The notes: generated by a model from the letters alone, not told the origin. A stretch of DNA of 64,000 nucleotides from an uncultured Pirellulales bacterium (GCA_964437685.1 CAYTHV010000002.1:2008-66007); one strand, 5' to 3'. Positions 1 to 64,000 are shown, counted from the stretch's first letter. Translations and numbers: made by a program.

Positions 1-3
1 CTT

Positions 4-645
4 TTGATGGGAGACACCCTGCGTAATAAGGGGAACCCGCCTTATGATATTGAACCGCACTGGCTGCGAAGTCCTGTGCCGCCGTATATGGCAGCGGCGA
101 TGTCTTCTGCCCAAACCGTTCGGGACTTCCAGAGCATTTTCTCTTCGGAAAGCAAACCCTTTAAGGGCAAGTGGCGGTCGGCGATAACGAATCCCAAGCT
201 GATCAACCCCAACCATTTGGGCGTTGGGTTCATGTTTGAACGGAACCTGGCGGGGCTGATTAAATTCCAGAGCGATCCAAACCTTGCTTCCGTTCGGGAA
301 CAGGCCGATGCGATATTGAAACAACTGCAACTGGGCCGTGCCGATGAAGTGCTTAAGATGGCGGGCCAGACTCGGCCGGAAAGCCGGGCGGCGATTGAAC
401 AATATGCAACGCTGCTGGGAAGCGCCAGAACCATTACGTTTATTGTCAAACATGATGACCAGAAGAAGGATAACCTGTTCATTTTTTACAGTGTCCCGGG
501 GCAGCCGGAATATCTGATGAGTTTCTGGCTGCGGGCCGATGCCCCGGCCACACCGCCGACAATATGGCGCATCGATTTGGTCGATCAAAACAAAACCGTT
601 GTCAATTTTGACAATATCAATAACGCGTTGAAAATCTTTAAATAA
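4..645 (+). CDS. Hypothetical protein, probably 5'-truncated by the window edge
   Basis: 213-aa ORF; frame open from base 1; stop 10 nt before the next gene's start; no recognisable motif. Confidence 0.6.
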   Translation: MMGDTLRNKGNPPYDIEPHWLRSPVPPYMAAAMSSAQTVRDFQSIFSSESKPFKGKWRSAITNPKLINPNHLGVGFMFERNLAGLIKFQSDPNLASVREQADAILKQLQLGRADEVLKMAGQTRPESRAAIEQYATLLGSARTITFIVKHDDQKKDNLFIFYSVPGQPEYLMSFWLRADAPATPPTIWRIDLVDQNKTVVNFDNINNALKIFK

Positions 646-655
646 AGAGGTTTTT

Positions 656-1516
656 ATGATAAAGACTCTATCACACGACAATTACCTCAGATGCATGACG
701 GTTCGTCCGGTGTGCCTGGGCATGATTATTGTATGGGCTTTTCTGAGCGTCCCCGTTCTTTCGCAGGACAACAACGGGCCGTGGACTCCGGAACAATCCA
801 AGACCGCCGACCATAAACCCGGCACGCCAAGTGATCCGCGTGGTTTCTATCCGCCTATTGACAGCAAGGCAACCAAATCCAGTGACAGCAAACCGACGCC
901 AGCGGCTCCGGCTCCAACTCCAACTCCGGCTCCATATCCTAAGTCTTTCTACAATGACAATAACGGCCCGTGGACTCCGGATCAATCCAAGACCGCCGAC
1001 CATAAACCCGGCACACCAAGTGATCCTCGTGGTTTTTATCCGCCGATCACAGGCTCTCCCAACGATAAGCCGGCGAATCTGGGTGACGATTTGGCCGATC
1101 TCGGAGCGAAGATCGCCACTTCCAATCTGGCTAACCCCCTGATTCAGGGCGGCAAGGCTATCGGGAGAACCTATGAGGCTTCCGAGCGCGGCGATACAAC
1201 CGGAGTGATGATCGAAGCTACCGACGGCGTCGGACGGTTGGCGGCCATCGGCCTGGGAGCCGGCGAAGGCGCCGCATTGGGTACGACGTTTGGACCGATT
1301 GGCACGGCCATTGGCGGCATCATTGGTGGATTTCTTGGGAATGCCGGTTGGAACGCCACCGGTGGCGCTCTGAATGAAAGCTCGCGGCAGATGCATGATC
1401 AAGCCCAGCAGCAGGCGCGGGATCAGGCTCAGCAGGTTCGAGATATTGCCGTGCCCCGTCCGAGTGGAGGGGGGGGCGGCGGTGGAGGCGGGTGCGGCGG
1501 ACCGTGCGGCCGATAA
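656..1516 (+). CDS. Secreted protein with duplicated 31-aa repeat, glycine-zipper segment and poly-Gly/Cys tail
   Basis: SD-like AAGAGG upstream; hydrophobic signal-like stretch ending PVLS|Q; repeat DNNGPWTP(E/D)QSKTADHKPGTPSDPRGFYPPI twice; GxxxG-rich segment; C-terminus GGGGGGGGGCGGPCGR. Confidence 0.7.
   Translation: MIKTLSHDNYLRCMTVRPVCLGMIIVWAFLSVPVLSQDNNGPWTPEQSKTADHKPGTPSDPRGFYPPIDSKATKSSDSKPTPAAPAPTPTPAPYPKSFYNDNNGPWTPDQSKTADHKPGTPSDPRGFYPPITGSPNDKPANLGDDLADLGAKIATSNLANPLIQGGKAIGRTYEASERGDTTGVMIEATDGVGRLAAIGLGAGEGAALGTTFGPIGTAIGGIIGGFLGNAGWNATGGALNESSRQMHDQAQQQARDQAQQVRDIAVPRPSGGGGGGGGGCGGPCGR
767..1048 (+). repeat. Intragenic direct repeat, 93 bp x2 (767-859 and 956-1048)
   Basis: The two copies differ mainly at synonymous positions (30/31 aa identical) and are separated by a Pro/Ala/Thr linker. 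Confidence 0.95.
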
Positions 1517-1563
1517 CGATGCTGTGAAGTAAAAAAGTAAAAAAACTTGCGTTGAAAATAGAG

Positions 1564-1592
1564 TTGACTACAATAACGACGTAACTTAGAAT
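1564..1592 (+). promoter_or_regulatory. Sigma70-like promoter for the beta-barrel gene
   Basis: TTGACT-N17-TAGAAT; AGGAGA SD before ATG 1686. Confidence 0.6.
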
Positions 1593-1685
1593 TAATGGCT
1601 TAAAGTAAAAACTTCGAGGTTGGCAGCGATAAGACCTTAATCGTGCTTCGGAGTAAAATAGTATATTATTCAGGAGAGTCAGAAA

Positions 1686-2600
1686 ATGCAAAGAAAAGTG
1701 GTAGCAAAGAGCGTGTTAATAATACTTGCCGTATGTCTGAGCGTCACAGCGGCGCAGGCCAGTAATTTTGACGGTAGTACAAGCCTGCTTAACCCATGGA
1801 ACCCCGCCACCATGGCGGTGGAAACGGCTGTGGATCGGACACTGACCGCGGGCGACAGAATGCCTCATGCAGGCTCGTTCGATGCGTTCTCGTCGTGGAG
1901 TCTATTTGCCGACTATGGCACCGGCAAGACTAAAGATAAACGTCAGGGCGGTTTTGACAATTACTTCAATTCCTATACCGTCGGCGCCGACGCTCTGTAT
2001 AACAACACGACCTTGTGGGGCTTTATGGGCAATCTCAATGATGCACAAGGCCACAGTAAAACCGGCAATCGCGATCAGGTTGATTCCGGGACGTATTCAC
2101 TTTATACGAGCCAGCCGGTCAACGAGTGGATGTATTGGGGCACCTCGTTTTCTTATGGCACTTCGGAAAACAAGATCCGGGGCAATGCCGGTGATACCGA
2201 TTCAGAAAACTATGTCGTCGCTCCGTATCTGACAATGATGAAACAGATGGAAAAGCTGAACCTGTCAATTTCGCCTTCTTATGTGTTGGGTTATCAGGAA
2301 GTAGATTATCCGGCCGGCGTCGATGATACCGCGTTGATGGGCAAGCTCGTGCTGATGGGTCGCGCGGCATATACATTCACTGAAAAGATGAGTGTTGCGC
2401 TGAACCTGAACTACAACCAGATTCTGCACAACCATGCACTGGATACCGAATTTGACAACGACCACAGATGGTTCACCACCGGCGCAAAACTGAACTACAA
2501 GTTCACCAGCAACCTGAACGGCAGCGTGGGCTACAGCACAGACATCGACAGCAACTTTGACAGCGATATTTGGAATGTGGGTCTGGCCTACGCGTTCTAA
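1686..2600 (+). CDS. Autotransporter-type outer-membrane beta-barrel protein with no passenger domain
   Basis: Signal peptide (AAQA|S), short helix, alternating amphipathic beta-strands (YTVGAD, WGTSFSYG), terminal VGLAYAF with C-terminal Phe. Confidence 0.8.
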   Translation: MQRKVVAKSVLIILAVCLSVTAAQASNFDGSTSLLNPWNPATMAVETAVDRTLTAGDRMPHAGSFDAFSSWSLFADYGTGKTKDKRQGGFDNYFNSYTVGADALYNNTTLWGFMGNLNDAQGHSKTGNRDQVDSGTYSLYTSQPVNEWMYWGTSFSYGTSENKIRGNAGDTDSENYVVAPYLTMMKQMEKLNLSISPSYVLGYQEVDYPAGVDDTALMGKLVLMGRAAYTFTEKMSVALNLNYNQILHNHALDTEFDNDHRWFTTGAKLNYKFTSNLNGSVGYSTDIDSNFDSDIWNVGLAYAF

Positions 2601-2623
2601 GCAGGCTGGATGAAGAATAAACT

Positions 2624-2669
2624 AAACTGCCTGAACAGCCCTCTTTCGGGGTTGTCAGGCAGTTTTTTT
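2624..2669 (+). terminator. Rho-independent terminator
   Basis: AAACTGCCTGAACAGCCC-loop-GGGTTGTCAGGCAG stem followed by a T-run. Confidence 0.85.
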
Positions 2670-2677
2670 ATGAACCA

Positions 2678-3556
2678 ATGAAAATTACAAATCCGAAAAG
2701 ATATTGTATCCGCCTGTGCCTGGGGTTGTCGGTGTTATTGATCGCCGTTATCACGTTGGGCGGTTGCCATAGCGCTGATGGAGCTGTGCCCGCCGCGGTT
2801 CAACCCCTGTCCGGGATGCGCGTGGCGTTTGACAGTTTTGTCGCTGTCAATTATGAAAAAAATCGTTCGTTGCATGGCTGGCAGACGACCCAAATGGCAA
2901 TTGGAACAACCCTCAAGCTGTGGTATGACAAGGTGCAGGTCAGGCAGACGGTTGTGGATGGTACCTCGGCGGACTTGCAGCGTTTCTTGCTCGCTTTGCC
3001 CGGCCCGAAAGACTGTGATATTTCGGTGGTCTATCTGGGGTCGATTCAGGATGCATCCGCAGGGTGGGAATTTGTCAATGGCGATATCGCCAACTGGCGC
3101 GACCTGCTGGCCGCGGCGCCGCCGCCGGCGCATCCTTGCCGGATCGTCGTTTTGGACGCCTGCCATGCGGCAGCGGTATGCGGCATCCCGACATGGGCGG
3201 AACGCCTCGGCACAGTAACCTTGCTGGCCTCTGGCACGACTGAACAGACCTATCAATTCGCACCATCGGCATTGTTGCCTATCGACGTTCCCAAACACTA
3301 TCCTCTGGCTTGGGCATGGGCGCAAACCCATCTGCCGCCGGATTGGAGCAGACACATCAGCTTTCTGGGGCTGATCTGGATTGAGACGGTTGCAAAAACA
3401 CCTTTGCCGCCTGCGGACAAAATGGATTGGACACAGTTTTTCAACGTCTGCGGGCAAAATGCAGCGGCGTTTCGCAGGACAATCAGCCATCGCTGGGGGT
3501 CGGCTTTGCAGGCGTTTCCTCCCTTAGGATCATCCGTCCCTGAAAATGGAAAATGA
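2678..3556 (+). CDS. Caspase/peptidase C14-like lipoprotein
   Basis: Lipobox LGGC; IVVLDACHA matches the metacaspase catalytic-Cys motif; the His-Gly motif is replaced by YLGSIQ. Confidence 0.6.
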   Translation: MKITNPKRYCIRLCLGLSVLLIAVITLGGCHSADGAVPAAVQPLSGMRVAFDSFVAVNYEKNRSLHGWQTTQMAIGTTLKLWYDKVQVRQTVVDGTSADLQRFLLALPGPKDCDISVVYLGSIQDASAGWEFVNGDIANWRDLLAAAPPPAHPCRIVVLDACHAAAVCGIPTWAERLGTVTLLASGTTEQTYQFAPSALLPIDVPKHYPLAWAWAQTHLPPDWSRHISFLGLIWIETVAKTPLPPADKMDWTQFFNVCGQNAAAFRRTISHRWGSALQAFPPLGSSVPENGK

Positions 3557-3635
3557 ATTTAAAAAGGCGGTTACGAAGATATTTCAACGCGGCGGACAGC
3601 TTGGCCGTAAAAAGTATTGCATTCCTGGATGGGTT

Positions 3636-5084
3636 TTATTGTTTATCAAATCGCCGCAAATCTTTATTCCGGCAATGCCGATAAAGCAATCCGACACGGT
3701 GGACTTTCATTGAATCAAGGTCGATCAATACCGGACCCGATTCGGTAATAATCAAATTGGCGCGTTTCAAATCCCCGTGGGTAATCCGGTAAAGCTCCAT
3801 CTGCTGCAAAATTCCATCGATCCATTGCAGCACCGCCGTTTGCTGTTCTTCATCCACGGCAACCTGTCGCAGAAATTCATCGAGTTTCAGCCCATGGACC
3901 ATTTCGCAGAGAATATAGGAGCAGTAAATCAGCGGCCCTCTGCGTTTTTCAATAAAGGCCAGTGATGCCGCCGTCGGAATATTCAGCCAGCTAAGCCGAT
4001 GGCTGTGCAGCCAGCAGCGTTTCGCCCGGCTGCCCTTAAACGTCTGCTTAAGCGAATGCCAAAGCCCCTTATGGTTGTAACGTTTAATAACAACAGGCTT
4101 GCCATTAATTTCCACCAGCGAAACAAAACACGTATTGCCGCGTTTGAGAATCTTTCCCTTGCTCATCAATAAATCAATCTGAAAGGGCAGTTCCGCCGCC
4201 TGCTTGGGTTCGCAAAAAGTTTTGGCAAAAACGCCGCGGACAGTGTTGGTTTTAATGGTAAAGTAGCGTTTGCTGTTGCGCAGTGTTTTGGGCAGCATTC
4301 GCCGAATGTTCCGCATCCGGCAAGCCCGAATCTGCCGCAGGATTTGTTCCTGCTGCCACGGCCGAAGAACCAGCCCGCGCACCGCGAAATACTTGCGTAT
4401 GAATGTCTCTAATTGTTCCTCGTCGTCCGCCGGCCAGTTCGTACAAAGTAATACGAGCTGGGCGATTCCTTTTTTTACCGCCACTGGTTGCGCGTAAAAC
4501 TGAATCTGTGCCGGATCAAGAATATAGAAGCGGTTATCCGCTTCGAGAAAATTGCCCAGATGCAGGTCGTTTTGCAGCACGCCCTGAATATGCAGATGCG
4601 CCAGTTGCCCGACGATAGATTGCAGAAGCTTGACCTTTGTAGGCTTATCCGTCAGACTCTGAAAAAGATTGAATACATCGTGGCTGTTCAGGATGTATTC
4701 AGTGGCCATCGCCCACTGTCCTGAATTGGTCTTGCCGAAAAATAGCGGCTCCGGCCGAAGAATTTGCAGTGTTCGAAGTTTTTGCAGATTGTTCCATTCG
4801 CGCATCATTTGCCGTCGGCCAAGGTAGGGAATGTCGAAAATCTTAACGATAATTTTCTGATCGTTCCAGAATGCGGAATAAACCCGCCGCACGCCGCTGA
4901 TTTCGCGAATCAGTTGGCAATCACGGCAAACAAATCCGCCGGTACGTTCCCCGGCCGGATAAATTGTAATGTCTGAAACAGGCCCTATGCGCTGCATGAA
5001 AATCCCTAACATTTTGCCTATTGGCGGATTAACGATAGACCTTGTAGCACACATCGACCGATAAGTCAAGCCCACAGGAATCAC
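3636..5084 (-). CDS. Lipopolysaccharide kinase (Kdo/WaaP/InaA family), two tandem kinase domains
   Basis: Two catalytic loops QNDLHLGNFL and HGDLKRANLII, each followed by ILD/LIDLD and preceded by a VKIF/VIKRY lysine strand; true start may be up to about 30 codons downstream. Confidence 0.8.
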   Translation of the reverse strand: MIPVGLTYRSMCATRSIVNPPIGKMLGIFMQRIGPVSDITIYPAGERTGGFVCRDCQLIREISGVRRVYSAFWNDQKIIVKIFDIPYLGRRQMMREWNNLQKLRTLQILRPEPLFFGKTNSGQWAMATEYILNSHDVFNLFQSLTDKPTKVKLLQSIVGQLAHLHIQGVLQNDLHLGNFLEADNRFYILDPAQIQFYAQPVAVKKGIAQLVLLCTNWPADDEEQLETFIRKYFAVRGLVLRPWQQEQILRQIRACRMRNIRRMLPKTLRNSKRYFTIKTNTVRGVFAKTFCEPKQAAELPFQIDLLMSKGKILKRGNTCFVSLVEINGKPVVIKRYNHKGLWHSLKQTFKGSRAKRCWLHSHRLSWLNIPTAASLAFIEKRRGPLIYCSYILCEMVHGLKLDEFLRQVAVDEEQQTAVLQWIDGILQQMELYRITHGDLKRANLIITESGPVLIDLDSMKVHRVGLLYRHCRNKDLRRFDKQ

Positions 5085-5164
5085 GCTACCAAATCCGACT
5101 AAACTGCCTCTGGAAAAAAGAAAAATATCGATTATAATACGGCATTCTGGAATATAAGGACAAT

Positions 5165-6373
5165 ATGGATTGGTTTTTAGTCACGGCAGGCGTTTTGGTT
5201 CTCGGCCAGTTACTGTTCACCATTCAGGTGGGTAGTAATGTTCGCTATGCGCTGCGGAAATCGGAACGGAAGCGGGATATTTATCGGCCTTCTGCGGTCA
5301 TTATTGTTCCCTGCAAAGGCCTTGATTCGGAATTTGAGCAGAATATTCTCTCATTTTTTCGCCAAAATTACAAGCCTTATCGGCTGTGGTTTGTGGTTCA
5401 GGATGTCGCCGATCCGGCGTACGAAGTCCTGCAAAAACTGATCGCCCGGTATTCCCCGCAGACGGTTGCGACCGAAGTTCGCATCTTTGTTGCGGGTGTC
5501 GCTTCCGGATGCAGTCAAAAGTTGCACAACATTCTGCATTGTTACCGCCAGATTCCGTCGGATGTTACCGCGCTGGTCTTTGCGGATTCGGATGCCTGTG
5601 CCGATGATGACTGGCTTGGCCATATTGTCTATCCAATAAACAGCGGCAAGAACGGCGCCGCCAGCGGCTACCGCTGGTTTGTCCCCCGGCAAAATAATCT
5701 CGCGACGCTGGGCTTATCCTGCGGCAATGCCATCGTTGGCCAGATTCTTGGCAATACGCGGTTTAATCAGGCATGGGGCGGCTCAATGGCAATCCGGGTC
5801 GAAACCTTTCGCAAGCTGAATCTTGAATCCATCTGGTCAAAATCCATCAGCGATGATCTGACGCTCAGTAGAGCGGTAGAGCGATCCGGCAGTAAAATGG
5901 TCTTTGCCCCGGCCTGCATGGTCGCATCCTACGAAACGACTACATGGCAAAAGCTGTTCGAGTTCGGCCGTCGTCAATTCCTGATTACCCGCATCTATGC
6001 TCCCAAAACATGGCTGTTCGGACTATCCGGAACCCTTTTTAGTGTTGGCGGTTTTTGGATGATGCTCGCTGTTGCTGCAGCCGGATTTGCAGAGGATTCC
6101 TCGCATGTGGCGGTGTACGCGATTGCCGCCGGGCTGATACTCGGTATGCAGTGGTTGAGAGCCCTCTTGCGCCAGTGGATGATTATGCGGCTGCTAAGCA
6201 AGGACAAAAAAACCCTTCGCATGGCATTTTGGGCGGATATTCTGCTGTTCTGGCTGTGGGGGATTTTGTTCCTGTTTTTAATTCTCAGTTCCGCGTTCGG
6301 CCGCACCATTTGCTGGCGGGGCATTCGCTACCGCATCAACAGCCCGCTCGATGTCGTGATCGAAAAAGACTAA
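5165..6373 (+). CDS. GT-A glycosyltransferase, family 21/2 (ceramide glucosyltransferase/HpnI-like)
   Basis: N-terminal TM, IIVPCKG, VFADSD, ISDDLTLS, RRQF motif, C-terminal TMs, ICWRGIRY. Confidence 0.85.
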   Translation: MDWFLVTAGVLVLGQLLFTIQVGSNVRYALRKSERKRDIYRPSAVIIVPCKGLDSEFEQNILSFFRQNYKPYRLWFVVQDVADPAYEVLQKLIARYSPQTVATEVRIFVAGVASGCSQKLHNILHCYRQIPSDVTALVFADSDACADDDWLGHIVYPINSGKNGAASGYRWFVPRQNNLATLGLSCGNAIVGQILGNTRFNQAWGGSMAIRVETFRKLNLESIWSKSISDDLTLSRAVERSGSKMVFAPACMVASYETTTWQKLFEFGRRQFLITRIYAPKTWLFGLSGTLFSVGGFWMMLAVAAAGFAEDSSHVAVYAIAAGLILGMQWLRALLRQWMIMRLLSKDKKTLRMAFWADILLFWLWGILFLFLILSSAFGRTICWRGIRYRINSPLDVVIEKD

Positions 6374-7212
6374 TGCCCGACAATCGCGATGCCGAGTTTG
6401 TCGGCCAGTGCAATTGTCCTGGGTTTATCCAGAATCAGCGTCTTACCCGCCTCGACCACCACGCATCGCGCGTTGCATGCGGCAAGGCTCTCAATCGTGT
6501 CGGCGCCGATGCACGGCACATCGAACCGCAAATCCTGATTGGGCTTGGCCGCTTTCAGCAAGGTCAAGCCGCCTTTCCTGCAAAGCTGCCCGGCGCGTTC
6601 AATCATCTTTGCCGTTCCTTCAATGGCTTCCACGGCGATAATCTCCCGCTCGCGCACCGCGAGGGCCTGCCCGATGTCCAGCCTGCCGATTTCCTTAACC
6701 ATCGGCCAGCCGAAATCAATGTCGGCCTGTACTGATGCGGCCGGCTGAGTTTGCGTCATCACGCCATCTGTTGCCAGATGCTCTTTGCAGTATTGTGTTG
6801 AATCCACGAGTATGATTCCTCCGCTGGCCAATTCTTCGGCTATCGCGTTTAAGACCGTATCATTGCGTTTATCCCGTCCCCGCAGCCGCCAGTACCAGAT
6901 TCGTATCGCCCGCCAGTCCGGCAGAAATTTAACAATCCGCCACGGCGTGTATATCTTCGTCTTGGCGACGCGTCCGACCATGATTGTTTCCGTCACGCCG
7001 TATTGCCGAAGCTTACGCATCCAGCCGCCCGGACGGGCGATCGCGCCGTAAAAGAACACATCGACCTGGGAGGCCAATTCCGGCTCGGCGCTGTCGGCCA
7101 GACCTGCGCAAATCACACGCATTCCCGCACGCCTGGCGCCTTCGGCAACCAGAAACGGCAATCGTCCCTGGCCGGCGATCAATCCTAAAACTGGGGGATT
7201 ATTCGGATTCAC
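6370..7212 (-). CDS. lpxI: UDP-2,3-diacylglucosamine diphosphatase LpxI
   Basis: LGLIAGQGRLP, LDIGQ, AVEAIEGT, KAAKPNQDLRFDVPCIG; overlaps lpxD. Confidence 0.92.
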   Translation of the reverse strand: MNPNNPPVLGLIAGQGRLPFLVAEGARRAGMRVICAGLADSAEPELASQVDVFFYGAIARPGGWMRKLRQYGVTETIMVGRVAKTKIYTPWRIVKFLPDWRAIRIWYWRLRGRDKRNDTVLNAIAEELASGGIILVDSTQYCKEHLATDGVMTQTQPAASVQADIDFGWPMVKEIGRLDIGQALAVREREIIAVEAIEGTAKMIERAGQLCRKGGLTLLKAAKPNQDLRFDVPCIGADTIESLAACNARCVVVEAGKTLILDKPRTIALADKLGIAIVGH

Positions 7213-8236
7213 CGGTTCCGCTCAGTTTGGCCAGCTGCCGTTCAAGTTCTTTGATTTTCTTTTTCATTTCGGGCAGATATTCAATCAGACTGTACGCCCG
7301 CTTGGCTTTGCTTGCGTCGATGGCGGGGGTGCCGACGATGGTTGCCCCATCCGGCACATTATTCAGGACGCCCGCTTTGGCGCCGACTTTGACTAAGTTA
7401 CCGATGGTAATATGGCCGATCACGCCGACTTGTCCGCCGAGGACAACGTGATGTCCCAGGGTTGCCGAACCTGCTACGCCGACCTGCGGCACCAGCAGGC
7501 AATAGGGGCCGACTTTCGTTCCGTGGCCGATAGCGACGCTGTCGCCGATCTTGCTGCCTTTGCCGATGACGGTATCGTCGAGTGTGCCGCGTTCGATGGC
7601 ACAGCCGGAACCGATTTCGACATCGTCTTCGAGGATGACCCTGCCGATCTGCGGAATTTTGTGGTGGACGCCTTTGTGTGTGGCGAATCCGAACCCATCC
7701 TGGCCAACGGAGGCATTGGACTGAATAATCACCCGGTTTCCTACCACGCAACTGTCATAGACGACGGCATTCGGATACAGGATGCAATCATCCCCGACCG
7801 TCACATTCGGCCCGACAAATACGCCCGGGTAAAGCTGGCAGTTTTTGCCAACGCTGGCATTCTCGCTGACTGTGGCGAAGGGGTGGATATTGCAGCCGTC
7901 GCCGACCCTGGCTGTTGGGCTGATTGAAGCTTTGGGGCTGACGCCGACCTGCGGGTGTTTTCGGTGGCCGTGCAGCAGCACGACAATCTGCATGAAAGCG
8001 TAGTAGGGGTCTTCGGCGACCAGCAGTGCCGCCTTAGACTCCATCGGCTGCGCGACAATCACCGCCGCCGCCTGGGTAGTTTGCATCTGCGACTCGTATT
8101 TTTTATTGCTCAGAAACGTAATTTCGCCGTCGCCGGCCTTGTCAAGCGTCGATGCCGAGCGGATAACGAGGTTTCCGTCGCCAACGACTTTGCCGCCGAC
8201 ATGGTCGGCCAATTCCTGTAACGTTTTTGTCTGCAT
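7199..8236 (-). CDS. lpxD: UDP-3-O-acylglucosamine N-acyltransferase LpxD
   Basis: N-terminal ITFL..KKY, hexapeptide repeats, GQDGFGF, IPQIGRVILEDDVEIG, IERGTLDDTVIG. Confidence 0.96.
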   Translation of the reverse strand: MQTKTLQELADHVGGKVVGDGNLVIRSASTLDKAGDGEITFLSNKKYESQMQTTQAAAVIVAQPMESKAALLVAEDPYYAFMQIVVLLHGHRKHPQVGVSPKASISPTARVGDGCNIHPFATVSENASVGKNCQLYPGVFVGPNVTVGDDCILYPNAVVYDSCVVGNRVIIQSNASVGQDGFGFATHKGVHHKIPQIGRVILEDDVEIGSGCAIERGTLDDTVIGKGSKIGDSVAIGHGTKVGPYCLLVPQVGVAGSATLGHHVVLGGQVGVIGHITIGNLVKVGAKAGVLNNVPDGATIVGTPAIDASKAKRAYSLIEYLPEMKKKIKELERQLAKLSGTGESE

Positions 8237-8332
8237 TCAAATATCCTGATAATTAACGACTTATTTCTGGGAGATTATATCGTTTCTTCCCGAAACGTCA
8301 AGGCTTTGATGATTCTCGATTCGCAGAGTCTT

Positions 8333-8412
8333 GAAATTGGGTTCGTTTTGCAATTTTAGATTGTAGATTTTAAATTGTAGATTGGTGGGGTCTGGAAATT
8401 GGGTTCGTTTTG
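8333..8412. repeat. 18-bp direct repeat GAAATTGGGTTCGTTTTG x2 enclosing a 7-mer tandem array
   Basis: Exact copies at 8333-8350 and 8395-8412; TT(T/G)TA(G/A)A x4 at 8354-8381. Confidence 0.9.
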
Positions 8413-8526
8413 ACAAAATGGTTTTACCATGAAGCCCGCGAAGAGCATGAAGAAAAAAATGGGTATATAAGATAATCGGCTGGTTCATTTGTCTCCTCCA
8501 TTTTTGCATATTCAGTTTTCATCGAA

Positions 8527-8560
8527 GTACCCACAAGCCTGCGGCTTGAAGGTGCCACCC
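8527..8560. repeat. REP-like short palindrome
   Basis: GTAC-CCA-CAAGCC-TGC-GGCTTG-AAGGTGCCACCC; single copy in this window. Confidence 0.35.
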
Positions 8561-8826
8561 GGAGTCCCCCGTTTTCCGGGAAATCCGCCGGAGGAAAACG
8601 ATCCCTCCATATATAGGGACGGAAATGGGACTTATGAATTATTTTTTTGGGGTTTTTGGATGTTCGGGTTTTGTAAGCATTGGCCGGACAAGGAGAAGAA
8701 ATTTTTGCATCTTTTTTTATTTTTTTGTAAGTGGAAAAAGTTTGTCGGACATTGCATATCTTAAACAGGAACCACAGATTTCGCCGATGACGCAGATTTA
8801 ATTTTTTTGACAGGAGATGTAGGATA

Positions 8827-8855
8827 AAGAACTCAAGAACCCAAGAACTCAAGAA
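8827..8855. repeat. 8-mer tandem repeat AAGAAC(T/C)C x3.6
   Basis: Read directly from the sequence. Confidence 0.9.
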
Positions 8856-8934
8856 TGAGGATACAACAAAGAAGTCAGGAGTCTGAATTCAAAAGTGGAA
8901 TTTCTTAATTTCATGTTTTTAGTAAAGAAATGTC

Positions 8935-8963
8935 TTGTTAGTTTTTGGGCGAAGTTGTATAAT
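8935..8963 (+). promoter_or_regulatory. Sigma70-like promoter upstream of the tRNA
   Basis: TTGTTA-N17-TATAAT with TG extended -10. Confidence 0.45.
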
Positions 8964-9105
8964 TCGGGGGCAAAAAAGAAACTTTTAATCGTCTATTATG
9001 ACACCTGTTTCAAGATCACGAAACAGCCTAAATCCATGGTGTGATTTTTTGAGTGGGATTGGTATAACTTTGATGCTGGATAGACGCAGAAAACAAATTT
9101 TACAC

Positions 9106-9133
9106 TTGACAAGTGCCCTCCAATTTGTATATA
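9106..9133 (+). promoter_or_regulatory. Sigma70-like promoter of tRNA-Gly
   Basis: TTGACA-N16-TATATA about 22 nt before the tRNA. Confidence 0.6.
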
Positions 9134-9155
9134 TGCCTGTAATTAAAGCACTTAT

Positions 9156-9226
9156 ACGGGCGTAGTTCAGTGGTAGAACACTAGCTTCCCAAGCTAGATA
9201 TGTCGGTTCGATTCCGGTCGCCCGTA
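9156..9226 (+). tRNA. tRNA-Gly (anticodon CCC), CCA not encoded, atypical A1-U72 and A73
   Basis: Cloverleaf ACGGGCG/CGCCCGT, D-arm GTTC..GAAC, anticodon arm CTAGC-TTCCCAA-GCTAG, T-loop TTCGATT. Confidence 0.93.
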
Positions 9227-9357
9227 GTCAAGGAAAACCTTAACATGTTTTGTGAATGCAAATGCAGTTACAACAAAGACTTGCATCGCCAACGTTGAAA
9301 TTCGAAAGCTTTATGCCACCGATCGCATGTCGCATTGAATTTACCGCAACCCACTGT

Positions 9358-9880
9358 TATAGCATTTTAATTTATTATATTCGTATATCCGCATGATTCA
9401 AACCGTCCTTTTGCATCGCTGGCTGAGCCTTTTTCCAAAACCAGCGTTTCAATGCGACATCTCCTCTGTCTTGTTCACTGGCTCGTAACGCTTTTTTTTA
9501 TAACGCCAGCCCAGACGTTTTAAAGCATGGTGAATCGCAACAATGCTGCAATCAACCTTACTGGAAAAATAATCTTTTATTTCTTCCAGTGTGGCATCAG
9601 GATGCGTTCGGACAAAGTCATTGAGCTGCGACAGTTCAACACCTCTGAAAGCAGGCTTGCGGCCTTGATTTTGTGGGTATGGAGCAATACTGCCATATCG
9701 CTCTCTTCGATGTCTGAGCTGCTGTATCCACCGGGTCGTAACCTGGAACTGCTCTGCAACCTGTTTGAGAGTAGATTGGCCGCTATCATAAACAGCCAAA
9801 ACGCGTTTTCGTAAGTCCATCGAATATGCTTTCATAAACAATATATCGGAAAGACGAATACAAAAACTTAAAATGCTATA
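9358..9880 (-). mobile_element. Non-autonomous, internally deleted IS630-family element (523 bp including both TA target copies)
   Basis: 34-bp imperfect terminal inverted repeats (29/34 matches, outer 13 bp TATAGCATTTTAA perfect), TA at both ends, IS630 orfA inside. Confidence 0.9.
9449..9835 (-). pseudogene. IS630 transposase, N-terminal HTH part only; DDE domain deleted
   Basis: MKAYSMDLRKRV...PDATLEE...ALKRLGWRYKKK; A8G slippery site; the shifted frame (ALRASEQDRGDVALKR) stops about 38 codons later inside the terminal repeat. Confidence 0.88.
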
Positions 9881-10008
9881 GTAAAGGTGTTGTGCGAGTT
9901 CGATAATATTTGATGGTGTATTGCCTCTTTTTTATAGACAGTACCAGCGATGGCGTGGATAATACAAATCTGTATAATCTGGCGGCCATAAAAAATGAAA
10001 GGGAATTT

Positions 10009-11298
10009 ATGAAAAAAGTATCAAGGTCCTCAATTGCTTTTGTGGGGTTCGTGACGGCAGTTTGCTGGCTCGGTGTCAGTGCGAATGCCTCTACGGAAAC
10101 GACGGATTTCAAGAGTACGAAATTGACCGGGGACTGGTGGGGCGAGCGCACAAAACTTGCCGAGCAGGGCATCACGTTTAATATTTCGGCCGACCAGTAT
10201 TCTCAGGGGGTGCTGCACGGCGGAACCGATAAGAGCTGGAAGTATGGCGGCCTGATGGATTACAGGATTCACTTTGATTTTCAGAAAATGGGCCTCTGGC
10301 AGGGTGCGTTTTTGGATGTCCAGGCCGAGCATCAGTTCGGAGAATTTATCAACACCGACAGCGGCATATTGGTCCCCGTCAACACGGATGGGATTTTACC
10401 GCTGCCCGATTATCGGCAAGTCAATGTGGCTCAAGTCAAGTATACGCAATTTCTCTCGGAAAGCTTTGCGTTATATTTCGGAAAAATCAACACGATGATT
10501 GATTTCCAGGAAACGGCATTTACCGGCGGAGAAGGTAAAACCACATTTATAAACATGGCGAATATCTTTCAACCTGTAGCCTATCGGACTGTCCCGCTTT
10601 CAGCGCTGGGCGGCGGAGTCGCGGTTTTTCTTCCCGATGTTACCGTCAAAGATCACGCCGTTCTTTCGATAACAGCTTTGGGTGCCAACGGCATGCCGGA
10701 TACCAGCGGTTTTAACGAAGATTTTGAAGACGGAACCGCGATGATGGCCACATATCATCAGCCATCTAAATTTTTTGATAAGCCCGGCGGTCATCTTTTG
10801 ATTGGTACTTACAGTACCAAGGATTTTATAGCCCTGGACCAGGATCCGCGTTTTTTTCTTGATGCTCTGCTCGAACATCCGGTGACGTTGGATAAGGGAG
10901 AGGATTCCTGGAGCCTGATGTACAATATGCATCAATATGTTTATACTGAGCAGGAAGATGAAACACAGGGCTTTGGTTTCTTTGGTCGGTTAGGGACTGC
11001 CGATGACAAAACAAACCCGGTAGCCAACTTCTACGGCGCCGGCCTGGGCGGCAAAGGCATGATACACGGCCGGGATAACGACACCTGGGGAGTCGGCTAT
11101 TTTTATATGCAGCTTTCCAATGAATTGGGCAGAGCTATCGAACGAAACTTCGAGGACGCTCAGGGCGTTGAAGTTTTCTATAATTTTGAGTTCTCCAAAT
11201 GGCTGCATGTTTCTCCTGATTTCCAAATTATTCACCCGAGCAGTGACCGCGTTGATACGACTTATATTGCGGGATTGCGAGCGAAGATTGATTTTTGA
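10009..11298 (+). CDS. Carbohydrate-selective porin, OprB family
   Basis: Signal peptide after SD; LTGDWWGERTKLAEQGI, EVFYNF...VSPDFQ, terminal AKIDF; ORF-track start 9910 is probably too long. Confidence 0.88.
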   Translation: MKKVSRSSIAFVGFVTAVCWLGVSANASTETTDFKSTKLTGDWWGERTKLAEQGITFNISADQYSQGVLHGGTDKSWKYGGLMDYRIHFDFQKMGLWQGAFLDVQAEHQFGEFINTDSGILVPVNTDGILPLPDYRQVNVAQVKYTQFLSESFALYFGKINTMIDFQETAFTGGEGKTTFINMANIFQPVAYRTVPLSALGGGVAVFLPDVTVKDHAVLSITALGANGMPDTSGFNEDFEDGTAMMATYHQPSKFFDKPGGHLLIGTYSTKDFIALDQDPRFFLDALLEHPVTLDKGEDSWSLMYNMHQYVYTEQEDETQGFGFFGRLGTADDKTNPVANFYGAGLGGKGMIHGRDNDTWGVGYFYMQLSNELGRAIERNFEDAQGVEVFYNFEFSKWLHVSPDFQIIHPSSDRVDTTYIAGLRAKIDF

Positions 11299-11359
11299 TG
11301 AATAGCGAATGATTTGGTATTTATGAATCCTGACAGAACTATGAAAGGAGAAAAGTTCG

Positions 11360-13189
11360 ATGAGTACAAACCAGAAGGAACAACAAGGTATGAAAAACAT
11401 AGATCAATCCGCCACCGGCACAACGCGTCGCGAGTTTCTCAAGACCGCCGGTACAGGCGCTGTAGCGACGGCTATGGGCGGCCTTTTGCCGACAATTCCG
11501 GCGATGGCGGCGCCTTCGTCGAGGACATCGCTGGGCAAGGCGACGTCTGGCCCCTACAACATCTTGTTTATTCTGACGGATCAGGAGCGCCATTTTCGTG
11601 CGCATGAACTGCCCCGGGGCTACCGCCTGCCGGCGCATGAGCGGCTGGCCAAGCAAGGGGTCGTGTTCGAGAATCACCACATCAACTCCTGCGTGTGTAC
11701 CCCCTCACGCTCCGTGATCTATACCGGCCGCCACATCCAGCAGACGCGGATGTTCGATAACACGAACTTCCCCTGGATACAGAGCATGTCCACCGAGATC
11801 AAGACGGTCGGGCACATGCTGCGCGACGCCGGCTACTACACCGCCTACAAGGGAAAGTGGCACTTGACCCGCGAGTTCGAAACCGCCAACAAGCTCGAGG
11901 CCCCCGAAAAGATATTCACCAAGGAGATGGAGGCCTACGGATTTTCTGACTACCTTGGAGTCGGTGATATCATTGGGCATACGCAGGGCGGCTACCTGCA
12001 CGACGGTATGATCGCCGCCTCGGCAGCAAGCTGGCTGCACGGGCGGGCGGCGGAACTGAAACTGCAGGGCAAACCGTGGTTTCTCGCGGTGAACCTGGTC
12101 AACCCGCACGACGTGATGTTCTACAACACCGACCGGCCGGGCGAGCCTGTCCAGGAAAAAAACATTCTCTCACACATCGTCTCCGATCCGGCGCATACGC
12201 TCTATGCCAAACAATGGAATTTCGACCTTCCCGCCAGCTTTTCACAGGCGCTTAACGCGCCCGGCCGCCCCGCTGCGCATACCGAATTCAGTATCGGTAA
12301 CGATGTGATGACCGGCCCGATTCCTGCCAACGAACCCTGGCGATGGCGCAAGCGGAACAATTTCTATCTCAACTGCCTGCGCGACGTGGATCGCCACATC
12401 GCCACCGTACTCGACGAACTGGAGGCCAGCGGGCACGCCGACAACACCATCGTCATTCTGACCTCGGACCATGGCGAACTCAGTGGCGCGCACCAGTTGT
12501 CCGGCAAGGGGCCTACCTCCTACCGCGAACAAAACAACGTCCCGCTGATCGTCGCGCACCCGGGCTTCTCGGGCGGCAAGCGATGCAAGGCTGTAACCTC
12601 ACACCTCGACATCGCCCCGACCCTCATTTCTCTGACCAACGCGAGCATGGAGAAGAAAGCAGCAATCGTCAAGGACTTGCCGGGCAAGGACTTCTCCCCG
12701 GTACTCGCCGCTCCGGAGAAAGCGGGTCTCAACGCAGTGCGCGATGGCCAGTTGTTCTGTTTCAACATGTTCGCTTCACTGGATGGCAGCTTCCTGCAGA
12801 AGGCGCGTGATTTATTGAAACAGGGTGGCGCAGCGAAGGTCAAGGAATCCGGCCTGCGTCCGGATATCTCCAAACGCGGCGCGATTCGCAGTGTATTCGA
12901 CGGCCGCTATCAGTTCACGCGGTACTTTTCGCCCAGGCAGCACAACCGCCCCGAGTCAATCGAGGAATTGTTCAAGCTGAACGACGTCGAATTGTTCGAT
13001 ATTCAGGCTGACCCGAACGAAGTCAACAATCTTGCCATGGATCCAAAGAAGCATGCGGATATCCTCGCGGCCATGAATGCAAAGCTGAACAAGCTAATCG
13101 ATACGGAAGTAGGTGAGGATGTCGGACAAATGCTGCCCGGCGGCGTGGACGCCGGCTGGGTCGCGACCCCCGCCGTCAACGACTTGTGA
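11360..13189 (+). CDS. Tat-exported formylglycine-dependent sulfatase
   Basis: TRREFLK twin-arginine signal; NILFILTDQ, CTPSR, YKGKWHL, TSDHG motifs. Confidence 0.92.
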   Translation: MSTNQKEQQGMKNIDQSATGTTRREFLKTAGTGAVATAMGGLLPTIPAMAAPSSRTSLGKATSGPYNILFILTDQERHFRAHELPRGYRLPAHERLAKQGVVFENHHINSCVCTPSRSVIYTGRHIQQTRMFDNTNFPWIQSMSTEIKTVGHMLRDAGYYTAYKGKWHLTREFETANKLEAPEKIFTKEMEAYGFSDYLGVGDIIGHTQGGYLHDGMIAASAASWLHGRAAELKLQGKPWFLAVNLVNPHDVMFYNTDRPGEPVQEKNILSHIVSDPAHTLYAKQWNFDLPASFSQALNAPGRPAAHTEFSIGNDVMTGPIPANEPWRWRKRNNFYLNCLRDVDRHIATVLDELEASGHADNTIVILTSDHGELSGAHQLSGKGPTSYREQNNVPLIVAHPGFSGGKRCKAVTSHLDIAPTLISLTNASMEKKAAIVKDLPGKDFSPVLAAPEKAGLNAVRDGQLFCFNMFASLDGSFLQKARDLLKQGGAAKVKESGLRPDISKRGAIRSVFDGRYQFTRYFSPRQHNRPESIEELFKLNDVELFDIQADPNEVNNLAMDPKKHADILAAMNAKLNKLIDTEVGEDVGQMLPGGVDAGWVATPAVNDL

Positions 13190-13381
13190 TCGCGGGAAGA
13201 CCTGGAGCATTTGGTGAACTGACGGCCGCCAATGCAGCGATCCGGCAACCATCGCGCAGGATCTAACCGTTTTTAACATCACCAAGAATGCCGTCGTCGT
13301 CCGTCAGGCGATAATAGACCCGGCCGCCTGGCCTGTTATACAGGATTCCGGCAGTTCGATGCACAAATAGAGAGAATGAAC

Positions 13382-13413
13382 GAAAACCCCATTCTTTAAA
13401 GACAGGGGTTTTC
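13382..13413. terminator. Inverted repeat or hairpin downstream of the sulfatase
   Basis: GAAAACCCC-N14-GGGGTTTTC. Confidence 0.4.
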
Positions 13414-13794
13414 TGAAAGGTTTTATAGCGTGAAGGTTTTAAGGATTCATTGAAAAATAACCCACAATCAATGTTTTCCATGGGATAATTCGGTCGAAAT
13501 TGGGTTTCGGAGATTGCCTTAACCTCTTAGCCCATAATGGTTTATACTACTATTGTTAGGTCGATATTAACGGGATAGACGGATAAAGCAGTTCGATAAT
13601 CGTCCACCCAGCCGTAGTTGAGAGGCCAACTGGTATTTTTTTGCCAGTATTTCAAACGGTAACATGTAGTTTCCACAAGGGGTTACGTCATTCAACTCCA
13701 AGTTCGATAATACAGTCCCTTGTCATGATTACTAAAGGGAAAAACGGCAAAAATGCACCTTACTCAGCAAACCTTAATTACTGACCTTTATGCA

Positions 13795-15072
13795 CTATTT
13801 TAATTTTGATAAGAAATCAAGACGTTTAATCGACTGAATCATTGATCGGACGGAATGATAGTTTATTTTCCATGAGTGGCTCATGTGATTCCAGATTAGG
13901 GTATTGCCATCACGCGACATCAGCGGCCACCATTCGCCAACTTTGTGATTAATCATTTTATCGAAAACAAAGCGGTGTACTTTTTTATAGGCCTGCCAAT
14001 AGGACTCGGTTCCAAACAGAATACAGCCATCCAGCATGCCGATAAGCGTCTCCGCCTGCTGCCAGAACTCTTTTTCTTTATCGTGGGCTTCGCTGCCATC
14101 ATGTGGACCTTCGACGTAGACTCCGCCGTATTCATAGTCAATCCCGGCCTTGACGGCATGGTCAAGCTGTTTTCTCATAATGCTTTCGCAGGGTTTTGAG
14201 TTTTCTCCAAGAATATTCAGAGCATGCAGCAGCAACCATGCGAACTCGACATTATGGCCGTATGAGGTGTTATCTTCGGCATGTACTTTCTGGCCTCCGC
14301 TGGAAAATCGGTCCCAGCCCCATACGATGTCAAATTTAATTTGCGGAGCAACTTTCCAATCCGCCCAGAATTGTGGGATGCCGGTGGCAAATTTGGGATG
14401 CAAAATGCGTTTTGTCAAGAGGTCAATGTCTTCTTTGAGTTTGCGTTTGTGCAGTGAACTTTGGCTGCATTCATAGAGCGTTGTAAAGGCTTCCATCAGG
14501 TGCATGTGTGCGTCCAGTGTTTTTCGGTCGCCGCCGCCGCTGCCGGGGCCGCATAGTTCCCAATTCCGCTCAAACATCTCAAAGTAACCGCCATACATGG
14601 TGTCTGTACAGTATTTCTGGATTAAATCAAACGTGGCTTCTGCGTATTCGATGCCGCGTTTGTCGCCGGTTGCCAGGGTGTATTCGCTTAAGGCATATAT
14701 GGCAAAACTAAGGCCGTATAGTATTTTTTTATCAATCTGGACGTTTCCTTTTCTGTCGACAGTCCAGTAAAAACCGCCATGTGTTTTATCCCACATTTTG
14801 TTTAAGAGAAAATCGACGCCGTGTTTTGCGAATTCAGCACATACACCGTTGCCGTAACCGGCACGATGAGCGGATGACATCGTATAGACAAAGCGTGTCT
14901 GAGCAATCAGCGATTTTTGATCTTCGCCGGTATCGCATCCATCCTTGTCAAAATGCGTGATAAAGCCGCCGTTGAGGGTATCTTTGCTGCGGGTGAGCCA
15001 GAAGGGCAACAGCTCTTTTGTCAGGTGCTGATGTATTTCATCTTTTAGTGTCAGAATTTCCTCTTTTTTCAT
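13795..15072 (-). CDS. AGE-family epimerase (N-acylglucosamine/cellobiose 2-epimerase-like)
   Basis: LLPFW..GGF, QTRFVY, DAHMHLMEA, SYGHNVEFAWLL, FWQQAE, NYHSVR (three catalytic His positions present). Confidence 0.9.
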   Translation of the reverse strand: MKKEEILTLKDEIHQHLTKELLPFWLTRSKDTLNGGFITHFDKDGCDTGEDQKSLIAQTRFVYTMSSAHRAGYGNGVCAEFAKHGVDFLLNKMWDKTHGGFYWTVDRKGNVQIDKKILYGLSFAIYALSEYTLATGDKRGIEYAEATFDLIQKYCTDTMYGGYFEMFERNWELCGPGSGGGDRKTLDAHMHLMEAFTTLYECSQSSLHKRKLKEDIDLLTKRILHPKFATGIPQFWADWKVAPQIKFDIVWGWDRFSSGGQKVHAEDNTSYGHNVEFAWLLLHALNILGENSKPCESIMRKQLDHAVKAGIDYEYGGVYVEGPHDGSEAHDKEKEFWQQAETLIGMLDGCILFGTESYWQAYKKVHRFVFDKMINHKVGEWWPLMSRDGNTLIWNHMSHSWKINYHSVRSMIQSIKRLDFLSKLK

Positions 15073-15074
15073 AA

Positions 15075-16979
15075 TCAGTCTCCAAAGAGCTTCAATAAAG
15101 AGGCGAGTTGAGAGAAATCAGATATTATGAAATGTGCACCGGCTTTGACCAGGCGTGCACGTTTTTCTGTATTCATACCATACCGCCGTACTTCATCGCT
15201 TGCGATACCCAGTGCGATACCTTCTCTTTTACGTGACTCTCGCATCTCGACGGGGCCGTCGCCGACAACCAGCAGTTCCGAACCGCTCAACTTATTTTCT
15301 GTCATAATCTTTTCGATGACCATTTTCTTGGAGAATTTTGGATCATCTTTGACCGAGCCATAAATGCCGCCATTTAATAAGCCTGCGTAGCCGAGTATTT
15401 TTGCTTCTTCAAGCACATCTTCATAATCTGTCCCGCTGGCCAGATACAGTGTGATTCCTTTGCTCCGCAATTGTTTTAGAAATTCAACAGAACCTTTGAT
15501 GGTATAATCCTGTAAATTTAATTCGCCGCGTTTGAAACGTGCGGTACGGTCGTTGACCATCAGCATCAGGGCGTCATTGTATATTTGTTTGTAACCCCAT
15601 TTGTCCAATATCTGATCCTGCGGGACAACGCCGAATTCATGGATGATTTCAATCAACCCCTGCATTTGCTTGACGGTTTCAATGCCCGTCGATTTATCAA
15701 TGTATTCTCGCACACGATGCCGTACGCGGTGATAGGTTGTCTCATCGGCCGTTTTGTAGCGGTCGCCAAGGATGGCCTTGATCATCACAGGTTCCATGAT
15801 TTGCTCCCATCCCTGCCGCAGCGTGCTGATAGTACCATCATGGTCAAAAACGGCATGCTTAATGTGTCGCAGCGAAATTGCGTCTTGCGGGTAGCATAAT
15901 TCGATTTCAGAAGAGGCAGCATAGACAGCCCTTCTGGAATCATCCGCAAGTTCCGGCAGATAGATATAATCCGGATCGCGTGCGATTTCTAAAATTTCGT
16001 CACGGTTTGCGGTGCCTGTCTGGAACAATTTCTGGGCAGTGACGGAAGCTGCGAAATTTGCCATAGTCGCCGAGTCTCCGGCGGATACACCCGCCGCCAG
16101 GCACAGCGACAGCATACTTAAAGAGGTGTCTCCGCAGCCGACGGTATCAATTTTTTTCATTAATTGTATGCCGGGAACTTCATGGACACCTTCCGCATCA
16201 GCGGCAATAATGCCTCGAGGGCCGCGTGTGATAAACGCCGGTTTGTGTGTTTTTTGATAGAGCTGTTGAATATGTTTTTTTGTATCTTCATACGATATAA
16301 CATCATCATGCGCAGCTTGTACCCCGGCAAGTCTGGCAGCTTCGACGGCGTTAGTCTTGCGATAGACATTCGTTGTAAAGCGGTCACCATAATGGCGCGA
16401 ATCAAGAAATATAATTTTATCGCTGAATTCATTGAATAACTTATTGGCGCTTTCGATAAAATTGCTGTTATTCAAACTCCCCGGCACCTGCTGATTAAAA
16501 ATGACCACATCAACCGCCTGTAGGGCTTTCCGCAGATACTGTAAAATTTGTGCCTCTGTTTCGGGTGAACGTTTATTGAAAAAGCCAAAATCAAATCGCT
16601 GCAGCTCTTTGTTATCAAGATAAGGTTTTCCGAATACCATAGTGTCGAAGTTTTCTTTTTGAACGACCATGCCGGAGGTGTCAACCTGAAAAGCCTGAAG
16701 CTGTCGGACTAATTCTCTTCCGAAAATGTCATCACCGATAATTCCAATGGCTCGAATTTCTTTGGGCTTTAGTGCAACCAGATTAGCGACAATGTTGGAC
16801 GCGCCGCCAAGCGAGTAGTAGTGTTTATTGATTGCCTGAGTCGGCAGACCTGTTTCGACGGAAATTTCACCGCCTTTTGGATTGAGCATCCAATACGCAT
16901 CCAGACAAAAATCGCCATAGACGGCAACTTTAACTTTTTTAATTTTTTCGAATATTTCCGATAATTTTTCAAATTTCAT
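15075..16979 (-). CDS. HldE/RfaE-type PfkB sugar kinase fused to a HAD phosphatase
   Basis: N-terminal VYGDFCLDAY, LGGASNIVANL, IDTVGCGDT; C-terminal FDHDGT, LASGT, VVGDG; no nucleotidyltransferase domain. Confidence 0.85.
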   Translation of the reverse strand: MKFEKLSEIFEKIKKVKVAVYGDFCLDAYWMLNPKGGEISVETGLPTQAINKHYYSLGGASNIVANLVALKPKEIRAIGIIGDDIFGRELVRQLQAFQVDTSGMVVQKENFDTMVFGKPYLDNKELQRFDFGFFNKRSPETEAQILQYLRKALQAVDVVIFNQQVPGSLNNSNFIESANKLFNEFSDKIIFLDSRHYGDRFTTNVYRKTNAVEAARLAGVQAAHDDVISYEDTKKHIQQLYQKTHKPAFITRGPRGIIAADAEGVHEVPGIQLMKKIDTVGCGDTSLSMLSLCLAAGVSAGDSATMANFAASVTAQKLFQTGTANRDEILEIARDPDYIYLPELADDSRRAVYAASSEIELCYPQDAISLRHIKHAVFDHDGTISTLRQGWEQIMEPVMIKAILGDRYKTADETTYHRVRHRVREYIDKSTGIETVKQMQGLIEIIHEFGVVPQDQILDKWGYKQIYNDALMLMVNDRTARFKRGELNLQDYTIKGSVEFLKQLRSKGITLYLASGTDYEDVLEEAKILGYAGLLNGGIYGSVKDDPKFSKKMVIEKIMTENKLSGSELLVVGDGPVEMRESRKREGIALGIASDEVRRYGMNTEKRARLVKAGAHFIISDFSQLASLLKLFGD

Positions 16980-16984
16980 ATTTT

Positions 16985-17554
16985 TTAACTTTCTATAAAT
17001 TGGTTTTCGACCAGATCACAAATGATATGGTAGGCCAGGATATGCATTTCCTGTGCGGTGCTTGTATATTGGGTCTGAGAACAAAAGCAGAAGTCGGATT
17101 TTTTTTCCAGTTCACTGCCGCTTTTGCCTGTAAAGGCGATGATGGACGCCTGCTTTGCCTTGGCGGCGTCCACGGCTTTAAGAATGTTCTTGGATGTGCC
17201 GCTGGTTGAAAACGTCCAGAGGACATCGCCCGGCTTTACCAGTCCCTGTACCTGACGTAAAAATACATCGTCAAAGCTGTAATCATTGCCGATGCAGGTC
17301 AGGATGGAGGTATCCGTCGATAATGCTACCGCCGGCAGCGGCTGGCGTTCTTTTCGAAACCTGCCGATAAATTCGCCGGCGATATGCTGGCAATCCGCCG
17401 CCGAACCGCCATTGCCGCATAAATACAGGCTGTGTTCCGATTTAAATGCTTTAACGATGAGTTCAGAAATTTTAACTAAAACGCCTGTTTTGCTCTCGAA
17501 TTCCGAAAGAGCTTTTTTATGTTCCTGAATATTTGTGCTGATGATCGTGTTCAT
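16985..17554 (-). CDS. gmhA: Phosphoheptose isomerase (SIS domain)
   Basis: CGNGGSAADCQHIAGEF, IGNDYSFD, STSGTSKN, QEMH. Confidence 0.92.
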   Translation of the reverse strand: MNTIISTNIQEHKKALSEFESKTGVLVKISELIVKAFKSEHSLYLCGNGGSAADCQHIAGEFIGRFRKERQPLPAVALSTDTSILTCIGNDYSFDDVFLRQVQGLVKPGDVLWTFSTSGTSKNILKAVDAAKAKQASIIAFTGKSGSELEKKSDFCFCSQTQYTSTAQEMHILAYHIICDLVENQFIES

Positions 17555-18585
17555 TATAGCTGCTCCACAATCTTTTTATACAGCAGGGGGATGGTGTTTT
17601 TCTTTTTTTTTTGGACGTAAAATCCTTGACCATTGAATGCTTCCGGGATTCGTGTTACAACGCTTTTTTGGTCGCGGAAATAATAATTCTGTGCAGACTC
17701 ATCCGTCATTGCCGCAGGTTCGAAATGACGTATGTCAAAATCGGCAGAAATAATGCCGTTGGGAACCTTGCCGATATTACCGGCCATGCTTGCCGCTTTT
17801 AGAAATACTTCCGGGCCTGTTACGGCACTGCCGATGTTCAGGATGACGCCGCCCTGTGTTAATTTGCATGTTTCTTCCGTGTAAATCAGGAAATCTCGGC
17901 CGCTACAGCCGCCCTTGGCGCAACCATCAAATGACGTGTGCTGGTCAATCACATCGGTGCCAATACCGGTATGAACGGTAAATGGGACACCTTTTTTATA
18001 ACACGCGACAAGAATGCTCAGTTCTGGATGAGAAAACTCTTTGGGAGAATGATCTCTTGCGACAATTTTCAGTACCTCTGCCTGAAATGCCTTATCGCAT
18101 ATCATTTTGCCGAGGGATTCGCCGTATCCGAGCTTGTATTTGTCGCCAAGCTGAACGGCAATATTGTGGTAGGCAAATTCGTATGCCATCCCAAATTGTC
18201 CCTGTTCCAGGGCTTGCGGGACATATTCGCTGGTTTCGCCAATCAAGGCCAGCTCAAAATCATGAATAGAAGTTGCCCCGTTACCCGCAAATAATGTAAT
18301 TAATCCGCGGCTGACAAGGTCGGCCATCAATGGCCCAAGGCCGTTTTTTATCAGGTGTGCGCCACTAAAGACAATCACCGGCTTGTTTTCTTTGCGACTT
18401 TTCACGATGGCCTTTGCGACTTCATCGATCTTTTTTAATGTTTCGTCTGAGCATGCATAGTTTTGTCCAAGCGCCACAGATGGGGTTACGATATCTTTCA
18501 GTTTGACCTTGTTTGTTCGATCACTGATAGGATATGTTTTGATTGCTGCGGCATTGAATATCTTATAACGACCTTTGTATTCCAT
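17554..18585 (-). CDS. Deoxyhypusine-synthase-fold hypothetical protein (GSU2086-like)
   Basis: GAHLIKNGL, GNGATSIHDFELALIGETSEYV, IGTDVIDQH, NIGSAVTGPEVFLKA motifs recalled for this family. Confidence 0.7.
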   Translation of the reverse strand: MEYKGRYKIFNAAAIKTYPISDRTNKVKLKDIVTPSVALGQNYACSDETLKKIDEVAKAIVKSRKENKPVIVFSGAHLIKNGLGPLMADLVSRGLITLFAGNGATSIHDFELALIGETSEYVPQALEQGQFGMAYEFAYHNIAVQLGDKYKLGYGESLGKMICDKAFQAEVLKIVARDHSPKEFSHPELSILVACYKKGVPFTVHTGIGTDVIDQHTSFDGCAKGGCSGRDFLIYTEETCKLTQGGVILNIGSAVTGPEVFLKAASMAGNIGKVPNGIISADFDIRHFEPAAMTDESAQNYYFRDQKSVVTRIPEAFNGQGFYVQKKKKNTIPLLYKKIVEQL

Positions 18586-18589
18586 ACTT

Positions 18590-19381
18590 TTATCCTTGCT
18601 TTTTTTTGGTTAATGGGGCGGTGACGATCAACGTGACATCATTATGCTTACAAAGCGATTCCATGCCTGCCTCTGCCTTGTCTGTAATCCATACATCAAA
18701 GTTCTTGAGTTTGGCAATTATAATATTTGACTGTCTATTCCATTTACTGGATGCGGCCAGCAATATCTTTTGGGTACTGTTTCGAATTGCAGCTCGCTTG
18801 AGCATCGCTTCATCATCGAGAGGGCAGGAGACATTTCCATTCGCATCGATGCTGTCGGCGGAGATAAAACATACCTGAAAATTGAAATCCAAAATCTGAT
18901 TTTGACTTACCGGTCCGCTGAGCGACTGAGTGATGGGGTGCAGCCGCCCACCAAGTAAAATATGTGCGATATTCTGTTGGGCGAGTGCAACGGTGATAGT
19001 TACATCATTGGTTACTGCCGTAATGCCTGTCGTAGAAACCTTTGCCATAGCCTGTGCCAGCGGGAGGACTGTTGTGCCTGCATCCAGATAAATGTATCCT
19101 TCTGTGGGGAGAAGCTTTACTGCGGCGGCGGCGATGTGTTCTTTGGCAAGTTTGTCTTTTAAAAGGCGTTCATCCAGCGAAACAGGGTTAGGCATCGCAT
19201 GATTTTTGCGTCTCACACCGCCATGGATCCGTTCGGCAATGCCGCGATTATCAAGTTCCAGCAGGCATCGCTGGACTGTGGATTTGCTGATATTGAGCTT
19301 TTTGGCCAATATAACACTCTTCCAGTACGGCTGTACCTGGAGAAGCGCTATGATTTTTTCAATTTTTTCATCGTGAAACAT
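18590..19381 (-). CDS. DeoR/GlpR-family transcriptional regulator
   Basis: LAKKLNISKSTVQRCLLELD..RIHGG HTH; IYLDAGTT; FISADSI. Confidence 0.93.
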   Translation of the reverse strand: MFHDEKIEKIIALLQVQPYWKSVILAKKLNISKSTVQRCLLELDNRGIAERIHGGVRRKNHAMPNPVSLDERLLKDKLAKEHIAAAAVKLLPTEGYIYLDAGTTVLPLAQAMAKVSTTGITAVTNDVTITVALAQQNIAHILLGGRLHPITQSLSGPVSQNQILDFNFQVCFISADSIDANGNVSCPLDDEAMLKRAAIRNSTQKILLAASSKWNRQSNIIIAKLKNFDVWITDKAEAGMESLCKHNDVTLIVTAPLTKKKQG

Positions 19382-19417
19382 TATGACTAAATATAACTAA
19401 TTATGACTAAATGTCAA
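19380..19417 (-). promoter_or_regulatory. Promoter of the deoR operon overlapped by two 13-bp direct repeats
   Basis: Minus strand TTGACA(19417-19412)-N16-TATATT(19395-19390); ATTATGACTAAAT at 19380-19392 and 19400-19412. Confidence 0.75.
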
Positions 19418-19476
19418 GATTTTTATTAAAAGCCCTGTTTTTGTTTGAAATTTTTGTGGATAACCCGTTGGGGAAT

Positions 19477-19515
19477 AAAAAAAGGCAGGCCTGCTTTTAA
19501 AACAGGCCTGCCTTT
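19477..19515 (-). terminator. Rho-independent terminator of the PEP-CTERM gene
   Basis: AAAGGCAGGCCTG-N9-CAGGCCTGCCTTT with a U-run on the minus strand. Confidence 0.85.
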
Positions 19516-19545
19516 AACTATTGTTATTTAATGAGTTAATATGTT

Positions 19546-20337
19546 TTAGCTGCGTTTTCTTAGAACGGCTAAGCTGCCGAGCAGCAATAAGCCCATCGTG
19601 GCTGGCTCAGGAATACCGAATTCCGTGCGAGCGACATTGCTTACTCGAATCTCGTCAAAAGTTCCACCCATGCTTGAGCTGAAAGGCATGTAGAGGTTCG
19701 CGCTTGTCGGATTCCAAAATCCTCCGGCAAAACTACCACTGGCTTTTTCAACGCCGTCAACGTAAATCATACATCCTGTGTTAGTGCCGTCCCAGGTTCG
19801 GGTAAAGGCAATGTTATGCCAGCTTGTATCCAGTACGCTGTCGGCGGGAGTATATATTTCATACCAGCCGCCATCACCTTTACGAACGCCATAGTCAATT
19901 CGAAATGTCGCGGGTGAGGCACCATGCTCTACAAGATAAGAACGTGCAAAAGCAGATTCCTCTGCATAAAAAAGGTTGCCCAGCTCGCCTATATAGGCAT
20001 AGTTCCATTTGAAATAAAATTCAATTGTGTAGCTGGCAGTCAATCCGGTTAACGCACCCATATTGATGCCTGTGCTACCGCCCATGGAAACGCCTAAACC
20101 ATTACCGAAATCACCTGTAGTCCAATTGGGTGTACCATTTACTACCGTACCGTTGTGGGCTGTTCGGCCTGTACTGGCATCATCCAGCACGGTTGTTCCA
20201 CTGGATTGATTTAGATGGTACAATGCCAATGTAGAAGAATCATCGGCATATTCACCCGGTACAAAAGTTGCCGTAGCCGTACAAGTCAGCAGAACGACTG
20301 CTGAGAGCATAAATAACGCTTTTCCTAACCTCTTCAT
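19546..20337 (-). CDS. LamG-like jelly-roll protein with PEP-CTERM anchor
   Basis: Signal peptide; TLALYHLNQSSG...WHNIAFT...IYVDG...FDEIRVS; terminal IPEPATMGLLLLGSLAVLRKRS. Confidence 0.92.
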   Translation of the reverse strand: MKRLGKALFMLSAVVLLTCTATATFVPGEYADDSSTLALYHLNQSSGTTVLDDASTGRTAHNGTVVNGTPNWTTGDFGNGLGVSMGGSTGINMGALTGLTASYTIEFYFKWNYAYIGELGNLFYAEESAFARSYLVEHGASPATFRIDYGVRKGDGGWYEIYTPADSVLDTSWHNIAFTRTWDGTNTGCMIYVDGVEKASGSFAGGFWNPTSANLYMPFSSSMGGTFDEIRVSNVARTEFGIPEPATMGLLLLGSLAVLRKRS

Positions 20338-20428
20338 TGTTCTTTCCTCCACGAAAAATTGAACTTCAATTATTCACGCAAGATGACGCATCTTGCATCA
20401 CATCAAAATTGTTCAAGCAAGTCAATAG

Positions 20429-20471
20429 TTGAATACGTATTCAATATATATGTTTGTGGTGCTAAAGTCAA
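20429..20471 (-). promoter_or_regulatory. Promoter and LacI-type operator for the PEP-CTERM gene
   Basis: Minus strand TTGACT-N17-TATATT; perfect palindrome TTGAATACGTATTCAA at 20429-20444. Confidence 0.75.
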
Positions 20472-20518
20472 TAAAAATATAAAAAATCTATTAAATTAAA
20501 AATATTAATGTTTTTTAG

Positions 20519-20562
20519 TAGACATTCTGTCGACGTTGAATTATAATTGAGTACGTATTAAA
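20519..20562 (+). promoter_or_regulatory. Promoter and second LacI-type operator for the lacI operon
   Basis: TAGACA-N17-TATAAT; TTGAGTACGTATTAAA at 20547-20562 (14/16 match to the palindrome). Confidence 0.75.
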
Positions 20563-20599
20563 CATTCTTGTTTGATTGTAGAAAGTGTGATTTAGATAA

Positions 20600-21694
20600 A
20601 TGAACACAGAGATTATAGAAAAAACAAGAAAACGACCTGCTCGGTTGGCAAAGATGGACAGATCCTCGGCCGTAAAGGGTGGCCCTATAACCCAGAAAGA
20701 CCTTGCTCGCCTTGCTGGCGTCAGCATGACTACCATCTATAACAGCTTGCACGCAAAAGAGTTAGTACACCCTGAAACACGCGAATTGATAGACCGTTTG
20801 ATGGAGGAATATGATTATCAACCTAATGGGATTGCCCGTGCGATGGTGCGTGGTAAAACCGAAGTTCTTGGTATTCTTGTTCCCCGTATTGATGTTCGTT
20901 TTTATAGTGAAATTGTGGCGGCAATTGAACAGTCTGTGAATCATAGCGGCTATAGCTGTATCATTTGCCAGCATTTGGATGATGTGCTAAAAGAAGAGAG
21001 GGAAATACGGATGATGCGGGAACGCCGTGTTGATGGTATGATCATCCGTGCCAGCGGCCGCAGGGAACAGGCTGAGATGTATCATCAGTTGGACAGGGCG
21101 GGTATTCCATTTGTGCTTGTTGACCGTACAATTCCCGGATTAGAGGACCGTTTTGTAGGCGCTGACGGTCTTAATGACAGTTGCGAAATTACAGAATACC
21201 TTATCCGCAAGGGCCATAAACGTATTGCGGTGACTGTTTGGCCTGAAAGTTCACAGAAACTTGGCGTAAAGTATGATGGATATCGTTTGGCACTGGAACG
21301 ACATGGCATCGAATTTGATGAACGATTGGTGATGATGTGTTCGACCGAGTATTTTGCCGGTCGCGAAGAAACCTTGGATATGATGCGACGGGTGGGGCCT
21401 GATAAACCTACAGCGATTCTTTCACTTAATGATACGTCAATTTTGGGTGTGATTCAGGGGTTATTGGAGTTGGGCATGTCGATTCCCGATGATGTTGCAG
21501 TGACCAATATTGGGGGTCATATTTCTGATTCACTTGGAGCTCTTTCTCGGCTTCGATTAACTTGTTCGGTTACACCATGCGAAACGATAGGTCGTGAGGC
21601 GGCAAGAATGCTATCCTCACAGATTGATGGTGAAAGTTGGCGGCGAGGTCCTATTCTGTGTCCCTCACAAATTCGAGTTGGCAACTCCGCTTAG
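20600..21694 (+). CDS. LacI-family transcriptional regulator
   Basis: ITQKDLARLAGVSMTTIYNSL HTH, YQPNGIARAM hinge, GHKRIA, IPDDVAV. Confidence 0.95.
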   Translation: MNTEIIEKTRKRPARLAKMDRSSAVKGGPITQKDLARLAGVSMTTIYNSLHAKELVHPETRELIDRLMEEYDYQPNGIARAMVRGKTEVLGILVPRIDVRFYSEIVAAIEQSVNHSGYSCIICQHLDDVLKEEREIRMMRERRVDGMIIRASGRREQAEMYHQLDRAGIPFVLVDRTIPGLEDRFVGADGLNDSCEITEYLIRKGHKRIAVTVWPESSQKLGVKYDGYRLALERHGIEFDERLVMMCSTEYFAGREETLDMMRRVGPDKPTAILSLNDTSILGVIQGLLELGMSIPDDVAVTNIGGHISDSLGALSRLRLTCSVTPCETIGREAARMLSSQIDGESWRRGPILCPSQIRVGNSA

Positions 21695-21782
21695 CAGAGC
21701 ATAAATAAATCTGAATGAAAAAAATCCTGCCGTGTAAGCAGGATGTGATTTGGTGAGAAAAATATAACGGAGGTTAATTAAG

Positions 21783-23372
21783 ATGAGGACAAATAAAATT
21801 CCAACGACGATGTGCGTGGTTGCAGGTTGTCTGCTGATGGCAGGGGTGGCATCAGGATTTAATCCGGGTCAATATGCTGATGATTCTTCGACATTGGCGT
21901 TGTACCACCTGAATCAATCCAGTGGAACAACCGTGCTGGATGATGCCAGTACAGGCCGAACAGCCCACAATGGCACGGTCATTAATGGCACACCCAATTG
22001 GACCACAGGCGATTTCGGCAACGGCTTAGGTGTTTCCATGGGCGGCAGCACAAGCATCAATATGGGCGCATTGACCGGGCTGACAGCCAACTACACCATT
22101 GAGTTCTATTTCAAGTGGGATTATGCCTATGTGAGTGAACTGGGCAATCTTTTTTATGCAGAGGAATCTGCTTTCGCACGCTCCTATCTTGTAGATCAGG
22201 GTGCATCGCCCGCGACATTTCGAATTGACTATGGCGTTCGTAAAGGCGATGGCGGCTGGTATGAGATATATACTCCCACTGATAATACACTTGACACCAA
22301 CTGGCACCATATTGCTTTCACTCGGACCTGGGATGGCACCAATACAGGGTGCAAAATTTATATTGACGGCGTTGAGAAGGCCAGCGGCAGTTTTGCCGGA
22401 GGATTTTGGAATCCCCCAAGCGCGAATCTTTACATGCCCTTTAGCTCAAGCATGGGGGGAACTTTCGACGAAATTCGTGTAAGCAATGTCGCTCGGTTGT
22501 CATCTGAACTTGGAGTTGCTCCAAAAGCGTCTGATATCAGCAATGACGGCATGGTTGACTTTGCGGATTTTGCCCTTCTTGCAAAAGATTGGATGACATG
22601 TACTGACCCGACTGGACTTGACTGTGTAAACTGCAATGAGCTTGTGTTTGCACCATCAGTCGTGGAAGCCGATACCGTGGCATTATGGCATCTGGATGAA
22701 GGCGCGGGCACAACGGCCTATGACGAAACCAGCAATCATTACCCGCTTACTATTAATGCGAGTGGATTTGACTATAACTGGGCGGTGGGTCGATTTGATA
22801 AAGGACTTAATGCCACCGGGGCTAATACATCTTATTGTCTATCCGCGGCTTTGCCAATAGCGAATCCGAGCAATATTACCAATCAAATGGCCATTTCAGC
22901 ATGGGTACGGCCTTCAGGGGTTTCAGCAGATGGCAGTTATGCTGTAGGCACGGATACTTCCTCATTCATTCGCTTTACCCGAACAGGGGAAGGGCCGATA
23001 GTTGTTGACGCTGGTTTTTATACCTGGGCAAATCATGGTACTTGGGTTCAGGCCTCCAAGGAAATAGGTACATTCGACGGCAACTGGCATCATGTAGCAG
23101 CCGTTTATGATGGTGTCCCTGACGGAAGCGGCAATGCAAACATATATCTGTACTGGGATGGAGTAGTTGCTGCAACAACATCGGTTGCAGCGAATACGGA
23201 TATAGAGGTCGGACATGAAGGTCGTACGGGTTTGACTTTGGTGGATACCGGTACAGGTCAGCTTCGTATTGGAGGTAGCGGTTCGGCGACTCAGTCATTC
23301 CAGGGTACGATCGATGAAGTCAGAGTTGATAATACGGCGCGTACTTCGTTTTTTGGAACGGCATGTGATTAA
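21783..23372 (+). CDS. Secreted LamG-dockerin-like-LamG protein
   Basis: Signal peptide; LamG1 about 90% identical to the PEP-CTERM protein; EF-hand SDISNDGMVDFADFALLAKDW; second LamG (TVALWHLDEGAG...WHHVAAVYDG...IDEVRV). Confidence 0.88.
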   Translation: MRTNKIPTTMCVVAGCLLMAGVASGFNPGQYADDSSTLALYHLNQSSGTTVLDDASTGRTAHNGTVINGTPNWTTGDFGNGLGVSMGGSTSINMGALTGLTANYTIEFYFKWDYAYVSELGNLFYAEESAFARSYLVDQGASPATFRIDYGVRKGDGGWYEIYTPTDNTLDTNWHHIAFTRTWDGTNTGCKIYIDGVEKASGSFAGGFWNPPSANLYMPFSSSMGGTFDEIRVSNVARLSSELGVAPKASDISNDGMVDFADFALLAKDWMTCTDPTGLDCVNCNELVFAPSVVEADTVALWHLDEGAGTTAYDETSNHYPLTINASGFDYNWAVGRFDKGLNATGANTSYCLSAALPIANPSNITNQMAISAWVRPSGVSADGSYAVGTDTSSFIRFTRTGEGPIVVDAGFYTWANHGTWVQASKEIGTFDGNWHHVAAVYDGVPDGSGNANIYLYWDGVVAATTSVAANTDIEVGHEGRTGLTLVDTGTGQLRIGGSGSATQSFQGTIDEVRVDNTARTSFFGTACD

Positions 23373-23444
23373 TAATGTCCATAATGAAAATAAATAACGC
23401 TTCCGCATGATCTGCGAAGCGAGATTTTGGAAAAGGAGATTAAC

Positions 23445-24272
23445 ATGATGAATAGAAAGATTTTTATAGCAAGCGTCAGCCTGATTTCGGGTTTAGCGAT
23501 GTTACTTGGCGGGACTGCAATTGCCGATCAATGTGTCGGTGAGTACGCAGTCGATGATTCGACATTGGGACTGTGGCATTTCAACGATGGCATTGGTACA
23601 GCCGCTTTGGATGACAGCGGGAATGGTTATGATGGTATTTTCGAAGGTAATCCTCTGCCGACATGGGATACTGGCCGTTTCGGCAGTGGAGTACATCTGA
23701 CACGTGAAGGTGACAACGGTGTAAAATTGGGGGCGTTGACTGCTCTTGCGGCTGGTTATACTCTGGAAATGTATTTTAAATGGGATTATGCGTATGTGGC
23801 CGAGCTTGGCTATCTGTTTTCAATTGATGATGCGGCGTTTGCACGAATGTATCTCGTTGAACATGGCGCAATGCCGGCTACCTACCAAATTCAATATAGT
23901 GTTCGTAAGGGGGATGGTGCATGGCCTACAATCAGTACTCCGGCAGACAGCACGCTTGATACGAATTGGCATCATCTGGCCTTTACCCGTTCATGGGATG
24001 GTACGACCACGGGCTATGCCATTTATATTGATGGCAATCTTGCTGCCAGTGGCAGTTATGCGGGTGGATTCTGGGATCCACATTATGACGCCTATCTCGG
24101 CAGCGCCGGCAGCTTAAATAGCGTTGGCGGGACTTTTGATGAGGTGCGTTTTAGCCCTGTAGTGCGGACGAGTTTCCAGAATGACTGGGGACATCGAAAA
24201 GGCGATATCAACCAGGATTGTTATGTTGACCTTGAAGATGTCGCCTTGCTGGTCGCCGAATGGCTCCAGTAA
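23445..24272 (+). CDS. Secreted LamG protein with C-terminal dockerin-like EF-hand
   Basis: Signal peptide after AAGGAG SD; paralogous LamG; GDINQDCYVDLEDVALLVAEWLQ. Confidence 0.88.
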   Translation: MMNRKIFIASVSLISGLAMLLGGTAIADQCVGEYAVDDSTLGLWHFNDGIGTAALDDSGNGYDGIFEGNPLPTWDTGRFGSGVHLTREGDNGVKLGALTALAAGYTLEMYFKWDYAYVAELGYLFSIDDAAFARMYLVEHGAMPATYQIQYSVRKGDGAWPTISTPADSTLDTNWHHLAFTRSWDGTTTGYAIYIDGNLAASGSYAGGFWDPHYDAYLGSAGSLNSVGGTFDEVRFSPVVRTSFQNDWGHRKGDINQDCYVDLEDVALLVAEWLQ

Positions 24273-24358
24273 AATCAGGATTATTGAATTTAAACAATGA
24301 ATATGTTGAAGTGCTTTCCCTGCAAAAGTCAATTATGTCGGTGAGAAAGTGAGAATGT

Positions 24359-25213
24359 ATGGTGCAGAAAAAAGGTAGAACTATCTACGGTTTCACGTTG
24401 ATTGAACTGCTGGTGGTTATTTCGATTATTGCCCTGTTGCTGTCAATTCTTATGCCCGCGCTGACCAGTGCACGTGAGCAGGCAAAGCAGGTAATTTGTA
24501 TGGGCAATATGCGGCAGCTTGGTATGGCGTCCGCAACTTATGCGGCTACAACCGGTTATCTGCCTGTGTATGGTCTTTACCTTAGTGCCGCAAGGCCTTA
24601 TGCTTCATATGACCCTTTAACAGGAGTTGATGGTTCAGGCACCGGCATAACGATAACGAACTGGAAAGACCCTGCTGTGTTCGGTACCCCTGCGGCATGT
24701 CTTATCAAAAATGGAGATTTAGAGGATTCTAAATCATTTGAGGGTGCTTGTCCTACAACCCGGGGGCTTGTTCGTCTTAGTTATGGCTATAACTATGGTA
24801 ATCTTGGTTCATCCAGTCGGCCGTTGGACTTGAATTTGCAGAGTGCTGGGACGGGCAAAGAATATGTGAAACTGACGGATGTACAGAGGCCTTCCGAAAC
24901 AGGCATGTATTGTGATGGGACAACCGGCGGCAACAATACGGGAGGAAAACCGCCACGGTTAGTCGGTTACGGTATCTATTACTGGGAGCCGAGTTTATGG
25001 CCTGATTATGAAGGTACTCCTACTTCTTATTCACCGTATGCTGTCATGGGACATAAAAAAGGTAAACAGATTGACATTGCTTTTGTTGATGGTCACACAT
25101 CGTCACTGCCTCCCAGTGTACTACACTTAAGGAAGCGGCATGCCTATGTTCCAAGTGACAATGGCGACAGGATTTGGCGTCGTATAAAAAACATGCCTGG
25201 TAATAAACAGTAG
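24359..25213 (+). CDS. Prepilin-type N-methylation domain protein (DUF1559 / H-X9-DG type)
   Basis: G|FTLIELLVVISIIALLLSILMPAL..AREQAK..C..NMRQLG; C-terminal H-X11-DGH. Confidence 0.92.
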   Translation: MVQKKGRTIYGFTLIELLVVISIIALLLSILMPALTSAREQAKQVICMGNMRQLGMASATYAATTGYLPVYGLYLSAARPYASYDPLTGVDGSGTGITITNWKDPAVFGTPAACLIKNGDLEDSKSFEGACPTTRGLVRLSYGYNYGNLGSSSRPLDLNLQSAGTGKEYVKLTDVQRPSETGMYCDGTTGGNNTGGKPPRLVGYGIYYWEPSLWPDYEGTPTSYSPYAVMGHKKGKQIDIAFVDGHTSSLPPSVLHLRKRHAYVPSDNGDRIWRRIKNMPGNKQ

Positions 25214-25273
25214 AATAAATTGATCCATGAGATAATGGAGAGTATCAGCCGATAAGGCTTTGGGAGTCGCTTT

Positions 25274-28200
25274 ATGCGCAGTGTCCTATTTACAGTTACT
25301 ACGATATTTATTCTTTTTGCTGCGGTTGTGTATGCAGACTTTGATTCGGGTCAGTGTGCATTTGATGACTCTACGCTTGCCTTATGGCATAGTGATGAAG
25401 GTACTGGGACTGTACTTGCGGATGCGACAGGGAATAATCATGCTGCCAGTCTCATTGGGTTGACCAAGCCCCAGTGGGCTTCACCGGGGCTTTTTGGCGG
25501 GAAGGGGTTATTCCTGACTTATGGATATAACAATTCTCCAAACAAATATGGCGCTATTCAACTGGACAGCGGGCTGTTAAATCACCAGAATCTTACTCTG
25601 GAAATGTACGTGAACTGGGTTTACCAGTCTGTCGGCGCCAATCCATCTGACTACGGTTCTTTAGGATATCTTGTGAATGACGGCACGAATATGTATGTTA
25701 AAACCTATATGGATTACAGTGTGCCGCCGTTTTTGCGTTGTAAATTGATTTTTGGTGTGCAGACCTCGGCCGGATTACTTGAGATTTCGACGCCGGGAAC
25801 CTATTCATTACAGCATGAAATGTGGACACAAGCTGCATTTACCAGAGAATATTCAGGCGGTAACACCACCATAAAAATCTATATCAATGGTCAATTGGCG
25901 GTCACCGGCAGCAAAGCCGGAACTCCTGTGATGGGTGGAGGTTTTGCGCAGATTGGCTCGACTATTTATAATACGGTCTCATGGGGCGGCGATATTGACG
26001 ACATACGATTGAGTGATGTGGCGCGAACAACTTTTTGTAATGGCTCATTGCCTCGCTGCGGTGACTGGGGAAAAATGGGCGGCGATCTCAACAGTAACTG
26101 CTATCTCGATCTTTTTGACCTTTTATTATTTGCGCAGTACTGGTTGAATTGCAGCGGCGGAGTTGGCGATATTAACCACAGCGGTTGTGTGAATTTTAGT
26201 GATTTCAGTATCCTTTCCGATACATGGCTGACCTGTACTGATCCTTGCAATTCGACGGTTTGCAATTATGCTTATGACGAAGTGGTCGATCTTGAAAATG
26301 AACATTATCTCTGCCAGTTGAGTGTTGGAAGCGGTTTGAATACTCGGTCTGGTCTTCGATGGCTGAGGCTATTCAATAAGAATCTGCAAACGGAGTATCT
26401 CAATAAAGAAACGCAAATGCCGCTGTTTATGGTGTTTGGTGACGGCTTTGTAGTGGATTCGACAGATTTTATTATCGGCAGTGTTACAAAAAGCCAGACC
26501 AATGGGATTTGGCAGTGGCATATTCCAATGACGTGTTCCTCGCAGCAGTTGACAGCGGAACTGGTTGTTAATGTTGACGGTACGGAAAAAATGAACTGGG
26601 CATTAAATGTTAATAATACCGCAGCCAGCACGAGAAAGCTTCAGCCGGTTTTCCCCGTGATGGGACGAGTTGATATTGGGAATTCACTGGCGGACAATCA
26701 TTATTTCGTTCCCTGGCGGAGCGGGATTGTCGGCAAGATTGATTGCGATCTTAAATATGAATACGGCAACCTTGCCTGGATGCAGGTTTTCAGCGTATTC
26801 AATCCGACAATCGGCGCGGGTCTTTACACATATCCGATGGATTCGAATGGCGGATTTAAAGGGATGCTGTTTAAAAAGTCATATGCTTTTGGAACGACAA
26901 CGGTAAAACATGCAGAAGTAACCCTGCCAAGAGAACGGCCATATATTTCCGATGTTACCGCGCCGACGGATTTGCTGGCGGGGGTAATCAAAGGGATAGG
27001 CTTTACCTATTACTATCCAAGGATTAGTGTTGCGGCGGGAGGGCAATATGCGCTGCCGCAGACCGTCATCGGGGTATATCAGGGCGGTTGGAAAGAAGCA
27101 TTGAAAGATTATAGTACTTGGGCGCATACCTGGTACACCCATGTCGATACGCCGCAATGGCTCAAGAATTGTTTTAATAGCGTTGGCGGATGGCCGGGAT
27201 GGTATTGCGATAGTACGAGCCATACTTACACACGCAGCCAGACGATGCATGATCCTGACCCGATGCATTTGGAACAATGGTATGGCTGGTGGGATGGCTG
27301 GGAGGCTGCGTATGCCGCGAATTCGCCATTTCATGGTGCGGGGGATTTCTATTATAATGAGCTTCGGGGAGGCCTGACAGCATTTAAGAATGAAATTGAA
27401 ACCATTCAGGCTAAAGGGAGCAGAATGACGGTTTATATCGACAATCGATTCTGCTGGGATATGACCGATATCGGCCAGTTGCATGGTCAGGCATGGGCGG
27501 TGATGGATCCGCCGGGTGTCTATGCGACTTATCAACGGGCGGAAGACAAGTGGATGATGTGTTCGTATGAGCCGAATGCGTGGGTTGACTGGCTTTCTCA
27601 GACCTGTGGCAGGATTGTACGCGATACGGGTATGGATGGTATCTATCTGGATGAGCTGCCGTTGATGTTCCCTTGTTATAATACAAATCATGTTCATTAC
27701 CAGCAGGACGGTGCTCCATTTTCAGTTGACCGTATGCGGCAGTTTCTGACTAAATCGCGTAACGCGATGCGGCAGGAAAATCCTGAGGCGATCTTGATGA
27801 CCGAGCATGCGGGCAGTGATTATTTTACGCAATTCTATGACAGCTCATGGTCGCAGACATACTACAAAGCCGGGTTTCCCTTTGCGGAACAATATTTTGA
27901 TGAGGACAGTCTGAATTATTTCAGATTTTGTTTCCCTGAGTTTAAGCTGCTTGAATGGGGACCTGCGGATGACTGGGAAAGACGCACATTCTTTAACGGT
28001 ATCGGCATCTGTGACTATCCACTTTCCGGCATTAGCCAGCAGGCCGGACAGGTGATGAAAGAAAATGGCGACGTATTTGCGTCGTTGAGCCCCGAACCGC
28101 TGGTAGCGACAAAAATTGCCCGGGTATTGGCAAATAAATTTCCAATTGCTAATAAGGTTCTTTATACCATTTACAATAAAACAGCCGATGATTTTAATAT

Positions 28201-29278
28201 TGTACCTGTTATTGAGATCGAGCGAAAAACCGGCTATCATTATGTCGAACTGTATAATGACAGTAACGCAATTGGCGTGCAGGCATCCGATGGCAATGAT
28301 ATATTGAGCTTTCGTATCAAAGCCAATACAGTGCTTTGCCTGGCGCAATTGCCGCAGATTATTGCGGCATCCAAGAGCGGAAGCACGGTCAATGTTTCGT
28401 TGAGTCAAAGCGAGGCGAGCGATGTGCTTGTCGCGTTTTTCAATTGTGACCGCAGCGCCTGGGGTTATGGCGATGGTGTGGTTGTGTCGTTGACATCCGG
28501 GCAGGGACAGTTCAGCATTCCGGCTGAGTATGTCAACGCCAAGATTATTCTAAAACTTGTCCGCAATGAGCTGCTGATTGATGAATTGATATTGGATGAA
28601 CAGCCTGCGGCTGCACCGGGAACGATTGTGCTGTGGCATCTGGACGAGACATCAGGGAATATTGGCTATGATTCCGCCGGAATGAATAACAATCTGGTCA
28701 AGGGCGCGACGTATTCATGGCAAAGTGCTAACGGCAATACATCGGTTCCACCTTCGCGTGGTCTCAGGACACCGTCGTCTTCTTGTGATACATATTGTAC
28801 AAGCTGGATAAATCCCGAAGAAATCACCGATGCGTTGACTGTTTCACTGTGGGCGAAATTTACTTCGGTAGATCCCAATGGTACGTATCTTATGATGATG
28901 GATTCGAAATTTATGATCCGGGTTGACGGCGGGCGATCTTCGGTGCAGTTTCTCGTACTAACGCCGGATGATGTCTGGCATCAGGTCGATGCAGAACCTA
29001 TGGGGGCAGGAGCAACTATTGTGGGAACCGGATGGCATCTGATTTCCGGAGTTTACGATGGTAAGCGAGATGCAAATGGAAATGCCAACTTGTATTTTTA
29101 CTGGGATGGCATGCTCAAAAAGACGGTTTCATTCCCTATTTCAGCGGCAAGCCAGCCATTAATGTCGGGTGGTTCGGGAAAGGTGATTGTTGGCGGTACG
29201 GCCTGGAATGAACTAAACACGAGTTTGAATTTTGTCGGCAGTATCGATGAGGTTACGGTTAAGAATGTCCTGCCATAA
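25274..29278 (+). CDS. Secreted multidomain putative glycoside hydrolase: LamG + double dockerin-like + DUF6259-like core + LamG
   Basis: Signal peptide; GDLNSNCYLDLFDL / GDINHSGCVNFSDF; core GMDGIYLDEL, LMTEHAGSDY, NYFRFCFPE; the DUF6259 name is by recall. Confidence 0.75.
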   Translation: MRSVLFTVTTIFILFAAVVYADFDSGQCAFDDSTLALWHSDEGTGTVLADATGNNHAASLIGLTKPQWASPGLFGGKGLFLTYGYNNSPNKYGAIQLDSGLLNHQNLTLEMYVNWVYQSVGANPSDYGSLGYLVNDGTNMYVKTYMDYSVPPFLRCKLIFGVQTSAGLLEISTPGTYSLQHEMWTQAAFTREYSGGNTTIKIYINGQLAVTGSKAGTPVMGGGFAQIGSTIYNTVSWGGDIDDIRLSDVARTTFCNGSLPRCGDWGKMGGDLNSNCYLDLFDLLLFAQYWLNCSGGVGDINHSGCVNFSDFSILSDTWLTCTDPCNSTVCNYAYDEVVDLENEHYLCQLSVGSGLNTRSGLRWLRLFNKNLQTEYLNKETQMPLFMVFGDGFVVDSTDFIIGSVTKSQTNGIWQWHIPMTCSSQQLTAELVVNVDGTEKMNWALNVNNTAASTRKLQPVFPVMGRVDIGNSLADNHYFVPWRSGIVGKIDCDLKYEYGNLAWMQVFSVFNPTIGAGLYTYPMDSNGGFKGMLFKKSYAFGTTTVKHAEVTLPRERPYISDVTAPTDLLAGVIKGIGFTYYYPRISVAAGGQYALPQTVIGVYQGGWKEALKDYSTWAHTWYTHVDTPQWLKNCFNSVGGWPGWYCDSTSHTYTRSQTMHDPDPMHLEQWYGWWDGWEAAYAANSPFHGAGDFYYNELRGGLTAFKNEIETIQAKGSRMTVYIDNRFCWDMTDIGQLHGQAWAVMDPPGVYATYQRAEDKWMMCSYEPNAWVDWLSQTCGRIVRDTGMDGIYLDELPLMFPCYNTNHVHYQQDGAPFSVDRMRQFLTKSRNAMRQENPEAILMTEHAGSDYFTQFYDSSWSQTYYKAGFPFAEQYFDEDSLNYFRFCFPEFKLLEWGPADDWERRTFFNGIGICDYPLSGISQQAGQVMKENGDVFASLSPEPLVATKIARVLANKFPIANKVLYTIYNKTADDFNIVPVIEIERKTGYHYVELYNDSNAIGVQASDGNDILSFRIKANTVLCLAQLPQIIAASKSGSTVNVSLSQSEASDVLVAFFNCDRSAWGYGDGVVVSLTSGQGQFSIPAEYVNAKIILKLVRNELLIDELILDEQPAAAPGTIVLWHLDETSGNIGYDSAGMNNNLVKGATYSWQSANGNTSVPPSRGLRTPSSSCDTYCTSWINPEEITDALTVSLWAKFTSVDPNGTYLMMMDSKFMIRVDGGRSSVQFLVLTPDDVWHQVDAEPMGAGATIVGTGWHLISGVYDGKRDANGNANLYFYWDGMLKKTVSFPISAASQPLMSGGSGKVIVGGTAWNELNTSLNFVGSIDEVTVKNVLP

Positions 29279-29376
29279 ATGTGACACAACCCGGTGTGGA
29301 ACGGTAGCGGGTTATTTTTCGTAAGGGTATTATTAAGTGGAAGATTTAAATACTTAGGAAGTATATTAGGAAATAT

Positions 29377-30450
29377 ATGGAATTGATGCCGCGTGAGCGA
29401 TGGATTGCAGTTATAAAACGGCAGAGAGTTGATCGTGTGCCTTGTGATATATGGGCTACGCCGGAAGTATTTGAAAAATTGGCGAAAGAACTTAATTGTG
29501 CTGATCAGTGGGCGGTTATTGATAAGCTCGAAATAGACGCTCCCTATAGGATTGATCCCACATATATTGGACCATCGCTGGCGAATGACTGTGACTTTTG
29601 GGGGGTACGGCATAAAGAAGTTAACTATGGTACCGGAACATACCATGAAGCGGCGGGACATCCGCTTGCATCAGCCATGACGGTTCGGGATATCGATAAT
29701 TATAATTGGCCGAAAGCTGAATGGTTTGATTATTCACAGTTGAAAGTTCAAGTACAGCAAAACAGCCACCGGCCATTGCGTACTGGCTGGGTCGAACCAT
29801 TTCTGTTTTATTCGAAGCTTCGAGGACTTGAACAGGCAATGATAGATATGGCGGCTGCCCCGGCTATGGTGGAATGTGCATTTGATCATATATTCCATTT
29901 TGGCTGCAGGCGACTTGAGCGAATTTTAAATGAAATCGGCAGTGTAGATTTTATTATACCGAGTGAAGACTTGGGATCGCAGCATGGGCCGTTATTCTCG
30001 TTGGAATGTTTCAGGAGATTTCATAAACCGCGGTTTATGAAATATATTGAACTGGCAAAGCAAGCGGGTTCGTATGTGTTCTTTCATACCGATGGCGCCT
30101 GTAAAGAATTTATTCCGGACCTGATTGAAATAGGCGTTGATATCTTAAATCCTATACAGCATCGCTGTCCCGGTATGGAACGGGAAGGATTAAAAAAAGA
30201 TTTCGGCAAAATGTTGGTGTTTCACGGAGGCGTGGAAAATCAGGAGATATTGCCGTTTGGTACAACTCAGCAGGTGCGTCAAGAAACCTTGGCGTGCTTT
30301 GAAACGCTGGGTGTCGGCGGCGGATACATTTGTGCTTCTTGCCATAATATTCAGCCTGTTACACCGGTTGAGAATATTCTGGCAATGTATGATACGATCA
30401 AAGAAATAGGCTCAGATACGAAATATACGATTCCACAAATTGAAAATTGA
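29377..30450 (+). CDS. Uroporphyrinogen decarboxylase / MtaA-CmuA fold protein
   Basis: RERW...DRVP, LRGLEQAMIDM, EDLGSQ, FHTDG, GGGYICASCH. Confidence 0.88.
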   Translation: MELMPRERWIAVIKRQRVDRVPCDIWATPEVFEKLAKELNCADQWAVIDKLEIDAPYRIDPTYIGPSLANDCDFWGVRHKEVNYGTGTYHEAAGHPLASAMTVRDIDNYNWPKAEWFDYSQLKVQVQQNSHRPLRTGWVEPFLFYSKLRGLEQAMIDMAAAPAMVECAFDHIFHFGCRRLERILNEIGSVDFIIPSEDLGSQHGPLFSLECFRRFHKPRFMKYIELAKQAGSYVFFHTDGACKEFIPDLIEIGVDILNPIQHRCPGMEREGLKKDFGKMLVFHGGVENQEILPFGTTQQVRQETLACFETLGVGGGYICASCHNIQPVTPVENILAMYDTIKEIGSDTKYTIPQIEN

Positions 30451-30472
30451 AGATATAAGGCTGGAGGCAAAA

Positions 30473-33055
30473 ATGCGAGCATATAAATTACTGGGTTTTA
30501 TTTTGATTTCTGTGGTATGTAATCACAGTTACGCTGTGAGTAAGGTTTCATTTGAAAGGCTTGGCGTAAATATCCCGCCAAAGACGCAGCCGTATAAGGG
30601 GATAATCAGCACAGCGGCCGGGCAGATAACATCGAAAGATGGGACGCTGGTTTTTGAGAATGGGCATTTCAGATTCCAGGTCGTGACTTCGCCGGTGCTG
30701 CAATTAACACAGCTATACAGTAAATATGCCGATGCGAACTGCCTGATGGAAAATTCAAGACTATTTATTGCATGGTTGGATGGAAAGCGGCTTTCAGAGA
30801 AAGATTTTGCAGTTAAAGATGTCGAGGTGGTTGAAAACGGCGGTCGAAAGAGTGCTGTGATTTTGTTTCAGTTGCTCTCAGAGCAATGCACGGGCAGGCT
30901 GGTAATCAGCATAGACGATTCGACAGAGATACAGTTTGATCTTTCGCTGACTAACGGCAGTGATAAGGCGAGAAGTTACCGAATGCTGTTTCCGTACTTT
31001 GAAAATGTTCAGATGGGTCAAAATGGAGCTGAAAATTATTATTTTTTCCCGTTAAAAGGCGGCATCTGCAGCAACAAACCTTATGAGCTTCAGAGCGGAT
31101 ACGGCAGTCATAATGGTTCCATACAGCTTATAAGCCTGTATAATCCGCAGCTTGGCAGTGGAATCTATACCCGGGTTGAAGATGCCGGCGGCAGGACAAA
31201 AACATTTGTCTTCCAAAAAAAGGATTGTGATGGCGATGAGGCGATTGGCAGTTTTCGAAATTTTCAGGGCATCTTTGCCGAGATGACTTTTAATGAAAAG
31301 GACATTTTTCCAAACGCGCGTGGATCGGTTCTAAGCTGCTATTCGTATCCATCCAATGTTGAGCCGAACGCGGAATTAAAAATGCCCAGAAGTGTACTGG
31401 CGGTACATGGCGGGGATTTTACATATGCACTGGATAGGTATTCGAAATGGCTGCGGACCTGGTTGAAGCATGAGATCGGTACACCCCAGTGGTATAAAGA
31501 TTGTTATTTTTATCCGGTTGCCCATGATATCGCCGGCAACACAGGCTGGGAAAAGGGCTTTATACGGGACAACAAGATTGTTTTGAGCCAGATTGCACGG
31601 CCCTATGAGCATATGATACAACTTGCATTCTGGGGTGAACATCCCAAAGACGATGGGTTGGGAGATAAGCGAGATGTTTCATGGTATCGCTTTGCAATGC
31701 CGGGTAATTTCAACTATGAGGAATCATGGGGGGGGCTGTCCGCATTGCGGGAGGAAATAAAAAAGACCAGAATGATTGGCCCGCGGATTTCGCTTTATGG
31801 TGCGACACAGTATGGGACCTGGCTGTTCTCCGATGTGTACAAGCAGCATCCCGACTGGGCACAAATTGATCAGTTGGGCAGAGAAGTGCATGACTATTGG
31901 TGGGACCTGGATAATAATAAAAATCGGGTGCGTATCGTGAATATGTGCGGGCAGGTGGAAGAGTGGCAGGATTATGTCGCACAGACTAATCATCGCATTA
32001 TCAAGGATACAGGGGCGAGCGGTATTTATCTTGATGTCATGAACCAGATACCGTTCTGTTATAATCCAAAGCATAAACATGAAGAGTATCCTGCGATATC
32101 GGCGGAAAAACTGCTCAAAAAGAATCTTGCTGCGGTACGATCCGCCGACCCTGAGGCCGTGATAGAGATTGAAGATTTTTGCTCCGATTATCTGTTGCAG
32201 TGGGTGGATGGCTGCTGGATGAAGACATTCTACCAGGATTTGCCGCCTGAATTTGAAGATACATTTGATCTTTACAGTGTTTCATTTGTGCGGTTTATGA
32301 TTCCTGAAGTGAAGTGGCCGGATTTTGGCCCGCGGTGGATACACGGCAGCCGCAGGGCATTTTTTAACGGTATGGGATATAACCTGAGCGAGGTAAACAA
32401 CAAGAATGATGATGAAGCCGCTCAGAGAATAACGAAAGAGCAGCGAGTCGATTATCTGATTGTGACAGACCAGTTGATGAAAGAGAGCAGCGATGTGTTT
32501 TCGAGTGTCGATTGTCGCTGCCTTGTACCGACATTGCAGGAAAATGTCTATGCAAATTATTTCGGTGCAAATGGCAAGAAGTTTTATACGCTTTACAATA
32601 AGAATGACAGTCCAATACAGGGACAACTTATCAAAACAGAGGGTGGCGGCAGTTATCATGGTGTTGAACTGCTATATGACAATGAGATTGAATATGATGG
32701 CCAGAGTGGAATCACAGCGATGACGGTTAAGCCGTGGGATGTAGTTTGTGTGGCAAAGCTGCCCAGGATTATGTCGCTGGAACAACAGGGAAGTATTCTT
32801 GATATTACATTGCAGAAAAGCGTCAACGGCGGCTTCCTGAAACTGTATGTCGATACGGATGATGGTAAAAATCCGGGCGAGCGAATAGATGTTCAACATG
32901 ATTTGGCAAGAATCGATCTTGCACATTATCAAGGCAAGCGGCTGATTATCAAGTTGTTTGAAGGTGGTTACTTACTGGATGAGAGGATTGTCGATCTAAA
33001 ACAAAACTTAAATTCTGCGATTATTCCAGGTAATGCGCCGGTCTGTGCCATTTAA
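30473..33055 (+). CDS. Secreted DUF6259-like putative glycoside hydrolase
   Basis: GGAGG SD and signal peptide; GASGIYLDVM, IEIEDFCSDY, FVRFMIPE; paralogous to 25274 and 33217. Confidence 0.75.
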   Translation: MRAYKLLGFILISVVCNHSYAVSKVSFERLGVNIPPKTQPYKGIISTAAGQITSKDGTLVFENGHFRFQVVTSPVLQLTQLYSKYADANCLMENSRLFIAWLDGKRLSEKDFAVKDVEVVENGGRKSAVILFQLLSEQCTGRLVISIDDSTEIQFDLSLTNGSDKARSYRMLFPYFENVQMGQNGAENYYFFPLKGGICSNKPYELQSGYGSHNGSIQLISLYNPQLGSGIYTRVEDAGGRTKTFVFQKKDCDGDEAIGSFRNFQGIFAEMTFNEKDIFPNARGSVLSCYSYPSNVEPNAELKMPRSVLAVHGGDFTYALDRYSKWLRTWLKHEIGTPQWYKDCYFYPVAHDIAGNTGWEKGFIRDNKIVLSQIARPYEHMIQLAFWGEHPKDDGLGDKRDVSWYRFAMPGNFNYEESWGGLSALREEIKKTRMIGPRISLYGATQYGTWLFSDVYKQHPDWAQIDQLGREVHDYWWDLDNNKNRVRIVNMCGQVEEWQDYVAQTNHRIIKDTGASGIYLDVMNQIPFCYNPKHKHEEYPAISAEKLLKKNLAAVRSADPEAVIEIEDFCSDYLLQWVDGCWMKTFYQDLPPEFEDTFDLYSVSFVRFMIPEVKWPDFGPRWIHGSRRAFFNGMGYNLSEVNNKNDDEAAQRITKEQRVDYLIVTDQLMKESSDVFSSVDCRCLVPTLQENVYANYFGANGKKFYTLYNKNDSPIQGQLIKTEGGGSYHGVELLYDNEIEYDGQSGITAMTVKPWDVVCVAKLPRIMSLEQQGSILDITLQKSVNGGFLKLYVDTDDGKNPGERIDVQHDLARIDLAHYQGKRLIIKLFEGGYLLDERIVDLKQNLNSAIIPGNAPVCAI

Positions 33056-33216
33056 AGCTGGTATTGAAGCAGAGACATGAAGATTTGGACGGTCACATTG
33101 AACTGATTACAAAAAAAAGTTGCGGACATCATCCCCATAGTCTCAAAGATCCGCAACCTATCGTGGACTTTATTTGGAAGTATTTTAAGGATAATACTAT
33201 TTAAGGAATTTTTATT

Positions 33217-36200
33217 ATGAATAAGAAAGCGGTTTTATTTGCAGTGGTAAGTGTGTTATGGATGGTTGGAACGTGTTATTGTGCAGAGGCAACAATCCTT
33301 GAGGACAATTTTGATAGTTACAATGAAAGCCTTTGGGGCAGCAAAGCATCAGCAATTGCCGTCGAAGATGGCAAGCTGATTAACAGGCCGCCGCAGGGTG
33401 GGGCGAATCTTATTTCTTTAAAAAAGTATAAATATGTTTCACTTGAGATGCGAGTCCAGTTTGATACGCTAAGTTCTGATTCATCGATATTTTATTATCT
33501 TGGTTTTCAGAGTGTTATTCCGTGGGCTGAAAATGTGTGCTGTTTTACGGTTCAAGACGGCTCTATGACCGCAGGGGTGGGAAAAAGTGAGCAAAAGGGT
33601 GTTCGTCAAACGGTCACGGATATCAAAGTCGGGACATGGTATGTTTTGAAGATTGAGTGGAAGCCCGAAAGTGTTGAATTCTTTATTGACGGTAAATCTG
33701 TCTTAAAAACTCAGGAGGCACAGGCAATTCCGGATGTTGCGATACCGATTTTCCTTGGTGCAAATACCCTCAGGCAAACAACGGATAAAGATGCTGCATC
33801 GCTTAGAATTGATTCGGTAAAACTGGCAGGTGAACCTCAGGAGGAAAAGGTTAAACCTGTTGGCGGTACGAGTGGGAGATCGCAGAAACAGTTTGAAAAA
33901 AGCATTGGAGATCCCGATTCGGCATTTATCCGTGTCGGTTCCCAGGTGATACATCTTGAAAATCAGAATTTCATTAATGAGCTTGCGTTTGATGGCGGAT
34001 TAAGGTGGAGTCGATTGTTTAACAAGGCGACTGAAGATGAATATCTTTCCGACAAAGATACTTCCCCGGTGTTTAAGCTTCTGGGGAAGCGATTTTCGCT
34101 TGCCTCAACAGATTTTGATATTACGGATATCAAAGTAAGTGAAGAAGGACAAAAAAAAATATTGACTGTTTTACTTGCTAATACGGAAGAAAAGATAGAA
34201 TGTGAACTTTTAGCACAAATAGATAATTCACAGGAGATACTATGGTCGCTGGCTGTGAAGAATACGGCAAAGCAAAAAGTTAAAATCAAGCCGATTTTTC
34301 CCATCATAAGCACGATTGATATTGCGGGGAATGCGGCGGGGAATAATTACTTTTTCCCATGGCGCAGCGGTATTGTCGGTAAAGTAAACTGTGATTTGTT
34401 GTATGAATATGGCGGGCTTGCATGGATGCAGATTGTCAGCATATTTAACCCCGATACAGAGACAGGATTTTATGTCTATCCCAAAGACAGCAGTGGTACG
34501 ATGAAAGGTATGATCTTTAAGAAATTTTCATCAGAAGTAGAGGGGATGGTTACCCATAGTGAACTGACCGCTTCCTATGAAGTTCCCAAAGAAGATGCAT
34601 TTGAGCTGAATGAAGGTATCGGGTTGGCATATTATTATTTTGAGCAGGAAGTTGGCGCTGGCGAACAGGTTGTATTGCCTCCGACGGCTATAGGGATTTA
34701 TCGCGGAGGATGGAAAGAAGCTCTGCAGAACTACAGCACATGGGCGCATAGCTGGTATAAACATGTAGATACACCAAGTTGGTTTATGAATAGTTTCAAT
34801 TTCCTTCCTCAGCATAAACCGGCATATTATTCAACAGAAGCGAAAAAATATGTCGCCAGTGAGCGGCTGGCCGGCTCGGAACATCTTGTTCAATGGGCGC
34901 ACTGGTGGGATTATCAGGAAAAGCAGGACTGGACTCCGGATATTTTGATGGGCAGAGAGCAGCCTGGAGATTTTGATTATAATAAAGATCGCGGCGGACT
35001 TGCAGCATTCAAGGAAGAGATTAAACGATTACAGGACAAAGGAACTCGCTTTACCGTTTATATAGACCATCGTTTCTGCTGTAAGGAGACGAAGATTGGA
35101 CAGGCTAAAGGTGAGCAGTGGGCGGCTGTTTATAAACCGGGTGGTTCGCCGGAAGGTTATGGCGGGCCGGCAGATCAATATGTGACTTGTTATATGGAGC
35201 CGAATGCATGGCCGCATTATCTGGCTCAGACATGCGGACGGATCATTAAGGATACCGGCATGGATGGAATCTATCTTGATGAGCTTGCATTGCCGTTTGC
35301 CTGTTATAATCCAGACCATATCCACAATAAAAAATACAAAAGTATTGTATATCTTCCGGCATTTGTGGCAAGTATGGTTGAATCGCGTGAAGCGATGCGG
35401 CGTGAAAATCCGGAAGCGATATTGATGACCGAGCATGCCGGCAGCGATTATTTTTCACAGTTTATCGATGGTTCGTGGTCGCAGACATTTTATGCGACAG
35501 GATTTCCTTTTGCCGAGAAATATTTTGATGATTATAGCATCAATTATTTCCATTTCTGTTTTCCCGAATTCAAGCTGGCGGAATGGGGTGATGCGCATGA
35601 TGGGCCCAGACGCTGCTTTTTTAACGGCATTGGTATTGATTGGGGCGCCGGCAGCCAGGATTACCTGCGAAAGACAGGTCAGATTCTTAAGGAAAACGGC
35701 GATGCATTTGCCTCGCGAAATCCGGAACCGATTGTAGAGACAAAGGTGAATAAAGTCTTTGCGAATAAATTCCGAGTGATCGATAAAACCGTTTACACCG
35801 TCTATAATAAGAGCGGCAAAGATGTGGACAGGGAAATTCTTGAAGTTGATCAGCGGTCGAATTATCACTGGGTTGAAATGCTGTACGATAACCCGGTCAA
35901 AGTTCGACAGGAATTGGTTAAAACCAAAGATGTGTTGTCGCTGAAAATGGACGTCAATGAAGTAGTGTGTGTCGGTCATCTTCCTGTTGTAATTAATGCG
36001 GTGAATAAAGACAAGCAGGTTGTCATTCAGCTTGTAAAGGATATTCCCGGTGCTGTGTTATATGCTTATCTTGGTGAAGATACCAGCCAGTTAAATAATA
36101 AAGGCGCTGTAAAGATTGATATTCAAAATGGGCAGGGGAATTTGACTTGTGAGCAAAAAGGCAAAGTCATTCTTAAACTTATGAAGAATGATATACTAAT

Positions 36201-36231
36201 TGATGAGGCAATTTTAAATGTTGAAAACTAA
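33217..36231 (+). CDS. Secreted ConA-like + DUF6259-like putative glycoside hydrolase
   Basis: Signal peptide; N-terminal WYVLKIEW..VEFFIDG jelly-roll; core very similar to 25274 (YFFPWRSGIVGK, GMDGIYLDEL, LMTEHAGSDY). Confidence 0.75.
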   Translation: MNKKAVLFAVVSVLWMVGTCYCAEATILEDNFDSYNESLWGSKASAIAVEDGKLINRPPQGGANLISLKKYKYVSLEMRVQFDTLSSDSSIFYYLGFQSVIPWAENVCCFTVQDGSMTAGVGKSEQKGVRQTVTDIKVGTWYVLKIEWKPESVEFFIDGKSVLKTQEAQAIPDVAIPIFLGANTLRQTTDKDAASLRIDSVKLAGEPQEEKVKPVGGTSGRSQKQFEKSIGDPDSAFIRVGSQVIHLENQNFINELAFDGGLRWSRLFNKATEDEYLSDKDTSPVFKLLGKRFSLASTDFDITDIKVSEEGQKKILTVLLANTEEKIECELLAQIDNSQEILWSLAVKNTAKQKVKIKPIFPIISTIDIAGNAAGNNYFFPWRSGIVGKVNCDLLYEYGGLAWMQIVSIFNPDTETGFYVYPKDSSGTMKGMIFKKFSSEVEGMVTHSELTASYEVPKEDAFELNEGIGLAYYYFEQEVGAGEQVVLPPTAIGIYRGGWKEALQNYSTWAHSWYKHVDTPSWFMNSFNFLPQHKPAYYSTEAKKYVASERLAGSEHLVQWAHWWDYQEKQDWTPDILMGREQPGDFDYNKDRGGLAAFKEEIKRLQDKGTRFTVYIDHRFCCKETKIGQAKGEQWAAVYKPGGSPEGYGGPADQYVTCYMEPNAWPHYLAQTCGRIIKDTGMDGIYLDELALPFACYNPDHIHNKKYKSIVYLPAFVASMVESREAMRRENPEAILMTEHAGSDYFSQFIDGSWSQTFYATGFPFAEKYFDDYSINYFHFCFPEFKLAEWGDAHDGPRRCFFNGIGIDWGAGSQDYLRKTGQILKENGDAFASRNPEPIVETKVNKVFANKFRVIDKTVYTVYNKSGKDVDREILEVDQRSNYHWVEMLYDNPVKVRQELVKTKDVLSLKMDVNEVVCVGHLPVVINAVNKDKQVVIQLVKDIPGAVLYAYLGEDTSQLNNKGAVKIDIQNGQGNLTCEQKGKVILKLMKNDILIDEAILNVEN

Positions 36232-38722
36232 TACAAAGGATTCAGCTAAAAAGCAAGACGTTCATACGATTGTTATCAATGAAAGGGTCTTTTCAGCCGA
36301 TGAAGGTTTAATGCTCGGTAATGGCGACCTTTCTGTGAGCATTTATCAGAAGCAGTCTGAGATCATATGGCGGTTTGGGAAAGGTGATGTGTGGGATCGG
36401 CGTCATCGGACAGACCTCAATGCTCGCCCGACGACCATGGATGAACTTCGAAATGGTCTGGCAAAGGAAGGATGGGTCTGTCCTGCCTATGGCGGCGATG
36501 TACAAGCCTTGAACGGAACCCGTAATCCGAAGCGGACACTTGAGATTCTGTCGCATCCGGAAAGTGAAAAGTTTCCCTATCCGGTTGCCAAGCCTGTAGG
36601 CGAACTGACGCTGCACTGGCCGCAAGATCTTCAGAACTTGAAAATTACACAAAAATTGACTATTGAAGATGGAATTGTAAATATTGTTCTTGAATGGTCT
36701 GATGGCGAAAAACTTGAGATAGAATGTTTTGTTCATCCGACACTTAATGTGCTGGTTGTGAATTGGAATTTGTCGGGATTTCACCCCGGCTCACCCCAGC
36801 CCTTTTTCAAAACCACGCCGCTGTGGCTTTCGCTCTATCGCTGGCCGGATCCGACTGTGCGTGAATTTGGTTTGCGGTGGATGAATGAATATATGTGTCC
36901 GATGTTTAAGGGGTGGTTTGATACCAAGTCTGTTCCGCTGCCGCCGCCGGGTGTCGTGAATCAGGGAGATTTCCCTGTCATTGAGCAGCAATTTTATTCC
37001 GACCCGCTTTTCCCTCAGGGATTTAAGTACTGGTTCGGCTGTATTACGGATCAACCCAACGTTGAGCCGGTTGACACAGGTGAGCTTAGAGAAGCAAGGC
37101 TTTTTATTTCACCCGTAAGAGCGCAAACAATTGACGATGTGAGCGAATTTATGACCGTTGATCAGCAGCTCAGGGATGGGACGCTTGATTATCCAAAGCC
37201 GCGGGACTATCGCGGCTGGGTGGCGATACCGGTAACGACCAGCAGTGATGAAGGCGGGCCTGAACAGCAGTTTGCAAAAATAAAGAGCATGCTGACAGGT
37301 GGAGAAGTGTTGCGGATATGGAGACAGGAATGTATTGACGAAAGCAGAAAATTCTGGTCGGCTTCAAAGGTGCATATTGATGAACTGGCGTTAGAGGAAT
37401 TGTGGTATGCCCATCTTCATGTAAGCCGATGTATCTATCGCAAAGGAACGATACCGCCGGGATTGTTTATGCCCAGCACCATCCATGATTATTCACTCTG
37501 GCATGGCGATTATCATACGAATTATAATATCCAGCAGTGTTTTTGGGGATTTTTGACGGCCAATCATCCAGAGCTGGATGAGGCCTATTTTAAGATTATG
37601 GAATTCCATGATCAAATAGGTCAGAAGATTGCACAGGAGTATTGCGGTACCCGCGGCACATTTATACAGATCAGCGGTTATCCCATATTAGCCAAGGATG
37701 ATCCGATTGGAACAAGCTGCATGGGGCGAATGCCTTATATGACAGGCTGGGCTCCTGAGATTCTCTGGTTTTATTATCTGTATACCAAGGATATCAGCTT
37801 TTTGCGCGAAAGAGCTTATCCATTTATCAGAGATTGTGCGCTGTTCTATACGGACTTTTTGTCGCGCGGTGAAGATGGGCTTTATCACGCTTTTCCTTCG
37901 TGCTGGGGTGAAGAAGGATATGATGGCACGATGGAAAAGAACATCGATGCCCTCCAGACGATGGAATATGCCAGCTCTGCAATGAAGATGGCAATCGAGG
38001 CAGCCCAAATATTAAATGTTGATCCGGATTTACAGCAGGCATGGCAGGACAGGATTGATCATCTTGCTCCGGGCAGAGGAGAAAGTGAATGGCGTTCTTT
38101 GCCGGAAGCGAAAGAACAAGCTCATCAAGACTATAATTTTCCTGCCTTTCGTCCCGGCGAGAACTACCGATTTCCGAATAAGTGGAGTCTTGCTCAGCGG
38201 TGGTGGGGCTGGATGGATAAATTAACGATTTCATGGATACGTGATGTTCGCGGCGGACAGTTTGTACCCGATCGAGATTTAGGGGAATTAGTAAAAGTTT
38301 TGCGCCGCTGGCGTCACCCAAATGGGCTGATGTGGCCGATGCCGATTCGTTACTATGGCCGTGCAGGCGGCTGGACAGAAGTTCTGGGTATTATTGAACC
38401 TTTGCAGGAAATGTTGCTGCAAAGCTGGGATAAAGTAATACGTATTTTCCCGGCATGGCCGAAAGGTATTAAAGCAGATTTTGAACAACTTAGGGCAGAA
38501 GGCGCCTTTCTTATATCCGCGCAATTTGATGGCGTTAAAGTGGTTGAAGTAACAATCAAGAGTCTTGCCGGCGGAACATGCAAGGTGGCAAATCCATGGC
38601 CGACTCAGAATGTCGCGGTAATGAAAAAGGATATCCAAAAAATCATTGCTGAGTCAGATAAAGACATTTTGGCATTCGAGACACAACCTGGAGACGAATA
38701 TCACTTGGTATGCCGTAGTTAA
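36218..38722 (+). CDS. GH95-like (alpha-L-fucosidase-like) glycoside hydrolase, no signal peptide
   Basis: LGNGD, WHGDYHTNYNIQ, YPFIRDCALFY, EMLLQSW...IFPAWP, LRAEGAFLISA. Confidence 0.75.
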   Translation: MLKTNTKDSAKKQDVHTIVINERVFSADEGLMLGNGDLSVSIYQKQSEIIWRFGKGDVWDRRHRTDLNARPTTMDELRNGLAKEGWVCPAYGGDVQALNGTRNPKRTLEILSHPESEKFPYPVAKPVGELTLHWPQDLQNLKITQKLTIEDGIVNIVLEWSDGEKLEIECFVHPTLNVLVVNWNLSGFHPGSPQPFFKTTPLWLSLYRWPDPTVREFGLRWMNEYMCPMFKGWFDTKSVPLPPPGVVNQGDFPVIEQQFYSDPLFPQGFKYWFGCITDQPNVEPVDTGELREARLFISPVRAQTIDDVSEFMTVDQQLRDGTLDYPKPRDYRGWVAIPVTTSSDEGGPEQQFAKIKSMLTGGEVLRIWRQECIDESRKFWSASKVHIDELALEELWYAHLHVSRCIYRKGTIPPGLFMPSTIHDYSLWHGDYHTNYNIQQCFWGFLTANHPELDEAYFKIMEFHDQIGQKIAQEYCGTRGTFIQISGYPILAKDDPIGTSCMGRMPYMTGWAPEILWFYYLYTKDISFLRERAYPFIRDCALFYTDFLSRGEDGLYHAFPSCWGEEGYDGTMEKNIDALQTMEYASSAMKMAIEAAQILNVDPDLQQAWQDRIDHLAPGRGESEWRSLPEAKEQAHQDYNFPAFRPGENYRFPNKWSLAQRWWGWMDKLTISWIRDVRGGQFVPDRDLGELVKVLRRWRHPNGLMWPMPIRYYGRAGGWTEVLGIIEPLQEMLLQSWDKVIRIFPAWPKGIKADFEQLRAEGAFLISAQFDGVKVVEVTIKSLAGGTCKVANPWPTQNVAVMKKDIQKIIAESDKDILAFETQPGDEYHLVCRS

Positions 38723-38742
38723 CAACTGGAGAGTATATTATA

Positions 38743-40848
38743 ATGCGCAAACATGAATGCAGGCTTGTCCCTCGGCTTTTACTGCCGCGATGGACTCGCA
38801 AGAATCATGCAGAAAATATGCTACGGTTTTGTCGTGAAATTGGCGCCGACGAGATGATGGTGTTTCCGGTCAGCCAGTTTATCGCAGCAAATCCGCCTTT
38901 TACGGATAAGACACTGCATAAGGAAGCTCAAAAGACCGCGAAACTCCGAATGCTTGCTGCCCGGCAGGGTATCAATGTTTTCATTAACCACTTCTTTTTT
39001 ATGGGAGAAGACCTTGCGCAGGATAATCCGCGGAAACGACAATTTCCCTGGGCGGTCGATATTACAGGTCAGGAGGCCAAAGGGTATCGCTGCATTCTGG
39101 CCCAGGAAACAAAAGATGCGGCGGCCAAAGAGCTTGTCGCACTGGCAAGCAGTGGAGTCGATAAGATATTTCAGGATGACGAAGTCCATTATGACTGGAA
39201 GCCGGTAGCGACGTGTAATGAGGCATTGCATTTTTGTTTTTGCGACGACCATATACGGGCATTTTCTCAGCGTATAGGCAAGAAAATCGGACGTGAAGAA
39301 CTGGTCAGGCGATTGCAGTCTGACCGACCTGCTGATGTGGCCATTCGAAGTGAATGGCTTGCATTTAAACGGGATACGTTTCTTGATTTTGTGAATTACT
39401 GCCGCCGCAAAGTACATCAAAAGTACCCCCACGTTCGATTAGGACAGATGACCACATTTACCCACTTGACGGCGTGGGATGGCATTACGTTTGCTGAGCA
39501 TCTCAAAGCCTGGGCGGGTGATTTGCGGCCGCTTTGTCGTCCTGCTCAGGGATGGTATGGCGACCATATTCGTACCGGTTTGCCGATGGCGATAGCGCAA
39601 ACCATGTGGACGATGCATTGTCTGCCGGAAAATACCGAAGTTTATAGTGAAGTGGACTGGGGTGCGCCGTGGACACAGTTTGATAGCTCGGCAAGGATGT
39701 CGGCTGACCTGCAAATCAAAGTCAATCTGCTGCTGAATATCAAAACACATAGCCTTTTATATCTTGGCGAGGGACCTGAAGATAAATTTATTCAGGCAAG
39801 GCTTATTCGGCAAATCAAAAAGAGTCGTGCCGTATTTGATGGATTGGCTAAACATTTGCCCGAAAAAGCAAGACGTACGGGTGTTCAGTTTTATATGGCT
39901 GAAAAAATGGGGTTGGCATATCCGCTCAAGCGGCGCGGCAGAGAGGGCGATCTCGCCGATCCTTATGCTCTGACCGGCGAAGGGTGGGGATTACCGCCGT
40001 GGATGAAGGCGTTTCGCTGTCTTGCTCGAAGCGGTGTGGCAATGACCTTTGACGAAAGTCCCGTGGCGGTGCTGACCGGCGGCATGGCGTCATTATTCAA
40101 AGATAAGATTAAAACGATTCTTGAAACAAAAAATTTAATTATCGATGCGGGAGCAGTGCAGGATTTAAAGGCTATGGGACTCTTGAAACAGTTCGGTCTT
40201 GAGCCCGCCAAAGAATATAAATTAACCCGTAATGAACGGCTGACTCATGATGCTTTCAACGGTGTAGCGAAAGATGAAATGGTCCCGACAGGCAGAGTCA
40301 TCCCGCCGGAAAGAGTAGTGCCCTTAAAAACGATAAAGCAAAAAACTGTCACCCATCGTGTTCTCAGTGAAATCATCGATTGTAATTTGCAGGTGCATGG
40401 AGCAGGCATTGTCTTGTGTGAACGGGTGGATACGGGAACTCGATTATGTGCCTTGTCTTATCACCTCAGTGATGAAAATGCCTGGGGTTTTGGTATTCGC
40501 AAACAGCAGTGGAGACATATTCTGGATTGGCTGGGTGGAAGAAAGTTCAAGCAGTCGGTGTGGATTGATGATGCCTGTGATGTCTGGCCGATTAGCTACA
40601 AACTCGACGGCGATAATCGAACATGGGTGGGGCTTATCAATTTTGGACATGATGAGGTTAATGATGCAACATGTTGGATTTCACAATCGGGCAAGGTGCG
40701 GGTTCATTTCATAAATACTAAAGGGCAGATGCAAAAAATTTCGAAAAAGTATATCAGGAATACAAATGGCAAAATAGGTATAACTTTGTCGGGTGAACAT
40801 GCAGTAAAAGCGTTGGATGTCCAAATGTTTATTATTGAGCCAATTTAA
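38743..40848 (+). CDS. Hypothetical protein, GH42-like TIM barrel plausible
   Basis: IFQDDEVH followed by CFCDDH; coupled within the operon; no firm family. Confidence 0.55.
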   Translation: MRKHECRLVPRLLLPRWTRKNHAENMLRFCREIGADEMMVFPVSQFIAANPPFTDKTLHKEAQKTAKLRMLAARQGINVFINHFFFMGEDLAQDNPRKRQFPWAVDITGQEAKGYRCILAQETKDAAAKELVALASSGVDKIFQDDEVHYDWKPVATCNEALHFCFCDDHIRAFSQRIGKKIGREELVRRLQSDRPADVAIRSEWLAFKRDTFLDFVNYCRRKVHQKYPHVRLGQMTTFTHLTAWDGITFAEHLKAWAGDLRPLCRPAQGWYGDHIRTGLPMAIAQTMWTMHCLPENTEVYSEVDWGAPWTQFDSSARMSADLQIKVNLLLNIKTHSLLYLGEGPEDKFIQARLIRQIKKSRAVFDGLAKHLPEKARRTGVQFYMAEKMGLAYPLKRRGREGDLADPYALTGEGWGLPPWMKAFRCLARSGVAMTFDESPVAVLTGGMASLFKDKIKTILETKNLIIDAGAVQDLKAMGLLKQFGLEPAKEYKLTRNERLTHDAFNGVAKDEMVPTGRVIPPERVVPLKTIKQKTVTHRVLSEIIDCNLQVHGAGIVLCERVDTGTRLCALSYHLSDENAWGFGIRKQQWRHILDWLGGRKFKQSVWIDDACDVWPISYKLDGDNRTWVGLINFGHDEVNDATCWISQSGKVRVHFINTKGQMQKISKKYIRNTNGKIGITLSGEHAVKALDVQMFIIEPI

Positions 40849-40870
40849 AAAAACTGGAGCAGAAAATATT

Positions 40871-42838
40871 ATGAATATGAGTATTTTGGATTGGGGTATC
40901 GTATTCGGATTCCTTGGTTTTGTGATCATTATGGGCTATCGAACCAGGAAATATTCGGGTAGCGTGGCAAATTTTTTAGCGGCGGGGCGTTGTGCTGGCA
41001 GATATCTGATTGCGGTCGCGGGCGGTGTTGCCGGCTGGGGTGCTATTAGCGCCGTGGCAGGTTTTGAATTGTATTATGTTGGAGGATTTTCCATTCAGTG
41101 GTGGTTTCTCTTGCTGATGGTAGCGAATTTGGTGGCGAGTATCTCCGGCTGGATTATTTATCGTTTCCGACAAACGCGGGCGTTGACTGTTGCGCAATTT
41201 CTGGAGCAGCGCTATAGCCGAAGATTTCGAATTTTTGCGGGGATTCTCTGTTGGTTTTCGGGCATTATGAATTTCGGGCTATTTCCTGCGGTCGGTGCAC
41301 GTTTTTTTGTATATTTTTGTGGTTTTCCTGAGACGCTCTCAATTGGCGGTTTTCAAATTGCAACCTACTCGCTGATCATGTTTGTGCTGTTGGCATTAGT
41401 GCTTTACCTGCTTTTTACTGGTGGCCAGATTGCGGTTATTGTGACAGATTTTTTTCAGGGGCTTTTCTGTAATATCATCTTTGTGATTTTGATGATAGCC
41501 ATGGCGGGGCTTTTTACATGGGCCCAGCTTACGGATGCCTTAAATATGGCGCCTGCCGGCCAATCCATGCTTCATCCTTTTGAGGCGGCGAAAACACCGG
41601 ATTTTAATATGTGGTTTTATCTTATCGGCTTTTTCTCGCTTTTTTATACATGGGTCGTTGGCGGGGGAACACAGGGATTTGAGGTTGCGGCCATTAATCC
41701 GCATGAAGCTCGAATGGGAAAGATTTTGAATAATTGGAGGGCTATTGCCCAGCAGCTTATACTTATTATTCTCCCTCTCTGTGCTTTTACGGTTCTTCAT
41801 CATCCGAGTTTCGCAACGCTTGCGCAGAAGGCGCAAACACTTATCTCTGCTGTTCATGGTGTAGGGGCAACCGAAACGGCAACACTTCAAAAACAAATGA
41901 CTGTTCCGATCACGATGAGTGTGTTTTTGGCAAAGGGCTTACTGGGTGCTGTTTGTTCGATTATTCTTGCGGCGTTTATAGCAAACCATCAAAGTTATAT
42001 GCATTCATGGGGAATTATTTTTATACAGGATGTGGTATTGCCGCTTCGTAAAAAACCGCTTACGCCTAAACAGCATATCAATCTCCTTCGATGGTCGATT
42101 TTGGGCGTTGCAGTGTTTATATTTCTGTTTGGCTTGATTTATCGCCAAAATGAATACCTTCTGATGTTTATGGTGTTTACCGGGACCATCTATATGGGAG
42201 GGGCGGGTGCGGCGGTTATTGGTGGGCTGTACTGGAAACGCGGGACAACTGCGGGTGCTTGGAGTGCATTGATTTTGGGCGTTGTCCTTGCTTTTGCCGG
42301 GCAAATTATCCGCCGTATCTGGCCTGAATTTCCTCTTAATAGTAACTGGATTTTTGCAATTGCCATGGTCAGTTGCAGTTTGCTGTATATCATTGTATCG
42401 CTTTTGGGCAGACAGCAGATTGATATGGATCGGTTACTCCATCGGGGTAAATATGCGATTTCCGATGATGCCGTCGCCAGGGATGAAACGCCGGTGCGCG
42501 GATTCAAGGCACTGATTGCAATGGGACCGGAGTTTACGCTGTGGGACAAAGTAGTCTATTTGTCAAGCATCGGCTGGACACTGCTTTTGTGCGTAGTCTT
42601 CATTGTCGGAACATTCTGTAATCTGCTCTTAGATGTGAAATTGGAGACGTGGACGCAGTTCTGGTGGGTCTATGTGGTGATCATGTTTGTGCTGAGTGTG
42701 ATTACGACGGTGTGGTTTATTATAGGCGGCATACGTGATTATCGAAAGATGTTCTATCTTTTAAGAACCCGCAAAGTTGATGATACGGATAATGGCAGGG
42801 TTTCCCAGCATTTGGCAGAGATGGCTGTGGAAGAGTAA
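40871..42838 (+). CDS. Sodium:solute symporter family transporter
   Basis: About 14 hydrophobic segments; FLAAGR, TVAQFLEQRYS, GGQIAVIVTDFFQ, GLYWKRGT. Confidence 0.92.
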   Translation: MNMSILDWGIVFGFLGFVIIMGYRTRKYSGSVANFLAAGRCAGRYLIAVAGGVAGWGAISAVAGFELYYVGGFSIQWWFLLLMVANLVASISGWIIYRFRQTRALTVAQFLEQRYSRRFRIFAGILCWFSGIMNFGLFPAVGARFFVYFCGFPETLSIGGFQIATYSLIMFVLLALVLYLLFTGGQIAVIVTDFFQGLFCNIIFVILMIAMAGLFTWAQLTDALNMAPAGQSMLHPFEAAKTPDFNMWFYLIGFFSLFYTWVVGGGTQGFEVAAINPHEARMGKILNNWRAIAQQLILIILPLCAFTVLHHPSFATLAQKAQTLISAVHGVGATETATLQKQMTVPITMSVFLAKGLLGAVCSIILAAFIANHQSYMHSWGIIFIQDVVLPLRKKPLTPKQHINLLRWSILGVAVFIFLFGLIYRQNEYLLMFMVFTGTIYMGGAGAAVIGGLYWKRGTTAGAWSALILGVVLAFAGQIIRRIWPEFPLNSNWIFAIAMVSCSLLYIIVSLLGRQQIDMDRLLHRGKYAISDDAVARDETPVRGFKALIAMGPEFTLWDKVVYLSSIGWTLLLCVVFIVGTFCNLLLDVKLETWTQFWWVYVVIMFVLSVITTVWFIIGGIRDYRKMFYLLRTRKVDDTDNGRVSQHLAEMAVEE

Positions 42839-42879
42839 AAAAAGATTATTTATTTGGCAACTGATGGGATAAAGAATTA

Positions 42880-43911
42880 ATGAATTCAAGAGAATTAGTG
42901 AAAAAGACTGTGGAGTTTAGCAACCCGCCGCGGATACCTCGACATTTGTGGACACTTCCCTGGGCTAAGGATTATTTTGGGAAAGAGCTTGCGGCGATGC
43001 AGCGAGAATTTCCTGATGATATCTGCATGTCGCCGGCTTTTTTGAAAGAAACTCTGGTAACGACAGGGGATCCCTATGTCGAGGGAAGCTATACGGATGA
43101 ATGGGGCTGTGTTTTTGAAAATAAACACAAAGGGATTATCGGCGAGGTAAAGACACCTCTGGTTATCTCATGGTCTGACTTGGACAAGGTGAAAGCTCCC
43201 CAGAGTTTACTGAGTGTGGATACGGCTCAGGTTAACGCCTTTTGTAAATCAACGGATTTGTTTGTATTGGCGGGTTGCGGCCTGCGGCTTTTTGAGCGAT
43301 TGCAGTTTATCCGTGGAACTGAAAATATCTTTATGGATATTGCAGAAGAGTCAAAGGATTTTTATGCACTCATCAATCGCGTACATCAGTTTAATATCCA
43401 GCAGGTGGAATTGTGGGCCAAAACCGATGTGGATGCGGTGATGGTCAGTGATGACTGGGGTGCGCAACGGTCGCTTCTGATTTCTCCGTCTGCATGGCGA
43501 TCACTTTTTAAGCCGCTTTATAAAGATTATATTGATATTGCGCATCGCCATGGGAAATATATGTTTATGCATTCAGATGGCTATATCAAGGATATCCTTC
43601 CGGATTTGATTGAATTGGGTCTTGATGCGATTAATTGTCAGATATTCTGCATGGATGTGGCGGATATTGGCAAAAAATTCAAAGGCAAGATAACTTTTTG
43701 GGGTGAAATTGATCGCCAGCATATTCTTCCCAATGCAAATATTGATGAAGTGGCACAGGCGGTAGATCTGGTCCAATCGTCCCTGTATCATCATGGCGGC
43801 GTAATTGCCCAATGTGAATTTGGTCCCGGAGCCAGGCCGGAAAATGTTTATATGGTATTTAAGGCTTGGGACGAAGCCCTGAACGAAGCATGTTTGAAAG
43901 TCCAATGCTAA
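42880..43911 (+). CDS. URO-D / MtaA-CmuA fold protein
   Basis: DEWGC, LQFIRG, DDWGAQ, MHSDG, FWGEIDRQ, QCEFG. Confidence 0.88.
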   Translation: MNSRELVKKTVEFSNPPRIPRHLWTLPWAKDYFGKELAAMQREFPDDICMSPAFLKETLVTTGDPYVEGSYTDEWGCVFENKHKGIIGEVKTPLVISWSDLDKVKAPQSLLSVDTAQVNAFCKSTDLFVLAGCGLRLFERLQFIRGTENIFMDIAEESKDFYALINRVHQFNIQQVELWAKTDVDAVMVSDDWGAQRSLLISPSAWRSLFKPLYKDYIDIAHRHGKYMFMHSDGYIKDILPDLIELGLDAINCQIFCMDVADIGKKFKGKITFWGEIDRQHILPNANIDEVAQAVDLVQSSLYHHGGVIAQCEFGPGARPENVYMVFKAWDEALNEACLKVQC

Positions 43912-43924
43912 AGGAAATCCGTTG

Positions 43925-45046
43925 ATGAACTCAAAAGAGAGGATGCTTATATCGCTGCATAAGGGTAAGCCTGACAGATTGCCGGTAACGGTACATCAAT
44001 GGCAGCAGTATCATCTCGATACCTATATGAATGGCATGGATGCTTTGTCCGCATTTAAGGTCACTGGCATGGATGCGGCGATCCAGTACTTTGAAGCAAT
44101 GGGACAGTTTTGGATACCCGATGCGGAAAAGTATATTGTGCAGACGGATCAATGGCAGGAAGATATCAAGATTGTCAGTTCCGATCCGGCCAGGAAAATA
44201 TTGCATCACACGATTACTACGCCGGAAGGGGAGTTGACCTATAAGACCGGCAGTAATTCCGTGACTACATGGATATTGGAGTATATGGTCAAAAAGCATG
44301 AGGATATTGACCTGATAAAAAAATATATGCCGGTTGCGAAATTAAATAAGGAAAATATTGCCAAAGCATATGATCAAGTAGGTGATGCCGGTATTTTACG
44401 TGGTTTTGTCTGGGGGGATCAGGCTGGATGCTGGCAGCATGCCTGTTGTTTAATGGATGTCAATGATCTGATTATGGAAGCGATGGACAATCCGGATTGG
44501 GTCCATGATTTTATGGGCATATTGCTGGATAAAAAGATACGTTTTGTCGAAGAATCTCTGAAAGGTGCGAAATTTGATCTTGTTGAAACCGGGGGTGGTG
44601 CCGGCAGCGACACCCTGATTTCTCCGGAAATGCACCGAAAATTTTGTTTACCTTACGACCGCCAGATTCACCGTAAACTCCATGAATTCGGGCATATCAG
44701 TACTTACCATACCTGCGGCGGTATGATGCATATTCTTAACCTCATTATTGAAAATGGAACAGATGCCTCTGAAACATTGTCGCCGCCGGGAACAGGTGGA
44801 AACATAACTGATCCGGCCGTAGTAAGAGAAGCATACAAAGATAGGGTAGCGATGATTGGCGGGATGGATCAGTTTAATATCCTGACGACCGGAACACCCC
44901 AACAGATTAAGGCCGAAGTCCGGCGTTTATTCGAAGGCTTCGGCAAAAACGGAGGGTATATTCTCTCTGCTTCGGACCATTTTTTTGAAGTGCCACCAGA
45001 GAATTTAAAAATTTATGCGGCGGCGGCTAAAGAATGCGTGTATTAA
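43925..45046 (+). CDS. URO-D / MtaA-CmuA fold protein
   Basis: MNSKERM...DRLP, YHTCGG, IGGMDQ, GYILSASDH. Confidence 0.88.
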   Translation: MNSKERMLISLHKGKPDRLPVTVHQWQQYHLDTYMNGMDALSAFKVTGMDAAIQYFEAMGQFWIPDAEKYIVQTDQWQEDIKIVSSDPARKILHHTITTPEGELTYKTGSNSVTTWILEYMVKKHEDIDLIKKYMPVAKLNKENIAKAYDQVGDAGILRGFVWGDQAGCWQHACCLMDVNDLIMEAMDNPDWVHDFMGILLDKKIRFVEESLKGAKFDLVETGGGAGSDTLISPEMHRKFCLPYDRQIHRKLHEFGHISTYHTCGGMMHILNLIIENGTDASETLSPPGTGGNITDPAVVREAYKDRVAMIGGMDQFNILTTGTPQQIKAEVRRLFEGFGKNGGYILSASDHFFEVPPENLKIYAAAAKECVY

Positions 45047-45069
45047 ATAGATTATGGAACTTCTTTTCT

Positions 45070-46326
45070 ATGAAATCAGATAGCAAGAGTGATGAAGTAC
45101 AGCCCTTTGAACGCGATGTATTGCGTCGGTTAGCGGGGAGGTTGGCAGAGATTGCAGCCATGCCGATACAGACTCAGCGAATTAATCTGTGGAAAAGTTT
45201 TAATTCGCTGATGCCCAAACGTCCCATGGTGCTGGCCTATCCGGAGGGCGGCTGGCGTGAGTTATTGCCGGAATCTGTTTTGCAGTGCAGCAATCCTCTT
45301 TTGCGGGAGTGGGAACTGACCCTGCGTAAAACTATTTACCAGTTTGAGCATATTTATGATGACCAGCCTGTGACAAATTTCTTTAACATTGGTTGGGTTG
45401 TTGAAATAGGCGACTATGGTTTAAAAGAAAAAAATATCCGTACCGCGGAACTTGGCTCTTTTGGCTGGGAACCGCCTGTGAAAACAATAGAAGATGTGGA
45501 TAAGCTGCACTTTCGGATGATTCAAGTCAATAGACAAGAGACCAACCGGCGGGTGCAATTAGCGAAAGATATTTTTGGCGACATCCTCAAGGTGCGTATA
45601 TATGGCCCTTTATGGTGGTCGCTCGGTCTTACCGGAGAACTTATTAAACTTCGTGGTCTTGAACAGGTGATGCTTGATATTTATGAGAATCCGGAACTAT
45701 TGCACCGTTTAATGACGCTGCTGCGCGACGATGCATTAAATATGCTGAACATATTTGAAAAAGAAGATATATTTTCGCTAAATTCAGGCCCGGATGATTT
45801 TGTGGGTTCTGCTGGCATCGGGGCAACCGATGAATTGCCGGCTCCTGACTTTGGCGGACATGTGCGCCCCCGGGATATGTGGGTATTGGGTGAAAGTCAG
45901 GAATTTGTCGGAATTGGGCCCGACCATTTCCATGAATTTGCACTCCAGTATCAACTCCCGATTCTTAATCGTTTCGGACTGGTTTGTTATGGATGCTGTG
46001 AGCCGCTGGATCAAAAGTTCGATTTGCTGATAAAACATATCAAGCGATTACGTCGTATTTCCGTATCGCCGTGGTGCAATCGAAAGATTGCCGCCGAAAA
46101 ACTTGGCTACAAGTATATTTATTCATGGAAGCCGAATCCTGCGACGATTTGCGGTGGCACCGTGGATTATAAGCAGCTTGAACAGGATATTCGTGAAACT
46201 CTGGATATTGCCAAAGGCTGTTGTGTAGAGATTATTATGAAAGATACACATACCTTTAATGGCGATGTCCAGCGGATAACAAAGTGGAGTCAAATCGCGT
46301 CTCGATTGGCAGAAAATATAAAATAG
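45070..46326 (+). CDS. Divergent URO-D-fold protein (YGCCE type)
   Basis: LRGLEQVMLDIYENPELLHRLM, CYGCCEPLD, RISVSPW; alternative start 45034. Confidence 0.65.
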   Translation: MKSDSKSDEVQPFERDVLRRLAGRLAEIAAMPIQTQRINLWKSFNSLMPKRPMVLAYPEGGWRELLPESVLQCSNPLLREWELTLRKTIYQFEHIYDDQPVTNFFNIGWVVEIGDYGLKEKNIRTAELGSFGWEPPVKTIEDVDKLHFRMIQVNRQETNRRVQLAKDIFGDILKVRIYGPLWWSLGLTGELIKLRGLEQVMLDIYENPELLHRLMTLLRDDALNMLNIFEKEDIFSLNSGPDDFVGSAGIGATDELPAPDFGGHVRPRDMWVLGESQEFVGIGPDHFHEFALQYQLPILNRFGLVCYGCCEPLDQKFDLLIKHIKRLRRISVSPWCNRKIAAEKLGYKYIYSWKPNPATICGGTVDYKQLEQDIRETLDIAKGCCVEIIMKDTHTFNGDVQRITKWSQIASRLAENIK

Positions 46327-46368
46327 CTGAAATTTATTGAAAAGTGGTTAAGTAGAGAGAGATGTAAA

Positions 46369-56653: not shown

Positions 56654-57627
56654 ACAAAAAACACTATGCAGTTGTCGTCACATCGAAACAGAATGCTGAA
56701 TTGCTTGCGGTTTCCGATGATAAGCCGCTGGCGGAAGATGAAGTCCGCGGCCGAACGCTTTGCACTTTGATTAGTGCTGGTACGGAACTTTCATGGAATT
56801 ATTGTGGAAATACCTTTCCGAGCTGCCCGGGGTATTCGGCGGTATTTGTTGTTGAGGAAGTCGGCAGCGCGGTTAAAGATGTAAAGATTGGCGACCGCCT
56901 ATTCTGCCTCGGCAGCCATCGTTCATTTCAGCATGTGCCAATTGCAAAATGCGTACCGGTCCCGCCGACGCTTGCCAGCGAAAAAGCTCTGTTTGCCCGC
57001 ATGATGGGTATTTCCATGACCACCCTTGCGACAACCACTGCGAAACCGACGGAGGCCGTGATGGTAACAGGTCTTGGCCCTGTGGGTCTTATGGCCGCAT
57101 TGGTATTTCAAGTCTGCGGCTATAATGTGATTGGCTGTGAACCGGAAAAGCGAAGACGCCAGTGGGCCAATAATGTTGGCATACAGACCTTGTATGAATC
57201 CATACCCACCGAGGATTTGGCTATTGTCGGAAAAGTCGGATTAGTGGTCGAGTGTTCTGGCCACGAAGGTGTGGTTCTCGATGCGTGCAAGATGATTCGC
57301 AAACGAGGGGAAATCGTATTGGTAGGCGTGCCGTGGCGCCGCCGGACGGATTATTATGCCCATGAATTGCTGTCTCTGGTATTTCATAAATATGCGGTTT
57401 TACGCAGCGGCTGGGAATGGGAATTGCCGTTGCATACCTCGGATTTCCAGCCTCACAGCATATTTGGGAACTTTGTTGCGGCAATTAAATGGCTCGCCCA
57501 GGGTGCCGTAAAGGTGGATGGATTGTATGGCAAAGCTAACCCCGCAGATGCGCAAAATGTATATCAGTCATTGCTTAACAATACCGCACAGTCTCTGTGT
57601 GTTATTTTCGACTGGGAAAATGTGTGA
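56650..57627 (+). CDS. MDR-family dehydrogenase
   Basis: ISAGTE, PGYS, GLGPVG NAD site, VECSG. Confidence 0.85.
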   Translation: MNKKHYAVVVTSKQNAELLAVSDDKPLAEDEVRGRTLCTLISAGTELSWNYCGNTFPSCPGYSAVFVVEEVGSAVKDVKIGDRLFCLGSHRSFQHVPIAKCVPVPPTLASEKALFARMMGISMTTLATTTAKPTEAVMVTGLGPVGLMAALVFQVCGYNVIGCEPEKRRRQWANNVGIQTLYESIPTEDLAIVGKVGLVVECSGHEGVVLDACKMIRKRGEIVLVGVPWRRRTDYYAHELLSLVFHKYAVLRSGWEWELPLHTSDFQPHSIFGNFVAAIKWLAQGAVKVDGLYGKANPADAQNVYQSLLNNTAQSLCVIFDWENV

Positions 57628-57644
57628 TATTCTGCGAAAGCGCG

Positions 57645-57827
57645 TTACTCGACAATAATCGCCTCAACAGGGCATTCGTCGGCGGCCTGCTGAACCGCAT
57701 CTTCCTGTTCCGCAGGTACGACGTCGACAAGAACTTCCGCCATATTATCCCCCATGGTAAATACTTCCGGACAGGTGTCCACGCACAGCCCGCAGGCGGT
57801 ACAGCTATCTTCAATTCGTACTTTCAT
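57645..57827 (-). CDS. Single-cluster ferredoxin
   Basis: CTACGLC..TCPEVF...CPVEAI. Confidence 0.92.
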   Translation of the reverse strand: MKVRIEDSCTACGLCVDTCPEVFTMGDNMAEVLVDVVPAEQEDAVQQAADECPVEAIIVE

Positions 57828-57982
57828 GATCATTCCCCTTTGTTCTGTGGTTAATTTACTCTGTTATTGTAGCAAAACTGGAAATTGCTTTCAATGCAAA
57901 GTTCTAAGGTTTTTCTGTAAAAATAGGGTCGGAGAAAAATTTCTTTGCTGAAATCGGTGAATATCTGTTATTTTTATCTGCA

Positions 57983-59107
57983 ATGAAGACTGAATACTAC
58001 AAATGGGATCAGAAAAATCAGGATAAAATTATCCGATTGGCGTCAAAAATCCTCGATAATGGGGGATTGGTGGGGCTGCCTACTGAAACCGTCTATGGTT
58101 TGGCTTGCCGCGCAGAGCCGGAAGCTATTCAGTGGCTGGATCAGGTCAAAGCCCGTGCAGAAGGCAAACGCTATTCACTCCATCTGGGACGTGCAGAAGA
58201 AGTACAGCGGTATATCCCAAAAATGTCGATTCGAGTAAAATCACTTGTTCGTAAGGGACTTCCGGGACCGATTACATTGGTTTGCTCGCTGGATGATGAG
58301 CAGCTTGAACAGCAGCGGCATAGACTTGGCGACAAAGTCTTTAATATTTTATATGAAAATGGCTCCATTGGAATTCGAGTTCCAGACTGCCAGCCGGCGA
58401 TTCAAATCTTATCTGAAACGGTCTGGCCGATTGTGGCTCCCAGTGCCAATCCATCCGGCCAGGAACCGGCGACTACGGCACAGCAAGTTCTGGAGTATTT
58501 TGATGGACAAATTGAGGCAATTGTCGATGGTGGTGCCGATGCCTGCCGATATCGTCAAAACAGCACCGTTGTGAAAATTGCTTCCGATAGAGTGGAGGTA
58601 TTACGTGAGGGTGTATTAAAAAAGCAAGAGATTGAAACACTCTCGACCGCTCGAATATTGTTTGTTTGCACAGGAAATACCTGCCGCAGTCCGATGGCCG
58701 AAGCAATGGCCGCAAAATATTTCGCAAATAAATTATCGTGTAAGGTTGACGAGCTTCCTGTATTTGGATATATAATAGAATCGTTTGGTATTTCGGCTTA
58801 CGATGGATGTCCAGCCAGTAATGAAGCGGTTCACGTACTTCAACACAAAGGATTGTCGCTGGAGCGGCACCGCAGCAGGTTTTTAAGCCGCCGAGATGTC
58901 CGGGATGCCGATATGATATTTGTGATGGGACGACATCATCGGGATGCAATACTGGCAATGGACAGTACGGCGTCAATGCGGACGTTTTTGCTGGATGGTG
59001 AAAATAATGACATTCCAGACCCTATGGGTCTTGGAGAACGAGAATACAAGGTTTGTGCGGATCGTATCGAACAAGCCGTTGAAAGACAGATGAAGGATAT
59101 ACTATGA
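57983..59107 (+). CDS. tsaC: TsaC/YrdC threonylcarbamoyl-AMP synthase fused to an LMW phosphatase (YwlE-like)
   Basis: LPTETVYGL, PGPIT, SANPSG; C-terminal VCTGNTCRSPMAEA and IPDPMG. Confidence 0.9.
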   Translation: MKTEYYKWDQKNQDKIIRLASKILDNGGLVGLPTETVYGLACRAEPEAIQWLDQVKARAEGKRYSLHLGRAEEVQRYIPKMSIRVKSLVRKGLPGPITLVCSLDDEQLEQQRHRLGDKVFNILYENGSIGIRVPDCQPAIQILSETVWPIVAPSANPSGQEPATTAQQVLEYFDGQIEAIVDGGADACRYRQNSTVVKIASDRVEVLREGVLKKQEIETLSTARILFVCTGNTCRSPMAEAMAAKYFANKLSCKVDELPVFGYIIESFGISAYDGCPASNEAVHVLQHKGLSLERHRSRFLSRRDVRDADMIFVMGRHHRDAILAMDSTASMRTFLLDGENNDIPDPMGLGEREYKVCADRIEQAVERQMKDIL

Positions 59108-59574
59108 AAATCGCACTGGCAACAGACCATCGGGGTGTGAAAACGGTTGAACAAATTAAAGCAATTCTGGCTCAATTGGGTCATGAATTTATCGATTGCA
59201 GCCACGGATCGGATGAACAGCCGATGGACTATCCGGATGGGGCGTATGATGCTGCTACCGCGGTGTCACAGGGACGCGCCAATCGGGCGATATTAGTCTG
59301 TGGAACGGGAATTGGCATGTGTATCGCAGCCAACAAAGTCAAGGGAGTTCGTGCAGCGTTATGTTATGATGAAATTGCTGCAAAGGTTTGTCGCGAGCAT
59401 AATGATGCGAATGTATTGTGTCTTTCCGGAGATCTATTGGGACCGGCGATGCTGCAAAAAATGGTGGAAACCTTTTTAGCAACTGATTTTATGGGTGGAC
59501 GACATCTCCGCCGAGTCAAGAAAATCCAGGCTATTGAGAATGGAATTGATCCCAAAAGTGTCACAACTCAGTAG
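59104..59574 (+). CDS. rpiB: Ribose-5-phosphate isomerase B
   Basis: ATDHRG, DYPD, CGTGIGMCIAANKVKGVRAA, HNDANVL, GGRHLRR. Confidence 0.95.
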   Translation: MKIALATDHRGVKTVEQIKAILAQLGHEFIDCSHGSDEQPMDYPDGAYDAATAVSQGRANRAILVCGTGIGMCIAANKVKGVRAALCYDEIAAKVCREHNDANVLCLSGDLLGPAMLQKMVETFLATDFMGGRHLRRVKKIQAIENGIDPKSVTTQ

Positions 59575-59592
59575 TTTTTATGTATAAGTGAT

Positions 59593-59619
59593 AAAAGCGG
59601 CTTTAGGGCCGCTTTTTTT
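59593..59619 (+). terminator. Rho-independent terminator
   Basis: AAAAGCGGC-loop-GCCGCTTTTTTT. Confidence 0.85.
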
Positions 59620-59764
59620 ATGCGCAAAAAAAGATATGCGGACTTTCCTTTTTTTGAATGTTTGCTATATTTCTGTGCATAGTAATGTGTTATAATTCCC
59701 ATTCCGTGGGATTTCTGTTTTTTTACAGTTGAGTGTATTTTAAAGGTTTTAAGGAATAGCGGCA

Positions 59765-60730
59765 ATGGCAGAACGGATTCCAAAACTTGTTATAATAGGC
59801 CCGGTTTATGTAGATATGGCTTTACGGTGTCAGGCATTTCTGTCTGCGGGCATGAAAACGGAGGGAACTTCTTTTTCTCACACGCCGTCCGGTTCAGGTG
59901 TAAACCGGGCGATTCAGGCGTCTCTCTGTGGATGTGACGTGTCGGTTATTGCCAAAGTCGGCGATGATTGCTTTGGTCAGTTAATTCGAAAAAATCTCGG
60001 TCAATATAATATTCATACGGAATTGATTTATCCTGTCGCGGCAATGAGTACAGGTGTTGCTATTACACTGGTTGATCCGCGAGGAGAAAACAGCGTTTAT
60101 GTCTGTTCCGGCGCAAATCGAACACTTGGGCGTGATGAGGTTGAGTATGCGGCCGCCGAACAGCTTATTTCCACCAGTGATGCGGTTGTTATCTGCGATC
60201 CTTTGCCTCCGGATGCGGTTGTGGCGGCGGTACGAACGGCTCAAATCCATAAAAAACGAGTCGTTTTAGATGTTTGCCTGCCTCATCACAATTTAGAAAG
60301 TCTTAACGACGTAAATTGGCCGATGGAGTATTATAATGTGTCGGTATTGCTGCTCCGATTTGGAGATTTTATTTGTGCCAGTGAGCTGGGAGCTGGAGGG
60401 ATAGCGGAATTAAAATCTGTAGGGACGTATCTGGTCGGAAAAGGTGTGTCGTGTGTAGTTATGACGCTCGGCTGGCGGGGGGCGTTAATCATAGATCGTC
60501 AGGGCTGTCGGCACATTCCTGGCATTGAACTGGATGTGGTCGATAATGGCGGTGCAGTAGATGCTTTTTGTGGAGCTCTTGCGGCATGTTATGCAACTGA
60601 CGACTCTATAGATATGGCTGTGCGGTTTGCGGTTGTCGCCGAAACATTGACACGGAGCCGATTTGGAGTTCAGGATGCACTGCCCAAAAAAGAAGAAATA
60701 CTTGTTTTGCTGCAGCAACAGCCGGATTAA
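59765..60730 (+). CDS. Ribokinase-like PfkB protein with degenerate motifs
   Basis: GSGVNRA, KVGDD.FG, STGVAITLVD..GEN, DNGGAVDAF. Confidence 0.8.
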   Translation: MAERIPKLVIIGPVYVDMALRCQAFLSAGMKTEGTSFSHTPSGSGVNRAIQASLCGCDVSVIAKVGDDCFGQLIRKNLGQYNIHTELIYPVAAMSTGVAITLVDPRGENSVYVCSGANRTLGRDEVEYAAAEQLISTSDAVVICDPLPPDAVVAAVRTAQIHKKRVVLDVCLPHHNLESLNDVNWPMEYYNVSVLLLRFGDFICASELGAGGIAELKSVGTYLVGKGVSCVVMTLGWRGALIIDRQGCRHIPGIELDVVDNGGAVDAFCGALAACYATDDSIDMAVRFAVVAETLTRSRFGVQDALPKKEEILVLLQQQPD

Positions 60731-60875
60731 CGGAAATAGCGATAACCCTATTCTATCCCTCTCGAATGGCACAAAAACATAGAATTGACAGGAAGATTTA
60801 ATAGGTGGGTGGAGAATTTTTTAGTGAAATTAACCCCTTCAACAACGAATAGTTCATGTCTAATCGGATTTTATT

Positions 60876-61079
60876 TTACTTTTTCAGCGTTAGGTTTTGG
60901 GCACGCGGGCCCTTTTCGCCGCTGACAATCTCATACAAGACTTTAGAGCCTTCATCGAGAGAGCGGATAGCTGTATCTGCAAAGCTTGTGTAGTGAACAA
61001 AGATATCTTCACCACTATCGCTAAGGATAAAGCCATATCCTTTTTTTTTGTCATACCACTTGACCGTACCTTCAGCCAT
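60876..61079 (-). CDS. Cold-shock protein
   Basis: GTVKWYDKKKGYGFI, DIFVHYT. Confidence 0.93.
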   Translation of the reverse strand: MAEGTVKWYDKKKGYGFILSDSGEDIFVHYTSFADTAIRSLDEGSKVLYEIVSGEKGPRAQNLTLKK

Positions 61080-61156
61080 AGTTTTCTCCATATAATATGA
61101 GATTACTATTAAGACTTACAGGGTCCACTAATGTGGAGTATGTAAAAGAAGCTTTT

Positions 61157-61459
61157 TTATTCTGTCGCAGGTTGTTCTGGGCAGAGCTTGCTTTTCATCA
61201 GACGACCCATTTTAAACTTTACGCTGCGTTTTGGGGGGACTTCCACGCGTTCCAGCGTTTTGGGGTTTTGCGCCATGCGACTAGCGCGAGTCCGTGTTTC
61301 GAAGATGCCGAAATCACGGAACTCTAACCGATTGTCCTGTGCCAGCTCCGCGATAATTTCATCGAGAAAAGACTGGATGACGCGTTTGACCAGAACCCGC
61401 TTGGCCTGAGACCCCTCGGAAATCCGATCAATTAACTCTTTTTTGGTGATGGTTGCCAT
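61157..61459 (-). CDS. IHF/HU-family DNA-binding protein
   Basis: TKKELI, LEFRDFGIFE, QNPKT, VKFK. Confidence 0.93.
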   Translation of the reverse strand: MATITKKELIDRISEGSQAKRVLVKRVIQSFLDEIIAELAQDNRLEFRDFGIFETRTRASRMAQNPKTLERVEVPPKRSVKFKMGRLMKSKLCPEQPATE

Positions 61460-61736
61460 TCGGATACCCTCACGAAGTATAAACCTGAGTTTCGATATAG
61501 TATAATACTTAACGATAGCGTAAAACCGCGGCTGTCTGCCGCTTTTATGATAACGCAAATCACTATACAGAATAGACTTCGAATCGGCAAGAGTTTTTTT
61601 AAAAGATTTTTTCTTTCTTTAAGGTATCCGGCTTGAGGCAAAATGTTAATAATCTACAAAAAAAGGATAGAATTCCTTGACCTGTGCCCATTTGGAGAGG
61701 ATAATAATGTGTTTTATATATTTTATGGATGGCAAA

Positions 61737-63329
61737 ATGAAAACGAAGCAGGTTGAAAAATATATCGTCAGCGGCAATCCAACAGTGGATACAATCTATC
61801 ATAATTTAGAATGGATTGTCACCGCACTGGCCGGAACGCTGGTATTTATCGTATTTGTTATGCAGGTCTACCGCATTCCGACTGGGAGTATGGCCGAAAC
61901 GCTGCGCGGATCGCATTTTCGTCTGCGGTGTGAACAGTGCGGCCATCGGTATGATTATGAGTTTTATCCGCGTGCTTTTGGGCTTGCTGAGAATACCGTT
62001 CCGCGACAGAATTTAGTGGTAATTCCTGCTGAGCCGCGATGCCCCAGTTGCGGCCATTATGAAGATACAGGGCTAAAGAGCAGGGTTGACGGGCGTTTTT
62101 ATACATCGGAAGGCAAGCCCGCGCCGACTCGCGCTGTCAGTCGGGGTGACCAGATTTTTGTGCTGAAGTGCATTTACCAGTTTTTTGAGCCAAAGCGGTG
62201 GGATGTGATTGTTTTCAAAAATCCGGTTGAGCCTGCAATCAATTATATCAAGCGACTGATTGCGCTGCCGGGAGAAAAAGTCGAAATTGTCGATGGCGAT
62301 ATTTATATCAATGATGAGATCGCCCGCAAGCCGGAACATGTGCAAAATGAAATGTGGATGTGCGTTTATGATAACGACTACCAGCCTGCCCGACCCGGGC
62401 AAACACGATTCAACCGGCATGCCTGGAGGCAGCCGTTTGAGAATATGGATGGTGTGGCTTGGACGCTGAATGCCGACGGCCCGTCAGTTTTTTCATTAGA
62501 TAGCGGCTCGCAGGACAACCTACAGGAGTTGCGCTATAATCCGGCGATTGGCAATGATTTTCGTGCAGTGTATGCGTATGACCCCTCGATGGGGTATGAT
62601 GTACAGCCCGTTTGCAGTGATTTGATGTTGCAGTATTATGTGAAAATGGAAGATGCCGCGGGTATCGGCGCAAAGCTGAGCAAGTATGGAATCTCATACG
62701 AAGGAATGGTTCGTGCCGATGGCCGGATGACTATTTGCCGCATAGATAACGGCAGTCGCAAAGTTCTTGCTGAGAATACTATTTCAGAAACTGATAAAAC
62801 AGGTATTCAGCGATTGCGATTTGCCAACGTGGATCACCTTTTGACGCTGGAATATGGGCAGAGTAAAGTGGAATATGATTTGGGCAAGAAAAAATTTGAT
62901 GTTGGGATGGATCGACTGTCGCTTCCTGTTGCTTCAATTATGGGGTATGGAAAACTTCAGCTTCGCCATATCCAATTAATGCGAGATATTCATTATACTG
63001 ACAAGCCGACTTATTTAACCGATCCTAAATATGGTATGCAGCGGGCATACGAAGGCGCTCCCTTGACGCTCAATCCCGATGAGTTTTTTGTCTGCGGCGA
63101 TAATAGCCCCAATAGTTATGACGCCCGCATGTGGCGTGAGCCGACAAAAGCCAACCCCGGACAATCTTATCGGCAAGGCGTTGTCCCGCGGGATTACTTA
63201 GTTGGTAAGGCGTTTTTTGTGCATTTTCCCGGCAATTGGCGTTTTGAGAAAGAAAGCTGGCGAAAGATTCCCTATTTAGATGGTGCGCCGGAGCCGGACG
63301 GTATTAAGATTATCTATGGCGGACGGTAA
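61737..63329 (+). CDS. lepB: Signal peptidase I with zinc-ribbon insertion
   Basis: TM, IPTGSMAETL (Ser), CEQCG...CPSCG, RWDVIVFKNP, NYIKRL (Lys), GDNSPNSYDAR, VGKAFF. Confidence 0.92.
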   Translation: MKTKQVEKYIVSGNPTVDTIYHNLEWIVTALAGTLVFIVFVMQVYRIPTGSMAETLRGSHFRLRCEQCGHRYDYEFYPRAFGLAENTVPRQNLVVIPAEPRCPSCGHYEDTGLKSRVDGRFYTSEGKPAPTRAVSRGDQIFVLKCIYQFFEPKRWDVIVFKNPVEPAINYIKRLIALPGEKVEIVDGDIYINDEIARKPEHVQNEMWMCVYDNDYQPARPGQTRFNRHAWRQPFENMDGVAWTLNADGPSVFSLDSGSQDNLQELRYNPAIGNDFRAVYAYDPSMGYDVQPVCSDLMLQYYVKMEDAAGIGAKLSKYGISYEGMVRADGRMTICRIDNGSRKVLAENTISETDKTGIQRLRFANVDHLLTLEYGQSKVEYDLGKKKFDVGMDRLSLPVASIMGYGKLQLRHIQLMRDIHYTDKPTYLTDPKYGMQRAYEGAPLTLNPDEFFVCGDNSPNSYDARMWREPTKANPGQSYRQGVVPRDYLVGKAFFVHFPGNWRFEKESWRKIPYLDGAPEPDGIKIIYGGR

Positions 63330-63364
63330 ACGTTCAAGCAAAGGATTGAAGAGCAATTAAAGCA

Positions 63365-64000
63365 ATGGATGACAACACACAACAGCAGAATCGCGAGCCA
63401 AATCAGCCTGTGACGGACAACGAGTATTATTATGTGCCGCAGCGCAGTGAAACGCTTGAAGGGGTAGTCAATACGCTCGAATGGCTTCTGATTGCGTTTA
63501 TTCTCGCGCTGGTTTTCCGTGCCTTTGGCGTTGAAGCATTTCAGATTCCAACCGGAAGTATGGCCGAGACACTCAAAGGGGCGCATTATCATGCCCGTTG
63601 TCTTCGCTGCGGTTACCCTTACGATGTCAGTGGAGACGACACGCTTTATACCCGTCCGGAGTGTCCTTCCTGCGGATATAACCAGCCGATGAATGCGGTG
63701 GGAAAAATACAGAATGGCGACCGTATTTTCGTTCTGAAAAGTATCTATCAATTTCAGGAACCGAAGCGATGGGATGTTGTGGTTTTTAAGAATCCAACGA
63801 ATCCCCCGGTGAATTATATCAAACGACTTACTGGACTGCCCGGCGAAACGGTACAGATTATTGACGGTGATATTTTTATCAATGGCCGTATTCAGCGTAA
63901 ACCCGTCAATGTGCAAAATGAATTATGGATGCCAATCTACGATAATGATTATCCATCGTCCGGCAGGATTGGGCAGTTTGTCTCAGATGATGCCGAGAAT
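63365..64000 (+). CDS. lepB: Second signal peptidase I, 3'-truncated by the window edge (absent from the ORF track)
   Basis: Hand translation: MDDNTQQ...FQIPTGSMAETLKG..CLRCG..CPSCG..RWDVVVFKNP..NYIKRLTGLPG; open to the end of the window. Confidence 0.92.
   Translation, partial: MDDNTQQQNREPNQPVTDNEYYYVPQRSETLEGVVNTLEWLLIAFILALVFRAFGVEAFQIPTGSMAETLKGAHYHARCLRCGYPYDVSGDDTLYTRPECPSCGYNQPMNAVGKIQNGDRIFVLKSIYQFQEPKRWDVVVFKNPTNPPVNYIKRLTGLPGETVQIIDGDIFINGRIQRKPVNVQNELWMPIYDNDYPSSGRIGQFVSDDAEN

Follow-up and report, generated by a model that had tools for sequence, protein, structure and literature searches.

The UroD/MtaA superfamily includes O-, S- and halogen-demethylase methyltransferases (PMC10418091). 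Among its described members are the MT1 enzymes of the three-component corrinoid O-demethylase and dehalogenase systems (OdmB, VdmB, MtvB and CdmB), which operate with a corrinoid protein, an MT2 methyltransferase and an ATP-dependent activating enzyme; the substrates of the known systems are aryl methyl ethers or halomethanes, and their components lie together in one operon. The superfamily also comprises the methylcobamide:coenzyme M methyltransferases MtaA and MtbA (TIGR01463; PDB 4AY7 and 4AY8), with their H-x-C...C zinc triad. Related components make up the split or "core" methionine synthases, i.e. MtgC/MtgD with MtgB in Ruegeria and the three-piece MetH of Phaeobacter with its RamA-like and DUF1638 reactivation system (PMC5764234), and there is experimental precedent for one carrier serving several methyl donors (PMC12478193, PMC5764234). 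The additional donor in these split systems is an MttB-family enzyme whose substrate is glycine betaine.

Plant, algal and microbial glycans commonly contain methyl-etherified sugars, among them 4-O-methyl-glucuronate, 2-O-methyl-fucose and -xylose, 6-O-methyl-galactose and methylated forms of mannose and rhamnose. The only sugar demethylase that we know of is an oxygen-dependent cytochrome P450, the 6-O-methyl-D-galactose demethylase of aerobic marine Bacteroidota, which is encoded in a polysaccharide-utilisation locus. Our search of the published literature found neither an enzyme for oxygen-independent sugar O-demethylation nor any report connecting URO-D-family proteins or corrinoids with glycan loci or with methylated sugars.

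The present analysis concerns a DNA stretch of 64,000 nucleotides (hereafter the window, located on contig C2) from an uncultured anaerobic planctomycete, in which four URO-D/MtaA-fold genes lie within a sugar-degrading gene cluster. They encode P0001 (357 aa), P0002 (343 aa), P0003 (374 aa) and P0004 (430 aa). The relevant features are the following:

20600..21694, + strand: LacI-family regulator at the head of the co-directional cluster (Pfam LacI, Peripla_BP_1, Peripla_BP_3)
25274..29278, + strand: LamG and DUF6259 protein of 1334 aa, putatively glycan-binding or glycan-cleaving (Pfam Laminin_G_3, DUF6259)
29377..30450, + strand: P0001, URO-D/MtaA-superfamily paralogue, site H-T-D ... C-H (PF01208, 59.9 bits, profile positions 151-345)
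30440..33055, + strand: DUF6259/GHL6-like protein (Pfam)
33217..36231, + strand: DUF6259 protein with a 3-keto-disaccharide-hydrolase-like domain at the N-terminus (Pfam)
36218..38722, + strand: GH95 glycosidase, fucosidase/galactosidase family (Pfam Glyco_hydro_95_cat, Glyco_hydro_95_C)
38743..40848, + strand: 701-aa protein of unknown family, conserved module partner (conserved in loci L090 and L055)
40817..42838, + strand: SSS-family sodium:solute symporter, presumed substrate importer (PF00474, TIGR00813)
42880..43911, + strand: P0002, URO-D/MtaA-superfamily paralogue, site H-S-D ... C-E (PF01208, 51.3 bits)
43922..45046, + strand: P0003, the most conserved paralogue, site H-T-C ... D-H and invariant CWQHACC loop (PF01208, 84.9 bits)
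45034..46326, + strand: P0004, very divergent URO-D-fold protein of an unnamed family, invariant G-C-C-E (hhalign, AlphaFold model, Foldseek)
46369..49188, + strand: GH38 alpha-mannosidase-family protein (Pfam)
52568..55783, + strand: second GH38 alpha-mannosidase (Pfam)
55820..57627, + strand: xylose-isomerase-like TIM barrel and Zn-dependent dehydrogenase, downstream sugar conversion (Pfam AP_endonuc_2, ADH_zinc_N)

The four genes belong to a glycan-catabolic operon, and their coordinates bear out the remark of the earlier note on this DNA that three of them (P0002, P0003 and P0004) stand in tandem directly 3' of the SSS transporter. None of the four translations carries a signal peptide and the proteins are cytoplasmic. 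The gene order is partly conserved elsewhere: the syntenic locus L090 has copies of the GH95 gene (74% identity) and of the 701-aa protein (80% identity), and a 703-aa gene occupies the equivalent place in L055. The 701-aa protein has no Pfam, NCBIfam or PDB sequence match and an unknown 813-aa operon protein has no PDB or family match, so that these two do not narrow down the glycan. Sugar transporters, glycosidases and sugar oxidoreductases are the neighbours of the paralogues; the SSF transporter family is the most frequent neighbour both of P0003 orthologues and of the host genome's other paralogues, and the AP_endonuc_2 and ADH_zinc_N families recur next to URO-D paralogues elsewhere.

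The translated motifs, FFHTDG...ASCHN (P0001), FMHSDG...AQCE (P0002), YHTCGG...SASDH (P0003) and VCYGCCE (P0004), contain the variants HTDG..C, HSDG..C, HTCG..D and YGCCE that had been read from the DNA. Likewise, the assignment of all four proteins to the URO-D/MtaA fold holds, by different routes. P0001, P0002 and P0003 match the Pfam URO-D profile (PF01208) with 60, 51 and 85 bits for a gathering cut-off of 23.9 bits, only profile positions of about 95-345 being covered. P0004 has no Pfam or NCBIfam match. Since PDB sequence searches gave only marginal UROD matches for P0003 and none for P0004, a fold search was needed. Comparison of the P0004 and P0003 families with hhalign gave a probability of 93.5% and placed YGCCE on YHTCG (this register was used because MAFFT misplaced the P0004 motif). 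The AlphaFold model of P0004 (pLDDT 92.9) has uroporphyrinogen decarboxylases as top PDB matches in Foldseek (probability 1.00, E 8e-7, TM about 0.5-0.6). P0004 is therefore a remote member of the superfamily of P0001-P0003. Its start is probably the second Met, at 45070, since its homologues have lengths of about 410-417 aa and the pLDDT of residues 1-18 is below 50.

Taken together, P0001-P0004 are cytoplasmic proteins from a large radiation, so far without a name, within the UroD/MtaA superfamily. The sequences of this radiation number thousands and carry no annotation more precise than "uroporphyrinogen decarboxylase family"; 408 species have a relative of P0003, whose orthologues share 66-79% identity across six phyla, and all 3697 homologues of P0004 are unnamed. 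The host genome itself has 33 URO-D matches.

The name of the Pfam family and some public annotations of orthologues would make these proteins uroporphyrinogen decarboxylases (HemE, EC 4.1.1.37) or other enzymes of the tetrapyrrole pathway. We rejected this identity on scores, copy number and context, and consider it to have next to no chance of being right. The matches of P0001-P0003 (51-85 bits) begin only at profile position 94-151, so that the N-terminal third is missing, whereas true HemE proteins of related genomes score 300-460 bits over positions 1-346, and no HemE NCBIfam model matches P0001-P0004 at an E-value of 1e-3 or better. A single-copy gene in a tetrapyrrole context is not what is seen either: the 33 copies of the host, and the first-look candidates of its relatives (up to about 79), occupy sugar loci, no haem gene was found near these paralogues, and no true HemE was found among the 33 matches of the host.

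The proteins are closer to MtaA, without being canonical members of that family. P0001-P0003 match only MtaA/CmuA-type models in NCBIfam, and their scores on TIGR01463 (40.6, 27.6 and 72.5 bits, P0004 having no match) all fall below the curated cut-off of 235 bits. The best PDB match of the P0003 model is MtaA (4AY8 and 4AY7, E 8e-15 and 1e-13, TM 0.65-0.72), from which it differs by a beta-meander inserted at residues 79-120 and by an additional Cys/His loop. When the four proteins are aligned with the MtaA-like paralogues of the same genome, their motifs coincide with the H-x-C...C zinc positions of MtaA, but the triad is changed in all of them (HTD..CH, HSD..CE, HTC..DH and YGCCE), and in this genome only the paralogues on contigs C83 and C24 keep it. 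Furthermore, unlike MtaA and MtbA, the window proteins have no methanogenesis or coenzyme M context.

This resemblance raises an alternative in which the proteins depend on corrinoids but act on substrates other than sugars (small methylated solutes entering through the SSS transporter, such as plant-derived methoxylated aromatics, methylated amines, or sulfonium or thioether compounds), or in which some of them, especially P0003 and P0004 with their many Cys and His residues, are MT2-type enzymes passing a methyl group to a thiol. For P0003, the nearest solved structure, the retained H-x-C and the invariant CWQHACC loop would fit the latter role, as would the invariant G-C-C-E of P0004, which is presumably similar to the zinc site with adjacent cysteines in homocysteine methyltransferases. 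For related MtaA-like clusters, methyl-sulfur or methyl-selenium compounds have been suggested as substrates (PMC10418091). However, the neighbourhoods are overwhelmingly those of carbohydrate metabolism (GH29, GH95, GH38, GH43, GH78, sulfatases, RhaM, sugar ABC and SSS transporters, LacI and AraC regulators), it is hard to see what a genome would do with dozens of MT2-type enzymes, and the genome is already supplied with methyl acceptors of the MtaA-like, pterin-binding and homocysteine types. We therefore regard this alternative as rather improbable.

Neither a B12-binding nor a RACo match was found on contig C2, so the earlier note was right that the window has no corrinoid partner or activator; this is untrue of the genome. 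The search for corrinoid proteins elsewhere that it had recommended revealed two small ones, on contigs C80 (207 aa, positions 2030-2653) and C136, the former scoring 196 bits on the "methyltransferase cognate corrinoid protein" model versus 139 bits on MetH. It also revealed a RamA/AcsV-type (RamA/RACo-type) activase on C48, DUF1638 proteins on C80 and C152, a Pterin_bind methyltransferase on C289, a homologue of homocysteine S-methyltransferase on C118, MtaA-like enzymes on C83, C18 and C24, and five MttB-family methyltransferase genes. Contig C59 carries CdhD and a RACo of the Wood-Ljungdahl pathway; because CdhD adjoins it, this RACo was assigned to the Wood-Ljungdahl CoFeSP and left out of the methyltransferase machinery. 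The B12-binding matches on C127 and C18 were rejected as carriers, being probably B12-radical-SAM-type proteins. A carrier, a candidate MT2 and an activator are thus present in trans in the same genome, where MttB-family enzymes, a split MetH and CoFeSP are other possible clients, and none of them is encoded alongside the putative MT1 genes. The B12-binding protein, the pterin-binding and homocysteine methyltransferases, the activase and DUF1638 are located on separate contigs and are also unlinked in a closed genome of the same family. This is the component set of the split methionine synthases, dispersed over contigs; the candidate donors of the host differ from theirs in being dozens of UroD-superfamily proteins in carbohydrate loci. 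The earlier note itself had named a corrinoid protein encoded elsewhere as a finding that would speak against its reading; at the level of genomics, this situation is found here.

On that reading, taken here in a somewhat broader form, P0001-P0004 would need no corrinoid: their barrel and metal site would serve to convert imported saccharides directly, whether by isomerisation, by decarboxylation of uronic or ulosonic acids, or by epimerisation, dehydration or a comparable step. Several observations agree with it. No corrinoid gene is present in the window, and a tblastn search covering 1.0 Mb around 80 true P0003 orthologues, up to 8 kb from each, was negative for the corrinoid protein, the activase, DUF1638 and the pterin-binding and homocysteine methyltransferases. 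The metal site has diversified to H-x-D, D-x-D...D-H and C-C-E, patterns that look like those of divalent-metal sugar enzymes and not like the thiolate-rich sites of alkyl transfer. The neighbours include Gfo/Idh/MocA oxidoreductases, xylose-isomerase-like barrels, Amidohydro_2 proteins and DHDPS-type aldolases, a set typical of sugar conversion in several steps, and the P0004 model has weak structural matches with ketose 3-epimerases, which rank after the UROD ones. Against this, UROD decarboxylation uses a pyrrole ring as electron sink, and sugars have no such ring. Moreover, no sugar-acting member of the superfamily is known (its known chemistries are given in PMC10418091). Among the sugar chemistries that had been suggested, O-demethylation stays the best guess, whereas nothing specific was found in favour of decarboxylation or isomerisation.

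The genomic linkage of homologues in three other phyla points towards corrinoid chemistry. In Opitutaceae (locus L157), the gene order is DUF1638, activase, URO-D, URO-D (50% identity to P0002), a P0004-like gene (33%), an MtaA-like gene on the opposite strand, URO-D (38% to P0003) and three further URO-D genes, which places the P0002-like gene two genes 3' of a RamA-type activase. The order in Acidobacteriota (L158) is URO-D (34% identity to P0001), corrinoid protein, S-methyl_trans, DUF1638, MtaA-like and activase. In Hydrogenedentota (L160), it is URO-D, corrinoid protein, Pterin_bind and URO-D, i.e. a classic MT1-CP-MT2 operon, beside which lies a divergent gene with 46% identity to P0002. 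These corrinoid-linked homologues, at 33-50% identity to the window proteins, are paralogous subfamily members and not orthologues. In the phylogenetic tree, P0002, P0003 and P0004 are each the strongly supported sister of a member of the L157 array and P0001 falls in a well-supported 17-row clade shared with the L158 URO-D gene that adjoins the corrinoid protein; the linkage involves close homologues of P0002, P0003 and P0004 and a weaker relative of P0001. The corrinoid-linked rows are dispersed through the whole radiation, and the motif classes HxC..H, HxD..CE, DxD..DH and HTC..DH are all represented among them. A corrinoid-independent role leaves unexplained why the same subfamilies and motif classes occur inside MT1-CP-MT2 and activase operons of three other phyla.

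The distribution of the activase leads in the same direction. It was detected in 41 of the 42 genomes with a P0003 orthologue versus one of 14 control genomes, these and the following counts being drawn from related genomes and hence from non-independent samples. Among 121 Phycisphaerae, 67 genomes have both URO-D and activase and 41 have neither; URO-D occurs without activase in nine (five of which have HemE only) and activase without URO-D in four. Within the mixed family f7, URO-D and activase are present in the same five genomes. Two Phycisphaerae (G003 and G093), which have 5-7 URO-D matches and no activase, count against the link. For the 72 Verrucomicrobiia genomes listed, at least seven first-look URO-D candidates were found in 26 of the 30 activase-positive genomes and in none of the 42 activase-negative ones. 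In both groups, URO-D expansions, which reach up to 79 first-look candidates per genome in Phycisphaerae (five genomes of other phyla have 19-47 scored matches each), are almost confined to activase-bearing genomes. Neither this confinement in two phyla nor the presence of the activase in nearly all P0003-bearing genomes is explained by corrinoid-independent enzymes, a reading that we consider unlikely. In view of this co-distribution, of the corrinoid genes on other contigs and of the linkage in L157, L158 and L160, the step from the lack of a corrinoid partner in the window to a fold repurposed away from corrinoid chemistry is not supported. Since the corrinoid genes have sufficient other explanations (split methionine synthase, MttB family, CoFeSP), the co-distribution could also reflect a shared lifestyle or lineage. 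For a related reason, i.e. the confounding effect of the five MttB-family genes and of the published split methionine synthase with RamA and DUF1638 (PMC5764234), the co-occurrence of a small corrinoid protein with URO-D expansion was dropped as positive support and kept as a necessary condition only.

As a carrier and a re-activator are encoded elsewhere in the genome, oxygen-independent demethylation of imported sugars is the likeliest role of the four proteins. Our preferred, still tentative, interpretation is that P0001-P0004 are substrate:corrinoid methyltransferases of the MT1 type which, encoded in glycan loci, share a corrinoid hub in trans and remove O-methyl groups from imported sugars. 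The glycosidases of the locus (GH95, the two GH38 and the DUF6259 proteins) would free methylated mono- or oligosaccharides, which the SSS symporter would take up. Each URO-D-fold enzyme would hold a methylated sugar in its barrel, where a metal bound at the variant H/D-x-C/D ... H/C/D site, in place of the MtaA zinc triad, would polarise the ether oxygen. The enzyme would dock to a Co(I) corrinoid protein encoded elsewhere (the 207-aa protein of C80, possibly also that of C136), which would accept the methyl group from the O-methyl sugar. The resulting methyl-Co(III) protein would be unloaded by the pterin-binding protein of C289, the homocysteine S-methyltransferase homologue of C118 or an MtaA-like enzyme (C83, C18 or C24), and the methyl group would pass to tetrahydrofolate, the Wood-Ljungdahl pathway or methionine. 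Carrier molecules oxidised to Co(II) would be re-reduced by the RamA/AcsV-type ATPase of C48 with DUF1638.

Such a system would resemble the three-component ones in the superfamily fold of its MT1, in the cytoplasmic location of the window proteins and the mostly anaerobic hosts, in the cognate-type corrinoid protein, RamA/RACo-type activase and pterin-binding MT2 candidate of the host genome, and in the canonical MT1-CP-MT2 order seen around the Hydrogenedentota relatives. It would differ in that the putative MT1 genes are dispersed over glycan loci, distant from one or two carrier genes, and in that the presumed substrate, an aliphatic sugar methyl ether, has a much poorer leaving group; no characterised three-component MT1 was found among the PDB matches of the window proteins. 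With the P450 demethylase, it would share the physiological role, i.e. the removal of a methyl ether that lets the sugar enter central metabolism, and the encoding in a glycan locus. The P450 enzyme is a monooxygenase of unrelated fold and cofactor that releases formaldehyde, whereas the proposed system would be oxygen-independent and would conserve the methyl group.

Some findings argue against an MT1 function: corrinoid genes are absent from the window and from the surroundings of the 80 P0003 orthologues, 33 paralogues would need to share one or two carriers, the canonical H-x-C...C triad is altered in P0001-P0004, the D-x-D...D-H variants elsewhere in the genome resemble hard-metal sugar-enzyme sites more, and the cross-phylum identity of P0003 is unusually high for a substrate-specific MT1. 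The hub could be just a split methionine synthase.

If the sugar O-demethylation that we propose is extended to the whole radiation, it is possible, with somewhat greater reserve than for the four window proteins, that dozens of glycan-locus UroD-superfamily methyltransferases per genome, in at least six phyla, form a hub-and-spoke B12 network around one shared corrinoid protein. This network would be the missing oxygen-independent route of sugar O-demethylation and would deliver methyl groups to tetrahydrofolate, acetyl-CoA or methionine. If true, it would add a class of substrates and a decentralised organisation, both new, to B12-dependent methyl transfer, would account for a B12 requirement of anaerobic glycan degraders and would join the degradation of glycans to the metabolism of C1 units and methionine. 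If the corrinoid interpretation is wrong, the fold would have gained a so far undescribed sugar chemistry.

The four genes of the URO-D/MtaA fold (P0001 to P0004) belong to a single co-directional plus-strand cluster extending from ~20.6 kb to 57.6 kb of the window.

Genes of the glycan cluster, in order
First gene of the cluster, plus strand: LacI-type regulator
After the LacI-type regulator, plus strand: two LamG proteins
24359-25213, plus strand: pseudopilin-like (type-IV-pilin-like) N_methyl/DUF1559 protein, inside the glycan operon
Directly before P0001, plus strand: LamG+DUF6259 protein, 1334 aa
29377-30450, plus strand: P0001
Between P0001 and GH95, plus strand: two further DUF6259 proteins
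After the DUF6259 proteins and before the 701-aa protein, plus strand: GH95
38743-40848, plus strand: 701-aa protein lacking any family match; its neighbours are GH95 and the SSS symporter
40817-42838, plus strand: SSS symporter, immediately upstream of P0002
42880-43911, plus strand: P0002
43922-45046, plus strand: P0003
45034-46326 (start probably 45070), plus strand: P0004
First gene after P0004, plus strand: GH38
49185-51626, plus strand: 813-aa protein, between the first GH38 and the creatininase-family protein
51662-52543, plus strand: creatininase-family amidohydrolase (176 bits), flanked by glycosidase genes
After the creatininase-family protein, plus strand: second GH38
End of the cluster, plus strand: xylose-isomerase-like barrel and Zn-dehydrogenase

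The module comprising GH95, the 701-aa protein, the SSS transporter, URO-D genes and a P0004-like gene is also present in two planctomycete MAGs (loci L055/L056 and L090), with 71-83% identity to the window in L090. Searches of Pfam, NCBIfam and PDB sequences gave no match for the 701-aa and 813-aa proteins. GH95 and the SSS transporter invariably flank the former, which is 80% identical in L090 and may represent a new glycoside hydrolase or an accessory protein. A possible function of the creatininase-family protein is the removal of an N-acyl or lactam-type modification. The location of an N_methyl/DUF1559 gene within a glycan operon is typical of PVC bacteria; N_methyl proteins also recur close to other URO-D paralogues of this genome.

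The translations show the four metal-site motifs reported in the earlier note (HTDG..C, HSDG..C, HTCG..D and YGCCE) exactly as written, and the fold assignment is borne out. P0001-P0003 pass the Pfam threshold for URO-D (PF01208), their matches lacking the profile's N-terminal third. In NCBIfam, they match none of the models of HemE (the true uroporphyrinogen decarboxylase) and only MtaA/CmuA-type models, with scores far under the cut-offs. P0004 has no match in Pfam or NCBIfam, but its family profile aligns with that of P0003 (hhalign probability 93.5%, YGCCE on YHTCG), and the only significant PDB matches of its model (pLDDT 92.9) are uroporphyrinogen decarboxylases. The best PDB match of the P0003 model (pLDDT 84) is the methanogen methyltransferase MtaA, the decarboxylases ranking below. 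The four proteins are therefore superfamily members outside both HemE and the curated MtaA family. The P0003 model also displays an inserted beta-meander of four strands (residues 79-120) and an invariant GDQAGCWQHACC motif located in a low-confidence loop; across 30 orthologues, seven Cys, along with numerous Trp and His residues, do not vary. This exceptional conservation, the Cys/His-rich loop (CWQHACC) and the closest resemblance to MtaA suggest that its relay role may differ from that of the other paralogues: it could act on a very widespread substrate or carry out a thiol-directed step.

Orthologues of P0003 (66-79% identical) were found in 408 species of Planctomycetota, Verrucomicrobiota, Hydrogenedentota, Acidobacteriota, Armatimonadota and Omnitrophota-labelled MAGs. 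The genes most often found near these orthologues encode SSS transporters, other URO-D proteins, sugar ABC transporters, LacI/AraC regulators, GH29, GH43, GH95 and RhaM. The P0004 family includes about 3700 homologues, every one unnamed, which also accompany xylose-isomerase-like, Gfo/Idh/MocA and aldo-keto-reductase genes. Their start codon is often inside, or just past the stop of, an upstream URO-D gene, and this frequent translational coupling suggests that the two proteins form a heteromer.

Judging by the names of close homologues, the host belongs to the Phycisphaerae (Sedimentisphaerales-like), a lineage of anaerobic planctomycetes. The genome containing the window (3.44 Mb, 304 contigs, 96% complete) has 33 URO-D matches, of which the top two (212 and 187 bits) are MtaA-like and not HemE; no true HemE was found in the whole genome. 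In the 212-bit protein (contig C18, 2801-5439), the URO-D domain is joined to a thioredoxin-like one, and a gene for a CobW-type GTPase follows; this arrangement resembles MtaA-like 'mlp' clusters, for which a role in methyl-sulfur or methyl-selenium metabolism has been proposed (PMC10418091). The long reading frame of this fusion recurs in relatives. At the MtaA zinc positions, the aligned paralogues form a graded series: the MtaA-like members have H-x-C...C; many have HSCG...H; P0001, P0002 and a paralogue on contig C59 have H-x-D...C/E; and three have D-x-D...D-H. The other 29 paralogues mainly neighbour sugar genes: Gfo/Idh/MocA oxidoreductases (n = 7), SSS (n = 5), Amidohydro_2 (n = 4) and xylose-isomerase-like barrels (n = 3), along with sulfatases, GH95, GH78 and DHDPS-type aldolases.

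The absence of a corrinoid partner claimed in the earlier note holds within the window but not genome-wide, as corrinoid carriers and an activase are present on other contigs. Contig C80, which also carries one URO-D paralogue, encodes a 207-aa B12-binding_2 + B12-binding protein (196 bits for 'methyltransferase cognate corrinoid protein' versus 139 bits for MetH). Within C80 positions 1-6759, this gene is flanked on one side by DUF1638 fused to a hydantoinase/ASKHA-type ATPase, whose ORF is truncated at the contig edge, and on the other by a divergent gene fusing ETF beta and alpha, after which comes an ETF-QO-like gene; the set may be an uncharacterised corrinoid reactivation module with electrons supplied by ETF. 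A second carrier (C136), a RamA/AcsV-type activase (C48), a second DUF1638 (C152), a pterin-binding methyltransferase-like protein (C289) and a homocysteine S-methyltransferase homologue (C118) are encoded elsewhere. Contig C59 (268-9129) carries a Wood-Ljungdahl CdhD-RACo cluster (CdhD, RACo, DUF3786, CobW) and, 3 kb off, a P0002-type URO-D paralogue with a Gfo/Idh/MocA oxidoreductase on both sides; this second, CoFeSP-type RACo is mostly absent from other members of the same family. In many Verrucomicrobiia and several Phycisphaerae genomes, matches to RACo_C_ter (RamA-type activase) repeatedly contain exactly one in-frame stop (for example, G121:C39:1868-2620, G146:C79 and G154:C20 in Verrucomicrobiia), nearly always TGA in Verrucomicrobiia and TAA, TAG or TGA in Phycisphaerae. 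It could reflect selenocysteine, a conserved two-gene split or programmed recoding.

These hub genes permit a corrinoid role of P0001-P0004 but do not demonstrate one, since the carrier and activase have other possible clients. Five MttB-family genes (C30, C24, C12 and C113) suggest quaternary-amine demethylation in a planctomycete; one MttB-superfamily gene adjoins an MtaA-like URO-D on C24, and another, with an in-frame TAA (C12:24301-25743), is possibly a pseudogene. Furthermore, no full-length MetH was found in this genome, whose methionine synthase appears to be divided among separate proteins for the carrier, pterin-binding and homocysteine-binding functions. The hub set (carrier, pterin-binding protein, homocysteine methyltransferase, RamA-like protein and DUF1638) has exactly the composition of the split methionine synthase plus reactivation system described from fitness genetics of Phaeobacter and Desulfovibrio (PMC5764234). 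Sharing of one carrier between methionine synthesis and a catabolic demethylase has a precedent, MtgC/MtgD with MtgB (PMC12478193).

One result from other genomes counts against a corrinoid role: the regions within 8 kb of 80 P0003 orthologues (1.0 Mb in total) contain no gene for a carrier, activase, DUF1638, pterin-binding protein or homocysteine methyltransferase. Three loci with more distant relatives do show linkage. In an Opitutaceae locus (L157), the order is DUF1638, activase, URO-D, URO-D (50% to P0002), P0004-like (33%), an opposite-strand MtaA-like gene, URO-D (38% to P0003) and three more URO-D genes. In Acidobacteriota (L158), a URO-D gene (34% to P0001) is followed by corrinoid protein, S-methyl_trans, DUF1638, MtaA-like and activase genes. 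In Hydrogenedentota (L160), URO-D, corrinoid protein and Pterin_bind genes in canonical order precede a D-x-D...D-H type URO-D, and a divergent neighbour gene has 46% identity to P0002. Maximum-likelihood phylogeny places each of P0002, P0003 and P0004 as the strongly supported sister of one member of the Opitutaceae array, and P0001 in a supported clade with the carrier-adjacent Acidobacteriota gene. The corrinoid-linked genes include all motif classes and are dispersed over the radiation rather than forming a single clade.

In comparisons where related genomes are not independent, the activase family is matched in 41 of the 42 genomes with a P0003 orthologue versus one of 14 controls, and 121 Phycisphaerae divide into 67 with URO-D and activase, 41 with neither, four with activase only and nine with URO-D only (true HemE alone in five of these nine). 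G003 and G093 (Phycisphaerae) are real exceptions, with 5-7 paralogues and no activase. In one mixed family (f7), URO-D and the activase occur in the same five of 16 genomes. In the 72 listed Verrucomicrobiia genomes, seven or more first-look URO-D candidates, which only approximate scored matches, were present in 26 of the 30 with the activase and in none of the 42 without it, many of which have true HemE. This pattern in two phyla is hard to explain if these proteins are corrinoid-independent sugar enzymes. Carrier, activase and listed URO-D genes are likewise widely separated in another member of this family whose genome is closed; therefore, their dispersal does not result from assembly fragmentation.

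The linked paralogues and the co-distribution with the activase favour a hub-and-spoke organization, in which substrate-specific MT1-type enzymes (substrate:corrinoid methyltransferases) would be encoded at sites of substrate release and import, whereas carrier, activase and methyl acceptors would each be encoded once, elsewhere in the genome. Context alone leads us to infer O-methyl sugars as the substrate class, given the glycosidases of the cluster, the SSS gene immediately upstream, the LacI control and the repeated occurrence of orthologues near fucosidases, RhaM and sugar transporters; glycans containing methylated mannose are a more speculative suggestion from the two GH38 genes. Aliphatic alkoxides are poor leaving groups, and the variant metal site, if it binds metal as presumed, would plausibly be a Lewis-acid site for the ether oxygen, by analogy with the activation of methanol by zinc in MtaB. 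Of the earlier proposal that the fold was repurposed for sugar chemistry, the sugar-linked role stands, O-demethylation being the best guess, but corrinoid independence is not supported, given the hub genes, the linked paralogues and the activase co-distribution.

We found no publication on such a glycan-locus, corrinoid-linked URO-D system. Among known systems, three-component corrinoid O-demethylases and dehalogenases come closest; their MT1 enzymes are members of this superfamily (PMC10418091). Overall, P0001-P0004 are probably corrinoid-dependent methyltransferases; that methylated sugars are their substrates is a more tentative proposal. If so, they would differ from the three-component systems by their presumed substrate (an aliphatic sugar ether instead of an aryl ether or halomethane), their altered metal triad and a decentralised arrangement of genes, each genome having dozens of spokes.
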